A stretch of DNA of 64,000 nucleotides, from assembly GCA_029690005.1 (NCBI GenBank), contig CP121458.1, positions 4,481,872 through 4,545,871 of the forward strand, written 5' to 3'. Position numbers and translations under genes: made by a program. Source of the stretch: Prescottella defluvii (GTDB taxonomy: Bacteria; Actinomycetota; Actinomycetes; Mycobacteriales; Mycobacteriaceae). This document shows, piece after piece, positions 1 to 64,000 of the stretch (position 1 is its first letter; each line of letters starts with the position of its first letter). The notes below the pieces were generated by a model. The model had not been told where the DNA came from. It was given only the letters and a program-made list of their open reading frames with translations, and ran no database searches.

Positions 1-2250
1 TTGCTCTCTGCCACGCCGTACAAGCCGTTGACGCTGACCGGGGAGACCGAGCCGGGTCAGTCGCACCAGGACCAGTTCCTGAGCACCGTAAACTTCCTCG
101 CGAAGGGTGCCCGCTCCGGCCTGGCTGCGGAGGTGACCGAGCAACTCGATCTGTTCCGGACCTCGATCGTGGGTCGTAGCGACGCCCGCCCCGCCGTCGA
201 CGCCTTGGAGAAGCTGCTGCTGGACGTGATGTGCCGCACCGAGCGGCCGACCACAGAGGCCCGCAACATGGTCGACGAGCGTGCAGTTCTCGTGGACGGG
301 ATCACCGCCACCGATCTGATCAACTACGTTGCACTCGAGGAACTCTCGACTCTCACAGACGCACGGCTCAACATCGACTACTGGAAGTCGGTGCCGCTCT
401 TCGCGAACTTCATGGACACCTACCAGCTGGGCCGCAAACTCGCCGACGTTCTGGCCGGCGAGGACGGCGCGGCCGCCCGCGACGCGATCGGCCGGCTGAC
501 CCGGCTCGACCCGGATGCGGTGCGGCGCTTCGAATCGCTGTCGCCGGGTAACCCCCGATTCCGTCGGCTCGCCGGGGACGCGGCGGGCTGGGAGCAGTTG
601 CTGTGGGTGCCGCCGAGCCTGCCGTACCTGGCGCCCGGCGGGGTGTTCGCCGACCCGGCAATCGAATCGATGACGAAGAAGCTCGTCTTCTCGGCGTGGT
701 CGTCGACTCCGCCCGCGGTGGCGTCGCTACTCAGTTACGACGCCGATCGCCGGATCGCCGAGACCTCGGCCGAGGCGTCGGACCGGTCCACCAGCCTGGA
801 GCAGATCGGTGCCCGTCTGTTCGGTGACGACGACTCCCCGGTGGTGCCGCCCCGGCTGGACTTCCGGGTGCGGGATGGCCGAGCCGAGCGGATGACGGCG
901 CTGGCGCTGTTCTGGCCGATGCCGCGTCTTGCCGAGCGGTCAGATCCACTCGCCGCGGCCCGCGACGTTCGCGCGGTCGTGAGTGCAGCCGACGCCGAGG
1001 CGCAGGTGGCCACATCGCTGCGGGACGACCTGCGGGGCGTGCCGACGAGCAATGCCAGCGAGCATCAGCATCAGTACTGGGCGTGGCCGCTGTCGCAGGA
1101 GCCGGGTCTGACCAACCTGTTGACATCGATTTCGCCGGCGGACCTCGCCGGCGCGCTGCACGGCCACGACCCGTCGGAGGATGAGGGCACCCAGCTCCGC
1201 CCGTATCTCAGCGAACTCCGGAACCTGACCGCCGATGGCCCCATGCACATTCCCGCAGATCTCGCCGCGGTGACCGCGCAGCTGGGCATGCACTCGCCCG
1301 CGAACTGCGCCTGGCGCGCGCTCGGCCGGCTCGGGCTCCCCTCGACAGCCAGCGAGGAGGGTCGTTGGCTCGCGGCAGCGGTGGTGGCGTCCGGGCTGCG
1401 GAACACGTTCAACCGCTGGCAGTCGATCCTGCTGCTCGACCGCGAGTATCCGGAGGGGTCGTACTGGCAGAAGGTGCTGCGTTATTGCGCCGACGGCAAC
1501 CTGCAGGCGCTGCTCGACGAGTACCTCTTCCACCTCGCCACCGACCTCGGTTTGCAGTCGGTGGACGACGACCGCCTGCGCGTCCTCGCGGAGACTGCCG
1601 CGCAGGCGATGTCGCTGCGGCCCGCGCGGTACCAGGCGACGGACCCGCTCGGCGAGCATCCGCCGATCCGGTTCCCGGCGCGGTTCGCGATGCAGTACGG
1701 CTCGAAGGCCACCGACGAGTCCTTCCGCCCGTCGGATATCCGCAAGTCGTTCAACAGCCCCTTCTGGCCGTTCGTGCTGGTGTCCACGAGCGCGGGTCAG
1801 GAGGGTATCGACTTCCATCCGTGGTGCCACAATGTCGCGCACTGGAACACCCCGAGCAATCCGGTCGACTTCGAGCAGCGCGACGGTCGGGTGAACCGCT
1901 TCCGCGGTCACGCGGTGCGCCGCAACATCATCGACGCCCACCGCGCAGAGATGCTTGGCTCCACGGAGGCCAGTCCATGGACCGCCACCTACAACCTCCC
2001 TGAGCCTGGTCTGGACGGTCTGATCCCCGACTGGATCCATCCCGGACCTCATCGAGTGATCCGCGACGTCATGCCTTACCGACTGAGCCGCGACACGCGC
2101 CGACTCGAACGGATCAAGTCGGACGTCGCTCGCTACCGACTCGCCTTCGGACAGCCCCGGCAGGAGGACTTGATGGCGTTGCTCAAGGCCGACGGGGTCG
2201 ACGACGAGAGCGCCGCGAACTTGCGGTTGGACTTGCGCCCACCGCGCTGA
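1..2250 (+). CDS. Large helicase-superfamily protein, C-terminal 749 aa only (5' end outside window); helicase C-terminal motifs near the end
   Basis: Single uninterrupted ORF from window edge. STSAGQEGIDF (motif V-like) and QRDGRVNRFRG (motif VI arginine finger) at about aa 575-670 of the fragment. Long non-helicase region precedes them. Sits immediately upstream of BREX. Confidence 0.6.
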   Translation: MLSATPYKPLTLTGETEPGQSHQDQFLSTVNFLAKGARSGLAAEVTEQLDLFRTSIVGRSDARPAVDALEKLLLDVMCRTERPTTEARNMVDERAVLVDGITATDLINYVALEELSTLTDARLNIDYWKSVPLFANFMDTYQLGRKLADVLAGEDGAAARDAIGRLTRLDPDAVRRFESLSPGNPRFRRLAGDAAGWEQLLWVPPSLPYLAPGGVFADPAIESMTKKLVFSAWSSTPPAVASLLSYDADRRIAETSAEASDRSTSLEQIGARLFGDDDSPVVPPRLDFRVRDGRAERMTALALFWPMPRLAERSDPLAAARDVRAVVSAADAEAQVATSLRDDLRGVPTSNASEHQHQYWAWPLSQEPGLTNLLTSISPADLAGALHGHDPSEDEGTQLRPYLSELRNLTADGPMHIPADLAAVTAQLGMHSPANCAWRALGRLGLPSTASEEGRWLAAAVVASGLRNTFNRWQSILLLDREYPEGSYWQKVLRYCADGNLQALLDEYLFHLATDLGLQSVDDDRLRVLAETAAQAMSLRPARYQATDPLGEHPPIRFPARFAMQYGSKATDESFRPSDIRKSFNSPFWPFVLVSTSAGQEGIDFHPWCHNVAHWNTPSNPVDFEQRDGRVNRFRGHAVRRNIIDAHRAEMLGSTEASPWTATYNLPEPGLDGLIPDWIHPGPHRVIRDVMPYRLSRDTRRLERIKSDVARYRLAFGQPRQEDLMALLKADGVDDESAANLRLDLRPPR

Positions 2251-3330
2251 GTTGATCGACCGACCTAAAAGGAGGAGCTTCAGTCGGTGATCCGGTGAGT
2301 ATCCAAGCATCGATGTCGGAGTGATCCCGCGCGTCGCAAGGAACGAGGTATCGGGCGGTTGACGGATTGGGGGCGTTCGGACGGATGAGTCCGACGGCAC
2401 CACGGCAACGACGAATCGACCGCAATCTCGCTATGCGAAACTGACCCGCATGGCGCTGTACTTTTCCGAGCGCGCACTGTCTGAAATCGGACCAGCGCAG
2501 ACCACGTACAAAGTCGATAGATCTATTTCGATCTCCAAGGTCGTGGGATTGAGTCGGACGGTCTCCCGGGAGATGCGCTCAAAGCCAGCAACCATCGTGA
2601 ATCAAACGGTGCGGCGAGCGAAGGGGCGTTCGTGGCAACGCCTCGGCGACGCGAAGAACGGTTCCCTCGTCAGGTTCAACACTCAGCGCCTTCGACTGGG
2701 CGCACTACCCATCCTCGGGATCGGAGGGCACACCGCCGAGGAGGAGCGTACTGGCGAACATCTCCTCTGGGCCATTATAGGAATTGCCGATGACGTGTAC
2801 CAACGCGACTGGATCGGCAACCGACACCGGTGGCCCGGCCGGGTGATGCTCGTGGGAAGTCGTGACGGACATTCAACTCTGAGAAACCAATTCACTCCTC
2901 CTTCGGCAGAGATGCCCCACCGCTATCCGCACAGTTTTCCGTCTTCGCCGGAATCGTTGTCGGAGGTGCTCGGCGGACTCCTCGATGTAGCCCCGAGCAC
3001 ATCCGAGACGAGATGGACTATCACCACTTCAGAACTCCCTACGAGATGGCAACCCAGGTAGCCGATCGGATCTTCGACCCGCCTGCCAATCCCTTCGGGT
3101 ACCGCGAATGCAGCGCGCACGTTTGGGCCTATACAAGCCACTGCGAACATTCCGTGGATGGCTCGAAGCTCTTGATCGTCCGCCCATCCTCATCGAAGAA
3201 CAGGACTGAGCGCGGGCACCCCGGTCGCTTCGGCGGTATCGGAGTGTCCGAGAGATCCGGATTGATAGAGTCTGGCGGGGTGAACGCGACCGCCGTCGGC
3301 CGCGAGATTCAACGACAACGGGGCGGTGAC

Positions 3331-6300
3331 GTGGCACAAGGCAGTGACCGGTGGGTCGAGGTGTCGAAGTCGGCGTTCGCCCACGAGGCCGAGGGTCTGA
3401 GCTTCCTCCAGGACATCGTCCCCAACGCCTCCCCGTATCGCGCGTGGACGAACTTCGAGTTCATGGACAACCACGGTCTCTGGCACGAGGTCGATGCCCT
3501 GGTCCTCGGTCGGCGTCGTCTGCATCTGATCGAGCTCAAGCATTTCGTGGGTCGTCTCGGAGGCACCGAGACGAACTGGGTGCGGCAGCTACCGAGCGGC
3601 AAGGTCCGCACCCAGCGCTCTCCCCTCCTCCTGACTCGCCGCAAGGCACAACGGCTCGCGACGCGCATCGAGGAGGAAGCCCGCAAGGTCGCGATCGCGC
3701 GCGGGCTCAATCCGGAGAAGGTGCGCCGGGCGCTGCCGTTCGTGCAGGAGTCGGTGTTCCTGCACGCCGAGGGTTTCACGGTCGACATGCCGGAGCTGGC
3801 GAAGTCGGGGCTGTTCGGCCTCGACGGCGACGAGCACGGGTCCCACCTGCCGGGTATCTCGACTCGTATTCTCGAGCCTCCGATCGACGGGCGACGTGTC
3901 GACGAAGACATGAGCGTAATCATTGCCCTCGCCCTCGAGAACCTCGGCATCTCCCGCCGCACCGAGCGCGAGGCCGGGTCGTGGACGATCTCGGGTGCCC
4001 CGCTGGCGTCGGGTGACGACTGGCAGGAGTGGCCGGCTAAGCACAAGGGCACCGACGAGCATGCCCGTGCCCGCATCGTCTCGTTCCGCCCGGGCACTCC
4101 GGCGCACGCCCGTGCGGCAGCGCATCGGAAGATGCAGCGCGAGTACACGCTGCTGTCGTCGCTGCGGCACGAGTCGATCGTGGCCCCCGCGACCTGGTGC
4201 AGGACGACCACGGCAATACGGTCCTCGTCTACCCGGAGACCCCGGGTACGAGCCGCTCGATCTGGCGTTGGCGACGCGCACCCTCACCGCCGAGCAGCAG
4301 TTGACGGTGTTGACGCAGGTCGCGGAGGCGCTTGCGTATGCGCACCGCAATCACGTCGCGCACCGCGGCCTCGGCCCGTCGACGGTGCTGATCCATACCG
4401 AGCGACTGGACGCGGGCCGGGTCGACGTGCGGCTGGTGGACTGGTCGTGGGCGGGGCGCATCCACGACGGAAACACCCGGTCTGCAACGATGCTCGGCAC
4501 CGCGGTCACCGCGACGGGCGGGGCGGCTGCGGACGAGGTGTATCAGGCGCCGGAGGACCGGTGGGCGCCGGATTCGGATCGCATCGCGCTCGACGTCTTC
4601 TCCCTCGGTTCCCTCGCGTACTTCCTGCTCTCGGGCGGGCAGAACCCGGCGCGCGACCGCGCGGCACTGCTCGAGCGACTACGAGTCGAACAGGGTCTGG
4701 ACCTGGCCGCGTCGACGGGACGGTTCGTCGACGAGCGACTGCGCGAGCTGGTGCTGCGGACGACCAGCCCGTCGGTGTCGAAACGCATTGGCATCGATGG
4801 GAAGTCGGGTCCGCCGACGTTCGGTGCGCAACAGTTCGCGGCCGAGCTGGACGCGTACCGGCGGGAGCAGGCACCGACCGCCGCCGTGCCGGAGATCGAC
4901 CCGCTGAACCCGCCGACGGGCGCGCTGCTCGACGACCGGTTCGAGGTGCTGCAGGTGCTCGGGTCGGGGTCCACGGCCCGCGGCATCCTCGTCGCCGACC
5001 ACGACCACGACGGCCGCCAGCGCGTCCTCAAGGTCGGTCTGGACGACACGGCGACCCATCGGCTGCAGGACGAGGCGGAGGTCCTGACGACGCTCGCCCA
5101 ACAGCAGCCGCCGGTGCCCGGCGTCGTCGAGCTGATCGAGGGCCCGCTGCAGCTGGCGCACCGCACCGCGCTGCTGCTGACCAACTGCGGCGAGCAGACC
5201 CTCGCCGACGTCATCCGCTACACCCCGCTCGGGGAGGCGCAGCTCAAGACGTGGGGCCTGGGCCTGCTGGACGCGGTCGTGGCGCTGGACACGGCGGGCA
5301 TCACGCACCGCGACATCAAGCCGTCGAACCTGGGGCTGTCCCGCCCGGACGGCAAGCGTTCGGCGAAGGCGCGGCTCGCGCTGTTCGACTTCTCGCTCTC
5401 GCGTGCCGCCGTCGAGCTGCTCGACGCCGGCACTCCCCGTATCGGGACCCGTTCCTCGGCACAGGGATCCGCACCGCCTACGACTCGGCGGCCGAGCGCT
5501 GATTCGGCGGCGGTGGTGCTGTACGAGATGGCCACCGCCAGCACCCCGCTCTACGGCGACGGGGTCAGCGACCCCCGGGTGCTCACCGACGACGTATCGG
5601 TGTCGGCGGAGGACTTCGGCGGCCACTCGCGCACCCGCGCGGAGGCGCTCGCCGGGTTCTTCCGCACCGCACTGGCCCGCGACGTGCGCGACCGGTTCGA
5701 CACCGCGACCGCGATGCGTAAGGCGTGGGCGGCGGTGTTCGCCGCGAAGGCCGTCCATCCCGAGCCCGCCTCCGCGGTGGTGCACGCGCCGGTCATCACC
5801 GCGACCGCGGAGGTGAACCCGCCCACGGTCGCCGTCGGGGAACCCGTCGCCACCTACGGTTCGTTGCAGGTGCTCGCGACGGAGTTCGCGCGCGCGTCGG
5901 CGACGAAGTCGTCGGCGATCCGCCGGCAGGTTGTAGAGCTGGTCCTCGGCAGCCACGACGCCGCGCCGGCCGACCCGTTCGTCACCTACCAGGTGCTGGC
6001 ACCGCTCGCCGGGGTCACACCGGGCCGCATCGCCCAGATTTTCGGCGAGCTGCGTGACCTGTGGGCGAAGAACCCGCAGTCGGCTGCGACCGTGGATTCG
6101 CTGTATCGACGCGGGCTCGTGCTGCTCGAATCGACTGGCGGCGCAAGCACTCCCGAGCTTCTCGCCCGCGAGCTGGCCGCCGCGCTGGACACGGACGGAC
6201 TGCGTGATCCGCAGCGCACCGCCCTCGGGGCGTTGCGTTTGGTCCTCGCATCGGCCCCGCCCGCCCCCGAACCGGAGCCCGGCGAGGAGGCGACGGACAC

Positions 6301-7471
6301 CGAGAGCCTCGACCTGCAGTTGGTGCGCCGCCAGTCGACGGGCACGGTCGCGATGATCGCGACGCCCGCGGTCGCGCGCCGCCTTCCCGCGGCCCTGGCC
6401 AGGGAGGCGGACGGCCTCGTCGCGGCCGCTGACGCTCAGGGTCTGGCGCTGGTTCCGCCGACGGACGCCGATCGGCCGCTGCGAGCGGCCGCGGCGGCGG
6501 TGCTCGACATGGCACCGGATCAGGTAGAGATCCCCGGTTACGCGCTGCTGCGGATCGCGGCCGCGTCTTCCGGCGAGGTGTCGCTGTCGGCGCGCGACGA
6601 GCTGCATGCGCACGCCCTCCCGATCCGCGACGTGTTGACACTGCTGCTGCGGGGCCTGTCCGATTCGGACACGTTCGGCCGGGCGGAGCTGGAATCGCGT
6701 GTCGCTGCCCGGTTCCCGGCGCGGGCGAAGGCGCTCCCCCGCCGCCCGGAGCTCGACGGTCTCGTCGCGGCCGTGGTGCCGGGGATGGCGTGGAGCGAGG
6801 AGCGCGGGCGCTACGAGTTCGAGAACGCAACGCAGCGGCTCTCGCACGTGCCCACCCTGCACACCCTCGCCGGTTCGCCTGCCGTCGCAGGCGGTTCCGG
6901 CAGCGATGTCGAACTGCTGCTGCAAGCCAGCATCCGGGAACGCACCTTCCGGGCGCTCGGGGTACCGATGGGCGCGTCCGATCAGGTGGCGGACGCACTG
7001 GTGGAGCGATTCGGGGCGGTGCACATTGACGTCACGGATGCGCTGCTGGACGAGCTGCGCTCGCGTGCGGAGCTGGCCGGCATTCCGTGGGACGCGATCC
7101 TCGCCGCCGACTCCGGCGCGGCCGCGGACCGAGAAGGCTTGAAAGGGTTTGTCGCACAGTCCATCCCGGCGGTCATCGACACCGTCAACTCGGCCGGTGG
7201 CCCGGTGGTACTGACCGACCTGTCGACGCTGGCGGCGTACGGGCAGCTTGGGGCGTTGCAGGCGTGGGTGGACGTGACGAATCCGCCGCCGCACGCGGTG
7301 TGGGCGCTTATCCCGCAGCCGGAGGAGTCCGGTGGCCGGCCAGGTGCTCGCGTCGACGGGACCGCGCTACCCCGTACCAGCCCGGAGCAGTTCGTGCAGG
7401 TGGACCGGCTCGGTCTGCGCGCACTCCTTGCCAGTAACGATGAGAAGCACACGATGAAGGAGCATGTCTGA
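3331..7471 (+). CDS. pglW: BREX type 2 / Pgl serine-threonine kinase PglW: N-terminal NERD-like domain plus two tandem protein-kinase domains. Two 1-bp frameshifts near 4192 and 4250.
   Basis: NERD-like motif DALVLGRRRLHLIELKHF. Kinase 1 has HRGLGPSTVLI...DWSWAG. Kinase 2 has GSGSTARG...HRDIKPSNLGL...DFSLSRA. Reading frame goes 1 to 3 to 2 across VAP|RDLVQDDHGNTVLVYPETPG|YEPLDLALA, consistent with two single-base deletions. Stop TGA overlaps the pglX ATG (TGATG). Start uncertain: ATG 3013 is the longest ORF, GTG 3331 lies just before the NERD domain. Confidence 0.8.
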
Positions 7472-10400
7472 TGGCGTTGGCCACGATCTCGGGAGCCGCG
7501 CTCAAGGATGCGCTCAAGCCGCAGCTGACGCTACTCGTCGACGACATGCGGACTCGCCTGACCGCCGACGCCGATGAGCTGGCACGCTGGCGGACCACGC
7601 ACCGCGCTGCCGTCGCCGAGAAGCGAACCGCCGTGTCGTGGACCGACTGGTCCGAGGATCAGCTCACCCAGGCCGCGGTCGGCTGGCTGCTCACGTCCGT
7701 GTTCGTGCGGTTCTGCGAGGACAACTTTCTCCTCGGCGATACCGCCGTCTGGATCACCCACCCCGACCCTATGCTCCGGCAGCGGGCCGTGGACGCCGAG
7801 CAAGCGTTCTACCGGAGCGATTCCGACAATTCGTACCGTGAGTGGCTCGAGCAGTCATTCGACGCACTCCGCGGGTTCCCGGCGACGCAGTCCCTCGTCG
7901 ACGAGCACGCGGCACTGAACATTATCGCGCCGTCGTCGGATGCGGTGCACCAGGTGCTGTCGTTCTGGCGGCAGGTCAATGAAACTGGTGAACTCGAGTG
8001 GACGTTTCGAGATCCCGAACTGTCTACACGCTTCCTAGGCGACCTGTACCAGGACCTGTCCGACTTCGCGAAGAAGAAGTACGCACTGTTGCAGACGCCC
8101 GAGTTCGTCGAGGAGTTCATCCTCGACCAGACTCTCGAACCTGCCTTCAAGGATCGGCCGCTGGAAGGGTTCAAGGTCATCGACCCGACGTGCGGGTCGG
8201 GGCACTTCCTGCTCGGCGCCTTTGCTCGATTGGTCGATCGGTGGCATCGGGAGGCCCCCGGGCTTGACCTGCGGACGCGGGTCGACAACGCATTGTCGTC
8301 CGTCTATGGAGTGGACTTGAACCCGTTCGCCGTGGCGATCGCCAAGTTTCGGTTGATAGTCGCGGCGTTGAAGGCATGCGGGGAAACAACTTTGGTGAAT
8401 GCGCCGAAGTTCGCGTTGAATCTCGCGAACGGGGATTCGCTGCTCCATGGGGCCGAGCAGGGTGGGGCGGCGGCCCTCGACTTCGGTGACCTGTCGTTCG
8501 ACAAAGACGCTGTGGTGTCGGGGTTCGCGTACTCGACCGAGGATGTGGCGCTGCTGCGGAAGATTCTCGCGCCGGGACAGTACGACGTGGTGGTAGGGAA
8601 TCCGCCGTACATTGTCGTTTCCGACAAGGCTTTGAACGCTCGGTACCGCGAGATCTACCACTACTGCAAGGGCAAGTACGCGCTCACAGCTCCATTCATG
8701 GAGAGATTCTTCGACCTCGCCAAGCCCGGCGAACGTGCGGGATGGATTGGGCAGATCACATCGAACTCATTCATGAAGCGGGAGTTCGGCGCACCGGTCA
8801 TCGAGGACCTACTCGCCAGGCTCGATCTCCGCCTCGTCGCCGACACGTCCGGTGCATACATTCCCGGCCACGGCACCCCGACCGTAATCATCGTTGGTCG
8901 CAACCACCCATCAGTCCACCAGAGTGTGCGCGCAATCCTCGGCATCCAGGGTGAACCGGGAGCACCCGATGATCCTGCCAGGGGCAAGGTGTGGACGTCG
9001 ATTGTCGAGCACGTCGACCAAGCCGGGTTCGAGAACCAATGGATCTCAGTTGCTGATCTCTCACGAGAGAACCTCAGTAAGCATCCCTGGAGCCTCAGCG
9101 GCGGCGGGGCGGTCGAGCTCCTGAACACAATTGAAACCGCAAAGATCGGTCAAGTCAGTGACCGAGTCACCTCTATCGGATCGACAGCCATCACCGGCGA
9201 CGACGATGCCTTCGAGTTCGGACGAACCTCACCGCCGCGTATCCGCATCAACGAGATCCCGACTCGACCCTTTATCACCGGAAGCATGATCCGGGATTAC
9301 TGCATCTCCGAGCCACATAATGTCATTTACCCCTATGGCGATTCTGGCCCGGCCCTTAACGACGCAGCGTCGGATCAAATCGAGAGATGTATGTGGCCAC
9401 TGCGCACTGGCCTCGCACGCGGCCTCGCGTTCGGAAAGACGCGTGCCGACAAGGGGATGCGATGGTACGAGTACATCCTCCCGAACCACCCACGCCTCGC
9501 ATCCTCCATGCTGATCACGTATGGCTTCATCACGACTCATCCTGGGTTCGTGCTCCATCGTGGAGGAAGGTCATCAACCACTCCGCGATGGTCTTATCCC
9601 TCGGCGATCTGCAATCCGAGGACGATCACCTGCGGCTGCTGGGCACCCTCAACAGCTCGACCGCCTGCTTCTGGCTCAAGCAGAACAGCCACAACAAGGG
9701 CAGTACTGTCGACTCGTCGGGAGCTCGCACCACACTGTCGGAGTGGGAGAACTTCTTCGAGTTCACCGGGACGACGCTGAAGGACTTCCCACTCCCGAAG
9801 TCGGCCCCGCTCAACCGTGCTCGCCTCGTCGACGAGCTTTCGCAACAGCTCGCAACCCAGGAACCCTCCGCCACGATCGAAGCGAACGGGGGCAGCATCG
9901 CGGTCATCGAATCTGCGAGAGCTGAGCACGCCCGTATCCGCGCTCTCATGATCGCCGAGCAGGATGAGTTGGACTGGGAGGTGTACCGGAACTACGGACT
10001 TGTCGACGAGGAGCTGTTCCTGCCTGTCGGCCAGGCTCCCGGGATCGCGTTGGGTGAGAGGGCATTCGAAATCGCGCTCGCCCGCAAGGTTGCGACCGGG
10101 GAGGCGGAGACCTCATGGTTCGAGCGCCATGGGTCCACGCCCGTCACAGAGATTCCCGCGCACTGGCCAGCAGAGTACCGGGACCTGGTGGAGAAGCGTT
10201 TGCAAGCGATCGAATCGAACCCATTCATCCGGCTGTTGGAGAAGCCGGAGTACAAGCGGCGGTGGGCTGGGGACTCGTGGGATGTGAAACTTTCCCGTGC
10301 GCTCAAGGACTGGCTGCTCGATCGACTCGAGGACAAGTCGCTGTGGTTCACCACGCAGGGCACCCCGCAGATGTTGTCCGTTGCCGAGCTCGCCGGGCAT

Positions 10401-11090
10401 GTGGAGAAGGACCCCGAGTTCATCACCGCACTCGACCTGTGGGCCGGAAAGAAGGACGCGCCAGTCACCGAGACACTGGTGAAGGTGCTCGCTGATGAGG
10501 CAGTGCCGTATCTGGCGGCGATGCGCTACAAGGACTCCGGTCTGCGTAAGCGCGCGGAGTGGGAGCGGGTGTGGGATCTGCAGCGTGACGAGGACGCCGG
10601 GCTGATCAAGGCGACCGACATTCCGGTGCCACCGAAGTACACCAGCGCCGACTTCCTCAAGTCGTCGTTCTGGAGTCACCGCGGCAAGCTGGATGTGACG
10701 AAGGAGCGCTTCATCTCCTACCCCGGAGCCGGCCGCGCCACCGACCCGACGCCGCTGTTGGGTTGGGCGGGTTGGAATCACGCGCAGCAGGGCCTCGCCC
10801 TGGCAACGATCTACGCATACCGCGAGTCCGAGGGCACGGCGCTCACCGAGCTCGTCCCGGTAGTCGCCGGCATCGCGGAGATTCTCCCTGGGTCAGGCAA
10901 TGGCATTCCGGCGTCGACCCCACCTTCGGCATCGACCTCGCCGACTACCTCACCGGACAACTCAACGAAAAGTCGGCAGCAGTCGGAGTCCCCGTCCCCG
11001 ACCTTGGCAACTGGCGTCCCCCAAGACAACTCGCGGCCGCAAGACCAAGGTGGGGTGAGTCTGTCGGACCCATCGGGCATCATCCGGTAG
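7471..11090 (+). CDS. pglX: BREX adenine-specific DNA methyltransferase PglX/BrxX. One 1-bp frameshift near 9562.
   Basis: Motif I DPTCGSGHFLLGAF. Motif IV VVVGNPPYIV. Conserved BREX-MTase C-terminal half (EDDHLRLLGTLNSSTACFWLKQ, WENFFEFTGT). Frame 1 to frame 3 at HRGG|KVINHSAM: ggaggaaagg appears to have lost one a. Confidence 0.85.
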
Positions 11091-11247
11091 TCACATGAGG
11101 AGGCAGTGGGCACCGTTGCCCACGGCGCAGTACCGAACGGAGCACTATGACCCGGACCGTCTTCCGGCGAGAAGCCTGTAGCCCCAAACTCTGCGCGACG
11201 CGAAGTGTCGCACAGCGGACAGCCGTCCTCCGTGCGGCGACAGTTCG

Positions 11248-11703
11248 ATGATTGCCCTCACCGAGGCGGTCGGGCCATCACTGATTCTTCTACTGACAGT
11301 GATCGTATTGCTGCTCACGTCGCGAAGGACCTTCTCGTGGCCACAACCTGAAACGTGGGTTGATAGCTCGTCTTTCGTAAGTGCCCCATCAGGCCGGAGC
11401 GACGACCTGGAGATCGCACTTGAGACCGCAGCTGCCGTGAACTCATACAATGTGCATGCAGAGAACGATCCGCGTGTCCGCCTTCAATCAGCAGTCAGGC
11501 TGAGACCTTCGGACTATCAAGTAGCGATCCGCGACATATCACGTCACTTCCGAGAAGGTCGAGTTGTGTCACTTGACCTTGCAGGCATGGATCCTCCGCA
11601 GGCCGCTCGACTTGTCGATTTCTGCAGTGGAATGACGACAGTCGCATCCGGCTGGATATTTCGAGTAACGGACAGAGTTATAGTTCTCACACCATCTACA
11701 TAG
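11248..11703 (+). CDS. Membrane-anchored SepF-domain (DUF552) protein: N-terminal TM helix, linker, C-terminal SepF core
   Basis: C-terminal 65 aa (PSDYQVAIRDISRHFREGRVVSLDLAGMDPPQAARLVDFCSGMTTVASGWIFRVTDRVIVLTP) matches the SepF core position by position, following the pattern P..Y..A..I......VV..L.....QA.RLVDF.SG.....G.I.R......TP. N-terminus LILLLTVIVLLLTS is hydrophobic. TTG start. AT-richer than its flanks. Intact. Confidence 0.7.
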   Translation: MIALTEAVGPSLILLLTVIVLLLTSRRTFSWPQPETWVDSSSFVSAPSGRSDDLEIALETAAAVNSYNVHAENDPRVRLQSAVRLRPSDYQVAIRDISRHFREGRVVSLDLAGMDPPQAARLVDFCSGMTTVASGWIFRVTDRVIVLTPST

Positions 11704-11756
11704 GCCGAATCCACGGACAGCCCTGTCAATTTCTATGATTCTAGCGGAGGGTTCCA

Positions 11757-12629
11757 ATGACTTCGATAGCAAATCTCGATGACTCTTACGGAGAAATCCC
11801 TTCAACTCCGATAAATGAGCAACTACTGACCCTCAATCACCAAATTCGGCAAACGGAACACTCACTGGCTGTGGCGCAGCGCAGAAACAAATGGCTCAAG
11901 TTGTCCTTGATATTTGGACCACTACTGGCAGTTCTCCTGTACTGCATCCCGTGGATCCCAGGGATTCCCACAAGGGTGTTAGTGGCCGCGTTCATTCCAG
12001 CGATACCGTTCTCCATCGCATTCTGCATCGCCGCGTACCGTCTGAACAAATACCCAGGCGGACCCGCCAAACCCGGCAGCCGAGGCAAAGAGCGAGTTAG
12101 CGAAGGACAGATCGAACTCCAGCTTGCACTCCAACGCGAAACCAGAAAGTCATTTCTTGCCAGCGCAGATATCCCAACTAGAGTTCGTCGAATCACCTAC
12201 AAGGAAGATGCTTACTCGGATATCGATCAACTTCGAATCGAGAGTAATCGCTATCGGCAAGTCAACAACTTCCTGCAGGGGATCCTCATAATCGGTTCAC
12301 TGGCCGCAACAGCTGCAGCAGGAATTGCGTCGGAAGTCCCCTCACTAAGGTGGGCCACCCTGGTTATTACATTCACGGTCGGCTTGTCCAGTGGGTTCAT
12401 GGGGTACTTCAAGTACAAGGAACGCAGCTTCTACCTTCAGCAAACAGCCGACGCAATTGAGCATGAGTGGGAAGCTTTCGACATTGGGGTCGGTCGCTAC
12501 AAACGGATCACCGATGAAGATGAACGGCTCGCAGAATTCGTCGAGGAAGTGCATCGCCTCAAGTCCGAACAGAAGAAGCGTCAGCAGAACTTGGAGCAAC
12601 CGCCAGAATTGCGCAATACGAACGATTAA
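11757..12629 (+). CDS. 4TM protein with two SLATT/DUF4231-like halves (candidate pore-forming effector)
   Basis: Two TM hairpins (LSLIFGPLLAVLLYCIPWIP / VLVAAFIPAIPFSIAFCIAAY and ILIIGSLAATAAAGIAS / WATLVITFTVGLSSGFMGYF), each followed by a helical cytoplasmic segment. After TM4, KYKERSFYLQQTADAIEHEWEAFDIGVGRYKRI...LAEFVEEVHRL fits the DUF4231/SLATT post-TM signature. 54 bp downstream of the SepF-like gene, same strand. Low GC. Intact. Confidence 0.55.
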   Translation: MTSIANLDDSYGEIPSTPINEQLLTLNHQIRQTEHSLAVAQRRNKWLKLSLIFGPLLAVLLYCIPWIPGIPTRVLVAAFIPAIPFSIAFCIAAYRLNKYPGGPAKPGSRGKERVSEGQIELQLALQRETRKSFLASADIPTRVRRITYKEDAYSDIDQLRIESNRYRQVNNFLQGILIIGSLAATAAAGIASEVPSLRWATLVITFTVGLSSGFMGYFKYKERSFYLQQTADAIEHEWEAFDIGVGRYKRITDEDERLAEFVEEVHRLKSEQKKRQQNLEQPPELRNTND

Positions 12630-13087
12630 TTCGAAAACCCGAATTGTCCTTTTTTAGGGGGCCTGACTCCACGCGCAGGTGGGTCGAGCCTCCACTGACA
12701 TTGGCTCTGAATCAGCTTGCATGACAGCGCCTTCGCCGATGTCCTAGAAACCCGCACGAAGCCGGCAAGGTGGGCTCGTCAATCTTGGGCGGGCAACCCG
12801 GAATCCGGACTTCATTCTGATTGCCCGAGCAAAGTCGATGCGCCATTGAGGACAAACACCATCGCCGGCGCCAGGCCGCGCCAGGCTCAGCCGTAAAATC
12901 CAGTCGAATACGAGACTATTTTGACCACAATAAGCGGTCAGTTTTCCTGACCTAGCTTTTCACCTGAGCATGCAGGAGTACCCTCAGACTGTGGCGGAGT
13001 TCGGAAACCGCAGGCCTTCAGGAAACCCGAATCGGCTGAGAGCGGCGAGCCGCATGCACTCTCGATTGGGACGGACCGCAAAACTGC

Positions 13088-16000
13088 TCACGTGGTAGCC
13101 CTGATCATCGAGCCAGAGGCGGTTAATGGCGTTGACTGGTGCAACTGAAAACCCATTGCAAGTTTGGCGGGGTTCGGCCCAACGCGATAGCAGTTAGCGT
13201 TGGAGCACGAGGTGGATCCAGGCGGAGGGTTGTCAGTTCTACAACTCAGACACATCCACCCCGGCAATGCCTGGCCGGCGATTCTGTTCAGAATTACTGG
13301 CAGATCTGCTGGTCGACAGCGGACAACACGCCTGACCGCTGCCTCCTGGACATACCCATCCTTATCGTCCAGGAGCGCGCGAAGTTGATTGCTGACCACG
13401 TCTCCGCTCATTACATCAATCATGTCCGCCGCAACGGTACGTAATACTGGATCGTCGCTAGCGGTCCAGCATTCTGGCTCTGGTCCGGACTCAAGTGACG
13501 CCAAGGCGATCGCCGCCATCCGCTGGTGCTGCGTGCTGACAACGAGCCTAGGCAACAGGGCCCGCAATCGAGGTGCTGCCTCATCGACGACGGTAGCTTT
13601 CCACAGCGACCTGGCTGCAAAGTTCGCCTGACCGATTCCGAGGGTGAACAGCCGTGTCAGCAGCTGCACTGAGGCCTCCGGTGACCTCACTTCGCACCAG
13701 TCAGGATCATCACGTTCTCGCGAGTTGTCGAAGAGGGCGAAGTACGGGTCTGTCCCACCCCAACGCTCCATTCGGTCCAGAACCACCGTCGCTTGACTTG
13801 CGAGTACGCCTCGGTCGAAATTGTATAGTGTCGCTGCAAGCTCGATAAGGTCTCGGAGAAATGCATCACTCTGCCGGTGCAGGTGCTGAACTCCGCCATC
13901 GTTCATTTGAAGTGTCGCGACGAAGTCAGCTAGCTCACTGAGAAGTGTTGCCTGCGCGGTGGTCAGCTCAGCCGGCGTCCCGGCAGCAGCAACCAGTCGA
14001 ATGAATTGCGCGTAGACGTCCTCGTCATAGTCTGCCCACCACGTCGGGAATCTCACCTCTCCAGCGATCTTCGCTGCATCCTCATGGACAAATCGAACGT
14101 CGACTTCGCAGCCCTTGTCAGCGAGGAGCTGTGTGAGGGAATCTCGAAGACCCTGGGGTGCGCCAATGGCACATGCGGCAACGTGCGAAGATGCACCGGG
14201 CACATTCTCCAACAGTACTTCAGCAGCCTGGAGTTGCGTGCTAGCCAGGGTTCGGTCGACGAACCAAGCGGAAGGGAGAACGCTACCCGCTTCACCCGAC
14301 GAAGGCCGATCAGGCAGAGAACGCAGAGCGAGTACCTCTTCCAATAATTGAGAGTGCCTCGCGTCAAAGGTCTGGTGATCGAACTGAACTACTATTGACG
14401 CACGTGCGACCATTGCGTGCTCCGGGCCGTGCGTTTCGGCAGCCGCTTCTGCTGAATCCCAGAGCTCAACGGGGAGAGGCAACCTCGTCAGCGCCTCCCA
14501 GCTGTTCCATCCTTCCTGTGTTCCTTCCGCGACGTGAGCAATCAAGCTCTCGCCGACCAAGCGGACCATATCTTCGTCGAGTTCAGCTCCTTCCCTGAGT
14601 GCTTGGGCGATAGCGCTCGCCAATGTGGAGTTACCAGGGTTAGCCTTTAGCGCGTTTGCGGCAGTCCTCGACACTGCCGAGTCGAGGGCGCATGCAAGGA
14701 CTAGCGGCTCCATCTGCTGGCCAGCGATCCGCGCCTCGACCCATGACTGAATCTCGTCCGGTCGAGAAGTGATCCGAATGGCGTCGCCGATCTCCGCAAA
14801 TAGCGCAATTCGCGGGACAACAGTTTCCTCAGCACCAGACAGCACGAAGATGCCGGATTCATCGAACAGTCGAACTGCATCCTCTGCAGCAGTTGCAGCC
14901 TGCGCCGACGGAAGTCCCCAGGGTTCGCGCATCTCATCAGCGATGGCGTTTACGACTGATTGTGCGTTGGCTTTTCCCTCACTGTTCTGAATATGCGCCG
15001 CTTCGCTTACGAACGCCTGCATAATTGCTTTATTTAGAGCACGGCCACCGAGCGGACCCAGCGAACGTCCGCCGCCGCGCTGTATCTCTCGCCCAACTAT
15101 GACTTCCTTGACAATTGCCTCCAGTATTCGCGCGCGTCGCCGAGGGAGCCGCTCGGTAGTTCTCCGCACAGCGAGGAGAGACAACAGAATCGACATAAGA
15201 GGAGTTTCACGAAGCACGTCGTCCTCGGACAGGGCTGAGCGAACCCACACCGAACGCTCGCTGATCCAGCCTGGCCGGTCGACGGCATTCGGCACCGTCT
15301 TAGCCGCTGCGACCTCAAGAACAGCAGCTATCGTCGTTGCAGCATCGGAGGGTGGACGCAAGTGCACCGAGGTCCATTCGAGGCTAGCTGCCTGACCATA
15401 GGCGACATCGCGAGTCGCCAAGAGGACACAAACACCTTCCGGCAGATCCGCAACGAACGAAGATATCTCGCTGACCACATCGGAACGTCGGTCATATGTC
15501 TCATCTAATGAGTCGAGTAGTAGAGCAACGTTGCCATCGTTATCAAGTCGTTCATTTATCTCGGAAGTAAGCACATCCCGATCCGAAGGCCTCATGTCTC
15601 GCACACAAGCGGCGATGAGCCGGTCCCTGAAGCTCATAGTCGAACTGAGCGCGTCGACCTGACGGAGAGAAACGCGCACCGGCAGAGGGAACGTCGGATT
15701 CAGAGCGAGCTGGGCCGCCAGGCGCCTGAGGGCAGTGGACTTTCCGCCACCAGGAAGCCCGGTCAAGATGACACGGCCGCGGCGAAGAAATGCCCAGATG
15801 AGCTCGCGCTCACCGTGATCGCCACTCGGATCCGTGGCAACCCTGATACCCGCATCCGCCTTGTCAAAAGGGATAGCGGGGAGCTCCGCGCCAAGCGTGC
15901 GCAAATCGATCACCGAGCCATCGCGTATCAAAGTCGCACTGTATCGCTCAAGCGCCTGTCGCCGAATCTCGAGCGTGGCCGCAGGAGAACTTCCATCGCT

Positions 16001-16618
16001 GTTAATCCTCATTCCTTCACCGTGCAGGGCGGCAAGCCAACCAGCGAGGTCATATCCTCCTCTCCGTCGAGCCGTGCGTCCCGAAAGTGTCGTTAGTGTT
16101 GCCCATGCCTTTCGTGCCGAATCATGGCCGCCACCGGAGACGACATGGCGCAGGTGATCGATGGCTTGCTGTGATCCAGGCTCGTCTGGCTCTTCCGCCT
16201 TGAGCTCCCAAACAACTGCACACTTCAGCACCTTCTGACGGTCGGCTTCATCAAGGTCGACGAGAAGCTTCCGGACTACCGCAAGTATCTTTGCTTCGCC
16301 CGCCGTGGGAGAGCCCGGATGATCGGTCCGTTCGCGTTCCAATACCTGATGGAGCAATCGCATCGGGCCACTCAGTGCGCCCGCAACGACTACAAGACGA
16401 TCTGTGGCGGGATCGAGCCCTTCTCCTGCAATCTTCACCCACTGCGCGACGGCCTCCTTCAACGCCTTTCCAGCGTTAAGGGTCCGCTTGGCCTGCACGA
16501 AAGCGCGCCATCCCGAGTCGAAGGTGATCGCTATGTCGTCGACTGAGCTATCGGTCTCTAGTGACACCGATGCCACCCGCGCGTGGGCGGGAGGGATTCC
16601 GACACCCGGAAGTGACAC
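13088..16618 (-). CDS. NACHT/STAND NTPase: unknown N-terminal domain, P-loop NTPase, helical/HEAT-repeat C-terminal region, terminal RanBP2-like zinc ribbon
   Basis: Walker A ILTGLPGGGKSTALRRL. Walker B NVALLLDSLDE. HEAT/PBS-lyase-like repeats (LRALLDDKDGYVQEAAVRRVVRC). C-terminal WMCLSCRTDNPPPGSTSCSNANC. ORF open from 16873; in-frame GTGs at 16618 and 16576 are more plausible starts. Intact over about 3.6 kb. GC clearly lower than the BREX genes. Confidence 0.75.
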   Translation of the reverse strand: MSLPGVGIPPAHARVASVSLETDSSVDDIAITFDSGWRAFVQAKRTLNAGKALKEAVAQWVKIAGEGLDPATDRLVVVAGALSGPMRLLHQVLERERTDHPGSPTAGEAKILAVVRKLLVDLDEADRQKVLKCAVVWELKAEEPDEPGSQQAIDHLRHVVSGGGHDSARKAWATLTTLSGRTARRRGGYDLAGWLAALHGEGMRINSDGSSPAATLEIRRQALERYSATLIRDGSVIDLRTLGAELPAIPFDKADAGIRVATDPSGDHGERELIWAFLRRGRVILTGLPGGGKSTALRRLAAQLALNPTFPLPVRVSLRQVDALSSTMSFRDRLIAACVRDMRPSDRDVLTSEINERLDNDGNVALLLDSLDETYDRRSDVVSEISSFVADLPEGVCVLLATRDVAYGQAASLEWTSVHLRPPSDAATTIAAVLEVAAAKTVPNAVDRPGWISERSVWVRSALSEDDVLRETPLMSILLSLLAVRRTTERLPRRRARILEAIVKEVIVGREIQRGGGRSLGPLGGRALNKAIMQAFVSEAAHIQNSEGKANAQSVVNAIADEMREPWGLPSAQAATAAEDAVRLFDESGIFVLSGAEETVVPRIALFAEIGDAIRITSRPDEIQSWVEARIAGQQMEPLVLACALDSAVSRTAANALKANPGNSTLASAIAQALREGAELDEDMVRLVGESLIAHVAEGTQEGWNSWEALTRLPLPVELWDSAEAAAETHGPEHAMVARASIVVQFDHQTFDARHSQLLEEVLALRSLPDRPSSGEAGSVLPSAWFVDRTLASTQLQAAEVLLENVPGASSHVAACAIGAPQGLRDSLTQLLADKGCEVDVRFVHEDAAKIAGEVRFPTWWADYDEDVYAQFIRLVAAAGTPAELTTAQATLLSELADFVATLQMNDGGVQHLHRQSDAFLRDLIELAATLYNFDRGVLASQATVVLDRMERWGGTDPYFALFDNSRERDDPDWCEVRSPEASVQLLTRLFTLGIGQANFAARSLWKATVVDEAAPRLRALLPRLVVSTQHQRMAAIALASLESGPEPECWTASDDPVLRTVAADMIDVMSGDVVSNQLRALLDDKDGYVQEAAVRRVVRCRPADLPVILNRIAGQALPGWMCLSCRTDNPPPGSTSCSNANCYRVGPNPAKLAMGFQLHQSTPLTASGSMIRATT

Positions 16619-17210
16619 TCCAGCGAGACCACACGCGACCGCGTATGCGGCAACCCCACGACGGTATTCAGTTCCTCCATCGCCGGATGCACCTGCGATA
16701 CTCCCGGGTCGCGCGATAGACCTACAATCCACGGCCAAGAATATATAGGTAGGCGCCGTACAGCGGAACAGCTCGCGGCGTGGACCTAATCTGTGTCTCC
16801 AGTCGGTCACGATCACCCGCTGGCGTACTTGAAGCCACCGTGGGCCAGGACCGCGTACACGGTTCGGCCACACCGATCGACCCGGGTGACAAAGCTCCCG
16901 ATCCGTGACCTGCGCTACCTTGTTGGCAGGCTCGTTCGGCTACGCAGGGCGATCGCCAATATTTCACGGGAGAAGGAATGGGCGCATGCTCTGTCGCCCT
17001 GTCTTTAATTGCTACAACACCTGATTTCGCCCGAGCAAGGGCGTTTCATGTGCGAGCTATGGCGGCGTACGCCCAACATGAACCCGCTGTACAGACCCGG
17101 CAGACCAAATGTGGCCGAGGCCCGTGGCACGATGTAGCTTGCGCGGAGCCGACTCGTTCCCCCACACACCACCAGGCCAGATTCCCGCCCGAACGGAGTT
17201 TTTAACCACA

Positions 17211-20200
17211 ATGTTCCCGGCGCCACGTCCAGCTCCGCTCGTACGCTGCGCGAGACCTTCGACATCCCGCAGACCCACGGCACAAACGACTATGTGCTGC
17301 GACTGTCGGACTCCGTCGCCGACGACCAGCTGGCAGCCACCGTCGACTCCTACGTCGTCACCCCCGCTATCGCGGAGGCGTTCGACCGGGCGCTGGCCGT
17401 CGTCGAGGAGTCGCTGAGCAGCGGCGAGAACAAGGCCGCCTACCTCAACGGTTCCTTCGGCTCCGGTAAGTCGCACTTCATGGCGGTGCTGTACGGCGTC
17501 CTCGGGCACTCCCCCAAGGCGCTGTCGGTCCCGAGCTGCAGCCGATAGTCGCCAAGCATCCGCAGATCGCCGGCGCGAACCTGCTGCGACTGACGTTCCA
17601 CTTCCTCGACTCGACGACCATCGAGTCGGCCCTGTTCGAGCAATACCTGCGCCAGATCGCGCGGCTGCACCCGGACGCACTGCCGCCGGTTCTGCACTCC
17701 GCGGGCGGGCTGTTCACCGACGCCGACAACCGTCGCGCCGAAGTCGGCGACGAGAAGTTCTTCGCCACCCTCAACGCGGCCGGCGGCACCACCGCGTCCA
17801 CAGGCACCGTCAACTGGGCCGCGCTCGGCGCCACCACCGGTACCTGGACCGCCGCCACCTACGCCGCGGCCACCGCCCCCGACGCCGACCCCGCCGAGCG
17901 GGCCCGGCTACAGCAGGCGCTGATCGCGTCCTACTTCACCAGCTACTCGCGCAACACCGACTGGCTGTCCCTTCGAGGACGGGCTCGCGGTCATCGCCGA
18001 CCACGCCAAGTCCCTCGGCTACGACGGCGTCGTCCTGATGCTCGACGAGCTGGTGCTGTGGCTGACGTTCCTGATCACCGAACGCGAACGCTTCAACGCC
18101 GAGGTGCAGAAGATCACCAAGCTCGTCGAGACCAGCCGCGGCCGGCGCGCCGTCCCGGTCGCATCGTTCATCGCCCGCCAGCACGACCTGTCCCGCTGGG
18201 TCGCCACCGGCTCGGATTCCGGCGCCACCCAGCAGGCGCTCGAGCAGGCGTTCGCGCACCAGGCGGGCCGCTTCGGCAACGTCGAGCTCGGCGACGAGAA
18301 CCTCCCCTTCATCGCAAAGAGGCGACTCCTGCAGCCCCTGGGCCCCGACGCGCAGGCCGCACTCGACGCTGCGTTCGCCCGGCTCGACCGCAACCCGCAG
18401 GTGTGGGACGTGCTGCTCGACGGTGTCAACACCGACGACCAGCACCGCGGCTCCGATGCCGACGCCTTCAAGCTCACCTACCCGTTCTCCCCCGCCCTCA
18501 TCGCGACACTGCGCGCCCTGTCCGGGCAGATGCAGCGCGAACGCACCGCGCTAAAGGTGATGCAGCAGATGCTGCAGGACTCCGCCGACCGGCTCACCGT
18601 CGACCACGTGATCCCCGTCGGCGAAGCCTTCGACTACGTCATCGACAGCGCCAACTCCACGCCCATCAACGACGCGGCCGCGCAGACGTTCAAGACCGCG
18701 CGCACCCTGTGGACCGAGAAGCTGCGACCCCTGCTGTTCCGCAACGCGGGCGTCGACGAATCGGTGTCCGACGACCAGGTGCCGCCGGGGCTGCGCGCCG
18801 ACATCCGCATCGCCAAGACCCTGCTGATGTCCGCTGTCGCCCGAACGTGCCCGCACTCAAGCAGATCGACGCCGGACGGCTTGCGTCCCTCAACCATGGC
18901 AGCGTCGTTTCCCTGATCCCCGGCGACACCGTCGGCCAGATCACCAACAAGGTCAAGCAGTGGGCCGCGGAGATCCCCGAACTGTCCGTGACCTCGGACC
19001 AGAACCCGATCATCTCCGTCACCCTCGAATCCGTCGACTACGAACGGATCATCACCCGCGCACAGGGCGAGGACACCGACGGCCGCCGCCGCGAACTGAT
19101 GCGATCACTGCTCGGCGAACACTTCCGCGTGCTCGGTGCCGAGCGCACCCTCGACGACGCCCTGCTGCGGACCGTCGTCTGGCGCGGCACCGACCGACCC
19201 GTCGAGGTAGTGTTCGGCAACGTCCGCGACCGCGGCTACCTCTCCGACGACCGGTTCCGCCCCGTCACACCGGGCGCGCTGCGGCTGATCGTCGACCTGC
19301 CGTTCGACGACCCCGGTCACACCATCACTGAGGACCACGACCGCATCTCGGAGCTCCTGCGCACCGGGCAGGACCGCTTCACCGTCGCATGGCTACCGAC
19401 CTTCTTCCCGGACAAGGTGGTTCGCCAGCTCGGTCGACTCGTCGTCCTCAACTACGTCCTCGCCGGTGAGCGCTGGGCCACCTACGCCAACGAACTGTCC
19501 GAGGGTGACCGGATCGCCGCCCGCTCGATTCTCGAGCAGCAGCAGTCCCAGGTCCGCGGGCAGCTCGGCAACGCCATCCAGGTCGCCTACGGCACCGCCT
19601 CCGGGGCCAAGTTCCCGAGGGCCAGCCGCCGCTGCGGTCGTTGCACGCCGGGTTCACCGCGCAGCCGCCGATCGGCAACACCCTCGGCGAGGCAGTCGAC
19701 CGGCTCATCGGCGACACATTCGACGCCCTCTACCCCGACCACCCGGACTTCAGCCCGGCGGACGCACTGATCACCCGCCGCGACCTCAACACCGTCCTCA
19801 CCCGGTTGCGGGAGGCACAGTCCAGATCGACGGACGCATCCCCCTCGAAGGCGGCGCCCGCGGCGACCGCGACATCGCCCGACGCGTCGTCGAGCCACTC
19901 GGCATCGCGAAGGTCAACGAAACCCACCTCATCTTCGGGCCGGAACAGTTCACCGCCTGGCAGACCCGCATCACCCAGGAACTCGCGCGGCTCTCGATCG
20001 ACGAGCAGGGCGACGTCGACATCGACGTGCTCCGCACCGCGATCAACGCCAGCGGCCCCAAGCGCGGTCTCACCCCCGACATCGTCGACCTCATCGCGGC
20101 GGCCTGGGCGGCGCAGACGAAGCGATCCTGGTTCCTGCACTCGTCGCCCACCACCGAGGCGATCATCGGTGATTTCCGCCGGGCACCACCCTGCGGCTCG

Positions 20201-21006
20201 AGCCGCTGCCGGAACGGCAGACGTGGACCGACGCCGTCACCCGCTGGAAGTCGTGGACCGGGCAGACGGTCAACGAGTACCTCACCGCAACCAACCTGGC
20301 CGCATTCGCCGAGCAGGTCCGCGACTTCGCCCGGTCCGGTTTCGCCGGCCGCGGCCAATTCGTCTCCGCGCTCGGGCAGGCCTACAACTACTTCGGCCTC
20401 GACCCCGAGGTGGGCCGGCACGCGCTCGCCTCGGATCTTCTCGATCTGTTCGAGGCGCGTCTCGCGCACGTCACCAACCTCGACCTGGTCGCGGCCGTCG
20501 CGGGAGCGTCGTTGCGTGGCAACGACATCGAGGCAGGGAAGTCGCTGGCTACCGCCGACGCCGTCGAACAGGCACTGCTGCGGTATCCGCTGACCCGCTG
20601 GAACGTCCTGAGGGAGGCTGCAGCAGGCTCGGACGAACGAGCCGTGCAGGCCAAGGCGATCCTCACCGATCTCGCGAAAGCGGTGCAGGCGCAGGAGTTC
20701 ACCCAATCGTTGTCCACCTCGCTGGCCGCCGCCGACCGTGCCCGCGACACCTGGCTCGAGGCCGCGGTGATCGTGACGCCGCCCCCGGTCGTCCAGCCGC
20801 CGGTGACACCGCCCCCGGTCATCCAGCCGCCCGCGACGCCACCAAACAACCCGGACGACATCCCGCTACCGCCACCGGCTCCCACCGAGACGTTCACGGT
20901 CACCGGCGCGAACGCCACCTCGGCCGTCGAGGCGCGCCTCGCCGCCCTGCTCGCCAACTACCCGAACGACGAGTTCACCGTCACCATCACCAGGGTGCCG
21001 CGATGA
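17211..21006 (+). CDS. pglY: BREX ATPase PglY/BrxC, multiply frameshifted (at least 5 single-base indels)
   Basis: BrxC N-terminus incl. [16 protein letters not shown] Walker A. Collinear BrxC-like segments continue through ORFs 18038-18916, 18058-19770, 19466-20593, 19641-..., 20410-21006. Frame switches near 17527 (ccc gag to ccgag), 17975, 18855 (gcc ccg to gcccg), 19620, 19810 and 20180. C-terminal Pro-rich repeat [22 protein letters not shown]. Start approximate: an early shift near the ATG at 17211 is likely. Confidence 0.8.
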
Positions 21007-23797
21007 CCGTGGCGGCCACCCTGCCGGAGGCAGACCTCGCCGGCATCCGCGCGGCCATCGACAACGCCCGCCGCAGCCGGCACGAATCCGGGGTCATCGC
21101 CCTTGCCGCCCTTCCCCGTTGGGAGGGGCCCGATGTGGTGGACCTCGCCGGGCAGTCGGTGCGGGTGCGGACGGCCTCGTCGATTCTGGCGATCCGTGAC
21201 GCCCTCACCGAGCGGTCCCGGTACGACTGGGTGGTGGTCCTCACCGACCAGTCGGCCGCCGACCTGCCGGCCGGCGTCCGCGACCACCTCGTCGCCGGCA
21301 CACTGTCGAACCTGGACCCGTGGCCCATGCTCCGGGAGCTGTTCAAGGCCAACAAGCAGGAGTTCAACCTGCTCTCCCTCGACAACGGCGCCGCGCGGTC
21401 GGCGCTGCGGGAGCTCGACGAGACCGTGCCGCCCGCGCCGGGCGGCGTGCTCACCGGCGATCACCTCTTCGGATCCCTCGCGCATCGCAACTTCGGGTTG
21501 GCGCCCAACGAATTCACCCCGCACCAGGTGGCATTGTGGTCCACCGATCCAGAGTGCACAGCTCGGTTCGCCGCGTGGCAGTCCCGCGCCGAGGGCACCC
21601 TCCTCGACCAGTTCTATGTGTGGCTCGAACGCAAGCTCGGCCCACTCGGCCGCGCCATCACCCTGGTGTGGCGTAGCAGCGGGCCCGCGCAGCTGGTTCC
21701 ACTCGGTCTCGTCGCGGCGTTGATCGATGACTCCGCCACCGCTGCCACCGTTTTCCCGGCACCGGTCGACGTCACCGTGCGCGTGCGCACTCTGCTCGAG
21801 GTGGAGCTCGGTCACCAGGCCCTCACCGAGCAACAGCTCTCCGGGTGGGGCGACACCGCCACCCTGGCCGTGGCCGGCACCGACGTGCCCGACGAGACCC
21901 TCCGCCGGGCGGAGGATCTCGTCATCCGGCTACAGGCCACCGCGCTGGTGGGCCGATCCGACGTACTGCCATCGGCGCTCGCTCCGCGCATCGCACGCTT
22001 CGCCACCGCGCTTGCGGCCTCCAAAGAAACGGCCGCTGAGCACGCAGATACCCTGACCGCGGTCGAGAACGCCTGGGCCGACGTCACCGCGCACCGGCTC
22101 GCCCGCGCCGACCGGCCCGACGCACCCCGCGACGTGCGGGTCGGCGCGGCGGCCCTGCGCCTGCTGCGGTGGACTAGGCGCCCCAACCCGTCCCCGTCGA
22201 CTCTCGCCGACTGGCTGACGCTCTACCGCAGCGATCTGTCCTGGGTGGACGGCGCCGTCGACGAAACCTTCGTCGGTGCCGACGACTCGACGCTCGCCGC
22301 CGCCGCACACCACATTGCCCAATCGGTGCGTGCGCGCCGCGCCGCGCAGGACCGTGCCTTCGCCGGACTGCTCGCGTCCTCCGGTACCCGCCGCCTCACC
22401 GGACCCGGAACCCCCACCTACATCGAGGACGTCCTCGACACCGTCGTGCGCCCGCTGACCGCGCGTGCACACGGCTCCATCCAGGACGCGACTCCCTCAC
22501 CTGTGCTGCTGATCGTCGCCGACGGGATGAGTGCGTCCGCCGCGAACGAAGTGGTCGCAGATGCGTTGCGACGCAACCGCCCCCAGTGGCAAGAGTACGT
22601 CCCGGAGAACACCGAGCCGGTGACCGTCGCGCTGGCCGCGCTGCCGACGGTCACGGAGTTCTCCCGTTGTTCGTTGCTGTCCGGGATCCTGGCCCGCGGC
22701 GGACAGGTGGAGGAACGCGCCGGCTTCGCCACCTGGCTGGCCGGGCACGGTCTGCGTGGACAGGGACAGGTGCTCTTCCACAAGGCGGACCTCGAATCGG
22801 TCTCGCGCGGTAGTGCGCTCGCGGGGACGTGCGCAATGCCGTCGACGACACCACCCATCGGCCGGTGATCGCGTGCGTGCTCAACGACATCGACGACGCG
22901 CTCGACCGCTCCGACCCGATCGGAACGGTGTGGACCACAGACCGGTTCAAGCGCCTGGACGCCCTGCTGTCCGCTGCCGCCGCTGTCGGCCGCACTGTCG
23001 TCCTCGTCTCCGATCACGGCACGTTGTCGAACGTCGTGAGCAGCCGAGCGTGCAACGCGGCGACCAGATTTCGGCACGGTATCGTTTCGCCACCGGCGTC
23101 GATGCCGCGACGCTGCCGGCCGACGAGGTGCTCGTCGACGGACCTCGCGTGCTCACCGACGATCACCGCGCGGTCCTCGCGGTCGACGAACAGCTGCGCT
23201 ACACCGGGTTGAAGGCCGGCTACCACGGCGGTGCCGCGCTGGCCGAGGCCGCCATCCCGATCTCGATCCTCGTCAACGGCACTGCGCCTCGCCATCTCGG
23301 TCTCACCGAAGCGCCCGCACCGCAGCCCGTCTGGTGGGAACCCACCCGTGCGGCAGCTCCTGTTACCGCCGCCCCACCGCTACGCCGAAGCCGTCGAAGA
23401 AGGCGCCGGCCAAGGCGCCGGCACAGGTGGAGTCGCTGTTCGACTTTGGCGCCCGGCCACCGCCGAGCAGGCATCGGCCGCACCGGTCGGCGGGCGCGAC
23501 CGGGTCGCCGAGCTCCTCGCGACCGACCTGTTCACCCAGCAGTACAAGGTGTTCGGGCGGAAGATGGATCGCGACGCCGTCGCGACGCTGCTGCGCGAAT
23601 CGATCGACGGCCACGGGGTGCTTCCGCTGACCAGGGCCGCGCAGATCCTCGGAGTCAAAGCGTTCCGGGCCGGTCCGGCCGTGCAGGTGCTCGCGCAGGT
23701 CCTCAACACCGATGGCGTCGTCGTCCTCTCCGTGCATGGCACCGACGTCGAACTCGAGTCCGCGGCGCTGTTCGAGCAGTTCGGGGTCGCGCCGTGA
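21003..23797 (+). CDS. pglZ: BREX alkaline-phosphatase-superfamily protein PglZ, at least 3-4 frameshifts
   Basis: ATG overlaps the pglY stop (ATGA). Conserved [16 protein letters not shown] and VVLVSDHGT motifs. Frame switches near 22835 (ggggg to gggg), 23050, 23340, 23440. Ends ...FEQFGVAP*. Confidence 0.8.
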
Positions 23798-25086
23798 GCG
23801 GGCTGTCGCCGGTGCGCCGCCGGGAGATCCTGCAGTCGCTGCGTCAGGGCACCGTCCCGGACGGCAACCTCGACGTTCTCGCCGTCGGTATCGACCGGTT
23901 CGCGAGCACCGTGGACGCGGACCTCGACGCCGTCGCCGCGGGCGGTTCGCTGTTCAAGGCGGTCCGCGGCGAGTACGGCTCAGGCAAGACGTTCTTCTCC
24001 CGGTGGGTCGAGCAGCGCGCGATGCGCCGCGGCCTGGCCGTCGCCGAAGTACAGATCAGCGAACTCGAGACGCCGCTGCACAAACTGGAGACCGTGTACC
24101 GCCGCACCATCGAGGAACTGCGCACCTCGGCCTTCGCGAAGAGCGCGTTCCGGCCGGTCATCGACGCGTGGCTGTACGGGATCGAGGAGGACGCGGCCAC
24201 CGCCGCCGGGGTCGACGAAGCCACGTCGGCGCAGGTGGAAGAGCTGCTCGAACAGCGACTCGCGTCGGTGGCGACCGCCACCCCCGTGTACCCGATGGTG
24301 TTGCGCGCGTACCGCTCCGCGCTCGAACGGGAGGATGCCGCCACCGCCGACGCGCTCATCGCCTGGCTCGGCGGACAACCCCATGTCGGTGCTGCGGCGA
24401 AGCGCACCGCCGGGATCCGACAGGACGTCGACCACTTCCTCGCGATGGGCTTCCTGCAGGGTCTGCTCGCCGTCCTCAAGGGCGCCCGGCACCCCGGTCT
24501 CGTCCTCGTCATCGACGAGGTCGAGACCCTGCAGCGGATGCGCAGCGACTCTCGCGCCAAGGCCCTCAACGCGTTGCGGCAGTGGATCGACGAACTCGAC
24601 TCCGGCCGCTACCCCGGCCTGTACCTGATGATCACCGGCACACCGGCGTTCTTCGACGGCCGCTCCGGTGTACAGACGCTGCCGCCCCTGGCGCAGCGGC
24701 TGCACACCGACTTCGGCACCGACGCCCGCTTCGACAACCCGCGCGCGCCGCAAATCCGGCTCACCGGCTTCGACCTGGACCGGCTCGTCGAGGTCGGCAT
24801 CCGCGTGCGGGACGTCTACGCCGACGGCTCCGCCGCTCCCGAACGGGTGTGCCGCCTCGTCGACGACGCCTATCTGCGCGACCTGGCGTCCGCGGTCGCC
24901 GGTGAACTGGGCGGGAAGGTCGGCGTCTCGCCACGGCTGTTCCTCAAGAAGCTCGTCGCCGACGTCCTCGACCGCGTCGACCAGTTCCCCGATTTCGATC
25001 CGCGGCAGCACTATTCGCTCACCATCGCGGACACCGAGAAGGCGGAGGCGCTACGCGCCGCCACCGCCGACGAGGTGGAGCTGTGA
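23794..25086 (+). CDS. brxD: BREX ATP-binding protein BrxD (DUF2791 P-loop)
   Basis: GTG overlaps the pglZ stop (GTGA). Walker A RGEYGSGKTFFS. Walker B LVLVIDEVE. About 430 aa. Intact. Confidence 0.8.
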   Translation: MSGLSPVRRREILQSLRQGTVPDGNLDVLAVGIDRFASTVDADLDAVAAGGSLFKAVRGEYGSGKTFFSRWVEQRAMRRGLAVAEVQISELETPLHKLETVYRRTIEELRTSAFAKSAFRPVIDAWLYGIEEDAATAAGVDEATSAQVEELLEQRLASVATATPVYPMVLRAYRSALEREDAATADALIAWLGGQPHVGAAAKRTAGIRQDVDHFLAMGFLQGLLAVLKGARHPGLVLVIDEVETLQRMRSDSRAKALNALRQWIDELDSGRYPGLYLMITGTPAFFDGRSGVQTLPPLAQRLHTDFGTDARFDNPRAPQIRLTGFDLDRLVEVGIRVRDVYADGSAAPERVCRLVDDAYLRDLASAVAGELGGKVGVSPRLFLKKLVADVLDRVDQFPDFDPRQHYSLTIADTEKAEALRAATADEVEL

Positions 25087-27200
25087 CGGCCGGCTTCGAC
25101 CAGCTCGATCCGGTACTCCAGCACCACATCGTCAACTCGCTCGGCTGGCCAGGCCTGCGTCCACTACAGGACGAATCGATTGCCCCGATCACGGCGGGCT
25201 CGGACGCGATCCTGCTGGCACCCACCGCCGGCGGCAAGACCGAGGCCGCGATGTTCCCACTCCTGACCCGCATGCAGGAGCAGCGATGGCACGGATCTCC
25301 GGCGTCTGCCTGTGCCCACTCAAGGCACTGCTCAACAACCTCCAGCCGCGGATCGCCGAGTACGCCGCGTGGATGGGTCGCGGCGCCATGACGTGGCACG
25401 GGGATGTCGGTCAGTCCGTTCGTGACCGGATCAAGCGGGACCGTCCCGACGTCCTACTCACCACCCCGGATCCTTCGAGTCGATGCTCGTATCCGAAAGC
25501 GTCGACGCGTCAGAGGTTCTCGGTGGCGTGCAGGCCGTGGTGGTCGACGAGGTCCACGCCTTCGCCGGCGACGACCGCGGCTGGCACCTGTTGGCCGTGC
25601 TCGCCCGGCTCGAGTCGCTGCTCGGCCGGAAGCTGCAACGAGTCGGGATGTCCGCCACTGTCGGCAATCCCGACGAGCTACTCGGCTGGCTGCAGGGCGG
25701 CCGCACCTCCCCTGGCCGGGTGATCGCGCCGGCGGTGGCCGGCGGCACGGTGGTCCCGAGATCACCGTCGACTCGGCTCGGCAGCGTTGAGAACGCCGCG
25801 AAGGTCATCGCCGCGCTACACGCCGGCGAGAAACGACTGGTGTTCGTCGACTCACGCCGGCTCGCCGAGGAACTCGGAACGATGCTGCGAGGCCGTGGGA
25901 TTACGACGTTCGTCTCCCGACTCGTCGCTGTCTGCCGCGGAACGACGCGAATCGGAGCAGGCGTTCGCCGAGGCCCGCGACTGCGTCATCGTCGCCACTT
26001 CGACGCTTCGAGCTCGGCATCGACGTCGGCGACCTCGATCGGGTCATCCAGATCAACGCGCCGCGCACGGTGTCGTCGTTCCTGCAGCGTCTCGGCCGCA
26101 CGGGCCGACGACCCGGTAGCACCCGCAACCGCCTCTTCCTCGGCGTCACCGACGAGGCGGTGCTCAGCACGCTCGGGACGCCGCAGTGCTGGTCCACCGG
26201 CTGGGCTCGAACCCGTCGTCGCGACACCCGAACCGCGCCACATCGCGGCGCAGCAGATCCTCGCGTCGGCGCTGCAGACCCGACGGGCGCCGCTCGACGG
26301 GTGGCAGGACACGTGGGGTTCCTTGCCGCTCTTCGGATCCGACGGCCACGAGATCTTCGACTACCTCTTGGAAGAGCGCTTCCTCGAACACGATCGGGCA
26401 CCGCCTTCATCGGGCCCGAGGCAGAGAAGCACTTCGGGCGCCGCCACTTCATGGAGCTACTCGCCGTCTTCGCTGCAGCACCGGAGTTCAAGGTCTTCGC
26501 GGGACGCCAGGAAATTGGATCGGTCGAGACCAGCGTGCTCACCGACGAGATCGAAGGACCACGCGTCTTGCTGCTCGGCGGCCGGTCCTGGAAGGTCACC
26601 CACATCGACTGGAAGCGGCGTCAGGTGTTCGTGGAGAACACCGATCTCCAGGGTCGCGCGAAGTGGATGTCGCTGCCAGACGGCGCGTCGTTCGAGATCA
26701 CCCGCGGCGTGCGCGAGGTTCTCCTCGGCACCCAACCGGCCGGAGTGACCCTCACCCGGCGGACCGCCGCCACGTTGGAGGACGTGCGCCTGCAACGCGC
26801 CGACCACGTCACCGATGGCGCCTTCGTCATTGCGCGCGACGGACGCGACGACTGGTGGTGGTGGACATGGGCCGGAGCGAAGGCCAACCGCACCCTCGCC
26901 GCATGGGCGCCGGACCTCATCCCGCCCCGTCAGCGCATCGGCGCGGAATCGCTTCGTCTGCACAGCGATCTGTCGGTCGAAGACATTCGGCGCGGGCTCG
27001 CAGCGCTGCGCGCGCCGGGTATCGAGCGTCCGCTTCCGCTGGTGGACAAGAACGCGCTCAAGGGGCTGAAGTTCTCCGCGGCGCTGCCGGAAAGGTTGGC
27101 CCGGCGCACACTCGCGGCCAGAACCGTCAACAAGCCGGCAGCCGAAACCGTCATCCACGAGAAGGCGCAGATCGTCAACCATCCGACGTCGCAACACTGA
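25083..27200 (+). CDS. brxHI: BREX Lhr-like DEAD/DEAH helicase BrxHI, at least 5 frameshifts
   Basis: GTG overlaps the brxD stop. Motifs LLAPTAGGKTEAAMFP (I), VVVDEVHAF (II), MSATVGNP (III), QRLGRTGRRPG (VI). Segments spread over all three frames (25083-25391, 24668-25723, 25483-26748, 25787-26119, 26070-27200). Confidence 0.75.
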
Positions 27201-27354
27201 CCTCGCCGCTCGCTGCCCGTGACGACTTCGTGTCGTCCATGTCCGATATCCTTCACCTCGCGGCCCGACGGACTTCCGCTGTGATTCACAGCCACGGACA
27301 CGCCCCCACCCGCACGACTGGATCCGCGCTGCCCGGGGGACCCGACCGTCGACC

Positions 27355-29226
27355 TTGCTTCGTACGTCGGCGAAACGCGTCGCCGGCATCGCTCGTCCCG
27401 ACTCGCTGGTCGAACAATTGTCGGAGCAGATGCTGTTCACCACCGGACGCCGTGCGAGCGAAGCGGAACAGAAGTCCTGGGACGTAGCCTGCCGGTCTTC
27501 GCCCGCGATCTCGTCGATGTGGGGCTGGGCGATGTCGAGATGCTCATCGAGTACCACCTGCCGTTGACGTCACAGCGTGCCGACGTCGTCCTCGCCGGCG
27601 TCCACCCCGATACCGGCGCACCCTCGTACGTGGTGGTCGAGCTCAAGCAGTGGTCGTCGGCGTATCGGTTCGAGGACAGCCCCGAGCTCGTCGAGGTTCC
27701 CGGCATGCCGGGCGGACCTGGCTGCACCCGGTCGCTCAGGTCAAGGGCTACTGCGACTACCTCGGCGACTTCGCGAAGGCCGTCGCCGATCAGCCCGACG
27801 CGCTCGCCGGCATGGCGTATCTGCACAACGCGACCGACCCGTCATCGGTGTCCGACCTTCGCGGTTTCCCGGTCAGCGTCACCGGCCGGCTGTTCACGGC
27901 CGCCGACCGGGACGACATGGCCGCGTTCCTCCGCTCGCGTCTCTCCGTCTCCGCCGCCGGTCACGCCGCAGGCGACACCCTGATGCGGTCCGCTGTTGCG
28001 CCGTCGCAACAGCTGCTCAAGGTCGCAGCGGCGGAGGTCCGGGAGCGGCCCCAGTTCCATCTGCTCGGGAACCAGCAGCTGGCCGTCGACCTCGTGCTGC
28101 ACGCCGTAGAGCACGCCCGCTCCGCCGACAGCAAGCGGATCGTGGTCGTCACCGGCGGACCGGGCAGCGGCAAGAGCGTCATCGCGTTGTCCCTGGTCGG
28201 CGAGCTCGCCCGCCGAGGCCGGACCGTGCTGCACGCCACCGGTTCCCGGTCCTTCACCCAGACCCTGCGCAAGGTCGCCGGCCACCGGGCGCCGCGCGTG
28301 CAGAAAATGTTCAAGTACTTCAACCAGTTCATCACGGCCGAGCGCAACGGTCTCGACGTCCTGGTACTGGACGAGGCCCACCGGATCCGTGAGACCTCCG
28401 TCGACCGTTACACCCGGGCCGAACTGCGTACCGATCGCCCGCAGATCGACGAACTGATCTCCGCCGCACGTGTTCCGGTCTTCCTGCTCGACGAACACCA
28501 GATCGTGCGCCCCGGCGAGATGGGCTCGCTCGAACAGATTCAGCGCCACGCCGAGTCCCTCGGTCTCGAGGTGCAGCATGTGCAGTTGGACGAGCAGTTC
28601 CGCTGCGGCGGCAGCGAGGAGTATGTGCTGTGGGTGAAGCGCCTGCTGGGGCTTGCCGAGGGCGGCCCGGTCCCGTGGAAGGGCGATCCGCAGTTCTCCG
28701 TCCGCGTCGCCGACAGCCCGCAGGAGCTCGAGCACCTGCTGACCCAGCAGATGACGAACGGGTACGGCGCACGCATCACCGCCGGCTACTGCTGGCCGTG
28801 GAGCGACGCCCGGAAGGACGGAACTCGGTCCCGGACGTCGTCATCGACGATTGGGCACGGCCGTGGAACAGCAAGAGCGACAGACGGATCGGCGACGCTC
28901 CCCCGTCGGCGTTGTGGGCGACGGAGGACGGCGGATTCGACCAGGTCGGGTGCGTCTACACCGCGCAAGGATTCGAGTACGACTGGAACGGGGTCATCCT
29001 CGGGCCGGATCTGGTCTGGCGGGATGGACGGTTCACGACGGTACGCGCGGCGAACCGTGATCCCGACTTCAAGAACTCGAAGAAGGTCAGCGACCTCCGT
29101 TTCGACAAGCTGGTGCGCAACGTCTACAAGGTGCTGTTGACGCGCGGCATGGTCGGCACGGTCATCTATTCGACGGACGAACAGACGAGGGATGCGCTGC
29201 GCGCATTGATCACCGAATCCCGCTGA
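27355..29226 (+). CDS. DUF2075-family protein (N-terminal restriction-endonuclease-like module plus P-loop ATPase), at least 3 frameshifts
   Basis: DVEMLIEYHLPLTSQRADVVLAG...YVVVELKQWS (N-terminal nuclease-like). GGPGSGKSVIAL Walker A. VLVLDEAHRI Walker B. FLLDEHQ. Conserved C-terminus YTAQGFEYDWNGVILGPDLVWRD...VYKVLLTRGMVGTVIY. Pieces in frames 1 (27355), 3 (27519), 2 (27650), 1 (28630). Confidence 0.65.
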
Positions 29227-29304
29227 CTCCTCCAGCGAGACGAACCGAACACCACTCACGAGCACGGCCCGACAGGCTTCCGCGACAGGACATGCCTCCA
29301 CCCG

Positions 29305-30177
29305 GTGCGATCCCGGATAGGCACATGGGCTTTGACCAGTTGGATTGTCAAGATCGGCGAAGAGACACCACAGCACTGGAATTTCGCACGTGACGACAGG
29401 CTGTGGGATGTCCGGCGGCCCGGGTTCTTCAACAGAATCGAACCCGGCGACGACATCGATTTCTGGCTATCGAAGACTGGATTCGTGTCGTGGGTACGTG
29501 CAACGACATCGCTGTACCCCGTTCGTCCGGGGTCCCGACCTGCCAGGTGGGTCGACAACCACACCGGGCAGTACACCCATCGATTCGAGTTCGAAGTAGT
29601 CAGTGAGGACGTTCCTCACCTCGCGTCCTGGAGCGAAGTCAGGAAGGCCGGCGGCAAGAAGTACGCCGCACAGTCACCGGCAAACGAAGTCTCTGAGCCG
29701 GACGCCGAGGTATTCTTGCGGGCACAGTTCGGTCACCAGATCGACGTTGTCTTTCCCAATGTGCCGGTCGCATACGAACCCGGAGATGACACACGCGAGC
29801 GAGCGGAACGGCAGATCACACTGCGGCGGGGACAAGCCCGCTTTCGGAACAAGCTGATCGTCGCCTACAGCGGTACCTGCGCGGTCACCGAATCGACGGT
29901 CACCTCAGTACTCGAGGCTGCGCACATCGACCGGTACTACGGACCGCACACCAACCAAGTAACCAATGGCCTGCTTCTGCGTTCGGATATCCATACGCTG
30001 TTCGACCTGCGACACCTCACCGTCTCCAGCGCCATGACAGTGCTCCTGGCACCTTGGCTTCGCGAGACTGAGTACGGGCCACTTCACGGCCGGGATGTCC
30101 GGATGCCGGCCGATATCAAGGCATACCCTGACGTCGACGCCCTGGAGCGGCACCGACGATCCTGCGAGTGGGCGTAG
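29305..30177 (+). CDS. PUA-like (EVE-type) N-domain fused to HNH nuclease (PF13391-like): candidate modification-dependent (type IV) restriction enzyme
   Basis: N-terminus WIVKIGEETPQHWNFARDDRLWDV...IEPGDDIDFWLS...FVSWVRATTSLYPV is EVE/PUA-like. C-terminus YSGTCAVTESTVTSVLEAAHIDRYYGPHTNQVTNGLLLRSDIHTLFD is HNH. Intact. AT-richer than the island core. Confidence 0.7.
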   Translation: MRSRIGTWALTSWIVKIGEETPQHWNFARDDRLWDVRRPGFFNRIEPGDDIDFWLSKTGFVSWVRATTSLYPVRPGSRPARWVDNHTGQYTHRFEFEVVSEDVPHLASWSEVRKAGGKKYAAQSPANEVSEPDAEVFLRAQFGHQIDVVFPNVPVAYEPGDDTRERAERQITLRRGQARFRNKLIVAYSGTCAVTESTVTSVLEAAHIDRYYGPHTNQVTNGLLLRSDIHTLFDLRHLTVSSAMTVLLAPWLRETEYGPLHGRDVRMPADIKAYPDVDALERHRRSCEWA

Positions 30178-30206
30178 ACACAAGGTCTGTGGAGCACGGT
30201 GTTCAT

Positions 30207-31133
30207 GCCCCGACCTACCCCGCAGTCTGAAATTCCTTGTAGCTGATCTCCAGCAACCCACGGTCCGGCCGCTCGGACGCCTTGGTAGGCAGAACCATCA
30301 AACGCTCGCCATGCCGCTCCTTGAGGCCATGTTCGAGCATCGGTCCGTCGATCTCGGCGAGTAGATCCTCGCGGATTTGGACGACGTAGTCGGTGTTATC
30401 CCGAGGATCCTGACATCAAACGCAGCATGATGAATCTTGCACAGCGCCAAACCATTCCGCACAGATGCGATCCCAGCATCATGCCCGTCAGACACGATAT
30501 GAGCCGCGTCGAGCAGCGAGCCGTGCGCGAGCGAACAGACGGCGCAACGCGTCTCGTACGCGCGCATCACCGTCGCACGGAAGACCGGCTGGTGTAGCCG
30601 TCGCTTCGTCTCGGCCACCACGTACCTGCGCAAGGTCTCTCGGCCCGCGAATCAGGTCGATGCAGATCGCGCGATGCGTCGATCGCAACGACGAACTGAT
30701 GCTTGTCGGGTTCCTCGTCGACGAGATACACCGGGTAGATAGGTTGATAGCGGCCGACGCCCACCCCATAGAACCAGATCAGCGGCACCTGCTGGTTCAT
30801 CGCCGCCCGGAGACCTCGGTTGTCCATGTGCTCGGGATCGGTCCCGGACCATTTGTATCGCAGGAATCCGTCGCCCCCGACCTCGTCCTCGTACGGTCGC
30901 GCCGCCCCTTCGGCCCGGTAGGTGGTCATGATCGACAGCGCGGAACTCAACTCCCGCGGCTTCCGGATACCTCGTGTCGGGTCGACGAGGCGGAACATCT
31001 TGCCGTCGAACGTGAAGTCGAGGAGTTCGTCGCGGGTGACGGAGTCCAACCCATCGTTGGTTCGCAGCGTCAGGAACCGCATCGCTTCTTGCCTCAGGCG
31101 AGCATCATCACTCGGCCCCATCACCGCCGCCAC
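30207..31133 (-). CDS. COG3440-like predicted restriction endonuclease (N-terminal domain plus C-terminal HNH), two 1-bp frameshifts
   Basis: N-terminus GDGFLRYKWSGTDPEHMDNRGLRAAMNQQVPLIWFYGV. HNH CAVCSLAHGSLLDAAHIVSDGHDAGIASVRNGLALCKIHHAAFD. After correcting a C-run deletion near 30395 the frame continues ...ITPDYVVQIREDLLAEIDGPMLEHGLKERHGERLMVLPTKASERPDRGLLEISYKEFQTAG*. Second shift near 30600. Convergent with the previous gene. Confidence 0.6.
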
Positions 31134-31913
31134 TCAAAGTCCTCCCGATTCGCACAAGTGGGTCGAAGGCTATCCCGCCGGGCTGACAACGATTGCTACA
31201 GACGTTGGGAGACCCGCTACCTAACCGACTCGCGAGATCCGGTCCGCGATACCGTGGACACCCACCGAACACCGACTTTGCAGCGCCCGAACCGTAGATC
31301 CGGCCGGCGCCGGACAGGGGAATGATGACCGACCACGACACCACCGACCAGCCACTGCAGCTCGATGGCGCGTTCGCGATCGCGACCGACAGCCGCGACC
31401 AGCTGCACGACCTGTGTGTCCGCACGCTGACCGAGCTGCTGGGCAGCGCGCCGGAGGTTGACGAGGACGGCGACATCGCGGTCCCGGTCCACGGCTTCGG
31501 GCTCTACGTGACGGTCGCCGAGGACGGCCCGCAGCTGCACGTGTGGGCGTCGGTCCTCTCCGAGCTCGGTGACGGTGCCGCCGCCGCGCAGAACCTGCCG
31601 GAGCTCTCGGCCGAGTGGCCGCGCCTGCGCTTCACGATCGAGGACGGGCACCTGCTCGGTCTCGACGCTCGTCGACGCCGACCCGTTCGCTCCGCAGCAC
31701 CTGATCAACCTGGTCGACGAGATCCACGAGCTCACCCACGACCTGGACGACGACTTCGCCGCCAAGTTCGGCGGCGCCCTCGAGCTGCGACGCCGACGAC
31801 GACTCCTACGCCGGCGGGTGCGGCGGCTGCGGCGACGACTGCGCCTGCGGCGGACACGACGCCGGCGACCTCGGGGAAACGATCCCGTCGGACAGCCGTC
31901 GAACTGACGCTCG

Positions 31914-32797
31914 CTACTTCTCGGCCGGCTGGGCGTTCGCTCGCACCGACGTCCAGCCGGCGATGAGCGACTCCATGTCGCTCCGCCCCCGCAACGCCGG
32001 CATCTCCGCGCTCGTCGACGGCGCGGGCACCGCATCGCCGGCCAGGAACGGCCGAATGAGGTCGATCGGTACGGGGAAGACGACCGTCGAGGTGCTCTCC
32101 CGCCCAACTCCCCCAGCGTCTGCAGGTAGCGCAGCTGCAGGGTGGTCGGATTGCGGCTGATGACGTCTGCGGCCTCGGCGAGTCGGGCCGACGCCTGGAA
32201 CTCGGCTTCCGCGTTGATGATCTTGGCGCGGCGTTCGCGCTCGGCCTCCGCCTGCCGCGCGATGGCCCGCTGCATGTTGACCGGGATCTCGACGTCCTTG
32301 ATCTCCACGGTTGTGACCTTCACGCCCCACGGTTCGGTCTGCTGGTCGATCACTTTCTGCAGGTCCTCGTTGAGCCGCTCCCGCTCCGCCAGCAGGGAGT
32401 CCAGTTCGGCCTTGCCGAGCACCGACCGTAGCGTCGTCTGCGCGATCTGCGACGTCGCCGCGAAGTAGTCCTCCACGCCGACAATCGCGCGATTGGCGTC
32501 CACGACCCGGAAGTACGCGACGGCGGTGACCTTCACCGGCACGTTGTCTCGGGTGATCACCTCCTGCATGGGGACGTTCAGCGTGACGGTCCGCAGGCTC
32601 ACTCGCACCATTCGGTCCACGGCCGGAATCAGCAGCACGAAGCCCGGCCCCCGTAGCTCGACGAGGCGCCCGAGCCGGAACAGCACGCCCCGCTCGTACT
32701 CGCGCAGCACCCGGATCGCGGCCGACGCAACAATGACAGCCAGCAGGGCGACGACGATGACGGCAAGGATGATGGTGGTCAACATGGCAGCTCCCAC
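31914..32797 (-). CDS. SPFH/band-7 (stomatin-like) protein, one frameshift near 32130
   Basis: N-terminal TM then [69 protein letters not shown]...[18 protein letters not shown]-terminus ...[12 protein letters not shown]... recovered in a second frame. Confidence 0.75.
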
Positions 32798-33250
32798 GGT
32801 TCACGACGCCGCACGCTCAGGGTGAGCCCGCGCACGCCCTCGACGACCACCGACTCCCCCACCCGTGGGATCTCGGTGTAGCCGAATTCCATTCGTGCGC
32901 GCCACAATCCGCCGTCGGCCTCGACCTGCCCTTGGGTCCGTCCCAGCTGCGGACGGTGGCCGCGGACCCGACCAGCGACTGCACCCCTGTTTGTACCGGC
33001 GTCCGACGCGCCGACAGGACCTTCCGGCCGGCCACCGCCGCGGCGCCCAGGCCGACGACGCCGATCCCGAGCGTGACGGGCAGCGCGACTTCCATCCCCA
33101 GCCCGCCTTCGGTGAACAGCAGCCACGCCCGGTCCCGGCTAGCAGGGTCCCCACCACGCCGAGGGCGCCGAAGGTCGGCACGTGCGCCTCGATCACGATC
33201 AGCAGCACGCCCACTACCAGCGCCAACGCGCCCAATCCGGTCATCTGCAC
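32779..33250 (-). CDS. NfeD-like membrane protein (partner of the SPFH protein), frameshifted
   Basis: N-terminal TM helices [38 protein letters not shown]-terminal OB-fold [40 protein letters not shown]. Overlaps the SPFH start by about 19 bp. Classic nfeD-SPFH pair. Confidence 0.6.
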
Positions 33251-33387
33251 TCACCTGCGGCGAGGGCCCGGTCGCTCGCGTAGCCACCCGCGATCGAGCC
33301 CTCACCGTCAAAGGTATGCCCGCGTGCGCCGGGGTGCCACCGTGTCGTGCACCGCCGCTGTCCGTGATCGGTGCGATCATCGCCGCA

Positions 33388-34151
33388 TGCATCTGCTCGA
33401 CGACGGGTTCGCGCCTCCGGAGGCCTGCGCGCAGTGGTGCCGGGCACGGGCCTACCCGCTGCACGTGTTGGACGACAGCGCCCACATCGACCTCGACTGG
33501 TGGAACCACCACCTGCGCGAGCACAAGCACGAGATCGTCCTGCACGGCCGGGATCTCGACGGCCACGTGGTCGATCGCGGCATCGCCGTCGTGCAGCGCA
33601 ACGACCTGCAGCTCGGCAGCGAACTGGTCGATGCCGACCACGACGCGCTCGGTCTGCTGTTCCTGTGCGCGGCCTGGCGCAGCGCCCACCACAGCCGCCG
33701 CGCGACCCGTCGTCTGCCCGACGTCTTCCACCCACACGCGGACCAGGACCCGCTCGGCAGAATCAAGCAGGTTCTGGACCGGTGCGCCAAGGACAAGCGG
33801 ATCGCCGATCCATCGGGCGACGCGTGGTCGGGCTGGCCGGACATGCCCGGCGTCGGCGTGCCGCTCATGGCGCTGTTCATGTGGGCTGCCGGTGTCCGAC
33901 GGGAAGGGATCCGCGCCCAGCTGATCGACCAGCACGGCGTCTCGACGCTGATCCACGAGGGCTGGCTCGAGGAGCCGTCGGTCAGCGGCTTCACAATCCG
34001 CCGCTACGACCGCTACCTGCAACTGCTCAGCGACTGGGCGATGCGGGTGGGCACCGAGCCCGAGCTGATCGAGATGTGGCTGGTGCAGCGCTGGAACGCG
34101 CGCGTGCAGGAGGCACGCAGCGGCGCCCGCGCCGAGCCGACGCTGTTCTGA
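33388..34151 (+). CDS. Hypothetical protein (about 254 aa), no recognised domain
   Basis: Clean high-GC ORF: MHLLDDGFAPPEACAQWCRARAYPLHVLDD...EMWLVQRWNARVQEARSGARAEPTLF. Confidence 0.4.
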
Positions 34152-34185
34152 ACCACCCGCCGACTTTCTCGGGGACACTGGCCTC

Positions 34186-34869
34186 ATGCCGAGCAATCCC
34201 GTCACCATCACCGTCACCGGTCACGCCGAGCGCACGTCCGCACCGAATCGCTGTGTGGTGCATCTGAACATCGCGTTCGACGGCACCACCCGCGCCGAAG
34301 CCGCCGACCACGCGGCCGAAGCCGCCGCGGCGCTGACCAAACTGATCCGCACGCTCGACGGCGATTCGGCACGGCCGCTCCGCCGGTGGTCCCTGGACCA
34401 GGTCCAGCACGCCCGCTTCCGCCCATACCATCCGCAGGGCAAGAAGCTGCCGTGGAACTACCAGTCGACGTCGTCCGGTTCGGTGACGTTCCGCGACCTC
34501 GCCGCCGTCGCGGCCTTCGTCGACCAGGTGTCCGCGATCGAGGGAGTCAACGTCACGCACCTCGAGTGGAAGCTCGCCCGGAAGTCGCACGCGAAGGCCC
34601 TGGCCCGGGTGCGGGACCTCGCGGTCCGCGACGCGCTCGCAAAGGCCGAGGGCTACACGCGCAGCCTGGGCTGCCGCCGGATTGAGGCGGTGGCCATCGC
34701 CGATCCCGGCATGCTGAACCCGGGGCAGCGCCCGGACTTCGGCCCTCCGACCGCACGGATGATGGCGGCGTCGGCGCCTGTCCAGGACTCCGAACGATCC
34801 GCAATCGAACTCACACCGGAGAAGCTCCGCATTACCGCCGACGTCGAGGCACGGTTCGAGGCGTCCTGA
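34186..34869 (+). CDS. SIMPL/DUF541-domain protein
   Basis: ITVTGHAERTSAPNRCVVHLNIAFDGTTRAEAADHA...LTPEKLRITADVEARFE fits the SIMPL architecture. Intact. Confidence 0.65.
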   Translation: MPSNPVTITVTGHAERTSAPNRCVVHLNIAFDGTTRAEAADHAAEAAAALTKLIRTLDGDSARPLRRWSLDQVQHARFRPYHPQGKKLPWNYQSTSSGSVTFRDLAAVAAFVDQVSAIEGVNVTHLEWKLARKSHAKALARVRDLAVRDALAKAEGYTRSLGCRRIEAVAIADPGMLNPGQRPDFGPPTARMMAASAPVQDSERSAIELTPEKLRITADVEARFEAS

Positions 34870-35085
34870 GGGCGCTCGCCAAAGGCAGGAGACGCGCAGC
34901 AGCGCGGTTCGGTTGGGCCGGTACCTACCTCCGATCGCGTCCGTGTTGTCCATCAGGAGGTCCGAACAGCGGAGACCGCGGGTGCGACCGACAGGAAGAT
35001 TCGACCATCGTCCATTCCGATCGACAGATGATCTTCAAGGTAGGCCGCGGCCTCCGATACTTGCACTGGGCCACGATCGGAGGCT

Positions 35086-35732
35086 ATGCATACCGATCGT
35101 GGCTCCTCAACGACGGACCAGGTTGCTTTCCCTCTGCGTGAAGGGTCTGACGACGAACTCGGCCGATGGAAGGATCATGCTCGAGCACGGAAGCTGATGC
35201 GCTTTATCGCAGTACCGACGCCCGAACTCTGTGTGGCACACGGAGAGCCGGGTACGTGGTCGAGGCGCTTCTGGTGCTATTCACGGCCCACGACCGACTT
35301 CGATCGCAAGTCACGTCGATCGCAGTTACTGCACGATTTCGTGTTCACCTCGGACCGGATCTTCCGACAGGTGGACCGCCTGGCGACGGCCTACTCGACC
35401 ACCGTCACGACGCATGGCTGCGCCGAATGCCGACGCTGGCTCCGCCGACGACGCGCCCGGTCCGCGGCGCTACTCGCGGTCACCTTGCTCCTGCTTATCG
35501 CCCTGCCGAGGGCACTGGCCGAGTCCTCACAAGAGGGTCTCACCGCCCGTCGCTCTTCGCGGGGCTCGGCCTGCTGGTCGTCACCGCGGCGTCCGCGCGT
35601 TGGATTCACGAATTCGCCCGCACGACCGTCAGCGAGGACGGCGCGCGCCTGATCATCGACAACCCCCACCCGGACTACGCGGACGCCGCGATGGCGATGG
35701 GCTCCGAACGAAACCCGCACTGCAACAGTTGA
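35086..35732 (+). CDS. Hypothetical protein with a TM segment, apparently frameshifted
   Basis: Two overlapping + frames (35086-35652 and 35166-35732) join at the hydrophobic stretch ALLAVTLLLLIALPRALA / LFAGLGLLVVTAASA. No domain recognised. Confidence 0.25.
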
Positions 35733-36087
35733 AAACAACAATCTGAGTTGATCGAACACGATCACGACAGGTTCACCCCGCCGCAGCCCGGCAGCCCGCA
35801 AGATCCGCCGCGCAGCGGCGCACAGCGTCCACAGGACCGCCGATCGCGCGCGCGACCGCCTGCCCGGAGCCGATATGGGGTTGATCGAAGGCATGGGCGG
35901 CGTATTATTCGCCCGGCCTCCAAATGGTGGCAACGGTCTCGACGGGGAAACACGAATGATCGAACGTCCTGAGCAGGTCGACGACAAGCCGACCGGGGCT
36001 CGAAGTCCAAGATTCTCGCAACCTGTGCGCTGGCCACCGGGATCGTGCTGGGAGCACGGGAACTGCAGGGGCCGAATCTGTTTCGAG

Positions 36088-36130
36088 TTCCTCCTCTGCC
36101 TCCTCTGCCTCCTCCTCTTCCTCCTCCAGT
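36088..36130. repeat. CT-rich simple repeat (CCTCCTCTG / CCTCCTCTTC units)
   Basis: ttcctcctctgcctcctctgcctcctcctcttcctcctcc immediately upstream of the SRPBCC gene. Confidence 0.7.
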
Positions 36131-36655
36131 GTGGATATGGAATGGGAGGCCTCGTGGGCGGCCTACCAGCTCGAGGCCGGAATGGCCGGCTCTGCGCTCG
36201 CGACCGTGAACGTCGACCTGCCGGTCACCATCGACGCGCCGATCGATCGGGTGTTCCCGGCGTATTCGAACCTCAATAACAGCCTCGGACGGCACCCGTT
36301 CCTGAAGGATGTGCTCGACCACCGCAGGTATACCGAGGGCGGCGCCGACGTCTGGGAATTCATCGCCCTCGAGGACGTCCCGGCCGGCTCGCTGTCGATC
36401 CCGGGACGCACCGTCGGGCAGCAGCGGGTGTACGCCGCCGACCACTGGTACAGCACCGATACCTGGGACATGCCCGGCGTGATCACCCACCAGAAGGTCA
36501 CCTTCGCCGCGGACGGCGACGCGACGACGGTCACCGAGCACCTGACGTTCTCGGCGCCGGCGGTGCTGATCGACTACACCGTGCAGAACGGCGTGTCCTC
36601 ACACATCGCGAACCAGCAGGCCATGAAACGCGACATCGAGAACGGCACGCTCTAG
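36131..36655 (+). CDS. SRPBCC (polyketide-cyclase/START-like) protein
   Basis: About 170 aa, all-beta plus C-terminal helix pattern (VNVDLPVTIDAPIDRVFPAYSNLNN...TFSAPAVLIDYTVQNGVSSHIANQQAMKRDIENG). Real start may be the internal Met at MAGSALATVNV. Confidence 0.5.
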   Translation: MDMEWEASWAAYQLEAGMAGSALATVNVDLPVTIDAPIDRVFPAYSNLNNSLGRHPFLKDVLDHRRYTEGGADVWEFIALEDVPAGSLSIPGRTVGQQRVYAADHWYSTDTWDMPGVITHQKVTFAADGDATTVTEHLTFSAPAVLIDYTVQNGVSSHIANQQAMKRDIENGTL

Positions 36656-36698
36656 AGGCGACTGTGCGGCGTCAACGACGAGGTCGCGACAGCCTCGA

Positions 36699-38543
36699 CT
36701 ACCGCCGCAGCCCACTCGCCCGCAACACCCGCCGCCCCACCGCGGCGCGCACGGCGTCCTCGGTGCCGACGATGCGCACGTGGGTGCGGGCGCGGGTGAT
36801 GGCGGTGTAGAGCAACTCTCGGGTGAGCAGCGACGACTGCTCCCCCGGCAGGATCACCGAGACCACGTCGTACTGGCTGCCCTGGCTGCGGTGAATCGTC
36901 ATGGCGTACACCGTCTGTACCGACGCCAGGTGGCTCAGGTGCAGCAGGTACGGCTCCTCGCCGCGTGCAAACGCCGCCACCAGGTCGCCGTCGACACCAT
37001 CGGCGACGACAACGCCGGTGTCGCCGTTGTAGATCCGCATCTCGTGGTCGTTCGCGGTCACCATCAGCGGCTGCCCCGCGTACCAGCGCTCCGGATCCAA
37101 CCGGCTGCCCGTGGCCTCGCCGATCCACGTCATCGCGTTGCGCGCCCACCACGACGCCCCGAACGGGCCCTCCCGATGCGCGCACAGCAACCGGTGCTTC
37201 TCCGACGCCCGCACCGCGGCGGCGGCGTCACCGGCCAGGGCGGCCGCCGTCACCTCGGCCGACGTCGACACCACGTCGGCGCGCAGCCCGGCCAGGTCCT
37301 CGGGCTCGACGAACGACACGTCCGCCGCGCCGCCGCGCAGGATCTCGAGCGTACGGTCCTCGTCGCCGTCGCGCACCGCCACCGCCAGCTGGGCGATCGC
37401 GCCACCGAACCGACGCCCGCGGCTGAGCCGAATCACGCCGCCCCGCAACCGGTCCCGCTCGGTAGCGCTCAGCGCCGCCTCGGCCGGGTCGTCGGACGCC
37501 GACAGGCTCGGCACCCACCACCCGCGCCAGCACCGGGTTCTCGACGCCGGTCACCGGGCGCGCCACCAGGTCGGCGAGCACCGCGCCGGCGTCCACCGAC
37601 GTCAACTGGTCCGGGTCGCCCACCAGCACCAGCCGCGCCTCGGGCCGCACGGCCTCGAGCAGCCGGCACATCATCGTCAGCGACACCATCGACGTCTCGT
37701 CGACCACGATCACGTCGTACGGCAGATGGTTGGTCTCGTCGAACCGGAACCGACTGGTGCCGCGCTGCCAGCCGAGCATCCGGTGCAGCGTCATCGCCGA
37801 CAGGTCCGCCCGCAGCCGCACCGCGTCGGCCTGCTCGCGGACGGATTCCTGCAGCCGCGCCGCCGCCTTGCCGGTGGGCGCGGCCAGCCCGATGCGCAGC
37901 CCCGGCTGCTGTCGCTCGAACAGCGCCAGCACCCGCGCGACGGTGTGCGTCTTGCCCGTACCGGGACCGCCGGCGATCACCGACGTCCAGTGCGTGGCCG
38001 CGACGGCCGCCGCGATGCGCTGCCGGTCCGGGGCGTCCGACGGCCGCGACGGGTCCGCAAAGTCGCGGAACAACTCGTCCAAGCCGGCCCGCAGCAGGTC
38101 CTCGTCGACGGCGGGATGCCCGTGTGCGCGCTCGTCGAGGATCCGGCGCACGGTCTGTTCCTGCCGGTAGTACCGGTCGAGGTACAGCAGGCCGTCCACC
38201 AGTCGCAGCGGCCGCAGCGGCCCGGCGTCCCCACCGACGACCAGCGGCTCGATGCCAGCCCCTCGGCGACGACGGCGTCGTCCGGCCATGGCAACGCGGC
38301 GGGGTCGACGTCGAACTCCTCGTCGACTGTCACCTCCCGAATGCGGCTCAGGTCCAGGCACACCGATCCCGAGCGCACCGCCCGCACCGCCAGCGCGGTC
38401 GCCAGGTGCACCGGCTCGCGGGTCTCGCCGCCGAGCGCCGCGAGCCGCAGCGCGACGTGCACGTCGGCGGCCTCGAGCACTCCGGCCTCGTTGAACTCGC
38501 GCAGCACACCCTTGCCGCGCTGCGCGACGCGTGCCTCGATCAC
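36699..38543 (-). CDS. recD: Exodeoxyribonuclease V alpha subunit RecD, frameshifts near 37500 and 38250
   Basis: IAGGPGTGKTHTVARVL (Walker A). VIVVDETSMV. LVLVGDPDQLTSVDAG. C-terminus YAMTIHRSQGSQYDVVSVILPG...YTAITRARTHVRIVG. Confidence 0.8.
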
Positions 38544-41500
38544 CGGTCCCCCTCCCGATCGCCGGACGCCGCCAGCAGATCCGACAGCTCCACCACCAGC
38601 GCCACGGGCGGATCCCAGTCGAACACGCCCGCCCCGTCGGGGGTGTCGGGCCCGACCATGCCGCGCACGAACAGGTACTGCACCCCACCGAGATGGGTCG
38701 CCGGGTGGTAGCCGGGCAGCCGCCAGCGCAGATACCGGTGCAGCGCAACGGCATACAGCAACGCCTGCAGCGGATAGTGCGAGCGCATCATCTCCCCGGC
38801 CATCGACTCGCGGGTGAAGTCGGCGGTGGTCACCTCGCCGGGGCGATCCGGTTGGTCTTGTAGTCGACGATCACGAACCGCAGCCCGCTCCGCCCCGGAC
38901 AGGCGCAGCACCGCGTCGATGCCGCCGGTGAGGTAGCCGCGCAGCGGCGTCGGCTCCAGGGTGGCGAGCCGGTCCGCGTACGGCGCGAGGACGTCGTCGG
39001 CCGGCAGGTGTTTGCGCAGCAGTTCCACGATCCGGTGCAGCGTCACCGTGAGCACGGCCGGATCGTCGCCGCCGGCGAGCGGCAGCTCGAAGTCCAACTC
39101 CGGCAGCCGGTCCCGCGGGGTGATGTCGGCGAGGGTGCCGCCACCGGCGAGTGGGGTGCGCAGCACCGGCAGCAGCGCGTCCGCCAGCGCCACCGGGTCC
39201 ACCTGCGACATCCGCGCGGCGACGGCCTCGCGACAGTGCCGCACCAGTTCGGTCTCGAGGTCGTCGGCGGCGGTATCGACGTGCTCGAGGATCTCGTGGA
39301 CCAGGGTGCCGAACACCGCGCCGTACGGCATGTCGTTCATGGTCGACGGGATCCCCTCCGCGGACACGGGGGTGATCAGCGCGGGTTCCGCGGGCTCGTC
39401 GTCGGTCTCGGGTTCCTCGGCCTCGCTGGTCACGCCGGGATGCTCGTGCGCCGACGCGGTGAGCGCCGTGTACGACGTGCGCCGCCAGCCGGCGTCGAGC
39501 ACGCGATCGAAGACGGCGGCGGCGAGCTCACCGGTCTCCTCCTGCGGCGGTGTCCACGACAGCGGTGGGATCGGGTCGGCGCCGACGGCCTGGACCGCCA
39601 CCGCGACGGGTGCCACGTCGGCCCAGCGGGTGAGCTGCTGCGCGACAACGGGATCCTCGGCACCCCCACCTTCGGCGGGACGTCCGGCTCCCCCGTCTCG
39701 CGGCCGAACAGCATGCGGTGCAGCGGCGCCTCGTTGGTCGAGTACGCCGGGCCCACCACAGCACCAGCTGGCACTGGGCGCGGGTGAGCGCGACGTACAG
39801 CAGCCGCAGGTCCTCGCCCGCGGCCTCGGCGTCGCGGCGACGCCGGCGGTCGCCGTAGCCGGGACTGCCCTCGCCGCCGATGTCGAGGGTGCGGCGGCCG
39901 TGCTCGTCGTGCAGCAGCAGCCGGTTGGGGTCGGCGAACCGTCCGGTGCTCCACCCGAACGGCACGTAGACGATCGGGTACTCGAGGCCCTTGCTGGCGT
40001 GGACGGTCGCGATCTGCACCGCGGCGGCGTCGCTGTCGAGGCGTCGGCTGCGGTCGCCGCCACCGGATTTCGGGTCCTCGATGCGGTCGGTGAGCCAGCC
40101 GGTGAGCGCGGTGAGGCCGAGGGACTCGTCGACCGCGACCGCACCGAGCAGCTGTCCGATGTGCCGCAGGTCGGTGAGCGTACGTTCGCCGGACGCGACG
40201 GTGAGCAGCCGGGCCTCGAGCCCGGTGTCGGCGGCGAGCCGCTCGAACAGCGCGGCGAACCCGGACTGCGCGAACACCGTCGCCAGTTCCCGCAGCTGCC
40301 CGCCGACGCGGGCGACCACCTCGTCGCTGCGGGCGTCGATGTCCGCAGCGGTCCAGCCGATGAGCGGGGTGAGCGCCGCGAGCCGCACCCGGTCGGGACG
40401 ATGCGGCTGCTCGAGGGCCTGCAGGAGTTGCAGCCAGTGCACGGCGGCCGGGTCTCGAAGACGCTGGTGCCCCCGGCGAGCACGGACGGCACCCCGACCC
40501 GGTCGAGCGCCTCACGCACCAGCGCGATCTGGGCGTTGGTGCCAGCGAGGATCGCGATGTCGCCCGGCTCGACGGGCCGGGGCGCGCCGTTCAGTTCGAG
40601 GGTGGCGCCGCTGCCCAGCAGTTCGACGATGTCGGCGGCAACGTCCGCCGCGACCCGCGTGCGCAGCGCCCCCACCGCGGGATAGCCCGAGTTGTCGAGC
40701 CGTCCGGCGCCCGCCCGGCACAGGTAGCGCAGCCGCAGCGGCGCCGCCCCGTGCAGCCGCGAACCCCCCTTCGCCGCCGAGACCGGGTGCACGACGATGT
40801 CCCGGTGCCCCAGCGCCGCCCCACCGTGCAGATGCCCCAGGGCGGCAACCAGATCGGCGTCGCTGCGCCAGTTGGTGGTGAGCTCCTGGTGGCTGTGCGC
40901 GGAGCCGACCGCATCGAGGTAGCTGAGCACCTCGGCGCCGCGGAACGCGTAGATGGCCTGCTTGGGGTCGCCGACGAGCACGAGGGTCGAGTGCCCGTGG
41001 AACGCCGCGCGCAGGATCCCCCACCGCTGCGGGTCGGTGTCCTGGAACTCGTCGACCAAGACGACGCGGTAGCGGTCGCGCACCCGCCGGCAGGCCGCCG
41101 CCCCGTGCTCGGGATCGGTGAGCACCCCGTGCAGCAGCGCGGGCAGGTCGTCGAAGTCCCGGATGCCCGCGAGCCGCTTGCGGCGCTGGGCCTCCCGACG
41201 GACCGCGGTGGCGAACGCGACGGCGTCCCCGGCCCGGCTGCCGTCGGCGTCCTCGGGCGCGAGGGTGGCCTGCGGGTCGAAGATCGCGGCCTTCGCGGCG
41301 GCGCGGGCGTCGGCGGGGCGCAGCGTCCGGGAGTCGGCGCGGGCGAAGCGGTGCAGGAACAGGTCGGCGATCACCTCGGAAACCAGGTCCTCGGCCTCCT
41401 CGACGAGGACCGCGTCCGGGTCGCGCTCCCCGGCGATGCCGAGACCGTCGAGCATGCGCTGGCAGAAGCTGTGGGTGGTGACGATGGTGCCGGCGTCGAA

Positions 41501-41861
41501 GTCGGACAGCGCCTGCATCAGCCGTCGGCGCCGACGCGCGATCTCGGCGTCGTCGGTGTCCGCCAGGTGCGCGACCAGCGGGTCGCCGCTGGCGCGCGCC
41601 GCGACCGGATCCACCAATCCCGCTGCGGCCGAGGCGAACCGCTCGCGGGTGCGCTCGCGCAGCTCCTTGGTGGCCGCGCGGCTGAAGGTGACCAGCAGCA
41701 GCTGCGAGAGGTCGATGCCCTGCTCCGCGACGAACCGGGCCGCGAGCCCGACGATCGCGTAGGTCTTGCCGGTGCCGGCGCTGGCCCTCGAGCACGGTGG
41801 TGCCCTGCGGCAGCGGGGCGAACAGGTCGAATGCGGTGTCGGTCATGGTCCCGGCGTCCAT
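38540..41861 (-). CDS. recB: Exodeoxyribonuclease V beta subunit RecB, frameshifted in the middle (37-42.1 kb frames)
   Basis: N-terminus MDAGTMTDTAFDLFAPLPQGTTVLE. UvrD-like motifs VVLVDEFQDTDPQRWGIL, LVLVGDPKQAIYAFRGA, ATVHASKGLEYPIVYVPF. C-terminal nuclease region. The long ORF 38540-41617 is open across shifted segments. Confidence 0.85.
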
Positions 41862-41875
41862 GCTCGCTGTGTCCG

Positions 41876-44800
41876 TCACGGTTCCCCCAGAGTCTCGGCC
41901 GCGAGCAGTGGTCCCCACACCACGGCGGCCTCGGTGCCGAAGCGGGTCGGTTCGTGCGCGCCCGGCGGCGCGGGCTTGTCGGTGAGCACGGACAGCTCCG
42001 CGTCGGGCCCGTACACGTACCGGACGTGGCGATCCTTGCCGTCGCCGAAGTCGCCGCCCCACGCGCGCTCGGCCGCCACCAGCGCGAGTTCGATCGACCG
42101 GCCCCGGAAGCGCTGGTCCGCGTACGCCGCCGAGGCCGCGGCCGTCATCGGCAGCGGCGCCACCATCCCCCGGTCCCGCATCTCGACCAGACGGGCGAGG
42201 ATCTCCGCCGGATTCTCCGGCGCCACCAGCGTCGACCGCATGACCGGGGTGCGCCCGCTACCGCGCCCGGTGGTGACGGCCGTGAGATTCCCGGACCGCC
42301 CCGTGGCGGCGACGGCGAGGAGCCGCACCCACGCACCGATGCGGTGTTTGGGTGCCAGCCGGGAGAACGTGGTCCGCGCGATCACCTCGCCGTGCACCCC
42401 GTCGACGGTGCCGACCAGCCGCCGCCCACCGCCGAGGTGGACGTCGATGTCGACCGGCTCGGATCGTCCGGCGTGCACCAGCGCGGACGCCCGCGCGAGC
42501 GAGTCGACGGTCCATTCGATGTCCGAAAGCGCGGTGTCGCCGAGCCGGGCGGGCGGCAGGGTGCCGCGCCGCCACTCCGCGGCCCGGAACGCCGCCGGAT
42601 CGACACCGGCCAGCCGGGCGCCGAGCATCCGCTCGCCGATCCCCCAGCGCGCCAGCGGATCCAGTTCGAGATCGAGGGTGTCGGCGACGTCCTCGTCGAG
42701 GTCGGGGACCCGGAATCCGAGCCGCTGCCGCAGGAAGCCCTGGATCGGATTCTCGAGGAACGCGATCAGCTCCGCGAGGTCGACGTCACCCGGCTCCAGC
42801 GGCGGCAGCGCCTCCGGAAGGAACGCGGGCGCCGGCACAGACGGCTGCTGCGCGGCACGGGCGCCGCCGAGCGCGGCGTGGTCGAAGCTGCGCGGCCCCG
42901 CCGGATCGAAGTTGCGGGGATCGAAGGGCTGCAACGGATGCCGCTGGACGACGTCGGCCCCCGCCATGGCCGCGAGCACGTCCCGCAGTTCGCTCAGCGG
43001 CACCGCGGGCGGCCTCGGCGTGCCGTTGACCGGGTCGGCGCCGGTGTAGAACAGCAGCAGCCGCTCGGTGGCGGACATGATCGCGTCCAGCAGCAGCTGC
43101 CGGTCCTCGCTGCGCGGATCCCGTTCCCCGAGAAGCGGATCGCGGGCGAGGACGTCGTCGCCGTCGATGTTGGTGCCGCGGGGAAGACGTCGTCGTCGAG
43201 CCCGAGGAGCACCACCACGCGGTGCGGCACCGAACGCATCGGGACCATGGTGCACACGGTGAGCTCGCCGGTCCGGAAATTCGCGCGGGTGGGCCTGCCC
43301 GCGAGCCGCGAGCGCAGCATCGCCCGCACGTCCGCGAGCCGCAGCAGCGTGTCCCGCCGTGTTCGACGGCCGCGGCCAGCTCACGGCGCGCCTGCCCCAG
43401 CTGCCACGCGTCGGCCTCGGCGACGTCGACCAGCAGGTCGAGTGCCCGCGCGAACCCCGCCGACCACTGTTCGGCGGACTGCGGCCCGGTGAGCCCGCGC
43501 AGCGACACGTCGAGCCGGTCGACGTACTCGGCGAGCCGTCCGGTGAGGTCGATGTCGTTGCTCTCGACGTCGTCGAGCGGCAATGCGAGCGAGAGCCATT
43601 CGCCGTCGATGTCGTCGGCCGCGGCGCCGAGCAGGATCCGGTCGAGCGCCGACTTGAGGGTGTTCTGCTCGAAGTCGCCGAGCCCGAAGGCGCCGCGCTC
43701 ACGACGGCCGATCCCCACCGCGCGCCCGCGTCGGTGGTCCACTCCCGCATCCGTTCGAGGTTGTCGTCGTCGAAGCGGAAGCGACGCCGCACCGGGGCGG
43801 TCGCGGCCAGATCGAGTACCTGGCTGACGGTGACCCGGGAGTCGGCGAGGTCGAGCAGCGTCGCGACCACCCCGAGGACGGGATTGGTCTGGTGCAGTGC
43901 ACGATCCGCCAACCGCACCCGCAGCCGGTGCCCGGGATGACTGAGCGGACCTTGGACGCCCTGCCCGAACGCCGCGCGGACGAGCGGCGCGTACGTCTCG
44001 ACATCGGGGCACATCGACCACGACGTCGCGCGGCTCGAAGCGTCGGATCGTCCTGGAACAGGTGCAGCAGACGCTCGCGCAGCGCCTCGACCTGCCGGGC
44101 CGGGCCGTGGCAGGCGTGGATCTCGACGGTGTCGTCGCCCGGGGCCGGCGAGGGGGCACGGTCGGCGGCGATGTCCGACTGCAGCCGGCCCAGCAGCGTG
44201 GTGGGCCGCGCACCGCCCGGATGGTGCGCATCGATCTTCTCGACGGCGGCGAGCCGGGACTGGAGCTCGCGCACGTCCCGGGCGAGGCTCGCGAGCAGCG
44301 GGTGTGCGACGTCGAGGGCACGGTTGTCGCCAGCGCGCCGTCGCGGCGGATCGGCGTCTGCGAGCGCTCCCCACATCTCGATGCTGGGATGCGGAATCCA
44401 CAGGTGCACATCGCGATTGGCGCCGATCGCGGACAGCACTGCGATCTGGTCGGCGCCGAGCCTGGTGGGCCCGAACAGCGACAGCCGTTCGGGCAGGTCG
44501 AGCAGCGCCGGCTCTGCCCGCAGCCGCGCGCAGGCGCCCTCGAGCCGCTCGGCGGGACTCGGGCTGCCGATCTGCTCCCGCAGCCGGCGCCACAGCTGCG
44601 CCTGCCACCGCAGGTCGTCGTCCAGCGGGTCGGTGCCGTCGGTGTCGCGTCCGGCCGCCCAGTCGACGAGCATCCCGGGGCGCTGGGAGCCGTACGCACG
44701 GAACAGTTCGGCCAGGTGCGCGGCGGTGCCGTAGCGGCGGCCGGCGCGATGGTCGTCGGCGCCACGCCCGTCAGCGCCGCAGCCGAGGTGTCGGGCAAGC

Positions 44801-45152
44801 GCCGCGCACCACGGCTCACCGATACAGTCGTCGATCACCTGCAGCAGCGTCCACAGCATCCGCGACGGATGCCATGGGTCGTCGTCGACGTCGTAGCCGG
44901 TCGCGGTCGCGAGCGCCTGGTCGATCAGCCGCGTCGGGACGGGAACTCGATGTTGGCGGCGACACCGTCACCGTGGCCGGCGTCACCCGCGCCCAACACG
45001 TGTGACAGACGCTGCGTCAGCCAGCGCTCGACGCCCTTCGCGGGAACCGCGATCACCTCGCGCTGGAACGGGTCCGCGAGGGGCCTGACCAGCACATCGG
45101 CGAGCGCGGACGCCAGTGTTCCAGCGCTCTCCGCGCGGTGCAGCGTCAGCAA
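41876..45152 (-). CDS. recC: Exodeoxyribonuclease V gamma subunit RecC, at least 3 frameshifts
   Basis: N-terminus (TTG) LLTLHRAESAGTLASALADVLVRPLADPFQREVIAVPAKGVERWLTQRLSHVLG...GVAANIEFP typical of RecC. Collinear pieces in ORFs 43699-44859, 42786-44819, 41876-44608. A C-run deletion follows EFPSP (ttcccgtccccg to ttcccgtcccg). Confidence 0.85.
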
Positions 45153-45442
45153 TTCCGTACCCCTCGGCGTCCCCGCACCGTATCGTCGGGCAATTCCAGG
45201 GCCTAGGAGTATCACATGCTCCGGACAACTCAGCCTATCCGGAAGGCTGTTGGTCCGAGCCGCCAGCTCACCTCGGTGCACGACAGAGTTTTGTACAAAA
45301 CCAGATCTTGCGGAATCGACAGGCCTCACTTGTTCCCGGTTCCCGCCAGAACATTCTCGGCAAGAGGTCGAGCAGGGTCTGTTCCCAGGCCGTTGTCGGC
45401 CGGGAACAGACCCCGTCGTTGTCGGTGGCTACGCGCTACTTG

Positions 45443-46915
45443 CTACTTGTTGGATCCGAAGCCGCCGAGCGAGCCGAGGCTGCCGGTTCCGGGGCCTCCG
45501 GGGTCTCCGCCGGGCGCGACGATCACCGATACCTGATCGGCGGAGGCGTTGACGGTGCCCTGGCCCGAGTACTCGGCGGTGACGGTCCGCTGGCCGGCGG
45601 TAGCCGGGGTCCACGCAGTCGTGGCAGTCCCGTCGGATCCGACCTGGCCGGTGCCGATGACGGTGCCACCGTCCTTGAAGGTGACGGTACCGCCGGCGTT
45701 GGCGGGGTTGACCTTCGCCGTCAGGGTCGTGGTCGTGCCGACGGTGACGCTGCCGATCGGGTTGAGGGTGGTGGTCGAGTCGGTGGTGGAGGCGGGTGCC
45801 TCGGCGACGTTGACCTGTGCGGTGGTGCCCGATCCGGTGACGCCGTCACGGCCGGAGAAGGTGGCGGTGAGGGTGTGGCTGCCGGCCACCGTGGGCACCC
45901 ACTGGTAGGTGACCTTCCCGTCGTTGCCGACCGGCAGCGTCGCCAGTGTCGTGGTGCCGTCGCGGAGTTCGACGGCGCCACCCGCCGCGGTCGGGCTGAC
46001 CGTGGCGGTGACGTTGGACGCGCGGCCGACCTGGGCGCCGGTCACCGGCGCAAGCGTGATCGTCGAGGTGACGTTCTGCTCGGCGACCTGCACGGTGATC
46101 GTCCCTGACTGGGACGCGGTGGAGAACGCGGTGCCGAGGAAGCCTGCCGAGAGCGCGTGGCTGCCCCGGAGCGTGGGGGTCCAGGCGAGGGTCGCAGTTC
46201 CGCCGGCGTCGATGGCGGCCTGGCCGATTACGGCTGCGCCGTCGCGGAATTCGACGGCGTCACCCGCCGCGCCGCCGGTGACGGTGGCGGTCAGCGTGCT
46301 CGGCACGCCGACGCGAGCGCCGGCGACGGGGGCGAGGGTGGTCGTGGTACCGGTCTTGGCCATCGTGATCGACGGGCCCTCGGTGCCGTAGTTACCGCTG
46401 CCGAGTGATCCGCCGTAGTCCATGCCGGTGGCCAGTGCGGTATCACGGGCGCAGTTCTGACCGACCTTGTAGCTGACGCTGAAGACAGGGTTCCGGAAGA
46501 AACCGGGGCGATTCTGAACCACCCAGTCGGTGATGCCCCAGGAGGCGCGGACGTAGCCGGTCCCGTTGCCCTCGTCGGCGACGACCTCGGGGTTGGAGAC
46601 AGGGTATTCGCTCTGGCCGATCATCTTGGCGGAACCCGGGACGTAGGTCATGCAGGACGGGTGCCGGTCCTTGACGTTGTAGATGAACTCGTCGACCCAA
46701 CTGGTCCGGTCGAACTTCGTCGTCACGGTGATCGTGTCGCCGACCGCGGGGGCGGTGTTGCTGACGGTGCGGGTGAAACGGGAGCTTCCGTCGTCCCAGG
46801 TGATCGACCCGGGGGCTGCGCCGGCGACACCTGCGCCGAGGAGGGCGAATGCACCAATCGTCAGTGTCGTTGCCGCGCCGACGGCGATGCCGCGCGTCAT
46901 CGCTCGTGATGTCAT
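45443..46915 (-). CDS. Secreted protein: signal peptide, N-terminal domain, three tandem bacterial Ig-like repeats (about 95 aa each), Gly-rich C-terminal tail
   Basis: MTSRAMTRGIAVGAATTLTIGAFALLGAGVAGAAPG signal peptide. Repeats begin TTTTLAPVAGARVG..., TSTITLAPVTGAQVG..., TTTLNPIGSVTVG..., each ending in a SHxLxA/TAxF or TAEY motif. Tail GGDPGGPGTGSLGSLGGFGSNK. Intact. Confidence 0.7.
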   Translation of the reverse strand: MTSRAMTRGIAVGAATTLTIGAFALLGAGVAGAAPGSITWDDGSSRFTRTVSNTAPAVGDTITVTTKFDRTSWVDEFIYNVKDRHPSCMTYVPGSAKMIGQSEYPVSNPEVVADEGNGTGYVRASWGITDWVVQNRPGFFRNPVFSVSYKVGQNCARDTALATGMDYGGSLGSGNYGTEGPSITMAKTGTTTTLAPVAGARVGVPSTLTATVTGGAAGDAVEFRDGAAVIGQAAIDAGGTATLAWTPTLRGSHALSAGFLGTAFSTASQSGTITVQVAEQNVTSTITLAPVTGAQVGRASNVTATVSPTAAGGAVELRDGTTTLATLPVGNDGKVTYQWVPTVAGSHTLTATFSGRDGVTGSGTTAQVNVAEAPASTTDSTTTLNPIGSVTVGTTTTLTAKVNPANAGGTVTFKDGGTVIGTGQVGSDGTATTAWTPATAGQRTVTAEYSGQGTVNASADQVSVIVAPGGDPGGPGTGSLGSLGGFGSNK

Positions 46916-47198
46916 GTGTTTCCTTTGCTCGCTGGTGTCGCGACCGCCGACATCGAGGTCGCAGCGTTGGTTGAATGGCCGTGTGCTGGGCCCGGGGCGG
47001 TCGGGTCGCCGACCACACGGGGACTACACGCTGGGGCTAGCCGCCATCCCCTGAGAACGTTGCTGACCAGGCCGGTTGAACTGAGCCGGCCGACGACGGG
47101 GCGGCGATACGACAGACTGCGGATCGGGCCACACAGATCTCCGTTCGATCAAGCGCATTCCCGCAGTATGTGACTGCAGGACCCAGCAAAAGAGGTGC

Positions 47199-47243
47199 CC
47201 GTGCGCGATACGAATCACGCACGGGCACCTTTATACAGACAAT
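47199..47243. terminator. Perfect 13-bp-stem hairpin with T-rich flanks on both sides (bidirectional rho-independent terminator candidate)
   Basis: aaaag-AGGTGCCCGTGCG-cgatacgaatca-CGCACGGGCACCT-ttatac. Lies downstream of the minus-strand lutC fragment. Confidence 0.45.
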
Positions 47244-47363
47244 CGTCCAACTACCGTGGGGCTTTCGCGGACCGGACTGCCGAGGACCGGAGAATCCGCA
47301 GGTCCGTTTCCGAAGGCAACGGGACCGTGGACCGCAGAGGCGCACCGCCCAACGGGCTCCTTT

Positions 47364-48058
47364 TCACCGGGCCGAACGACGCTGAGAACGGCTCAGCCCA
47401 CGATCACCACATGCAAGTTCCGCGGCCCGTGGTCGGCCGCTCGGGCACCAACCGCGCGCAGCGCCTCGGGTACGCCCACCTCGATGCTGTCGACGGTCAC
47501 GACGCACACGTGGAGGTCCGGCACCAGGGTGAGCGCCCGGCGGCCCTGGTCGCGGCCGCCGTCGAGGAAGATCGTGCCGGTCTCGGCGCAGGTGACCGCC
47601 GACGCGGTCACGACGCCGTCCAGGTCGGACAGTTGCGGGCCGGCATGTCCGGGAATCGACGACGACCTCGCCGTCGAACCCCGACAGCCACGAATCCTGC
47701 AGTCCCGCAGGGACACCGACGCGGTCGTCTATGACCTGCAGCAGCGTGCACAGCATCCGCGACGGATGCCACGGGTCGCCGTCGACGTCGTAGCCGGTCG
47801 CGGTCGCGAGCGCCTGGTCGATCAGCCGCGTCGGGACGGGAACTCGATGTTGGCGGCGACGCCGTCACCGTGGCCGGCGTCACCCGCGCCCAGCACGTGC
47901 GACAGACACTGCGTCAGCCAGCGCTCGACGCCCTTCGCTGGAACCGCGATCACCTCGCGCTGGAACGAGTCCGCGAGGGGCGTGACCAGCACATCGGCGA
48001 GCGCGGACGCGAGCGTGCCGGCGCTCTCGGCGCGGTGCAGCGTCAGCAATGCTCATCT
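47364..48058 (-). pseudogene. Chimeric remnant: duplicated 5' end of recC (codons 1 to about 107) fused in frame to the distal half of a third lutC copy
   Basis: 47735-48058 is about 95% identical at nucleotide level to 44830-45152 (the recC start region). Identity stops exactly at the recC start codon. From about 47716 downward the sequence is about 90% identical to lutC (52801-53160), through to the lutC stop at 47393. ORF 47364-47756 reads MLCTLLQVIDD (RecC) then [24 protein letters not shown] (LutC-like) continuously. A further frameshift lies inside the lutC part. Confidence 0.6.
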
Positions 48059-48123
48059 CCTAGCGGCGTCGTCGACAGTGCGGCATCGGCCAAGAATTAT
48101 CACACCGATCCGACGCTCCACGG

Positions 48124-48204
48124 CGACCACAGGACATGCGGCAGTCAACGCGACCACAGGACATGCGGCAGTCAACGCGACCACAGGACATGCGGCAGTC
48201 AACG
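48124..48204. repeat. Perfect tandem repeat, 27 bp x 3 (cgaccacaggacatgcggcagtcaacg), with degenerate partial copies on both sides
   Basis: Three identical consecutive units. ggcgaccacagg before and cgcccacagcg after. Sits between the recC'-'lutC remnant and the IS left end. Confidence 0.9.
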
Positions 48205-48278
48205 CGCCCACAGCGCCTCGCATACATCTAGGGCGTGTCTCCTAAATCCGGGCGGTCGGATCGGCGACACTGTCCCGT

Positions 48279-48674
48279 GTGTCGCGCACCGAATACCTGA
48301 CTGATGAGCAGTGGGCGTTGATCGAGCCGTTGCTTCCTACGTCCGACGGATGTCGGGGCCGCCCGTTCCGGGACAACCGTCGGGTCGTGGAGGGCATCGT
48401 CTACCGCTACCGAGCCGGGATCGCCTGGCGGGATGTACCCACGGATTTCGGTCCGTGGCAGACGATCTGGAAACGGCACCGCCGCTACGCCGGGGACGGC
48501 ACCTGGGACAAGATCCTCGCTTCCCTGCTGGCGCATGCGGATGCAAACGGGTTGGTCGACTGGACCGTGTCGGTGGACTCGACGATCTGCCGAGCCCACC
48601 AGCACGGCACCAACCTCACCCGCGACACAGGGGGATCTGTCGAATTACACGAACCTCCTGAACGAGCCGGCTGA
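48279..48674 (+). CDS. IS5-family transposase OrfA (N-terminal HTH part)
   Basis: MSRTEYLTDEQWALIEPLLP...GRPFRDNRRVVEGIVYRYRAGIAWRDVP...WTVSVDSTICRAHQHG, the typical IS5/IS427 N-terminus. Confidence 0.75.
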   Translation: MSRTEYLTDEQWALIEPLLPTSDGCRGRPFRDNRRVVEGIVYRYRAGIAWRDVPTDFGPWQTIWKRHRRYAGDGTWDKILASLLAHADANGLVDWTVSVDSTICRAHQHGTNLTRDTGGSVELHEPPERAG

Positions 48675-49170
48675 CCACGCCCTCGGCCGCTCCCGTGGCG
48701 GGCTCGGCACGAAGATCCACCAGCTCGCCGACGGACACGGCCGTCCCCTCGTCCTGCTGATCGGGCCAGGTCAGGCCGGTGACTCGCCGATGTTCCCGAT
48801 CCTGATGGGTGCGTTGTCGGTGCCCCGGTTCGGCCGTGGAAGACCCCGAACCCGCCCGGACGCGGTGCTCGGCGACAAGGCCTACTCGTCGAAAGCGATT
48901 CGCACCCACCTCCGGTCGAGAGGCATCGAAGCGATCATCGCCGAACCGGACGACCAGAAGCGTCACCGCCTCCGGCGGGGCGGCCGCGGAGGCCGTCCGG
49001 TCGGGTTCGACACCGAGAAATACAAGGGCCGCAACGTCGTCGAACGATCCTTCGCCACCCTCAAGCAGTGGCGCGGGCTCGCCACCCGCTACGACAAACT
49101 CGCACTCACCTATCGGGCCGGCGTGGTCCTCTCAGCGGTTTGTATCTGGCTGAGGTCCCTCACGAAATAG
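48433..49170 (+). CDS. IS5-family transposase OrfB (DDE catalytic part). Frame is open from 48433. Homology begins near 48640.
   Basis: EPADHALGRSRGGLGTKIHQLADGHGRPL...VLGDKAYSS...GRNVVERSFATLKQWRGLATRYDK. OrfB is +1 relative to OrfA, not the -1 expected for programmed frameshifting. This may be a native two-ORF arrangement or another single-base indel. Confidence 0.7.
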   Translation: MYPRISVRGRRSGNGTAATPGTAPGTRSSLPCWRMRMQTGWSTGPCRWTRRSAEPTSTAPTSPATQGDLSNYTNLLNEPADHALGRSRGGLGTKIHQLADGHGRPLVLLIGPGQAGDSPMFPILMGALSVPRFGRGRPRTRPDAVLGDKAYSSKAIRTHLRSRGIEAIIAEPDDQKRHRLRRGGRGGRPVGFDTEKYKGRNVVERSFATLKQWRGLATRYDKLALTYRAGVVLSAVCIWLRSLTK

Positions 49171-49279
49171 GAGACACGCTCTAGCCCATCACCTGGTGTC
49201 ACTTGCCAATTCGTCGCGTGGCTCGCCGGCCGGCAGCCACTTGCTAGTCTGCCCCGCGACAGATGTAGCCAGGGGCAAG

Positions 49280-49912
49280 ATGTCGGACCTATTCGTCGAA
49301 CCGAACGACGCCGAGAAGTGGACTGCGGTGGAACCGACCACCCGTTCATCTGCGGTCGTCTTGGAGACGGTGCCGGCTGACGAAACCGGGCCGAACCAGC
49401 ACCGAAGGCTCGCCATGCCGGTGCCCGGGATTTGCGTGGCGCACGGTTTGCCCGCCACGAACACGGCGACCTTCCTGGTGCGGCCGTATCACAAGATCAT
49501 GAATGACTCATATCGCGACGCGGTGCCGATACTTCCTGGCGGCTTCTGGGATCTCCTCACGAACTCCCTCAGTCGACTCCGAGAGCAGCCTTCCGTGCAA
49601 ACCACATGGCCGCTCTGCTCCCGATGCGAGGCTCGCCGAAGTCGATGCCTGCGCGCCGCGGCGATCCTCGCCGCGTGCGGACCAGTGCTCATCATGGTGT
49701 CCGTCGGCCTCGGGTTGGCAGATTTGCGTGGGCCAGCCACGACGGCTTCGTTTCTGACCGGACTGGCGTTCTTGCCGCTCGCGCTCGCGTTCCTCACCGC
49801 GACCCGTCCCGACAAACTCTTCCACGCCGCAGCCACCCCAGACGGCTCCGCCGTGATCGTGACCGACCCGCATCCAAAGTTCGCGGCCGCGATACGGGCC
49901 ATTCGAGACTGA
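49280..49912 (+). CDS. Hypothetical membrane protein (2-3 TM, CxxC)
   Basis: MSDLFVEPNDAEKW...CSRCEARRSRC... then hydrophobic AAILAACGPVLIMVSVGLGLA and FLTGLAFLPLALAFLTA. No domain call. Confidence 0.3.
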   Translation: MSDLFVEPNDAEKWTAVEPTTRSSAVVLETVPADETGPNQHRRLAMPVPGICVAHGLPATNTATFLVRPYHKIMNDSYRDAVPILPGGFWDLLTNSLSRLREQPSVQTTWPLCSRCEARRSRCLRAAAILAACGPVLIMVSVGLGLADLRGPATTASFLTGLAFLPLALAFLTATRPDKLFHAAATPDGSAVIVTDPHPKFAAAIRAIRD

Positions 49913-49966
49913 AGGATCTTCAGCCGAAGACCACCACTTGCACATACGGCGGCGGGAACATGCGTG

Positions 49967-50521
49967 CTACGCACCTGCGTTCGATCGAATGTCGAGCCCC
50001 AAGTTGATCACCATCACATCAGTTTCGAGCGCAGCCATCTGCTCGACGAGGTTGGTCACCGTCAGCTGAGTCAAATACTGCTTCCCCGCGCGCTCCGTGA
50101 TGAGGAAACGCGTCGTACTCGCCAGCATCCAGTGGTCGGCGTTGTACGCGCCTCGGACGAAGAGCGAGCGATGCCCGAGGAAGTCGGCATGCGAGGATTC
50201 CTCCTCCTGCCAATCGGGCAACTGCGACGAAGTCCTACGCGCCGCTCCGAGGAGTTGGTCCGCGTCGACCCTGCCCGACAGTTCACCGTGCAACACGACG
50301 GCGTTCGGCGTAAAACCGTTGAGCTCGCACTCCGGAGCCAGGAGCACCATCCAAGCCCCGGGAAATGCATCTGGCGCAGCCTTCGTCCAGCCGGGAAGCA
50401 CCGGCACGGTCACGACCGGAACAGCCGGATCGGTCGCACAACACGGCGAGCATTCCAGGCCGTTCTCATCCAGATAGTCCAGCAACGTACCGCGCCTCCG
50501 CGAACCCCCGCCAGTCTCGCC
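49967..50521 (-). CDS. Hypothetical protein (about 184 aa)
   Basis: MTRGETGGGS...LPGWTKAAPDAFPGAWMVLLAPECELNGFTPNAVVLHGELSGRVDADQLLG...TQLTVTNLVEQMAALETDVMVINLGL. No recognised domain. Confidence 0.35.
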   Translation of the reverse strand, partial: GETGGGSRRRGTLLDYLDENGLECSPCCATDPAVPVVTVPVLPGWTKAAPDAFPGAWMVLLAPECELNGFTPNAVVLHGELSGRVDADQLLGAARRTSSQLPDWQEEESSHADFLGHRSLFVRGAYNADHWMLASTTRFLITERAGKQYLTQLTVTNLVEQMAALETDVMVINLGLDIRSNAGA

Positions 50522-50526
50522 GCGTG

Positions 50527-51441
50527 TCATGACACCTCGGATCCGTCGGCGGATGACGCTGCCCGTAGTCGTGATCGCAGCGGCGCTGGAGTCAGGAGCG
50601 CTCGTGCCCTTGCGCCGGTAAGCGCACGACGACGATCCGGTGATTCCCGCAATGACGACAACAGTCCGAGCAGCACGTTCGGTTCCGCCACGAGGACATG
50701 AGCATCTAGCCTCAGCCGGTTCGTCTCGTCGTACCGCAGCCGGCCCCGCCCCGGAAGGGGCATCCCACTCACCAACCAGATGATTGGATTGCGAACTTCG
50801 ATCAGGCCGCCCACCACCTGCTCGTCCACCTGGAACTCGACGATGTCGTCCCACGAGACGAAGGTGTCGATCGTCCGTGTCGACCACAGTCGACGAAGTG
50901 CAACTATCCGTCGAATCCCGCTCGGGTACAGGCGGATCGACGTCGAGGAGCGGAACCCAAGGAAAAGCGCAAGCAAGATCAACGCGGCGATGCCGCAGGC
51001 AGTCATGAACTTGGCTTGCCCGGAGTCTCGAGCCTCGAGCGGTCCCACATCGAAACCGAACAGCCAACCCGCCGCAACGGCCAACCCGATCACTGCGACT
51101 GCCGCGAGGCTTACGAAGAGCGGTACCAGGTATTTCCGGGTGGGCACCTCAATCCCCTCACCGATCTCGTCATGGCAGACGACGATCCGCTTCGACAGCC
51201 CTAGATATCGAAACCCGCCAAGACCCGCCAGTCCCACCGTCGCGAAGCCGAAAACTAGCGCCAGAACGGGCGCGATCAAGATCACCACGGGTTCGTCGCG
51301 GACCACACCCTGCACCGCAGTCGCGGACATGATGCACGCCATCGATGCGGTCACGGCAGCCCCCACCAAAGGTCCCCATCGAAGCCGTTGGGACCAGGTC
51401 TGCTTCCATGAATCAGTCTTCGCCACGTCCTGTCCCCTACT
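50527..51441 (-). CDS. Membrane protein with 4 TM helices and a C-terminal bPH-like domain
   Basis: TM segments GPLVGAAVTASMACIMSA, VVILIAPVLALVFGFATVGLAGLGGF, LVPLFVSLAAVAVIGLAVAAGWLFGF, ACGIAALILLALFLGF. C-terminal beta-rich region. Start unclear. Confidence 0.35.
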   Translation of the reverse strand, partial: SRGQDVAKTDSWKQTWSQRLRWGPLVGAAVTASMACIMSATAVQGVVRDEPVVILIAPVLALVFGFATVGLAGLGGFRYLGLSKRIVVCHDEIGEGIEVPTRKYLVPLFVSLAAVAVIGLAVAAGWLFGFDVGPLEARDSGQAKFMTACGIAALILLALFLGFRSSTSIRLYPSGIRRIVALRRLWSTRTIDTFVSWDDIVEFQVDEQVVGGLIEVRNPIIWLVSGMPLPGRGRLRYDETNRLRLDAHVLVAEPNVLLGLLSSLRESPDRRRALTGARARALLTPAPLRSRLRAASSADGSEVS

Positions 51442-51442
51442 G

Positions 51443-51646
51443 CTAGTCCCAAACCCACTGCAAGAACTTCGATCCGCCGTAAGCGGCACCTCCACCTACG
51501 ATCACGCCGACGACCAGTCCGACCGCCGTGCCGAGTCCCGGGACCACAGAGCCTGCAGCAGACCCCGCCACTGCACCACTAGCTATCCCACCGGCCCAAG
51601 ACCCAGCAACAAGCCCCGCTCCCGCTCCCGCCGCCTCGGTAGTCAC
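51443..51646 (-). CDS. Small Gly/Ala-rich membrane protein (67 aa), ATG overlaps the upstream stop (ATGA)
   Basis: MTTEAAGAGAGLVAGSWAGGIASGAVAGSAAGSVVPGLGTAVGLVVGVIVGGGAAYGGSKFLQWVWD. Could instead be the frameshifted C-terminal tail of the upstream WXG-fused protein. Confidence 0.35.
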   Translation of the reverse strand: MTTEAAGAGAGLVAGSWAGGIASGAVAGSAAGSVVPGLGTAVGLVVGVIVGGGAAYGGSKFLQWVWD

Positions 51647-52443
51647 GGCCTTCGCGGCCCCATCCCACCGTTGATGTCGTCGGCAATCGCCGGCACAGCA
51701 CCCAGGACGGCACCGAACGGCCCCAACCTGCGACCGATCAAGCGTGCAACGTCATCCCCAGACGCCTTCGCGGCGCTGACCAGTCCCTCGCCAGTCGCAT
51801 CGACCATCACCCCGATCGTCGAGGCTGCCACCGTCGCCGGCACATCCGGCGCCCAGCTGAACTCCCCATCCGGCGATTCGGCGATCCGTCCAGGTACGGC
51901 GTCCCGTCCCGCCGATGTCACCTCTGACAGGGATTCACGGACCCGACGGGAAACGTCCGATGCCGCAGACTCCGCCTGCCGCAATGCATCGAGCAAGGCG
52001 AGCGACAGTTCTGCTGCCTCTCTCTCCAATCGGAGACGCGCAGCGTCCCGGGTATCAGCTGGCGCCATGACAAGCCACACTGTCAGCGTGCTGGCGTCCA
52101 CCGTTCCGTCCTCGCCGACCGCGAAACCACGTTGTCGGATGCCATTCACGGTAGAGATCACATGGTCGCGGGCTGAACCGATCACGGCAGCTCCGCTCTC
52201 GAACTCCTGGGCAAGTTGTTGCAGCGCATGGGCGACAAGGCTCGCCGTCGAGTTCTCACGACTAATTCGTTTGGTCGCGGAGTCGGCGGCGACGCCGTCC
52301 CAACTCTCACAAAGTGAATCCTGACCAGCGATCAGCTCCCGCATTCGGTCGTCCAGCTGACTCGCCAGACCCCTGATGCCCTCGCTCGTCAACTTGAGGG
52401 CATCAGGATTCCAAGCTGAAACGTCCGACACGGTCGGACTCAC
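51643..52443 (-). CDS. WXG100-like N-terminal domain protein with a roughly 170-aa C-terminal extension (T7SS-substrate/polymorphic-toxin-like architecture)
   Basis: N-terminal approx. 90 aa: AWNPDALKLTSEGIRGLASQLDDRMRELIAGQDSLCESWDGVAADSA contains a central W-x-G motif with helical flanks. Followed by a non-homologous extension. Start overlaps the upstream small gene (ATGA). Confidence 0.5.
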   Translation of the reverse strand: MSPTVSDVSAWNPDALKLTSEGIRGLASQLDDRMRELIAGQDSLCESWDGVAADSATKRISRENSTASLVAHALQQLAQEFESGAAVIGSARDHVISTVNGIRQRGFAVGEDGTVDASTLTVWLVMAPADTRDAARLRLEREAAELSLALLDALRQAESAASDVSRRVRESLSEVTSAGRDAVPGRIAESPDGEFSWAPDVPATVAASTIGVMVDATGEGLVSAAKASGDDVARLIGRRLGPFGAVLGAVPAIADDINGGMGPRRP

Positions 52444-52733
52444 GACGGGACATCCATTGCGTCGAGCATGCTCGTGAAGTCCGATTCGGACACTTCGTAG
52501 TTGTTTGCCGACCCTCGGGCGATCTCCGCGATCGAAGAAAGCCGTATGCAGATGTTCTTGAGAACACCGGCGACTCCCTCGTAGCCTTCGGTGCCGACTG
52601 CCGCGAACTCGGTACCCGGCAAAGCTCCTTGCGAATCCGCGAATGGCGAACTCACATCGACGTGTGCGAGCGAATCCCCCGCCGAAGACGCCGTCTCCGC
52701 GAACTTCCTCAGCGCGCCCGGATCGACCTTCAT
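52440..52733 (-). CDS. Small (97 aa) EsxB/DUF-type partner protein preceding the WXG-like gene
   Basis: MKVDPGALRKFAETASSAGDSLAHV... About 100 aa helical protein. Translationally coupled (TGA/ATG overlap) with the next gene. Confidence 0.35.
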   Translation of the reverse strand: MKVDPGALRKFAETASSAGDSLAHVDVSSPFADSQGALPGTEFAAVGTEGYEGVAGVLKNICIRLSSIAEIARGSANNYEVSESDFTSMLDAMDVPS

Positions 52734-52800
52734 CTTGAACCGCCCCCGTGTTGCTCCCCTGACGCGCGACGGTATCAGGAACTCGCGGACGCGGTTTCAG

Positions 52801-53424
52801 TCAGCCCACGATCACCACATGCAGGTTCCGGGGCCCGTGGACGCCCTCGACGCGCTCAAGCTCGATGTCCGACGTCGCCGACGGCCCGCTGATCATCGTG
52901 GTCGGACGCTCGGGAACCAACCGCGCCAGAGCCTCGGGCACGCCGACCTCGATGCTGTCGACGGTCACGACACATACGTGCAGGTCCGGGACCAGGGTGA
53001 GCGCCCGGCGGCCCTGGTCGGGACTGCCGTCGAGGAAGATCGTCCCGGTCTCGGCGCACGTCACCGCCGACGCGGTCACCACGCCGTCCAGCTCGGACAG
53101 CTGCGGGGCGGGCACGTCCGGGGAGTCGATGAAGACGTCGCCGCCGAACCGGGACAGCCACGAATCGTCCAGTCCCGCAGGGACACCGACGCCGTGAACA
53201 TCGAGGTCACCGAGAACTCGCGCCAGCACCTCGGGCAGTTCGTCGGCCGCACTCCGGTGCACGACAGCCTTGTAGTCGAGCAGTCGGTCCACCAGCAGGT
53301 CGACGCGCTGCTCGTCGGGCATGGTGCGACCGGTGCGGTAGTTCCGCGGAACCTCGACCGCTGCCGGCGGCGCGAGCGTCAGCGCGTCCCGGATCCGTCC
53401 CATGATGACGTCGCGTGAGCTCAC
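52801..53424 (-). CDS. lutC: Lactate utilisation protein LutC (LUD domain), copy 1
   Basis: [41 protein letters not shown] overlaps the lutB stop (GTGA). Intact. Confidence 0.8.
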   Translation of the reverse strand: MSSRDVIMGRIRDALTLAPPAAVEVPRNYRTGRTMPDEQRVDLLVDRLLDYKAVVHRSAADELPEVLARVLGDLDVHGVGVPAGLDDSWLSRFGGDVFIDSPDVPAPQLSELDGVVTASAVTCAETGTIFLDGSPDQGRRALTLVPDLHVCVVTVDSIEVGVPEALARLVPERPTTMISGPSATSDIELERVEGVHGPRNLHVVIVG

Positions 53425-54934
53425 TGCTGCGCCTCCTTGCGCGCTTCGTCGATCGCGGCCCGCCCCTCGACGGAATCCCACCACTGCCGGAACGTCTGCT
53501 TAGGCGGGGCCGGGATGTCGCGGGCGTCGGTCCACCCGTTGAGCGGCGGCGGCAGCGTCGAGATCTTGCCCTTCTTCCCGCCACAACGCGGCCGAGTCCG
53601 GCGGCCTTCTGCGCCAGCGTGAATCGCTTGGCCGACGACATCACCACGGACGCCGCCTTCATCGCGGCCGCCTCGGCTCCGAAGCCGGACTTCTGCACCT
53701 TCTGGTGCCGCAGCTCCACCAGCAGCGACGGGATGTCGATCTTCACCGGGCACGCGTCGTAGCAGGCGCCGCACAGGCTCGACGCGAACGGCAGCGTCGA
53801 GTTCGGATCGTCCTTGCCGTCCATGCCCGCCAGCTGCGGGGTCAGCACCGCGCCGATCGGGCCCGGATACGTCGACCCGTACGCGTGCCCGCCGGTGCGC
53901 TCGTACACCGGGCACACGTTCAGGCACGCCGAGCAGCGGATGCAGTTGAGCGCCTGACGCCCGACGCCGTCGGCGAGGGCAGCGGTGCGGCCGTTGTCGA
54001 GCAGCACCAGGTGGAAGTCCTGCGGGCCGTCGCCGGGCGTCACCCCCGTCCACATCGACGTGTACGGGTTCATCCGCTCCCCCGTCGACGAGCGCGGCAG
54101 CAGCTGCAGGAACACCTCGAGGTCCCGGTACGTGGGGATCACCTTCTCGATGCCCATCACGGTGATCAGCGTCTGCGGCAGCGTCAGGCACATGCGGCCG
54201 TTGCCCTCGGATTCGACGACGCCGAGGGTGCCGGTCTCGGCGATGCCGAAGTTGGCGCCCGAGATCGCCACCGGCACCGTCATGAACTTGTGCCGCAAGA
54301 ACTTCCGCGCCGCGGCCGCGAGGTGCTTGGGATTGTCGTCCAGCTCCGGATCGACGTCGGCCATCTCGCGCAGGAAGATCTCGCGGATCTCCGACCGGTT
54401 GCGGTGGATCGCCGGCACCAGGATGTGCGAGGGCTTGTCGTGACCCAGCTGGACGATCAGCTCCGCCAGGTCGGTCTCGTAGGCGTGGATCCCGTTCGCC
54501 TCGAGGTGCTCGTTGAGCTCGATCTCCTGCGTGGCCATCGACTTGACCTTGATGACCTCGTCGGAGCCGGTGGCCCGCACCAGCTCGGTGACGATCGCGT
54601 TGGCTTCGTTCGCGTCGGCCGCCCAGTGCACGGTGCCCCCGCGCGCGGTCACCGCAGCCTCGAGCTGGTCGAGCAGCTCCGGCAGCCGGCCCATGACGTC
54701 GGTCTTGACGGCCGACCCGGCGTCGCGCAGGTCCTCCCAGTCCGGCAGCTCGCCCGTCACGTTCAGCCGCTTGGCGCGGATCGTGTGGGTGGCCTTGCCG
54801 ATGTTGCGGCGCAGCTGGGCATTGGCCAGCTCGTGGTGCGCGGCGGCCGGGAACTTCTCCTGCCCGCGAAGGAACCCGACGCCCTTGGGGGCGCGCGGCG
54901 GGAAGGCCGGCAGGCCCAGAGACACCTCGCTCAT
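53421..54934 (-). CDS. lutB: Lactate utilisation iron-sulfur protein LutB (4Fe-4S ferredoxin-type, DUF162), copy 1, one frameshift near 53585
   Basis: [40 protein letters not shown]...LCGACYDACPVKIDIPSLLVELR. ATG overlaps the lutA stop. Confidence 0.8.
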
Positions 54935-55698
54935 GCGGTCACCTCCATGCTCTCCGTCGACGCCAGGATCTCGGCCAGGTGGATCGTCCGCGTACCCATC
55001 TGCAGCCGGGACATGCCGCCGCCGATGTGCATCAGGCAGGACGAGTCACTGGCGGAACAGAATTCGGCGCCGGTGTCGGCGACGTTGCGGATCTTGTCGG
55101 CCAGCATCGCGGTCGACGTCTCGGCGTTCTTGATCGCGAACGTGCCGCCGAACCCACAACACGAGTCCGCCTCCGGCAGCTCGACCAGGTCGATCTCACG
55201 GACCGCCCGCAGCAACTGCAGCGGCTTGTCCGCGACCCCGAGCATCCGCAGGGAATGGCACGTCGGGTGATAGGTGACCCGGTGCGGGAAGTACGCGCCG
55301 ACGTCGGTCACACCGAGCACATCGACCAGCAGCTCCGACAGCTCGTACGTCTTCGCCTTCACCGTCTCGACCCGGCCGCACAGCGCGGTAGTCCCGTACC
55401 GCGAGGCGACGATCTCGTGCTGGTGCCGCACCGACCCCACGCACGACCCCGACGGCGCGACCACCGCGTCGATCGAACCGTCCCCGAACGTGTCGGCGAA
55501 GTTCTCCACCAGCGGCAGCGCGTCGGGCTGGTAGCCGGTGTTCACGTGCATCTGTCCGCAGCACGTCTGGCCAGGCGGGAACACCACCTCATGGCCCAAC
55601 CGGGTAAGCAGCAGGGCAGTCGCTCGAGGAGCATTCGGGAACATCGTGTCCCCCATGCACGTGGCGAACATCGCGATTCGCATGCGGATCTCCGGCAT
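54931..55698 (-). CDS. lutA: Lactate utilisation protein LutA (CCG-domain Fe-S oxidoreductase), copy 1
   Basis: MRIAMFATCMGDTMFPNAPRATALLLTRLGHEVVFPPGQTCCGQMHVNTGY...CHSLR...CCGFGGTFAIK. Intact. Confidence 0.8.
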   Translation of the reverse strand: MPEIRMRIAMFATCMGDTMFPNAPRATALLLTRLGHEVVFPPGQTCCGQMHVNTGYQPDALPLVENFADTFGDGSIDAVVAPSGSCVGSVRHQHEIVASRYGTTALCGRVETVKAKTYELSELLVDVLGVTDVGAYFPHRVTYHPTCHSLRMLGVADKPLQLLRAVREIDLVELPEADSCCGFGGTFAIKNAETSTAMLADKIRNVADTGAEFCSASDSSCLMHIGGGMSRLQMGTRTIHLAEILASTESMEVTA

Positions 55699-55702
55699 CG
55701 TC

Positions 55703-55829
55703 CGACGGTGTGGTCAGACCACAGTAAGCCATGGTCAGCGCGATGACGCAACCCACGCGGACTTCTGCACCAACTTTCGTCCAGACCTCGATTGTGACCC
55801 GAGTCATGGTGTACGGTCCCTGTGGTCTG
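55703..55829. promoter_or_regulatory. Divergent lutA1 / lctP control region with two LldR (FadR-type GntR) operator palindromes
   Basis: TGTGGTCAGACCACA at 55704-55718 and TGTGGTCTGACCACA at 55814-55828 are perfect 7-1-7 palindromes. Both match the TGGTCNGACCA LldR-type operator. Confidence 0.6.
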
Positions 55830-55896
55830 ACCACAGGACGGTCATCTGACGCCTCACACCGAGCCGCCCCACCCCGGCGCAATCCAGGAGTTTCAT

Positions 55897-57562
55897 GTGG
55901 AAACCGACATCCTCGCGGTGACCTTCACACCCGCGACCGACGCCGTCGGCGGCAGCCTCACCGCGTCGGCGCTCGTCGGCCTGGCCCCGCTGGTCACGTT
56001 CTTCGTGCTGCTGGCCGGCTTCAAGCTCAAGGCCTGGTACGCCGGGCTCGGCGCACTCGCCGTCGCGGCCCTGGTCGCGATCGTCGGCTTCGACATGCCG
56101 GCCTCCCTGACCGGACTGTCCGCGCTCCAGGGCATCACCTTCGGCCTCTTCCCGGTGATGTGGATCGTCGTCACCGCGATCTGGTTCTACGAACTGACCG
56201 TCGTCAGCGGACGCTTCGAGGATCTGCGGAGGGTGTTCAGTTCCATCGGCCGCGGCGACATGCGCGTGCAGGCCATGCTCATCGCGTTCTGCTTCGGCGG
56301 CATGCTCGAGGCCCTCGCCGGATTCGGCGCCCCCGTCGCGATCACCGGCGCGATGCTCCTCGCGATCGGCATGCCCCGACCCGCGCCGCCGTGACCGTCC
56401 TCGTCGCCAACACCGCACCGGTTGCCTTCGGCGCCATGGCGATTCCGATCACCACCGCCGGCAACCTGACCGACATCCCGCCGACCGAGATCGCCGCCGT
56501 CATCGGCCGCCAGACGCCGATTCTCGCGCTGTTCGTGCCGCTGCTGCTGCTCTTCCTCGTCGACGGCCGTCGCGGCATGAAGCAGGCGTGGCCCATCGCG
56601 CTGGTGACCGGCGTGGTGTTCGCGCTGGCCCAGTTCTGGTGCTCGTCCCACTTCTCATACGAGCTCACCGACGTCGTCGCCTCGCTCGCGGGCCTGGCCG
56701 CCGCCGTGATCATGCTCCAGTTCTGGAAGCCGAAGACCCCCGAGGATCAGCGGTCCCAGGTCGAGCCCGAGCGCCTCGGCCCGTCGCGCGTGTTCCTGGC
56801 GCTGTTCCCTACCTGCTGGTGGTCGTGGTGTTCGGCGTCGCCAAGCTGTGGACCCTGGGGGTCGACATCCCCGCGTGGCTGGCCGGCACCGACCGCAAGA
56901 TCGAATGGCCCGGCCTGTACGGCAACCTGCTCACCGGCAGCGGCGCCCCGTCGTCCAGCGCGGTCTACACGTTCTCCTGGCTGTCCAACCCCGGAACCCT
57001 GCTGCTGATCTCCGGCATCATCGTCACGATCGTCTACTCGCTGTGGACCAGCGGTGGACGGTTCCGGCTGACGGCGCGTGACGCGGTCACCACGTTCGGG
57101 GTCACCGTGGTCAAGATGCGTCTGGCCATCGCGACGGTCGCGACCGTCCTGGGCCTGAGCTACGTGATGAACCAGTCCGGCCAGACCGTCTCCATCGGGA
57201 CGTGGCTCGCCGGCACCGGCTCGATCTTCGCGTTCTTCTCCCCGATCCTCGGCTGGCTCGGGACCGCGGTCACCGGATCCGACACGTCCGCGAACGCACT
57301 GTTCGCGAAGCTGCAGCAGACCGCCGGTCTGCACGCCGGCATCGACCCGACGCTGCTGGTCGCGGCCAACACCTCGGGCGGCGTGGTCGGCAAGCTGGTG
57401 AGCCCCCAGAACCTCACGATCGCGGCGACCGCCGTCGGCCAGCCCGGCAGCGAGCCGATCCTGCTGCGCAAGGTCGTCGGCTACAGCCTGGCGATGCTGC
57501 TGATCCTGTGCACGCTCGTCTACCTGCAGTCCACCCCGATCCTGAGCTGGATGCTGCCGTGA
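55897..57562 (+). CDS. lctP: L-lactate permease (LctP family), frameshifts near 56390 and 56810
   Basis: Multi-TM protein with LctP-like N-terminus. ...FGLFPVMWIVVTAIWFYELTV...AMLIAFCFGGMLEALAGFGAPVAITGAMLLAIG... continues in ORFs 55731-57008 and 56588-57562. Confidence 0.75.
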
Positions 57563-57605
57563 TCGGACTCGGACGCCGTCGCCCGACGGCCTAGGCTCAC
57601 GTGTC

Positions 57606-58337
57606 ATGACGTCCGAGTCCCCGACCACCGACCTGCCGACCGCACCGCACCCCCGCGCATGGGAGCAGGTGCTCAGCAAGGTGGAGGAGATGATGGTCTC
57701 CGGCGACCTGCTCCCCGGCCAGCGACTCCCGGGCGAACGCACCCTCGCCGCCGATCTCGGCGTCGGGCGCTCGTCCGTGCGGGAGGCGCTGCGCGTGATG
57801 GAGGCGCTCGGGCTACTCAAGGCGCAGACCGGATCGGGACCGAACGCCGGCGCGATGATCGTCTCCCGCCCCACCGGCGGCATGACCCTGCTCATGCGCA
57901 TGCAGGTCGCCGCGCACGGCTTCCCGGTCTCCGACGTCGTGCAGACCCGTCTGGTGCTCGAATCCGAGGTGATGCGGACGCTCGCGCACCTGCCGTCGGC
58001 CGACCTGGCCACGGCCGTCGAGCTACTCGATTCGATGGACGAACCCGCCCTGACGGCCGACGAATTCCTGGTCCTCGACGCCCAGTTCCACGTCGCGATG
58101 GCCGATGCCGCGGGCAACCAGGTGATCGCGGCGACGATGGCAGGACTGCGCGCGTCGATCGAGTCGTACGTCGTGTCGGGTGTGGATATGACTGCGTGGC
58201 CGACCACCTGCACTCGGCTGCGCCACGAACACCGCGGCCTGGTCGAGGCCGTGACGAAGGGGGATGCGCCGCTCGCGCAGAAGCGGATCGTCGACCACAT
58301 CACCGGCTACTACGAGGGTGTACGCGGCGGCTCCTGA
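57606..58337 (+). CDS. lldR: GntR/FadR-family transcriptional regulator (LldR-like)
   Basis: N-terminal wHTH LPGERTLAADLGVGRSSVREALRVMEALGLL plus FadR C-terminal domain. Adjacent to lctP and the palindromes above. Confidence 0.75.
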   Translation: MTSESPTTDLPTAPHPRAWEQVLSKVEEMMVSGDLLPGQRLPGERTLAADLGVGRSSVREALRVMEALGLLKAQTGSGPNAGAMIVSRPTGGMTLLMRMQVAAHGFPVSDVVQTRLVLESEVMRTLAHLPSADLATAVELLDSMDEPALTADEFLVLDAQFHVAMADAAGNQVIAATMAGLRASIESYVVSGVDMTAWPTTCTRLRHEHRGLVEAVTKGDAPLAQKRIVDHITGYYEGVRGGS

Positions 58338-58451
58338 GATACGACGAATCATCCAGCACCACAAGATGAAAGCGACGGGGCTCGCGTCCGACATGGACGC
58401 GAGCCCCTACCCCTTGGTCCGCAGGCGTGCCGGCCCGCGCGGCGACCGATG

Positions 58452-58565
58452 CTACCCCTGCAGTGCAGCGGCGACCGTGGCCACAGCGCCGATGAGGCCG
58501 AGGACTGCGCCCGCGAGGCCGGCGAACATGCTGATCTGGTTGAGGTCATTGGTGGACGAACCCAT
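58452..58565 (-). CDS. Possible small membrane protein (Gly-zipper helix)
   Basis: MGSSTNDLNQISMFAGLAGAVLGLIGAVATVAAALQG. Short. Confidence 0.25.
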   Translation of the reverse strand: MGSSTNDLNQISMFAGLAGAVLGLIGAVATVAAALQG

Positions 58566-59520
58566 GGTGATACTCCTTTTGTGTGTCGGGTCAGTGTGAC
58601 CCTTCATCGATGCGTGTCCTGGTGGCCGCCGCGAGGCAGGCCATTCCGATCGGTACTCGGGGCGCGACCCCTCTAGCTCATGCGTCTCCTTCGAAGTCAT
58701 CGGACAACAAGCTCGATCAGGCCGGATCGGTCAATCACATTGGGTAACAGCCCATTGCGCTGGCCGGCCATGTCACCCACCCGGTGACCGGCCTGGGTGG
58801 GCGCCGATCAGGCAGCGCGAACGTGCCCGCCGAGGGAGGCGGTGACAACCGCTGTCGGCGTGTACGACGCGGCGAGATTGGCCCGCTCCTGAGGGGTCAG
58901 GTTTCGACGGGCCCAGAAGCGGCGCCAAGCGTCGACGAACACCGATCCCCGGGCCAGCGGTGCACGGTAGGTGAGGACAACAGCCATGATGGTCTCCAGT
59001 CGGGACAGGACCCATGGCGCGGACGGAGCCGCCACACGACCGCACCCGACTGCACCGATAGCGTTGCAGCCGAACAGATTGAGTGCGAGGTCGCCGAACT
59101 CAGGCAGCCGAAACCGAGCCGCGATCGGGTCGGAACGAACAGGAAGTCGAACTCGGATACGGACTATCAGACGGACTCATCTCGTCCCTCACCTCCTCAC
59201 GGCATGGACGCACGGGGGCGTCACCACGGTGCACACAGGGGAGGTACGCCCAGAACCGAAACGCTGGGCGGGCACCCCTCTCGTCAGAGCTTCGGCACTG
59301 CACGGCGTATCCGGCCGACCGGAAGCCACTTGGGCTCAACCCTTAATCCGGGAGGAGCTGTCCTGACCCGGGGCGTCTCTCGACGTTCGGGGTCAGTGGC
59401 CTGTGTCCGTGCAGAAGCCTCACCTAGCGAGGTGCTTGCAAACAAATGGTGACCACACGCGCCTCAGATGTCAAGCCGGACGGCGCAATCCGTCACGAAG
59501 AAATTTGCCGAGGACCGCCC

Positions 59521-60143
59521 TCAGCCCACGATCACGACATGCAGATGGCGAGGCCCGTGCACTCCCTGCACCCGCTCCATCTCGATGTCGACGGTCGCCG
59601 ACGGCCCGCTGATCATCGTGGTCGGCCGTTCGGGTTCGAGGCGGGTCACCGCCTCCGGCACCCCGACCTCGACACTGTCGACGGTCACCACGCACACGTG
59701 CCGGTCCGGCACCAGCGTCAACGCCCGCCGACCCTGGTCGGGACCGCCGTCGAGGAAGATCGTCCCGGTCTCGGCGCACGTCACCGCCGACGCGGTCACC
59801 ACCCCGTCCAGGTCGCCCAGATCGGGGGCGGGATGTCGGGCGCGTCGACGACGATCTCCCCGTCGAACCGGGACAGCCACGAATCGTCCAGTCCCGCAGG
59901 CACGCCGACCCGTCGGACGCCGACGTCGGCGAGCACCCGGGCCAGCGTCGCCGGCAACTCGGACGCGGCACACCGGTGCACATGGGCGTCGTAGTCCTCG
60001 AGGCGGTCGACGAGCAGGTCGATGCGTTCGGCGTCGGGCATCGTGCGTCCCACGCGGTACTCGCGCGGCACGTCGACCGGAGTGGGCGGGGCCAGCGTGA
60101 GAGCGCCCCGGATCCGCCGCAGAACCTCGTCGCGTGAGCTCAC
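59521..60143 (-). CDS. lutC: LutC, copy 2 (about 88-90% nucleotide identity to copy 1)
   Basis: [42 protein letters not shown] overlap with lutB2. Confidence 0.8.
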
Positions 60144-61653
60144 CGCCGCGCCTCCTTCCGCGCCGCGTCGATCGCCGCCCGACCCTCCGGCGAGTCCCAC
60201 CACTGCCGGAACGTCTGCTTCGGCGGCGCGGGGATGTCGCGGGCGGACGTCCACCCGTTGAGCGGCGGCGGCAGCGTCGAGATCGCGCCCTTCTTCCCAG
60301 CTATCAGTCGACCGAGTCCGGCGGCCCTCTGCGCCAACGTGAACCGCTTGGCCGACGACATCGCCGCCGACGCGGCCCGCATCGCCGCAGCCTCGGCACC
60401 GAACCCGCTGTGCTCCACCTTCTGGTGCCGCAGTTCGATGAGCAGTGACGGGATGTCGATCTCGACCGGGCAGGCGTCGAAGCAGGCGCCGCACAGGCTC
60501 GACGCGAATGGCAGCGTCGAGTTGGGGTCGTCGGCGCCCTCCATCCCGGTGAGCTGCGGGGTCAGCACCGCCCAATCGGCCCCGGGTACGTGGAGCCGTA
60601 CGCGTGGCCACCGGTGTGCTCGTAGACGGGGCACACGTTCAGGCACGCCGAGCAGCGGATGCACTTGAGCGCCTGCCGACCGATCGCATCGGCGAGGGCG
60701 GCGGTGCGGCCGTTGTCGAGCAGCACCAGGTGGAAGTTCTGCGGCCCGTCACCGGGGGTGACACCGGTCCACATCGACGTGTACGGGTTCATCCGCTCGC
60801 CGGTGGACGAGCGCGGCAGCAGTTGCAGGAACACCTCCAGGTCGGCGTACGTCGGGATGATCTTCTCGATGCCCATGACGGTGATGAGCGTCTGCGGCAG
60901 CGTGATGCACATCCGCCCGTTGCCCTCCGACTCGACGACGCCGAGGGTGCCGGTCTCGGCGATGCCGAAGTTGGTTCCGGAGATCGCCACCGGGACGGTC
61001 ATGAACTTGTGCCGCAGGAACTTTCGGGATGCCGCGGCCAGGTGCTGCGGGTCGTCGTCGAGATCGGGGTCCACACCGTCCATCTCGCGCAGGAAGATCT
61101 CCCGGATCTCCGCGCGGTTACGGTGGATCGCGGGGACCAGGATGTGCGACGGGCGGTCGTGCCCCAGCTGCACGATCAGCTCCGCCAGGTCGGTCTCGTA
61201 GGCGTGGATGCCGTGCTGCTCCAGATACTCGTTGAGACCGATCTCCTGCGTGGCCATCGACTTCACCTTGATGACCTCGTCGGAGCCGGTCTCCTGCACC
61301 AGCTCGGTCACGATCGCGTTGGCCTCGATCGCGTCCGCCGCCCAGTGCACCACGCCGCCCCGCGCGGTCACCGCGGCCTCGAACTGCTCGAGCAGCTCCG
61401 GCAGCCTGTTCAACGCGTCGACCTTGATCGCCGATCCCGCGTCGCGCAGGGCCTGCCAGTCCGGCAGCTCGCCGGTGACCTCGAGCCGCTTGGCCCGAAT
61501 GGTGTGCGTGGCCTTGCCGATGTTGCGGCGCAGCTGCGGATTCGCGAGTTCGTGGCGCGCCGCCTCCGGGAACGTCTCGTCGCCGCGGAGGAACCCGACG
61601 TCGTCGGGGGCGCGGGGCGGGAACTCCGGGATGCCGAGACCGACGGCGGTCAT
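60140..61653 (-). CDS. lutB: LutB, copy 2, frameshifted near 60590
   Basis: [31 protein letters not shown]... / ...[50 protein letters not shown]. Confidence 0.75.
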
Positions 61654-62410
61654 GTCGCCGCCCCTGCCGGAACCCGGGATTCGGCCGATGCGAGGATCTC
61701 CGCCAGATGAATCGTCCGAGCCCCCATCCGCAGCCGGGACATGCCGCCGCCGATGTGCATGAGGCACGACGAGTCACTGGCACAACAGAACTCGGCACCC
61801 GTATCGCCGATATTGCGGATCTTGTCCGCGAGCATCGCGGTCGACGTCTCGGCGTTCTTGATCGCGAACGTGCCGCCGAACCCACAACACGAGTCGGCCG
61901 CCGGCAGCTCGACCAGGTCGATCTCGCGGACCGCCCGCAGCAACTGCAGCGGCTTGTCCCGACGCCGAGCATGCGCAGGGAGTGGCACGTCGGGTGATAG
62001 GTGACCCGGTGCGGGAAGTAGGCGCCGACGTCGGTCACACCGAGCACATCGACCAGCAGCTCGGACAGCTCGTACGTCTTCGCCTTCACGGTTTCCACGC
62101 GATCGCACAGTGCGGTGGTCCCGTACCGGGCGGCGACGATCTCGTGCTGGTGCCGGACCGACCCGACGCACGACCCGGACGGCGCGACCACCGCGTCGAT
62201 GGCTGCGTCCCCGAAGCTGTCGGCGTAGTTCTCCACGAGCGGCAGCGCGTCGGGCTGATAGCCGGTGTTGACATGCATCTGCCCGCAACACGTCTGCCCG
62301 GGAGGGAACACCACCTCGTGCCCGAGGCGGGTGAGCAGGATCGCGGTCGACTTGGACGCCTCGGGAAAGAGCGTGTCGCCGATGCACGTCGCGAACAGGG
62401 CAATTCGCAT
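61650..62410 (-). CDS. lutA: LutA, copy 2, frameshift near 61960
   Basis: MRIALFATCIGDTLFPEASKSTAILLTRLGHEVVFPPGQTCCGQMHVNTGY. C-terminal half ...REIDLVELPAADSCCGFGGTFAIKNAE... lies in another frame. Confidence 0.75.
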
Positions 62411-62560
62411 GTGACCTCCCGCAGTCGGTCTGTAGCAATCACGCTATCGCCGATCCGACGGCGGCGCCCGAGTACCGCGGAAGTCGGCCCCCGAACCACA
62501 GCTGAAGGGACCCGTCGTCCGCCGGCAGCGCATGAAGGTTCCCTTCAGCTGGGCGCGGGA

Positions 62561-63070
62561 TCAGGCGAGCGCGCGGCGCATCAGGTCCGCGACCACCGGA
62601 TCGAACGCGACGAGCATGACGATCGCGACGTCCGTCGGGGTGGACCGGACCGCGGTGACGGCCTGCATCACGGCGTCGGCGGTGGGCCAGCCGAACGCGC
62701 CCGCCGAAATGAGCGGGAACGCGACCGTCGCGGCGCCGAGTTCTTCGGCGACCGCGAGGCTGCGGCGGTAGCAGGACCGGAGCACGTCGCTGCGGTCCTC
62801 GTGGCGCGAGTAGCGCGGCCCGACGGTGTGGATCACCCAGTTCGCGGGCAACTCACCCGCGGTCGTCGCGACGGCCGCGCCCTCGGCCAGGCCGTCGGGC
62901 AGCGTGGTCTCGCGCAAGGCGCGGCACGCCGCGAGGATCGCGGGACCGCCGCGGCGGCGGATCGCGCCGTCCACCCCGCCGCCGCCGAGCAGCGACGAGT
63001 TCGCGGCGTTGACGACGGCGTCCACCCGCTGCTCGGTGATGTCGCCCTGAGCGATGTCGATGACGGTCAC
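62561..63070 (-). CDS. Macro-domain protein (O-acetyl-ADP-ribose deacetylase / ADP-ribose-binding family)
   Basis: VTVIDIAQGDITEQRVDAVVNAANSSLLGGGGVDGAIRRRGGPAI...GAAVATTAGELPANWVIHTVGPRYS...AFPLISAGAFGWP. GTG start overlaps the ARH stop (GTGA). Confidence 0.75.
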   Translation of the reverse strand: MTVIDIAQGDITEQRVDAVVNAANSSLLGGGGVDGAIRRRGGPAILAACRALRETTLPDGLAEGAAVATTAGELPANWVIHTVGPRYSRHEDRSDVLRSCYRRSLAVAEELGAATVAFPLISAGAFGWPTADAVMQAVTAVRSTPTDVAIVMLVAFDPVVADLMRRALA

Positions 63071-64000
63071 GCGTCCTCCTCCGGTGTCGGGGCGTCGCCT
63101 TCGGCCGCGGTGGTCACGGCCAGGCGGACCAGGTCGTCCGCCCGGTAGCCGGGCCAGCCGTGCAGCATCCGGTGCCAGCGGTCCGGGACGGCGGACGCAC
63201 CCCACCGGGCCCCGAGCAGTCCGCCCGCGATCGCCGCGGTGGTGTCGGTGTCGTGCCCGGCGCGCACGGCCTGGTCCAGTGCGCGCCGCAGGTGGTCCGG
63301 GTCCGACGCCTCGCCCTTTTCCATTGTGGTGGTGATTGCCCACCACGCGGTGAGCAGCGCGTCGACGACCCAGCCGTTGTTCGGGAAGTCGGCCGGTGTG
63401 CCACGTTCGGCGGTGTCGAGCAGTGGCGCCCAGTAGCCACGCACACGCGTCGGCGCGCCGTCCAGGTACTCGCGGAGCCCGTCGAAGGTGCCGTGCAGGA
63501 CGGCGTGCCGGATCGCGTGGGTCCACATCTCGCACGCCTCGACGGCGCGCTCGTCGTGGTGGGTGAGCAAGCCGATCGCCCGGGCCGCCCGCACGCACCG
63601 CTCGGCGTCGTCGAGGTAGGCCAGCGCGACGAGCGCCGTCCGCATGAGCGAGCCGTTCCCGCCCTTGCGTCCGGGCAGCGACCACGCGATCTGCCGCATC
63701 TCGTCGGCCGAGGCAGGCCGCCGCGACAGCACCGCCGACGTCTGGTTCCCAATGTCGGCCGGACCGGAGTCGTACCACCGGACGAATTGCGCCGCAACGG
63801 CATCCAAACCCGGGCCGGTGGAGATGTCCGCTCCGGTCGCCGCGACCTCGGCGATCGCGACAGCCATCGAGGTGTCGTCGGTCCACTCCCCCGGAGCGAA
63901 CGCGCCGATGCCACCACCGATCATGTCGATCACCGCGCCGGGCGGCGGCGGCGTGAACTCGTATCCGGCGCCCAACGCGTCACCGGCGGCGGTGGCGAGC
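63067..64000 (-). CDS. ADP-ribosylglycohydrolase (DraG/ARH family), N-terminus beyond window end
   Basis: GAGYEFTPPP...DDTSMAVAIAEV...GNGSLMRTALVALAYL...HHDERAVEACEMWTHAIRHAV...DTDTTAAIAGGLLGARWG. Confidence 0.7.
   Translation of the reverse strand, partial: LATAAGDALGAGYEFTPPPPGAVIDMIGGGIGAFAPGEWTDDTSMAVAIAEVAATGADISTGPGLDAVAAQFVRWYDSGPADIGNQTSAVLSRRPASADEMRQIAWSLPGRKGGNGSLMRTALVALAYLDDAERCVRAARAIGLLTHHDERAVEACEMWTHAIRHAVLHGTFDGLREYLDGAPTRVRGYWAPLLDTAERGTPADFPNNGWVVDALLTAWWAITTTMEKGEASDPDHLRRALDQAVRAGHDTDTTAAIAGGLLGARWGASAVPDRWHRMLHGWPGYRADDLVRLAVTTAAEGDAPTPEEDA

Follow-up and report, generated by a model that had tools for sequence, protein, structure and literature searches.

The window, a 64-kb stretch of DNA that we analysed as a whole, carries the genes of a type 2 BREX system with an embedded cassette of lower GC content, together with recBCD and two sets of lut genes. 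All six members of the BREX type 2 system (PglX, PglZ, PglY, pglW, brxD and brxHI) were recognised, either by NCBIfam equivalogs or by alignment. The features are as follows:

1–2250, plus strand: ZacC-like defence helicase gene (3′ part), a single open frame (PADLOC ZacC)
3331–7471, plus strand: pglW, NERD nuclease and Ser/Thr kinase (Pfam NERD and Pkinase)
7471–11090, plus strand: pglX, BREX-2 adenine methyltransferase (NCBIfam BREX_2_MTaseX)
11248–11703, plus strand: intact ORF of a SepF-like gene belonging to the embedded lower-GC cassette (Pfam SepF)
11757–12629, plus strand: cassette gene for a SLATT-like (DUF4231) membrane protein, intact ORF (Pfam DUF4231)
13088–16873, minus strand: NACHT/STAND NTPase gene of the cassette, intact (Pfam NACHT)
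17125–21003, plus strand: pglY, BREX-2 ATPase (tblastn against L001/L002; NCBIfam PglY)
21003–23794, plus strand: pglZ, BREX-2 phosphatase (NCBIfam BREX_PglZ_2)
23794–25086, plus strand: brxD, intact (NCBIfam BREX_BrxD, positions 2–421 of 423)
25089–27182, plus strand: brxHI helicase gene (tblastn against L002; Pfam DEAD match)
27650–29226, plus strand: SLFN-g3/DUF2075 helicase gene, split near 28.83 kb (Pfam PF09848)
30218–31133, minus strand: HNH_2 endonuclease gene; 1-nt deletions lie at 30397 and 30639 (alignment; tblastn)
31322–33244: TY-Chap1, Band7 and NfeD genes with lesions at 31657, 31784, 31883, 32098, 32935 and 33127
33387–34869, plus strand: OGG-fold and SIMPL genes, intact (single-frame tblastn)
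36702–45152, minus strand: recD, recB and recC (alignment to L084 and L086, 89% nucleotide identity)
47396–48115, minus strand: rearrangement scar in which a lutC fragment abuts a duplicate of the recC 5′ end (blastn, four-way alignment, tblastn)
52804–57562: on the minus strand, lutC1 and lutA1, both intact, and lutB1 with a deletion at 53576; on the plus strand, lctP with at least two shifts
59524–62410, minus strand: second lutCBA copy with one deletion per gene, at 59832 (lutC2), 60571 and 61958

Interrupted frames in the BREX genes

Lesion positions were taken from nucleotide alignments to the intact genes of relatives, and frame changes from tblastn searches with the relatives' proteins. 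All BREX genes except brxD were broken into several frames, the tblastn pieces being consecutive and changing frame. Altogether, 24 single-nucleotide indels, which we judged to be artefacts, were located in five of the six genes, and these genes are not open and translatable in the sequence as given.

In pglW, for which intact homologues of 1,375–1,383 aa exist, alignment to L082 and L083 revealed deletions of 1 nt at 4181, 4240 and 5434 and a 1-nt insertion at 5501, the latter two compensating each other. The NCBIfam model BREX_PglW was matched over positions 1–272 and then 307–782 in different frames. Three 1-nt deletions were found by alignment in pglX (9563, 10885 and 11020), the last one reducing a run of six C to five; BREX_2_MTaseX aligned over positions 2–690 and then 693–1134 in two frames (934 and 684 bits), and the tblastn frame order was 1, 3, 2. 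The pglY gene contained six 1-nt indels, namely deletions at 17532, 18839, 19613, 19821 and 20178 and an insertion at 17972. Its tblastn pieces followed the order 2, 1, 2, 1, 3, 2, 1 relative to the intact L001 and L002 proteins, and pieces of the NCBIfam BREX-2 PglY model covered positions 264–520 and then 562–819. For pglZ, 1-nt deletions were observed at 22820, 23017 and 23450, with an additional 2-nt difference near 23378 in a variable linker; BREX_PglZ_2 was matched with 392 bits over positions 4–577 within one frame, and tblastn passed from frame 3 to frame 2. The pglZ and pglY products were 83–93% identical to the intact L001 proteins. Eight 1-nt indels were present in brxHI, comprising deletions at 25304, 25463, 25757 and 26393 and insertions at 25777, 25919, 26007 and 26206, and the pieces, with 59–94% identity each, matched the intact L002 protein in the frame order 3, 2, 1, 3. 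The brxD gene carried no lesion (1.8 events expected by the context model) and aligned in one frame with 92.6% identity to L001 over 462 aa.

Lesions across the window

The census covered 37.7 kb of aligned blocks within the 64-kb window and yielded 54 single-base indels (41 deletions and 13 insertions) relative to intact relatives, or 1.4 per kb. The BREX genes contributed 24 in 17.8 kb (1.35 per kb), and the non-BREX genes, that is recBCD, lutABC and their neighbours, 30 in 20.0 kb (1.50 per kb). Per bin of 0.5 kb or 1 kb, the variance of the lesion counts approximated their mean, as for a Poisson process. All frame-breaking lesions were of ±1 nt, the exceptions being a few longer indels where the alignment was poor or the sequence variable, and the other indels were in-frame.

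The recD, recB and recC genes, which are intact in the relatives L084 and L086, contained 13 lesions: nine deletions (38247, 38842, 39658, 39750, 40451, 43179, 43353, 43712 and 44937) and four insertions (37510, 41785, 44015 and 44038). The two copies of the recC 5′ fragment, which are 95% identical, bore an identical 1-nt deletion in a four-way alignment. Between the lutABC paralogues, the sequence contexts differed at the four lesion sites. The HNH_2 gene matched the L085 protein in frames −3, −2 and −1, and PF09848 was matched over positions 1–238 in one ORF and 234–354 in another ORF of the SLFN-g3/DUF2075 gene. In the ZacC-like helicase part no lesion was detected, with 2.95 expected by the context model, and PADLOC ZacC gave one contiguous match of 703 bits (residues 1–747 against model positions 285–1016 of 1019).

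A first-pass annotation, made from the letters of this DNA, had described dense frameshifts in every BREX gene. This holds for five of the six, brxD being unbroken. Its counts agreed with ours for pglY (at least five; six found) and pglZ (at least three; three found), but were too low for pglW (two; four found), pglX (one; three found) and brxHI (at least five; eight found). The further lesions that it had placed in recB, recC, recD, the HNH gene at 30.2–31.1 kb, lutB1, lutA2 and lutB2, and the splitting of DUF2075 and lctP, were recovered by alignment, tblastn and Pfam, as was the deletion common to both recC copies. Likewise, SepF, SLATT, STAND, brxD, lutC1 and lutA1 were indeed intact, as judged from open frames or full alignments. 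The same had been said of lutC2, which is contradicted by the deletion at 59832.

The OGG-fold and SIMPL proteins exactly matched WFR71725.1 and WFR71726.1, labelled 'Prescottella defluvii'. These exact proteins occurred only in a single-contig 5.75-Mb GenBank genome and had no WP_ accession, which would fit a non-RefSeq long-read assembly. No paper on the 'Prescottella defluvii' genome was found in the literature, and the plasmid searches returned only an R. opacus BREX-2 locus of 80% identity, with nothing close to the remaining window.

The embedded cassette and the adjacent clean stretch

Alignments of the STAND protein to six homologues extended from end to end, were interrupted by a single 1-aa gap and contained no stretch of low identity; homologues shared 61–67% identity over 90–95% of the length. 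The true start of its gene probably lies about 57 codons within the ORF. In PADLOC, the cassette of SepF-like, SLATT and NACHT genes matched no system, except for a weak PDC-M54A match of the STAND protein. The same slot between pglX and pglY is occupied by TIR genes in L082 and by Hachiman in L083, and auxiliary effectors embedded in BREX loci have already been described (PMC12839542).

No lesion was present in the 5.1 kb of cassette coding sequence, for which context models expected 5–7 (P(0) = 0.0004–0.02). When corrected for a scan of the whole window, this gap was weakly significant (P ∼0.04–0.09). The stretch 5502–9562 in pglW and pglX was equally lesion-free, although it partly reaches 73% GC. 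Low GC was rejected as a sufficient reason for the sparing of the cassette: a Poisson regression on local GC (±5 to ±250 nt) gave slopes indistinguishable from zero, and between GC fractions of 0.60 and 0.76 the binned lesion rate in the aligned blocks did not change. Homopolymer content alone was rejected as well, k-mer plug-in models with k = 2–6 still expecting 6–8 cassette events; a model with k = 8 expected 3.9, but it is sparse. Compared with the aligned blocks, the cassette contained C/G runs of at least 3 nt at ∼0.6 times, and CCCC/GGGG at ∼0.3 times, their density.

Sequence context of the lesions

The lesions favoured a few contexts: deletions tended to shorten a C run between T and G by one base, or to take out a single C or G within G/C clusters, and insertions tended to add one base at or beside CTCG/TCGA. 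The motif TCCC was found at 14 of the 41 deletions and TCCCG at 10 of them, the latter against a background of 1.9% (p = 3e-9). A C/G run of at least 3 nt was touched by 27 deletions. CTCG/CGAG was found at 10 of the 13 insertions (background 15.5%), and we know of no documented error signature that corresponds to such a CTCG/TCGA-linked bias. The deleted bases showed no strand asymmetry beyond base composition. As read from the alignments, only about 15 of the 41 deletions unambiguously shortened a run, and about a dozen took away a lone base, as in GGCG to GGG. The C/G run-length spectrum of the window was nearly that of the relatives, with most C4 and C5 runs unchanged. Deterministic under-calling was rejected, as the window retains 52 TCCCCG sites and the run-length spectra match. 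Since these spectra resemble those of the relatives, the process is stochastic and context-biased rather than systematic.

Selection on the restored frames

Restoration of the frames left no internal stop codon in ∼9,900 codons; the two stops that were flagged, in recD and lutC, fall within the final few codons and are the natural gene ends. With frames restored, dN/dS amounted to 0.04–0.18, compared with 0.03–0.22 for controls between intact genes. For recBCD, the values of the window versus L084 (0.08–0.12) were slightly above those of L086 versus L084 (0.03–0.09). The hallmarks of pseudogenisation, namely nonsense substitutions, mixed lesion sizes and a raised dN/dS, were not observed. Those of long-read error were: ±1-nt lesions spread over gene classes, context bias with recurrence, and normal purifying selection.

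Discussion

Because genes of all kinds in the window were struck equally, we conclude that the frameshifts are very probably base-level indel errors in the consensus of an unpolished or under-polished long-read assembly of a high-GC Prescottella/Rhodococcus chromosome. The living bacterium would then probably possess an intact BREX system, and judging from the sequence, pglW, pglX, pglY, pglZ, brxD and brxHI, together with the other affected genes, are probably open and functional in it. The errors would have occurred at about 1.4 per kb, roughly Poisson-distributed over all gene classes, and would be biased to a few contexts (losses in T-CCC(C)-G and gains at CTCG/TCGA). The cassette may have been spared by three factors acting jointly, namely sparser error-prone motifs, patchy consensus quality and chance; patchy quality would also account for the clean adjacent stretch of pglW and pglX.

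The first-pass annotation had likewise preferred an assembly or basecalling artefact to BREX inactivation, and this preference is borne out by the equal rates, the ±1-nt sizes, the lack of nonsense codons, the normal dN/dS, the motif specificity and the recC copies. The cause that it had named, systematic homopolymer under-calling in GC-rich sequence, is not. Loss of 1 nt from a homopolymer was clear in the ∼15 deletions noted above, fewer than half, and many lesions were insertions, which it had not mentioned, or deletions outside homopolymers. The run lengths of the window and its relatives spoke against systematic under-calling, the spectra being nearly the same. Nor does GC-richness explain the sparing of low-GC genes, given the GC-independent rate, the events expected in the island and the equally clean stretch 5502–9562.

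Real inactivation of BREX-2 by accumulated frameshifts, with the SepF-like/SLATT/NACHT cassette kept by selection, would agree with brxD as the only unbroken BREX gene next to intact embedded genes, and with a number of cassette lesions below the context-model prediction. We nevertheless consider it extremely unlikely: recBCD, lutABC, Band7, NfeD and others were hit at equal density, the lesions outside poorly alignable or variable stretches were exclusively of ±1 nt, nonsense codons were lacking, dN/dS was normal, and a GC-rich part of pglW and pglX was as clean as the cassette. In view of bacterial mutation spectra, 54 neutral indels would imply hundreds of substitutions and several premature stops, which also counts against inactivation. 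Reductive decay or hypermutation of the whole genome, with recently acquired low-GC genes still unhit, would explain why lesions occur in almost every longer GC-rich gene of the window and the foreign island is free of them. However, 1.4 indels per kb would break about three quarters of all 1-kb genes, which would be incompatible with viability. With neither stop codons nor signs of relaxed selection, and with lesions that follow specific motifs and not just tract length, the probability of such decay is practically negligible.

It is highly unlikely, too, that real phase variation underlies one or a few of the homopolymer changes in BREX genes, with errors accounting for the majority of lesions. 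The candidate would be the change from C6 to C5 at 11020 in pglX, which sits in one of the longest C runs of the locus, and there is a precedent in Streptomyces coelicolor, where Pgl is switched on and off by phase variation via a variable G tract in pglX (PMC4365076). Yet the lesion at 11020 is indistinguishable from 40 like lesions, including those outside BREX, and its tract is merely 5–6 nt long and lies ∼15 codons before the gene end. Somewhat less improbable, though still unlikely, is a composite possibility: either the hot spots (T-CCC(C)-G, and CTCG/TCGA including several CTCGAG) are native DNA modification motifs that misled the basecaller, the low-error 12 kb from 5.5 to 17.5 kb, including the cassette, having fewer modified sites, or at least one BREX lesion is a phase-variation switch.

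The frameshifts are thus an ordinary finding that is not specific to BREX, and on the sequence evidence they are almost certainly consensus errors. Taken at face value, the record shows dead BREX-2, recBCD and lactate-utilisation genes, all of which are most likely intact, and surveys that use this assembly to assess pseudogene load, phase variation or the integrity of defence systems would be misled. The biology that remains is the pglX–pglY junction of Rhodococcus/Prescottella BREX-2 loci as a slot for varied auxiliary defence cassettes, an embedding that is already known.

Comparison with known systems

As in other BREX loci with embedded auxiliary defence genes, a foreign cassette lies between core BREX genes; the present one (SepF-like, SLATT/DUF4231 and NACHT STAND) differs in corresponding to no PADLOC system, the weak PDC-M54A match aside, and its role in defence is putative. 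With Pgl of S. coelicolor the locus shares that a change in pglX homopolymer length would turn off defence in a type 2 BREX system (PMC4365076). Here, however, five of the six BREX genes and unrelated genes were struck, mostly outside long tracts, and a single switch tract cannot account for 54 lesions. Pseudogene decay of the Mycobacterium leprae type likewise leaves many genes interrupted by frameshifts, but in the window nonsense substitutions were lacking, the lesions outside poorly alignable stretches were of ±1 nt only, and dN/dS was as in intact relatives. Residual long-read indels, especially those of nanopore R9-type data, are alike in being of ±1 nt, mainly deletions, and located in short C/G runs and motifs. 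Consensus errors of nanopore assemblies consist mostly of errors at methylation motifs and in homopolymer length (PMC6591954), and a few hundred of them can inflate the annotation of a high-GC genome by hundreds of spurious CDS (PMC11649196). The density of ∼0.14% with split genes throughout the window is within the range reported for assemblies with little or no polishing (PMC6591954, PMC11649196). Unlike in published long-read error profiles, to none of which we could match them, the hot spots here are T-CCC(C)-G for deletions and CTCG/TCGA for insertions, and the density is patchy, with two clean stretches of 4–5 kb.

Organization of the window and of the BREX locus

The window is an actinobacterial chromosome segment with a GC content of 68%. 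Two of its intact proteins, an OGG-fold protein (33387-34148) and a SIMPL protein (34186-34866), exactly match GenBank WFR71725.1 and WFR71726.1, which are both labelled 'Prescottella defluvii' and both located on one 5,751,951-nt contig; no RefSeq WP_ accession was listed for either exact sequence. From left to right, the gene order is as follows:

ZacC-like helicase, at the left edge of the window
type 2 BREX, pglW-pglX-(cassette)-pglY-pglZ-brxD-brxHI
SLFN-g3/DUF2075 helicase and two HNH_2 genes, after brxHI
TY-Chap1, Band7, NfeD, OGG and SIMPL
recD, recB and recC
rearranged segment, after recC
two lutCBA copies, with lctP in between

Judged on all six gene families, the BREX locus is an ordinary BREX type 2. 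Positions 1-2250 hold the 3′ two thirds of the ZacC-like helicase (PADLOC ZacC, 703 bits), and BREX-2 therefore adjoins another defence gene. Past the BREX genes, the downstream DUF2075/SLFN helicase gene has a 3′ end (29098-29227) that is 87% identical to positions 11-140 of the Logan contig L082, where this counterpart lies just upstream of pglW; BREX is thus placed differently relative to the helicase gene in the two genomes.

A rearrangement adjoins recC (45153-48115): ∼2.6 kb, including a gene for a Big_3_5 Ig-like protein (45443-46915), parts recC from its native upstream region, which persists at 48.0-48.1 kb behind a duplicate of the recC 5′ end (47721-48115). At ∼47722, this duplicate is fused to a fragment of lutC that is frameshifted (47396-47723). 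The lutCBA copies (52804-55698 and 59524-62410) are 74-91% identical and lie 6.72 kb apart; in the range fetched for the Prescottella loci L084 and L085, a single copy is present.

Mapping of the lesions

Lesion positions were taken from multiple nucleotide alignments to intact relatives. For pglY to brxHI, these were L001 (Rhodococcus sp. NPDC058521) and L002 (R. olei), with 82-83% nucleotide identity and all four genes as single ORFs; for pglW and pglX, L082 and L083 (R. zopfii; 82-87%); and for recCBD, lutABC and their neighbours, the Prescottella loci L084, L085 and L086 (84-89%). The relatives' proteins matched the window as consecutive pieces in shifting frames, and consecutive positions of NCBIfam equivalog models were matched by successive gene pieces.

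Successive reading frames and lesions per gene
pglW: frames 1,3,2; 4 lesions
pglX: frames 1,3,2; 3 lesions
pglY: frames 2,1,2,1,3,2,1; 6 lesions
pglZ: frames 3, then 2; 3 lesions
brxD: 0 lesions
brxHI: frames 3,2,1,3; 8 lesions
recDBC: 13 lesions
further lesions: HNH_2, TY-Chap1, Band7, NfeD, a small hypothetical gene, lutB1, lctP, lutC2, lutB2, lutA2

Pfam coordinates showed that DUF2075 and lctP are also split. In total, single bases were deleted at 41 sites and inserted at 13 across 37,717 aligned bases. The alignments thus confirmed the frameshifts that the first-pass annotation had reported in BREX and other genes, but its counts were too low; moreover, it described deletions only, leaving 13 of the 54 events unaccounted for, and it took lutC2, which carries a lesion, to be intact.

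Artefact or inactivation

Lesions are as dense in BREX genes, at 1.35 per kb (24 lesions over 17.8 kb), as in non-BREX genes, at 1.50 per kb (30 over 20.0 kb), and the counts per 0.5-kb bin were Poisson-like (mean 0.69, variance 0.78). Genuine decay with 54 indels is expected to leave many substitutions, some of them nonsense, plus deletions of mixed sizes. When the frame was restored by following the codons of the relatives along the nucleotide alignments, however, no internal stop was present in ∼9,900 frame-restored codons, and dN/dS between the window and its relatives (0.04-0.18) was normal when compared with that between intact relatives (0.03-0.22). Furthermore, the frame-breaking lesions were ±1 nt, the exceptions being a few longer indels where the sequence is variable or aligns poorly. 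These observations argue against real decay of the BREX genes. One pglX lesion could in principle be a phase-variation switch like that of Streptomyces coelicolor Pgl, where PglX is toxic without PglZ and a G tract in pglX mediates real phase variation (PMC4365076); this candidate is, however, indistinguishable from the 40 similar deletions elsewhere.

Where the lesions fall depends on sequence context. TCCC/GGGA was present at 14 of the 41 deletions (background 4%) and TCCCG at 10 (background 1.9%, p = 3e-9), while CTCG/CGAG touched 10 of the 13 insertions (background 15.5%) and TCGA six (background 8.5%). In addition, the duplicated recC 5′ ends, which lie at 44.8-45.15 kb and at 47.7-48.1 kb and are 95% identical, share an identical deletion (TCGG-GACGGG in the window, TCGGCGACGGG in relatives), exactly as context-driven error predicts. 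Together with the equal density, the absence of internal stops and the normal dN/dS, this bears out the earlier preference for an artefact over inactivation: the lesions almost certainly arose in sequencing or assembly, and the artefact overlies a normal BREX-2 locus. The complete, single-contig source genome would fit long-read sequencing. Nanopore consensus errors are concentrated in homopolymers and methylation motifs (PMC6591954), and a few hundred such errors inflated the CDS count of a high-GC genome (PMC11649196). The BREX, recBCD and lut genes are therefore best regarded as intact until contradicted by accurate reads.

Systematic homopolymer under-calling, the mechanism initially proposed, was rejected: C/G runs in the window have nearly the same length spectrum as in the same genes of relatives, 52 TCCCCG sites are still unshortened, and the events include insertions (a quarter of the total) and lone-base losses. 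Although 27 of the 41 deletions touch a C/G run of at least 3 bases, only ∼15 are clear run shortenings on our reading of the alignments, and in about a dozen the lost base was a single C within GGCG or a single G within CGCC. The insertions at 17972, 26007, 26206, 31784, 41785, 44015 and 44038 cluster at or beside TCGA, several sitting at CTCGAG or creating it. Behind these TCGA-linked insertions there might be a motif, XhoI-like or TaqI-like, that is methylated in native DNA, or a basecaller quirk.

Event-free stretches

The embedded cassette is free of lesions and its genes are intact, as first annotated; the alignment of the STAND protein with six homologues ran from ∼residue 58 to the C terminus, showed a single gap of 1 aa and contained no stretch of low identity. 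For its 5.1 kb of coding sequence, a uniform rate predicts 7.3 events, k-mer plug-in models 6.5-7.9 (k = 2-6) or 3.9 (k = 8), and a motif-class model 5.6 (P(0) = 0.004). Low GC, previously offered as the reason for this sparing, was rejected as an adequate cause, since the event rate in the aligned blocks was flat over 0.60-0.76 GC at every scale tested and the models still expect events. CCCG/CGGG occurs in the cassette at 0.31 times its block density, and the scarcity of error-prone motifs adds to the sparing. At 5502-9562, comprising the 3′ half of pglW (73% GC) and the initial two thirds of pglX, the motif-class model also expects 5.6 events and none was observed. This stretch being equally clean, sparing does not separate the cassette from BREX. 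When the context model was simulated over all 44.9 kb where lesions are detectable, an event-free gap of cassette length arose anywhere with P = 0.04-0.09, the second gap with P = 0.02-0.06 and both together with P = 0.006-0.025. A mildly patchy consensus quality is a fair summary, with depth or partial polishing as obvious candidate causes.

A variable slot between pglX and pglY

The cassette fills a slot between pglX and pglY, the content of which differs between loci:

window, 11100-17100: SepF-like, SLATT and NACHT STAND genes
L082, 9031-11298: TIR-domain/ThsB-like genes and LD_cluster3
L083 (R. zopfii), 17763-22107: Hachiman (HamA and helicase)
L004, L005 and R. opacus pLP414: empty, pglX directly adjoining pglY

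These Rhodococcus/Prescottella BREX-2 loci thus have a variable slot at the pglX-pglY junction. On pLP414 (L081; 2301-8418 and 19925-22313), pglW is divided into a NERD gene and a kinase gene, which are 2 kb apart and flank two unrelated genes, and the expected place of brxHI is without a listed CDS. The PLSDB table omits pseudogenes, so this BREX locus may be truly degraded. BREX loci with embedded auxiliary effectors have already been described (PMC12839542).

Follow-up and report, generated by a model that had tools for sequence, protein, structure and literature searches.

Two probably independent cargoes, an Avs-like STAND NTPase and a SepF-like/SLATT membrane operon, in the pglX-pglY spacer of a type 2 BREX locus

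Our results favor the view that the spacer separating pglX from pglY in a type 2 BREX locus of Prescottella defluvii, possibly a decayed one, holds two functionally independent cargoes, an Avs-like STAND protein and an autonomous membrane operon coding for a SepF-like and a SLATT-domain protein, the latter a putative conflict module. The STAND gene most likely codes for an ordinary antiviral NTPase of the Avs-like, single-gene type that brings its own nuclease, and the SepF-like/SLATT pair is most likely an undescribed, widely conserved and AT-rich unit; no published description of the pair was found in the literature.

Results

The window, the whole stretch of 64,000 nucleotides that was analyzed, includes a defence island surrounding a type 2 BREX locus, with three intact genes at 11.1-17.2 kb between frameshifted pglX and pglY (Table 1). 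PADLOC gave the order ZacC, PglW, PglX, spacer, PglY/BrxC, PglZ, BrxD and BrxHI. A previous sequence-only reading had described three intact spacer ORFs, frameshifted BREX genes and overlapping BREX junctions, and our analysis agrees: the three ORFs are uninterrupted, the BREX genes run through several frames as judged by ORFs, PADLOC and GC3 phase, and ORF coordinates place overlaps at pglW/pglX (7471) and brxD/brxHI (25083-25086). Positions 3-690 of the PglX model fall in one ORF and 690-1132 in another, whose last ~65 residues lie outside the match and are low-complexity. The frame breaks of pglY/brxC are also visible as GC3 phase switches, and its N-terminal peptide, as read from the DNA, runs on into ...YVLRLSDSV. 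RecB/RecC-like ORFs at 38.5-44.8 kb also look broken, and the frameshifts may therefore not be specific to BREX.

The same reading had treated the split between pglX and pglY as remarkable, but in the archetypal Pgl system of S. coelicolor pglWX and pglYZ are likewise two operons 6 kb apart (PMC4365076), and the split is for that reason not special. Unrelated genes between pglWX and pglYZ are shared with such Pgl loci, and the frameshifts of the BREX genes are a difference from them. BREX loci with embedded auxiliary nuclease effectors have been described in thousands of taxa (PMC12839542), and the nuclease-bearing STAND cargo of this spacer resembles them, as another case of BREX loci gathering other defence genes. 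No other BREX locus seen here carried an Avs-like STAND together with a SepF-like/SLATT cargo; none of 70 SLATT loci had a PglW, PglX, PglY, PglZ or BrxD match, and no BREX gene was called in the four annotated STAND loci.

The spacer had also been read as 6.1 kb of lower-GC DNA, which is correct only in part. A GC content of 0.52-0.55 is limited to the SepF-like/SLATT pair and its downstream spacer (11.2-13.0 kb), while the STAND gene, at 0.57-0.62, is not lower than the 5' half of pglX (0.59-0.63). No integrase, transposase or repeats marking the 6 kb as a single inserted element were found, a search for terminal repeats or the scars of an insertion gave only short matches at chance level, and no near-identical DNA was found on plasmids. 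An Rfam scan of 10.5-17.8 kb had 0 matches, and promoter matches were no more numerous than in shuffled sequence. The hairpin between the SLATT and STAND genes had fold z-scores of -3.5 on the plus and -3.1 on the minus strand.

Table 1. Features of the pglX-pglY spacer and its flanks (window coordinates)
Feature	Coordinates	Strand	Remarks
pglX, left flank	7471..11090	+	Frameshifts near 9570 and again near the 3' end
SepF-like protein, 151 aa	11248..11703	+	TM helix 7-25, family-specific linker helix, SepF core 85-150
SLATT-domain membrane protein, 290 aa	11757..12629	+	SLATT_1 at residues 150-278; RBS GGAGGG 7 nt upstream
Hairpin, candidate two-way terminator	12932..12958		Between the convergent SLATT and STAND genes; terminator-like on both strands
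Avs-like STAND NTPase, ~1216 aa	13088..16738	-	Open frame reaches 16873
Cys4 zinc ribbon, STAND C-terminus	13190..13252	-	C-x2-C-x12-C-x4-C, read from sequence
NACHT P-loop module	15386..15772	-	Pfam NACHT residues 368-496; Walker A GLPGGGKST, Walker B LLLDSLDET
Cap4-like PD-(D/E)xK nuclease domain, STAND N-terminus	15884..16696	-	Motif E..VDD..VQAK
pglY/brxC, right flank	17211..21000 (approximate)	+	Several frames; PADLOC BrxC pieces

SepF-like and SLATT genes are an autonomous two-gene unit. The SepF-like gene lies directly upstream of SLATT, on the same strand, in 39 of the 40 genomes with a full-length SLATT ortholog, and the 40th has a 371-aa SepF-domain protein at this position. The intergenic spacer is 6-58 nt in most loci, and pairwise identities of the one protein correlate with those of the other (r 0.40), to a degree reached by 0 of 2000 permutations. 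Selection on the pair is strongly purifying; in comparisons with unsaturated dS (0.5-2.2), SLATT has a dN/dS of 0.02-0.12 and the SepF-like gene one of 0.08-0.16. In most of the hosts that were looked at, the pair stands out by its foreign codon usage: in most of 40 species the GC3 of the pair is 0.45-0.68, compared to 0.85-0.95 in neighboring host genes, and why GC3 stays this low in high-GC hosts is a testable evolutionary question.

The distribution of the pair is patchy, with ~40 matches in a motif-based scan of the whole bacterial and archaeal set of 185,579 species representatives. Its hosts are mostly filamentous actinomycetes, and it was not found among the Streptomyces representatives recovered by that scan. 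The pair spreads horizontally among Actinobacteria, and in Micromonospora and Amycolatopsis it is stable, with synteny kept from species to species; it was absent from the phage and plasmid collections, so that no vehicle is known for it. Over 40 loci, no conserved non-coding flanks were seen beyond close relatives. A long ORF in two loci (L033 and L035) that looked like a natural SepF-SLATT fusion was rejected as a high-GC artefact, since its two tblastn matches lie in different frames.

The SepF domain call of the sequence-only reading was confirmed by Pfam PF04472, with 50.5 bits against a curated cut-off of 27 (E 2.4e-13), and the family profile also matched SepF of B. subtilis (3ZIH, E 5e-8) and of C. 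glutamicum (E 1e-3). Homologs numbered 34, at 40-56% identity, and the N-terminal TM helix is predicted in 30 of 31 orthologs. Canonical SepF (YlmF) is a membrane anchor of FtsZ and is encoded beside ylmG in dcw clusters. The protein described here shares with it the core domain, a tether to the membrane, a small membrane-protein gene coming next, and an invariant glycine (G128) equivalent to B. subtilis SepF G109 (a G109K variant is deposited as 3ZII), which we take to be required for SepF polymerisation. It differs from canonical SepF in having a true hydrophobic TM helix where an amphipathic membrane-targeting helix would be expected, as well as the family-specific linker helix, and its gene is never found in a dcw context (0 dcw genes in 40 neighborhoods), with the foreign codon usage and patchy spread already described. 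The FtsZ-contact pocket of C. glutamicum SepF includes K125 and F131 (PMC7118173). The basic position is conserved as a near-invariant Arg (R139), but the equivalent of F131 is always I, V, L or M and never aromatic, and FtsZ binding by the SepF-like protein is therefore uncertain.

The second protein of the pair passes both profiles of the family proposed for it, SLATT_1 (NF033634, 80.7 bits against a cut-off of 41, E 9e-23) and DUF4231 (29.6 bits against 24.7, E 1e-6), over residues 150-278. It was read as having four TM helices, three of them above the hydropathy threshold. The helix-2TM-helix arrangement of SLATT domains is present; in the AF2 model (pLDDT 76.8) two helices pass through the membrane stretch, only the first of them above the threshold, and the cytosolic C-terminal helices are almost invariant. 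Among 367 homologs, one (P0001) is 100% identical and comes from Prescottella defluvii, and a Foldseek search of the model against the PDB gave nothing below E 1. Of the proposed tandem SLATT, only residues 150-278 match SLATT_1 significantly: the two halves aligned at E = 0.49 in hhalign, and the N half alone matched SLATT_1 in register in two of nine orthologs (E 0.03-0.08), with parallel helix patterns of the two halves in the AF2 model. The tandem is thus unproven, and the N-terminal helix and 2TM half is of uncertain origin; it also had weak matches to SepX/GlpR divisome profiles (E 0.003-0.3), far below cut-offs. Distant SLATT_1 genes are carried by Streptomyces plasmids and, next to AbiE, are found as Tn7-like cargo. 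One plasmid SLATT is preceded by a hypothetical protein (H1) that was considered as a SepF-like partner and rejected, as it is not SepF-like.

Flanks of the pair show no relation from one genus to another (144 neighbors fall into 127 Pfam families) and have no recurrent enzyme family, the SepF-like protein being the only conserved partner of SLATT; a signal-making enzyme (SMODS/CD-NTase, RT or TIR) was not found next to SLATT. Most neighbors are ordinary metabolic, regulatory or housekeeping genes and not defence islands. Defence-type genes lie within two genes of the pair in ~10 of 41 loci by raw count, and directly adjacent to it in ~7 of roughly 34 independent contexts, about a fifth. These contexts include a type IV REase in the Micromonospora group, a Hachiman-like helicase (L013), Tmn (L029), GmrSD/HEC-05 (L031), an SspH-like protein (L032), a PDC-M54A-like protein in the Actinosynnema locus L040, and the present window. 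In the 40 neighborhoods the pair never occurs in or near a cell-division locus. Of the recurrent association that the sequence-only reading had raised, the SepF-like/SLATT pair itself was found again (40 of 40) and the links to STAND (0 of 40) and BREX (0) were not. A defence role of the pair is only suggestive.

The defence reading of the STAND gene, by comparison, is well supported. Translation probably starts at TTG 16738 or GTG 16732, and 172 full-length homologs of ~1150-1240 aa were found, with 90-96% query coverage. The NACHT, HEAT and zinc ribbon calls made from the DNA were all upheld: NACHT matched at E 8e-9 (35.9 bits against a curated cut-off of 26.7), HEAT_2 matches are recorded for homologs, and the ribbon keeps its four Cys almost without exception across 38 homologs. 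Some homologs carry the source name 'ribosomal protein L40E'. The protein has the central NTPase of Avs-type STAND proteins, with intact Walker A and B motifs that are nearly invariant across the homolog alignment, and an N-terminal effector domain of the Cap4-like nuclease type, as in Avs3, whose catalytic-type residues are conserved. Homologs adjoin Wadjet, CBASS, DUF4365 and IS110. The closest known systems are Avs proteins (SeAvs3 with its Cap4-like nuclease) and bNACHT proteins. Unlike Avs, the protein matched no PADLOC Avs model, only PDC-M54A over its N-terminal part (E 8e-15, residues 60-418) and weakly mad8; its ATPase is of the NACHT type, and it has a Cys4 ribbon at the C-terminus. 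It seems to be a further Avs-like nuclease family in a well-known class, widespread in Actinobacteria. A metagenome scan with the STAND alignment gave two usable loci, and in the protein collection neither the SepF-like nor the STAND protein of the window had a high-identity match.

The sequence-only reading had placed all three genes in one abortive-infection system and had named two independent cargoes as the alternative. Neighborhood counts fit the alternative: the pair is unaccompanied by the STAND gene in 40 of 40 genomes, no STAND-family match was found in 70 SLATT loci, and the pair is absent from all five other STAND loci (L071, L072/73, L081 and L082 among them). The two units are considered independent because each recurs without the other and because the STAND protein has its own nuclease.

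Discussion

In the STAND protein, a Cap4-like PD-(D/E)xK nuclease at the N-terminus is combined with a NACHT ATPase, and the C-terminal part is a long, helical and HEAT-like region with a Cys4 ribbon. If the protein works as Avs proteins do, its C-terminal region would bind a phage protein, ATP-dependent oligomerisation would follow, and the nuclease domains would then be switched on to cut DNA, so that infection may be aborted or restricted.

The pair is a conserved, strongly selected and horizontally spread operon joining a cytoskeleton-adaptor domain with a SLATT membrane protein. The TM helix is predicted to anchor its SepF core to the cytoplasmic membrane face, and the two proteins may act together at the membrane, with the SepF-like dimer or polymer serving as a gate or sensor of SLATT, possibly reading FtsZ or divisome state. 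SLATT is a required effector in DRT10 (bioRxiv 10.64898/2026.04.29.721553) and a predicted pore-forming effector in other systems (PMC7159879), and here it could be a membrane-permeabilising or membrane-perturbing effector. Our leading guess, weakly held, is thus that the pair is a membrane-acting conflict module, possibly of the abortive-infection or toxin-antitoxin kind. It resembles DRT10 (RT, ncRNA and SLATT-5), CBASS/SMODS systems with SLATT and GTPase-centered SLATT systems in being a small operon with SLATT beside a partner gene. In contrast to these, the partner is a membrane-anchored SepF-core protein, and no generator of a nucleotide or nucleic-acid signal lies beside SLATT. Its SLATT is a SLATT_1 member with an additional N-terminal helix and 2TM half, whereas DRT10 uses SLATT-5. 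The lowest dN/dS, 0.02, is also unusually low for a conflict gene, and the mostly non-defence neighborhoods and the lack of a known vehicle count against such a role. Should the pair prove to act in conflict, it would represent a SLATT module with a partner that produces no nucleotide signal, as well as the first use of the SepF fold outside cell division.

Stated more narrowly, the pair could be a new membrane immunity or Abi module in which the SepF domain acts as sensor or as gate for a SLATT pore, for example as a guard that protects FtsZ or the divisome from phage inhibitors, and in which AT-richness keeps the operon silenced (by Lsr2, for example) until needed; in this detailed form we consider the idea rather unlikely.

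An accessory envelope or cell-division role is a similarly doubtful reading, in which an extra membrane-anchored SepF paralog would recruit or modulate FtsZ together with its partner, much as sepF goes with ylmG in dcw clusters, having been acquired horizontally and having reached the BREX gap by chance. The bona fide SepF core, with G128 and the basic FtsZ-contact position conserved, very strong purifying selection, mostly housekeeping or metabolic neighbors, filamentous actinomycete hosts and the weak SepX/GlpR matches would all suit such a role, and the pair would then be a mobile, accessory FtsZ anchor. However, the key aromatic contact residue is replaced, the SepX matches are far below cut-offs, the pair is never in or near a division locus, and its patchiness, foreign codon usage and absence from the recovered Streptomyces representatives also speak against it. 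Elsewhere, SLATT domains are associated with conflict systems (PMC7159879).

Selfish addiction, with SLATT as toxin and the SepF-like protein as its neutraliser, kept because loss is costly, would fit a compact, tightly spaced two-gene operon of foreign composition at variable insertion sites, and the plasmid and Tn7-like settings of distant SLATT_1 genes. It is, nevertheless, quite improbable, since the pair was on no plasmid or phage record searched and is stable across Micromonospora and Amycolatopsis, and the toxicity of SLATT is a prediction.

One integrated triad, in which the STAND protein would sense phage and activate SLATT and SepF-like membrane effectors, is very improbable, as the adjacency of three genes and lower-GC DNA within a defence locus are outweighed by the counts given above, by 39 of 41 pair loci being without such a large partner, by the convergent STAND gene not being co-transcribed and lying beyond a terminator-like hairpin, by the nuclease effector that the STAND protein already has, and by the SepF-like and SLATT proteins matching no PADLOC model, so that neither is a catalogued partner of PDC-M54A.

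The Actinosynnema locus L040 has the same layout as the window, with a SepF-domain gene, SLATT and a convergent large PDC-M54A-like protein, but there is very little similarity between the large proteins of the two loci (E 2e-4 over 55 residues). In these two of the 41 pair loci, SLATT is directly followed by a convergent gene for a large protein whose N-domain is a PDC-M54A-like Cap4 nuclease, an arrangement that leaves room for an occasional functional link between the pair and such proteins.

The SepF-like and SLATT genes as a unit

The pair formed by the SepF-like and SLATT genes in the pglX/pglY gap is a unit of its own. A scan with an alignment of SLATT homologs, one genome per species, returned 70 loci. 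Of these, 40 (L001-L040) hold a full-length ortholog (47-72% identity), and 39 of them have a SepF-like gene as the immediate upstream neighbour in the same orientation, in most loci after a spacer of 6-58 nt; in the 40th this place is taken by the gene of a 371-aa protein whose SepF domain is C-terminal. Relatives of the window STAND protein, PglW, PglX, PglY, PglZ or BrxD were found in none of the 70 loci. In metagenomes, too, many SepF-like and SLATT matches lie on shared contigs, and pairwise identity in one protein correlates with that in the other (r 0.40, reached by 0 of 2000 permutations). Purifying selection acts strongly on both genes: dN/dS, taken in syntenic Micromonospora and Amycolatopsis loci where dS was unsaturated (0.5-2.2), is 0.02-0.12 for SLATT and 0.08-0.16 for its SepF-like partner.

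In about 33 of 40 species the 1.4 kb occupied by the pair form an islet of low GC (0.49-0.60 within DNA of 0.65-0.76), and the bordering DNA is at genome GC. The GC3 of the pair (e.g. L016) lies at 0.45-0.68, that of neighbouring genes at 0.85-0.95, and the low value has been kept through substantial in-place divergence (dS ~0.55-0.65 among syntenic Micromonospora loci). Copies were found neither in the Streptomyces representatives of the scan nor in phage and plasmid collections.

Flanks are unrelated between genera (127 Pfam families in 144 genes within two positions, the commonest, TetR, occurring four times), with integrases in nine loci and recurrent XRE regulators. The pair adjoins a type IV restriction enzyme in four syntenic Micromonospora loci, and a Hachiman-like helicase (L013), Tmn/YobI (L029), GmrSD/HEC-05 (L031), an SspH-like ATPase (L032) or a PDC-M54A-like protein (L040) elsewhere; the other neighbours are mostly of an ordinary kind, metabolic or regulatory. 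Partners other than SepF-like accompany the more distant SLATT_1 genes: shorter Streptomyces genes stand beside a protein kinase, PP2C-like and vWA triad, and on the linear plasmid NZ_CP108539.1 (L075) SLATT_1 is Tn7-like transposon cargo beside an AbiE toxin-antitoxin pair. Saccharopolyspora flava carries a second SLATT paralog at a distance of 4.5 kb from the pair; the gene before this paralog is M23-peptidase-like, with a secreted product, and is a neighbour also seen in Kribbella loci.

Features of the window and of related loci (bit scores with curated cut-offs in brackets)
Location	Strand	Feature	Match
Window 1-2250		C-terminal 749 aa of Zorya ZacC-like protein, cut by window start	PADLOC, E 2e-211
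Window 2450-3061		203-aa ORF between zacC and pglW, 0.60 GC	no Pfam or PADLOC match
Window 11248-11703	+	SepF-like gene, intact	SepF PF04472, 50.5 (27)
Window 11757-12629	+	SLATT gene, intact	SLATT_1 NF033634, 80.7 (41); DUF4231, 29.6 (24.7)
Window 11757-12191	+	SLATT N half	SepX/GlpR divisome and PspM, sub-threshold, E 0.003-0.3 with orthologs
Window 13088-16873	-	STAND gene, intact	NACHT, 35.9 (26.7)
Window 27650-29140		Schlafen-group-3/DUF2075 helicase	
Window 29305-30177		HNH_2 endonuclease	
Window 38540-44819	-	RecB/RecC-like ORFs	
L005 13921-15643		second SLATT paralog	
L016 9463-10828		low-GC3 pair	
L040 8804-14670		window-like layout, Actinosynnema sp. CS-041913	
L064-L070 ~4800-9200		shorter Streptomyces SLATT_1 genes	
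L072 17133-17408	-	SepF-like-core ORF, Streptomyces paromomycinus	E 2e-5 to window protein

The pglX/pglY gap and its setting

The window is high-GC actinobacterial DNA, and a Prescottella defluvii protein matches the SLATT ORF at 100% identity. Profile searches bore out the SepF, SLATT/DUF4231 and NACHT domains assigned by the sequence-only reading, all above curated cut-offs. ZacC (Zorya), PglW and PglX flank the gap on one side and PglY/BrxC, PglZ, BrxD and BrxHI on the other; the coding sequences of BREX are spread across several frames while the gap genes are intact, as previously described. However, the RecB/RecC-like ORFs also look broken, overlapping in different frames with GC3 phase switches within, so the frameshifts may not be specific to BREX; indel errors in the assembly, or pseudogenes that are widespread, could explain them. 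The ZacC-like part at the window start indicates a Zorya-type system just upstream of BREX. Beyond brxHI, the helicase and then the HNH_2 endonuclease occupy another lower-GC stretch (27650-30177, 0.60-0.63), probably as additional defence cargo; together with the Zorya/BREX flanks they make the setting a defence island.

The lower GC ascribed to the whole gap holds for the pair (0.52-0.55), but not for the STAND gene (0.57-0.62) when compared with the 5' half of pglX, at only 0.59-0.63; pglY to brxHI is at ~0.67-0.72. No repeats, integrase or RNA family marking the 6 kb as a single element were found in the gap. BREX loci commonly hold embedded auxiliary nucleases (PMC12839542), and the gap itself is expected, since the archetypal pglWX and pglYZ operons of S. 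coelicolor lie 6 kb apart (PMC4365076).

The STAND gene

The STAND gene is a new member of the already known Avs-like class. Its 172 full-length homologs (about 1150-1240 aa; Streptomyces, Kitasatospora, Nocardia, Lentzea, Arthrobacter, Micromonospora and Microbacterium) point to a start near TTG 16738. For the N-domain, an AlphaFold model (pLDDT 88.5) matches SeAvs3 (13.8), Cap4 (13.1), LmuA (12.3) and HamA (11.8), followed by many PD-(D/E)xK restriction enzymes. Near-invariant among homologs are the E..DD..QxK residues, both Walker motifs (A and B) and four C-terminal Cys. The protein shares Avs architecture, but PADLOC returned no Avs model, only the candidate PDC-M54A. Beyond the fold and motifs seen here, we infer an Avs-like mode of action, in which the C-terminal region would bind ligand, NTP-dependent oligomerisation would follow and the Cap4-like nuclease would be activated.

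The proposal that the three genes form one abortive-infection system was not sustained. Besides the lack of window-STAND relatives at the SLATT loci, STAND homologs, likewise lower in GC than their own flanks, stand alone beside Wadjet, a CBASS operon, DUF4365 or IS110 transposases, with no pair in the homolog loci examined. In the window the STAND gene and the pair converge, with a terminator-like hairpin between them. The layout recurs in L040, where the 371-aa SepF-domain protein, with a BTAD-like N-terminal part, and SLATT converge with the gene of a 1151-aa protein that has a PDC-M54A-like Cap4-nuclease N-domain and no recognisable NTPase; this N-domain is all that it has in common with the window STAND protein. 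The layout occurs in 2/41 loci from the pair side and 1/6 from the STAND side, and we read it as co-location, at sites that are permissive or rich in defence genes, rather than obligate partnership.

Possible role of the pair

The SepF-like protein has a transmembrane helix (residues 7-25; an N-terminal one is present in 30/31 orthologs) followed by basic residues, which suggest that its SepF core is cytoplasmic. Against the family profile, B. subtilis SepF matches at E 5e-8 and C. glutamicum SepF at E 1e-3. G109 of B. subtilis SepF is presumably required for polymerisation. The glycine mutated in the deposited G109K variant (3ZII) corresponds to G128, invariant in the SepF-like family. Compared with the FtsZ contacts of C. 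glutamicum SepF (PMC7118173), the K125 position is a near-invariant Arg, whereas the F131 position is always aliphatic.

Of the protein described as "tandem SLATT", the C half carries the only significant SLATT_1 match; signals for a duplicated N half were weak (hhalign E 0.49; SLATT_1 E 0.03-0.08 in 2/9 orthologs). Three helices exceed the hydropathy threshold and the model draws four through those stretches, so that we read the protein as having four predicted transmembrane helices; the C-terminal helices, on the cytosolic side, hardly vary. The SepX/GlpR and PspM matches of the N half probably reflect transmembrane composition, although they are curious beside a SepF-like partner.

SLATT has been predicted to be pore-forming (PMC7159879) and is required in DRT10 (bioRxiv 10.64898/2026.04.29.721553). 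This precedent, the accessory, foreign and patchy nature of the operon and its partial association with defence suggest that the pair may be a membrane module, in which SLATT would be the effector and a tethered SepF-like dimer or polymer would gate it. A role in division or the envelope is a live alternative; the neighbourhood survey saw no cell-division context around the pair at the scanned loci and several defence-adjacent ones, and confinement of homologs to non-defence contexts, core cell-division loci for example, was among what the sequence-only reading had named as speaking against its proposal. A toxin-antitoxin-like addiction cassette is likewise a live reading. No paper was found that connects SepF to SLATT or to defence against phage, and the pair is an undescribed variant of partner-plus-SLATT modules whose partner is unprecedented. 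An unannotated 91-aa SepF-like ORF in Streptomyces paromomycinus, with neither transmembrane helix nor SLATT partner, lies 4.6 kb from a STAND homolog.

Follow-up and report, generated by a model that had tools for sequence, protein, structure and literature searches.

A membrane-anchored SepF-fold protein is paired with a SLATT-domain protein in a mobile two-gene cassette of Actinomycetota

A gene for a small, membrane-anchored protein with a SepF fold was found immediately upstream of a gene for a SLATT-domain membrane protein in a 64,000-nt stretch of Prescottella defluvii DNA (contig CP121458.1), the whole of which is referred to hereafter as the window. The pair was present at 21 of 22 related loci, in neighbourhoods that were otherwise unrelated. 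Judged from sequence, the cassette is a self-contained, horizontally mobile, low-GC two-gene module of Actinomycetota, in which the SepF domain, hitherto seen as a dedicated FtsZ anchor, would be reused outside cell division. Its features are given below in window coordinates.

11248..11703, + strand: SepF-like gene (cassette gene 1), an open reading frame with an ATG start encoding 151 aa; TM anchor and predicted cytoplasmic SepF-fold domain.
11254..11331, + strand: TM helix at the N-terminus, aa 3-28 (aa 7-25 form its hydrophobic core, then R26-R27), from hydropathy and the AF2 model.
11332..11397, + strand: variable linker to the membrane, aa 29-50; pLDDT ~50 or lower (<50 at 37-45), alignment columns unconserved.
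11398..11439, + strand: acidic amphipathic helix, aa 51-64; family-specific, AF2 helix pLDDT 80-88.
11494..11697, + strand: SepF core, aa 83-150; beta-alpha-beta-alpha-beta-beta fold with the RLVDFxSG helix, G128, the G-W136-I-F138-R signature and I145.
11746..11751, + strand: Shine-Dalgarno-like GGAGGG, 5 nt 5' of the SLATT start codon, read from the sequence.
11757..12629, + strand: SLATT-domain membrane protein (cassette gene 2), 290 aa, predicted pore-forming effector; SLATT_1 match.
11892..12044, + strand: TM hairpin 1 of the SLATT protein (helices at aa 46-66 and aa 72-96), from hydropathy, AF2 helices 17-66 and 72-98, and conservation in alignment A3.
12204..12590, + strand: SLATT domain proper, aa 150-278, from the NCBIfam match, invariant A3 columns and AF2 helices.

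The start of the SepF-like gene was well delimited: an in-frame stop lies 22 codons upstream, and no alternative start precedes the ATG. Residues 85-150 of its product matched the Pfam SepF family PF04472 (DUF552) at 50.5 bits (cutoff 27, E=2.4e-13), covering profile positions 4-68 of 72. The SepF core motif that an earlier note on this DNA had claimed was present from P87 to P149: P87..Y90..A93..I97 and V106-V107..L111 in the first half, and Q118-A-A-R-L-V-D-F-C-S-G128, G135-W-I-F-R139 and T148-P149 in the second. The solved SepF cores were also matched by sequence (family profile against PDB SepF chains, E=1e-8). The structural comparison to SepF for which the same note had called gave a like answer. 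The AF2 model (pLDDT 83 overall, 92-98 in the core) lay 0.8-0.9 Å from B. subtilis 3zih and C. glutamicum 6scs over 68-69 residues, and Foldseek matched the core to 3zih, 6scs, 3p04 and 6sat with the same range of rmsd and TM(target) of 0.75-0.94.

The SepF-like protein thus has the alpha/beta core of canonical SepF (YlmF; PF04472; 3zih, and 6sat/6scs with the FtsZ tail), together with its RLVDFxSG helix and its P..Y..A..I and LTP motifs. The glycine equivalent to B. subtilis G109 is also shared: G128 occupies the G109 column, at which the 3zii G109K chain reads K, and glycine was found there in 96 of 99 family members and in 45/45 canonical-type SepFs, consistent with retention of the dimerisation motif. 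About 100 clusters of homologues at 50% identity matched the SepF-like protein over its full length.

Membrane association, a flexible linker and a predicted position on the cytoplasmic face are likewise common to the two, but the means of attachment differs. The segment AVGPSLILLLTVIVLLLTS had a mean Kyte-Doolittle hydropathy of 2.37 over 19 residues and a low hydrophobic moment, whereas the amphipathic helix of B. subtilis SepF had a mean of -0.4 and a high moment. AF2 placed a helix at residues 3-28, with the RR pair right after the hydrophobic core. The GPSL-hydrophobic-basic pattern of the N-terminus was conserved in alignment A1, and the hydrophobic segment was kept in 32/35 homologues; of the three exceptions, at least P0022 is a gene call truncated at its N-terminus, and the remaining two, of 116 and 123 aa, look truncated as well. 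The true TM anchor that had been proposed in place of the usual amphipathic helix was therefore borne out: throughout the family, the canonical membrane-targeting helix is replaced by a uniformly hydrophobic TM segment of 19-25 residues with basic residues following. By the positive-inside rule, the anchor would be oriented N-out, C-in. A second difference is the acidic helix at aa 51-64, in which L54 was invariant and L58, A61 and N65 were at least 90% conserved in alignment A1. Canonical SepF has no counterpart of this helix, and the family in turn lacks the C-terminal alpha3 of canonical SepF.

The downstream protein had been described as pore-like in the earlier note, and its domain match agreed with this. 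Residues 150-278 matched NCBIfam SLATT_1 (NF033634) at 80.7 bits (cutoff 41), and Pfam DUF4231 was matched at 29.6 bits. The AF2 model was all-helical (pLDDT 80.6), with four TM segments in two hairpins, the second formed by aa 172-191 and 199-218. The first hairpin follows a conserved helix on the cytoplasmic side (aa 17-45) that terminates in a basic run, and the cytoplasmic C-terminal region is very strongly conserved (GFMGYFKYKERSFYLQQTAD...EVHRLK.EQKKRQQNLEQ; alignment A3). A PDB fold search with the SLATT protein gave no match at E<=0.001. Application of the positive-inside rule suggests that the soluble parts of the SepF-like and SLATT proteins are both cytoplasmic. The two genes lie on the same strand 53 nt apart, and gaps were short at homologous loci too, which fits an operon.

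The pairing was recovered from either side. Searches with the SepF-like protein identified a SLATT gene (53-71% identical) directly downstream and on the same strand in 15/16 family loci, and searches with the SLATT protein identified a SepF-like ORF upstream in 4/4 (L025, L026, L029, L030). The SepF-like gene came first in 21/21 pairs. At the remaining locus, L008, it was found without SLATT, indicating that cells at least tolerate the SepF-like protein in the absence of SLATT. The two genes had co-diverged (Mantel r=0.50, p=0.003), with a mean pairwise identity of 59% for SLATT versus 37% for the SepF-like protein, which is the pattern expected if a conserved effector is coupled to a faster-evolving regulator.

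The cassette was confined to Actinomycetota and was rare: the family accounted for about 10 loci in 185,579 species genomes and, among 1.84 billion representatives, for about 100 clusters. Its GC content in the window was 0.526 versus 0.687 for the rest, in accord with the lateral acquisition and low GC that the earlier note had reported; at 15/17 loci the cassette had a GC content of 49-54%, and flanks were mostly 61-75% GC. Its neighbourhood was never conserved between loci and was often mobile- or defence-like: neighbours included HigB/HTH and PIN toxin-antitoxin genes, RloB with AAA_21, transposases, the AICE genes RepSA, Xis and Int and, at one further locus, a PLD-helicase with DUF3427. 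A scan of 69 neighbours gave matches to MADS, Tmn, pVip, DolB and PDC-M37B, along with two integrases. Ordinary metabolic genes surrounded the cassette at three loci (L001, L025, L030). None of the 22 loci had a conserved third partner of the SMODS, SLOG, TIR or reverse transcriptase type.

Signals in the DNA itself were few. A k-mer search of 300 nt upstream at 16 loci for a shared element returned GC-rich noise only, an Rfam search of 10900-13300 gave nothing at E<=1, promoter and terminator scans at the cassette were at shuffle level, and no meaningful direct or inverted repeats flanked the low-GC segment. Control through TTA codons (bldA-type) was considered and rejected, as their counts were irregular and were 0 in many loci.

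We propose that the SLATT protein is a pore effector under the control of a membrane-tethered SepF-fold dimer, in a module of conflict or abortive-infection type; in our estimate this reading has roughly an even chance of being correct. The SepF-like protein would form the helix-helix homodimer of SepF on the inner face of the membrane and would regulate SLATT as a gatekeeper or antitoxin, as a sensor of the trigger, or as both. SLATT might be held closed by it for as long as no cytoplasmic signal altered the binding or oligomeric state of the SepF-like protein; the signal would most plausibly be a product of the phage or a change brought on by infection. Once released, SLATT would assemble and permeabilize the membrane, with an outcome of abortive-infection type. 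A new partner may dock on the aromatic patch at W136/F138 and on the extra helix; the conserved cytoplasmic helices of SLATT and the trigger are both candidates for it. The SepF domain appears to have been repurposed in this way, with loss of the phenylalanine of the FtsZ-tail pocket and gain of the aromatic patch and the conserved helix. We infer that the two proteins interact, that they act as sensor and effector, that SLATT forms a pore and that the module has a role in defence.

This proposal draws on what is known of SLATT proteins, the predicted pore formers that kill cells or arrest their growth as effectors in several phage-defence systems. CBASS, DRT10/UG17, AbiA and RADAR-type systems use them in this role, and DRT10 is toxic only with an intact SLATT (PMC9226505; bioRxiv 10.64898/2026.04.29.721553). 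As in CBASS, DRT10/UG17, AbiA-SLATT and RADAR (RdrD), the genes for a multi-TM SLATT protein and its partner form a tight operon, the module is mobile and often lies in defence islands, and SLATT is the more conserved of the two. The partner in those systems is a nucleotide cyclase, SLOG, TIR or reverse transcriptase, whereas here it is a small, non-enzymatic, membrane-anchored protein of SepF fold, and the SLATT protein carries an additional TM hairpin at its N-terminus along with long, conserved helices in the cytoplasm. The absence of the nucleotide-signal enzyme or reverse transcriptase of known SLATT systems counts against our model, as do the metabolic surroundings at L001, L025 and L030, the lack of SLATT at L008, and the failure of PADLOC v2.0.0 to match either cassette protein at E<=0.01. 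SLATT proteins rank with the most widespread of the death effectors predicted in bacterial immunity, and the DRT10 preprint (bioRxiv 10.64898/2026.04.29.721553) presents their gating as an open question. With a single small, non-enzymatic partner of known fold, for which SepF structures and mutants are in hand, the cassette would be a minimal system for studying control of SLATT.

It is unlikely, but conceivable, that the pair is a plain addiction module of toxin-antitoxin type, in which the SepF-like protein neutralizes a SLATT toxin and the chief effect is stabilization of islands or integrative elements and not phage defence. Two small genes on one strand, of which the leading one evolves faster, low GC, a patchy distribution, and positions inside or beside AICE-type elements (RepSA, Xis, Int) and near transposases and other toxin-antitoxin pairs would all suit such a module. 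The arrangement is also that of membrane toxin/regulator pairs (type II-like toxin-antitoxin, holin-antiholin), in which a putative regulator precedes a putative membrane-damaging protein in two small adjacent genes. However, no copy of the cassette was found on any of 72,556 plasmids, and a membrane-anchored, folded, oligomerizing protein would be an atypical antitoxin. The cassette also differs from holin-antiholin pairs in having no phage copies and no sequence relation to holins (best Pfam holin match E=0.22). Since abortive infection is also the work of many toxin-antitoxin modules, sequence does not separate the addiction and defence readings.

A second alternative, which we consider doubtful, is that the dimer of the TM-anchored SepF-like protein has kept its binding to the C-terminal tail of FtsZ. 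It could sequester FtsZ and block division, or it could guard the divisome; in the latter case, displacement of FtsZ by a phage division inhibitor would shift the oligomeric state of the SepF-like protein and open SLATT. The fold is genuinely that of SepF, and the RLVDFxSG dimer-helix motif with G128 is kept. In C. glutamicum SepF, F131 and K125 are proven contacts of the FtsZ tail, and polymerization responds in opposite directions to the binding of the FtsZ tail and of the membrane (PMC7118173), a property that would make a natural switch. The residue aligned with K125, R139, was R in 73/99 family members, so that some FtsZ binding is conceivable, but in 22/99 it was Q, C, L or H. Other positions also argue against this alternative. 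In the ungapped phmmer alignment (query 97-145 to chain 21-69 of the C. glutamicum aa 63-152 construct), F131 corresponded to I145. Phenylalanine occupied this position in 45/45 canonical-type SepFs and I, L, V or M in 95/99 family members; the F131A substitution alone weakens FtsZ-tail affinity from 15 to 340 µM (PMC7118173). At position 138, an acidic residue (E or D in 39/45 canonical SepFs) gave way to F or Y in 83/99 family members, and position 136 was W in 87/99. The strand that bears K125, one of the two proven contacts, has therefore been remodelled systematically, and W136, F138, C126, R84 and S108 are signatures new to the family. Canonical FtsZ binding by the SepF-like protein is thus unlikely, and the earlier suggestion that it recruits or sequesters FtsZ is weakened. 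A loop of the SLATT protein, ADIPTRVRR (aa 137-145), is similar to D-V-P-P-F-M-R-R, the FtsZ tail of actinobacteria; it was rejected as a mimic of the tail, since its D-x-P part is unconserved across the family (aligned rows read NVTDIEVRR, NLDTKIRR and GVHMNVRR).

SepF domains do occur in death-effector contexts. Fusions of a caspase domain to 2xSepF and of an HTH domain to 2xSepF were found (P0243, P0281, P0237), which, like the cassette, lie outside the division cluster and join a SepF domain with a putative regulator or death effector. They differ in that their SepF domains are of canonical type, with the aromatic and acidic residues kept (GTIERLTNKVFLLTP), and in that they are soluble, tandem and fused, whereas the cassette is operonic. 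A bolder scheme, quite unlikely in our view, is that the SepF fold has been recruited as the membrane-tethered sensor or scaffold of an immune pore, and that a dimer-polymer switch on a cytoplasmic peptide ligand nucleates the SLATT pore; the ligand might still be the FtsZ tail, or else a phage protein that targets this tail or imitates it. Were this so, the caspase-2xSepF fusions would be a second case of the same sensor logic, and actinobacteria would possess a previously unrecognized class of defence systems that are divisome-derived or guard the divisome.

Very unlikely is a membrane or cell-envelope role outside conflict altogether, with an accessory SepF paralogue and its partner helping some actinomycetes to septate, sporulate or remodel their membranes. 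Actinomycetes carry multiple SepF paralogues, and some cassettes lie among housekeeping genes. SepF polymers, moreover, remodel membranes (PMC7118173). Against such a role, the family is rare and patchy, its composition is foreign at 15/17 loci, and the family of its partner is otherwise known as a death effector. Canonical sepF is located in the division/cell-wall (dcw) cluster with ftsZ, ylmD/E, ylmG and divIVA. The SepF-like gene, unlike it, lies outside that cluster and is SLATT-paired, mobile, rare and low in GC; here its flanks are pglX and SLATT/NACHT, and no division-protein Pfam family was present among the called genes listed for related loci.

The system around the cassette is Pgl/BREX type 2, and the earlier note had described the SepF-like gene as embedded in BREX. 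Its physical position and defence-island setting were confirmed: the cassette lies in the gap between pglWX and pglYZ (pglX ends at 11090, and pglY/pglZ begin at ~18 kb), and ZacC is also among the neighbours in the window. The pgl genes here show apparent frameshifts. The link to BREX itself did not hold. That the cassette, sitting between pglX and pglY/pglZ, is an accessory component of the enclosing system is extremely improbable and effectively refuted already, since none of the 21 other cassette loci has pgl/brx genes, the pgl genes and the cassette have different GC contents, and the same gap holds an unrelated, convergent NACHT gene; recurrence at loci without pgl genes argues for a self-contained cassette and not a part of BREX. 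A phage origin of the SepF-like gene, also raised earlier, is not supported by the searches: no copy of the family was found in 50,697 phage genome records, which gave one weak, core-only match, neither the SepF-like nor the SLATT gene was matched in 2.9 M viral contigs, PHROGs gave no match for the SepF-like protein, and a BFVD fold search gave none at E<=0.001.

Full-text literature searches returned no relevant paper joining SLATT or DUF4231 with SepF, DUF552, YlmF or PF04472 (a listing in Burroughs et al. 2015, NAR, is possible) and none linking SepF with 'abortive infection'. The conserved SepF-like and SLATT gene pair as a functional unit, the central fact of this locus, had been missed in the earlier note too. 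No copy of the exact SepF-like protein was present in a collection of 15 billion proteins, so it is apparently uncalled in the public record; the SLATT protein is identical (100%) to WFR71711.1 of Prescottella defluvii. The small SepF-like gene was uncalled in at least two public genome annotations, which makes the pairing invisible to annotation-based surveys.

The window contains a gene for a SepF-like protein with a SLATT gene directly behind it, and this gene pair, here termed the cassette, is the functional unit.

11248..11703, +: SepF-like gene; ATG start, 151 aa, in-frame stop 22 codons upstream and no earlier start
11757..12629, +: SLATT gene; 290 aa, starting 53 nt downstream of the SepF-like gene behind a GGAGGG Shine-Dalgarno

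Residues 85–150 of the SepF-like protein matched Pfam SepF PF04472 (E=2.4e-13; 50.5 bits, cutoff 27), and sequence searches also matched the solved B. subtilis and C. glutamicum SepF chains. An AlphaFold2 model based on an alignment of 35 homologues (mean pLDDT 83; core 92–98) superposed on 3zih, 6scs, 3p04 and 6sat at 0.8–0.9 Å across 68–69 residues. The N-terminus is uniformly hydrophobic (Kyte-Doolittle 2.37 over 19 residues, low hydrophobic moment) and was modelled as a helix at residues 3–28 followed by Arg-Arg; a GPSL-hydrophobic-basic pattern is common to 32 of the 35 homologues. By the positive-inside rule, the SepF domain should face the cytoplasm. The reading frame, the Pfam and structural matches and the hydrophobic N-terminus thus bear out in every particular the observation of the earlier note, that a C-terminal SepF core is joined to a true transmembrane (TM) anchor.

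The SLATT protein matched NCBIfam SLATT_1 at aa 150–278 (80.7 bits, cutoff 41) and also Pfam DUF4231. Its AF2 model (pLDDT 80.6) is all-helical, with long cytoplasmic helices and two TM hairpins (aa 46–66/72–96 and 172–191/199–218), and gave no fold match among solved structures. The protein is 100% identical to WFR71711.1 (Prescottella defluvii). Its SepF-like neighbour is absent from the public protein collection for this genome, and a homologous ORF in Micromonospora sp. WMMD1120 (locus L029, 8721–9002) is likewise uncalled; annotation pipelines seem to miss the small, low-GC SepF-like gene.

Examined from the SepF side, 15 of 16 family loci carried a SLATT gene directly downstream on the same strand, its product 53–71% identical to that of the window. 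From the SLATT side, a SepF-like ORF lay upstream in four loci out of four (Saccharopolyspora, Salinispora, Glycomyces and Micromonospora, the last with the ORF not called as a gene), and the SepF-like gene invariably came first. The pair co-diverges (Mantel r=0.50, p=0.003), SLATT being the more conserved partner (mean pairwise identity 59% versus 37%). The sole exception, in Sphaerisporangium (L008, 5959–6453), is an intact 164-aa SepF-like gene adjoined by an IS transposase, with no SLATT downstream: a disrupted cassette, or else a sign that the first gene alone is harmless. In Saccharopolyspora flava (L025, 12882–13712), a further SLATT paralogue, only distantly related (39% identical over the SLATT domain), lies ∼4 kb downstream of the cassette, with a 295-aa gene after it and no SepF-like partner.

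The earlier note had proposed that the SepF-like protein could recruit or sequester FtsZ. Contacts of C. glutamicum SepF with the C-terminal tail of FtsZ involve K125 and F131, and F131A by itself lowers the affinity from 15 to 340 µM (Sogues et al., PMC7118173). From the numbering of that construct (aa 63–152) and an ungapped phmmer alignment (query 97–145 to chain 21–69), K125 corresponds to R139 and F131 to I145 of the SepF-like protein. Residues were compared across 99 TM-SepF family members and 47 canonical-type SepFs.

Residues at and near the FtsZ-contact positions
Position 145 (C. glutamicum F131): canonical-type Phe 45/45; TM-SepF family Ile, Leu, Val or Met 95/99
Position 139 (C. glutamicum K125): canonical-type Arg or Lys 45/45; TM-SepF family Arg 73/99, otherwise Gln, Cys, Leu or His
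Position 138: canonical-type Glu or Asp 39/45; TM-SepF family Phe or Tyr 83/99
Position 136: canonical-type variable, polar; TM-SepF family Trp 87/99

The last 14 residues of the C. glutamicum row are supported only by their fit to the published numbering; B. subtilis and 45 database sequences independently agree with this row at the contact positions. Both groups keep the dimer-helix motif RLVDFxSG, with the Gly of B. subtilis G109, but an acidic amphipathic helix (aa 51–64; L54, L58, A61, N65), absent from canonical SepF, is conserved in the TM-SepF family, which lacks the C-terminal alpha3. We read this as a retained SepF fold, probably still homodimeric, with a remodelled pocket for the FtsZ tail and newly formed hydrophobic surfaces. 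Canonical binding to FtsZ is disfavoured, despite the retained dimer motif and R139, and a cassette acting as an FtsZ-directed guard or inhibitor is unlikely.

In CBASS, DRT10/UG17, AbiA and RADAR-type systems, SLATT proteins are the predicted pore-forming effectors, and DRT10 toxicity requires an intact SLATT (PMC9226505; bioRxiv 10.64898/2026.04.29.721553). The conserved effector, the faster-evolving first gene, the shared cytoplasmic orientation, the mobility and the frequent defence or mobile-element neighbours suggest that the cassette is most likely a minimal effector-plus-regulator module, a reading that the data fit and for which we infer interaction, toxicity and a phage role. Through contacts in the cytoplasm, a SepF-like dimer tethered to the inner membrane face would respond to some signal by holding or triggering the SLATT pore. 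That the pair is instead a plain addiction module is improbable, and a non-conflict envelope function, although several cassette loci sit among plain metabolic genes, is very unlikely. We class the cassette as a SLATT-effector module whose non-enzymatic SepF-fold partner is unprecedented. Full-text literature yielded no relevant paper joining SLATT/DUF4231 with SepF/DUF552/YlmF/PF04472, although the supplementary contexts of the founding SLATT paper may mention the pairing, and none joining SepF with abortive infection; SLATT and SepF occurred together only once, in an unrelated article on YukC, a T7SSb protein of B. subtilis. Neither protein has a PADLOC model.

The surrounding system is Pgl/BREX type 2 by PADLOC (PglW, PglX, PglY (BrxC-PglY), PglZ, BrxD and BrxHI), and the gap between pglX (ending at 11090) and pglY holds both the cassette and a convergent gene for a NACHT-type NTPase. 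The 21 other loci all lack pgl genes and each has a different, unrelated neighbourhood, which rules out the cassette as a BREX component and indicates a self-contained passenger of variable regions; the description 'embedded in BREX' thus holds for position and not for functional membership. Elsewhere, neighbours of a mobile or defence type include toxin-antitoxin pairs, RloB with AAA_21, transposases, a PLD-helicase and replication, excision and integration genes of AICEs, with nearby PADLOC matches to MADS, Tmn, pVip, DolB and PDC-M37B models.

1-2250, +: ORF entering from the window edge; PADLOC ZacC, 703 bits, profile positions 285–1016 of 1019
13088..16873, -: NACHT/STAND P-loop protein, 1261 aa; Pfam NACHT 35.9 bits, weak PADLOC PDC-M54A match
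17057-17680, -: 207-aa ORF beside the NACHT gene; no family match

The ZacC match indicates a further defence-type gene upstream of Pgl. The NACHT gene shares the low-GC segment of the cassette and probably represents a separate, Avs-like defence gene. PglW, PglX, PglY and PglZ (3013–11090, 18058–25086) are each spread across two reading frames. In PglX the frame changes near 9567–9571: profile positions 3–690 fall in ORF 7471..9780 and 690–1132 in ORF 9387..11090. The splitting of the four genes reflects either a decayed Pgl system or indel errors in a long single-contig assembly.

About 100 clusters among 1.84 billion representatives matched the TM-SepF profile at full length (TM, extra helix and core), and matches beyond these covered the SepF core only. 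Among 185,579 species genomes scanned, the family was confined to Actinomycetota (Sphaerisporangium, Marinitenerispora, Nocardiopsis, Actinorhabdospora, Actinoplanes and several MAGs). Low GC, also claimed earlier, held widely: in a comparison covering 17 loci (L001–L016, L025, L026) and window 11248–12629, cassette GC was 49–54% in 15 of the 17, against flanks mostly at 61–75%. Cassette GC3 was 0.43–0.63 across hosts of 61–75% GC, and host-like only in the L012 and L016 copies. This steadiness is striking because the copies are merely 37–59% identical to each other. No donor lineage of low GC turned up; candidate explanations are Lsr2-type silencing or constant turnover. In Salinispora (L026, 6521–13354) a NUDIX gene flanks the cassette on one side and RepSA/Xis/Int of an actinomycete integrative conjugative element (AICE) on the other, and a RepSA gene is near another copy (L004, 1–461), indicating that AICEs can carry the pair.

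A phage-derived anti-division factor, as once suggested, found no support: 2.9 million viral contigs held no relative of either gene, and the SepF-like protein had no PHROG match and no viral fold match at E<=0.001. A search of 50,697 phage records gave one weak, core-only match to the family, and plasmids and chromids carried canonical SepF genes only.

SepF domains also occur in fusions. In soil-metagenome proteins of 551 and 449 aa, two tandem SepF domains of canonical type are fused with a caspase (Peptidase_C14) domain, and another protein joins an HTH_31-like N-terminus (a weak, sub-threshold match) to two SepF domains (examples are P0243, at L027 137–1792, P0281 and P0237). The SepF domains of these proteins retain the aromatic FtsZ-contact residue, and the caspase fusions may be FtsZ-directed or Z-ring-recruited proteases.

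Follow-up and report, generated by a model that had tools for sequence, protein, structure and literature searches.

A recC-lutC Junction Shared among Prescottella Genomes: An Apparently Old Join and Its Later History

Introduction

How does a copy of the beginning of recC come to be fused, in frame, to the end of a lutC gene, with complete versions of both genes lying to either side of it? The question is posed by the window, the whole stretch of 64,000 nucleotides analysed here, in which the chimera is accompanied by an insertion sequence (IS) of the IS5 family and an array of 27-bp repeats. A sequence-only reading of this DNA took the chimera to be the scar of an illegitimate recombination associated with the IS, one that destroyed a third lut operon, and it offered as an alternative that the assembly had collapsed at a repeat or was chimeric. 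We propose instead that the junction, called J below, probably joins two allelic versions of the island between lutC and recC and is not what remains of a destroyed third lut operon. The considerable confidence expressed in that "probably" applies to the best explanation as a whole: the origin of J, the islands it joins, its aftermath, and the features that are later or artefactual, all taken together.

Relatives were found through a one-genome-per-species scan with the N-terminal region of RecC, which led to loci in Prescottella and Rhodococcus, and protein look-ups added L062 (CP162617.1) and L063 (P. soli). Two other loci recur throughout, L013 (P. agglutinans RHO4) and L011 (P. defluvii). 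The closest relative of the window is P. soli, at 95.3-95.5% identity, and L062 shares about 97-98% identity with P. agglutinans RHO4.

Results

The Chimera and Its Parental Genes

When the whole window is compared with itself by BLASTN, the 5' end of recC (44817-45153, minus strand, as are the chimera, the hairpin, and Big3 below) reappears as a direct repeat at 47714-48050, with 94.1% identity over 337 bp (E 3e-147). The repeat, recC', is a pseudogene fragment comprising the first 337 nt of recC and retains a match to Pfam Exonuc_V_gamma (2e-12). The TTG start codon (45153 / 48049-50) is precisely where the homology stops, much as the sequence-only reading had it (about 320 nt at about 95%, ending at the start codon).

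The other part of the chimera, lutC' (47393-47725), represents the 3'-terminal ~395 nt of a lutC1-type gene, including the natural stop at 47393-95. Self-comparison puts its tail (47428-47725) at 89% identity to lutC1 (52897-53195, E 5e-106) and 83% to lutC2 (59617-59912), and over the lutC alleles compared, the identities of lutC' are 89-93% with lutC1 genes and 80-83% with lutC2. It has suffered several 1-nt indels besides a deletion of 61 bp, which is flanked by the direct repeat CCACG and is common to the window and P. soli.

At J itself (47714-47725), the homologies to recC and lutC overlap in ACCGCGTCGGTG. The microhomology amounts to 6-13 nt, its length varying with the parental allele: GCGTCGGTG at the join is common to lutC1 alleles and the recC consensus, and the window's own recC retains TCGGTG. 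The orientation is head to tail, running from recC nt ~337 to lutC ~395 nt before its stop, and the reading frame is preserved across the join. Two more claims thus hold up, that the duplicate is joined in frame to the distal part of a lutC1-like gene at about 90% (89% to lutC1, with the frame running through in RHO4) and that this fusion of the start of recC to the end of lutC, with the frame kept, is the scar of illegitimate recombination.

The order along the minus strand is lutABC1 (55698-52801), then recC'|lutC' (48050-47393), then recCBD (45153 onward). The lutABC1 operon (52801-55698) is intact and is the left-hand parent locus of J. Apart from 1-nt indels, the parental genes outside J are full-length orthologues, and those on both sides are on the same strand as J. 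Because lutABC1 and recCBD flank J intact, with order and strand unchanged, which is the geometry of a duplication-type junction, no loss of an operon is required.

On the 3' side of lutC' there is a hairpin like an intrinsic terminator (47193-47230), with a 17-bp stem, a 4-nt loop, and a CTTTTG tail; this is the strong terminator that the earlier reading assigned to lutC', and it is conserved with the spacer between lutC and Big3 in P. defluvii (L011). Beyond it lies the gene called Big3 (45443-46915), which encodes a secreted protein with bacterial Ig-like domains (Big_3_5). It is the cargo of what we call the J-Big3 module and is 98% identical to its counterpart in P. agglutinans RHO4. Big3 contains an internal repeat of 110 bp at 75% identity (45956-46063 vs 46238-46345), corresponding to repeated Ig-like domains, of which there are three Big_3_5 stretches. 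Compared with P. soli, the window's Big3 shows an in-frame 18-bp deletion at 45503, in the Pro/Gly-rich C-terminus, and its recC an in-frame 15-bp insertion at 44781. A 30-nt stretch downstream from lutC' (47359-88) resembles the beginning of gene X (49288-317), but in GC-rich DNA, with seeds of 11-12 nt, we judged the likeness to be at the level of chance.

The Same Junction in Other Genomes

The breakpoint of J is identical base for base, reading …CAGGTCATAGACGACCGCGTCGGTGTCCCTGCGGG…, in the window, L013, L063, and both copies (J1 and J2) in L062. The Big3 cargo and the flanks recur with it; of the other assemblies, CP158802 and CP162617 are complete chromosomes, and that of P. soli is a draft. 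This amounts to five copies in four assemblies, the window included, in collections that hold one genome per species. The two copies in L062 (9707-10426 and 12152-12871) are 99.7% identical, and a gene encoding 275 amino acids stands between them. This recurrence shows that J is real, and J appears to be a single, old join, made by illegitimate recombination at microhomology. The junction 32-mer, CAGGTCATAGACGACCGCGTCGGTGTCCCTGC, has no match in metagenome contigs, nor did exact-protein look-ups of the window's Big3, LutA1, and IS orfB find a match in the gene index.

Two candidates were considered and rejected. A short RecC_N hit, P0130, taken for a possible J, is really a RecC truncated by the end of its contig, and the 3' end of lutC1 in L013, which might have been derived from a copy of J, is 97.5% identical to lutC1 of L062 vs 92.2% to J1.

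Islands on the Two Sides of the Junction

The interval between lutC and recC is hypervariable across species of this Prescottella/Rhodococcus group, and two of its forms are found without J. The A-type form (L001-L004) has EspC/WXG100-like and LpqN-like genes and a type A promoter block for recC. The B-type form (L011) runs from lutABC through the terminator and Big3 to a type B promoter and recC; the type B promoter is also found in L005. Where J is present, its left part consists of lutABC1, an island of small genes resembling those of type VII secretion systems (T7SS), the type A promoter, and recC 1-337, and its right part of the lutC 3' end, the terminator, Big3, the type B promoter, and recC. 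The islands on its two sides are unrelated, with gene X, an LpqN-like gene, a membrane protein gene, and WXG/EspC-like genes on the left, and the terminator and Big3 on the right. The succession of terminator and Big3 after lutC' is the arrangement found in P. defluvii (L011) behind a single full lutABC1. Upstream from J, no remnants of lutA or lutB were found; recC' is there instead.

The left island of the window (49277-52740) encodes X, a protein of 210 amino acids on the plus strand with an EspC-like N-terminus, an LpqN-like lipoprotein (Pfam 1.5e-30), a membrane protein, a weakly WXG100-like protein, and an EspC-like ORF of 97 amino acids. From these similarities, its content looks to be associated with type VII secretion; relatives have other cassettes in this place. 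Farther out, the window has two lutABC operons (52801-55698 and 59521-62423), about 3.8 kb apart and 84% identical over 2.9 kb. The same layout is seen in P. soli and CP162617.1, and in L062 and L063 genes for a GntR/FCD regulator and a lactate permease lie between the operons.

Blocks Upstream from recC and recC'

The DNA upstream from recC' (48051-48114, minus strand) contains …GTCGGATCGGTGTGATAATTCTTGGCC… and constitutes the type A recC promoter block. It is found upstream from the real recC in L001, L003, and L004; L002 has a diverged version of it there. Homology between the window and all of its J-bearing relatives stops at 48114. The type B region (45154-45442, minus strand) accompanies the true recC in the window, L013, L062, L063, L005, and L011, and in the genomes bearing J, it is contiguous at 96-97% identity. 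Types A and B share only a -10 core of the TGTGATA type. Conserved blocks are evident within both regions (48051-48114, upstream from recC', and 45154-45228, upstream from recC), reading …TGTCGGATCGGTGTGATAAT… and …TGTCCGGAGCATGTGATACT…, respectively. We take TGTCGGATCGGTGTGATAAT and TGTCCGGAGCATGTGATACT to resemble the mycobacterial RecA-independent (PafBC/RecA-NDp) promoter motif; given this likeness to a PafBC-type motif, J would carry an orphan damage-inducible promoter.

The Insertion Sequence and the 27-bp Array

The IS5-family element (48228-49184, plus strand) is 957 bp long, with inverted repeats of 17 nt (94% complementary) and CTAG at both ends. Its orfA and orfB are joined by a frameshift near 48628, so that the transposase matches Pfam DUF4096 and DDE_Tnp_1 in two frames, and it scores 120 and 131 bits against NCBIfam NF033580 (cut-off 110). 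In these respects it is like actinobacterial elements of the IS5 family (NF033580, IS427-like).

The element has inserted between gene X (ATG at 49277) and recC', which are divergent, and no relative has it at this site. Relatives have about 72 nt between the start of the divergent EspC-like gene and the promoter block. In the window, the same space is occupied by about 50 nt, the IS, 22 nt, the array, and 10 nt. No empty site that would define the target duplication was found among the relatives examined. The insertion therefore appears, from its distribution, to be a later change upstream from recC', specific to the window.

In a search of plasmids, the IS was the sole match: a copy 87% identical on the P. 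equi plasmid p1-WH99 (L064, 1501-2458). No other related copy is in the plasmid collection. This one is degenerate and contains in-frame stops, and no CDS is listed for it in the PLSDB gene table; it too has CTAG at both ends.

The array (48123-48213), GCGACCACAGGACATGCGGCAGTCAAC, has a period of 27 bp and 3.4 copies according to TRF, i.e., three perfect copies plus a partial one of 10 nt with one mismatch, where 0 are expected in shuffled sequences. The three perfect 27-mers had been recognized before; they had also been described as abutting the IS, and in that the description was wrong, as 14 bp lie between. The 27-mer is absent from 61 loci, and a sensitive BLAST search with it found no match across the full set of 65 loci or elsewhere in the window. 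It also has no match in metagenome contigs, and Rfam has none over 44.5-50 kb. Each 27-bp unit contains the hexamer TTGACT, considered as a -35 box and rejected because 41 nt separate it from the -10 motif. The array would appear to be a lineage-specific minisatellite, a later change in the window with no mechanistic link to J. What is specific to the window, namely the IS, the array, and the exact indels, is known from the assembled sequence alone.

The Shared Frameshift and the Quality of the Assembly

Both copies of the recC 5' end are short of one C (GGG on the plus strand, 44936-38 and 47833-35), a base that no relative lacks in either copy. Where the two copies in the window read TCCCG, P. 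soli reads TCGCCG in recC and TCCCCG in J. In the relatives, RecC is intact (1085-1092 amino acids), and in the window recC shifts frame five times. It is not alone in this, as frame changes also occur in recB, recD, lutB1, lutA2, and lutB2 (the last two by tBLASTN) and in a permease-like gene (55831-57559). The window differs from P. soli, to which it is 95% identical, by about 18 one-base indels per 7.9 kb. Counted with a frame-state HMM, same-strand frame switches number about 45 in the window, or 10.1 per 10 kb of coding sequence, vs 1.3-3.4 in eight relatives, about a fourfold excess. Most of the indels in the window are losses of one base beside runs of G or C. Single-base indels are found, for example, at 44937, 44038, 44015, 43712, 43353, 43179, 41785, 40451, 39750, 39660, 38247, 37507, 53579, 56375, and 56809.

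This pattern suggests that the assembly is unpolished or of low accuracy. A consensus error would strike identical contexts, so the same loss is to be expected in both copies, and an error of consensus sequencing is the most likely source of the shared frameshift. The observation that both copies lack one C therefore stands, but its value as a biological marker does not, given the excess of indels over relatives. Since single-base indels are so many in this assembly, its frameshifts, those of recC included, would count as evidence of pseudogenisation only with better reads.

Fate of the Fusion ORF

In RHO4 (L013), a single frame extends from the TTG of recC' to the stop of lutC, broken only by a change of TGG to TGA, and in P. 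soli a called ORF spans the join. The lesions differ by lineage: TGA in L013 and both copies in L062, the 61-bp deletion in the window and L063. The fusion ORF is dead in every genome that bears J.

Gain, Loss, and Exchange of Units

The genomes differ from one another by whole units. L063 (P. soli) reads lutC1-[island E]-J-[Big3]-recC, L062 reads lutC1-[island E]-J-[275-aa gene]-J-[Big3]-recC, and L013 reads lutC1-[275-aa gene]-J-[Big3]-recC. The window has lutC1-[own island + IS + array]-J-[Big3]-recC. L002, which is 95% identical to L013 in recC/recB, has no J. This comparison shows that units of island plus J have been gained or lost between genomes.

Lateral exchange is evident as well. 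In core genes, the window groups with P. soli and next with L003 and L004 (88-89%), which lack J, and not with L013. Over a module of 3.1 kb (48114 to ~45003), however, window and L013 are 96.3% identical, vs 83.8% in the adjacent recC/recB. The module covers the promoter block, recC', lutC', the intergenic DNA (96%), Big3 (98%), the type B promoter, and ~150 nt at the start of recC. Its right boundary is thus within the 337 nt of the recC 5' region, where identity to clade 2 drops from 96% to 84%, a profile that reflects later transfer of the whole module and not necessarily the founding event. These identity profiles show that the J-Big3 module moved between two clades, and the two partial genes in J would have acted as homology arms.

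Exchange also seems to have occurred within genomes. At both ends of the recC' repeat, the copies in J cluster with one another, but over the middle 185 nt the recC of the same genome is the nearest match to each J (95.7-96.7% vs 93.5-94.6% between genomes). The signal is a matter of 6 vs 12 differences per 185 nt, consistent in three genomes; on these small numbers, it shows what appears to be partial homogenisation of recC' with the resident recC by gene conversion.

Discussion

How the Junction May Have Arisen

J belongs to an ordinary class of feature, the duplication-type junction, and has a modestly interesting later history. A simple tandem duplication does not account for what lies around it. 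Two like copies between the repeats are absent, and the origin was therefore either inter-allelic or a duplication with later replacement. By the first route, incoming B-type DNA would have entered through a homologous crossover in recC with one end joined illegitimately, i.e., by homology-facilitated illegitimate recombination (HFIR). By the second, a tandem duplication would have come first and been followed by allelic replacement of one of the two copies of the island.

Competing Explanations

The explanation from which we began supposed that illegitimate recombination associated with the IS5 element destroyed a resident third lutABC operon here and left the recC'-lutC' debris. The element does lie 180 bp from the start of recC', and lutC' is indeed a third lutC-like sequence in the window. 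However, an identical J exists in four copies free of the IS (L013, L062 twice, and L063), in three other assemblies and in clades with 84% identity in core genes, and the ends of the element (48228/49184) are away from J (47714-25). Since the IS is missing from the relatives bearing J and its ends lie about 500 bp off, it did not make J. The third operon fares no better: lutC' groups among the alleles of lutC1 and not as a separate paralogue, the terminator and Big3 behind it follow the lutC1-Big3 arrangement of P. defluvii, recC' and not a remnant of lutA or lutB lies upstream from J, and lutABC1 and recCBD are intact outside it. Taken together, these observations make the explanation very improbable. 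The alternative of an assembly artefact, in which a repeat-induced collapse or a chimera created the join, draws on the low consensus quality of the window's assembly and its many 1-nt indels. It is harder still to credit, as the same join, Big3 cargo, and flanks are present in CP158802, CP162617, and P. soli, where four independent copies of J are spread over three other assemblies, and the 61-bp deletion in P. soli is identical.

One might also suppose that J has been maintained for a function, either as a fusion protein, RecC(N)-LutC(C), or as a selected unit of orphan recC promoter and terminator. The in-frame join speaks for this, as do the conserved promoter block and strong terminator and the persistence of J across clades and its duplication in L062. 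Yet each lineage has lesions of its own in the ORF (TGA, the 61-bp deletion, and further indels), close relatives in both clades do without J, and no part of the module has diverged more than J (lutC' 90% identical vs 98% for Big3), so that maintenance for function is a highly unlikely account. Somewhat less remote, though still unlikely, is the possibility that the shared frameshift reflects a true 1-nt deletion, copied from recC' into recC by gene conversion, or the reverse, with inactivation of RecBCD. The same base is missing from both copies, at a site within the central homogenised tract, and, judged by P. soli (TCGCCG in recC, TCCCCG in J), the window's recC has a run of the J type; were its true sequence TCGCCG, the loss of a base would not be a simple homopolymer error. 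Against this, recC has four further frame changes, others are found in recB, recD, lutB1, lutA2, lutB2, and 55831-57559, all in genes whose counterparts in relatives are intact, and frame switches are about four times as frequent throughout the window. That pattern suits consensus error and not a single conversion event. An inter-island join, with a frameshift introduced by the consensus, remains our preferred explanation.

What the Junction May Do

Whatever its origin, J serves as a shared evolutionary marker, one that has persisted and spread among Prescottella lineages and that parts alternative islands at a hotspot beside recBCD. It provides a natural example of a duplication junction turned into a substrate for the stacking and loss of islands and for gene conversion. 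Perhaps it is more than this. A speculative possibility, to which we give a minority chance, is that the chimera acts as a portable linker, offering homology arms to every lutC-recC island and so giving rise to a cassette array that needs no integrase. If so, T7SS-like cassettes and Big3 could be excised, stacked, and passed between species by general homologous recombination alone, and the conversion of recC by its pseudogene would be a side effect.

Comparison with Known Systems

In bacterial gene duplication-amplification, as treated by Reams and Roth, join-points reportedly form at short microhomologies by RecA-independent illegitimate recombination. J is like these join-points in its head-to-tail connection of the downstream recC nt 337 to the upstream lutC with 6-13 nt of microhomology, in the intactness of the parental genes outside it, and in the presence of direct repeats that permit loss, amplification, and gene conversion. 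It is unlike them in that the DNA between its repeats differs, A-type vs B-type islands. Laboratory duplications are usually short-lived, whereas J has been stable enough to be found in lineages 16% apart in neighbouring core genes.

HFIR is known from Acinetobacter, Pseudomonas stutzeri, and Streptococcus pneumoniae during the uptake of foreign DNA; we know of no documentation of natural transformation in the genera considered here. The concept is mentioned in PMC6382021. J would resemble its products if the recC side was anchored by homology, with foreign Big3 added together with its B-type flanks; the other end is at microhomology. It differs in that the recipient sequence at J is duplicated, not deleted, and HFIR is here only a candidate route.

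The serial lutC-recC islands, split by a repeated chimeric boundary and differing between relatives by whole units, also recall islands accreted in tandem. Such islands collect at hotspots and are bounded by partial copies of the flanking genes, e.g., the tRNA 3' repeats left by integrases. Unlike those, the J locus is without integrase, att site, or tRNA, its boundary is the accidental recC'|lutC' chimera, and exchange at J would have proceeded through general homologous recombination. As for the IS5-family element, it is a neighbour of the scar and not its cause.
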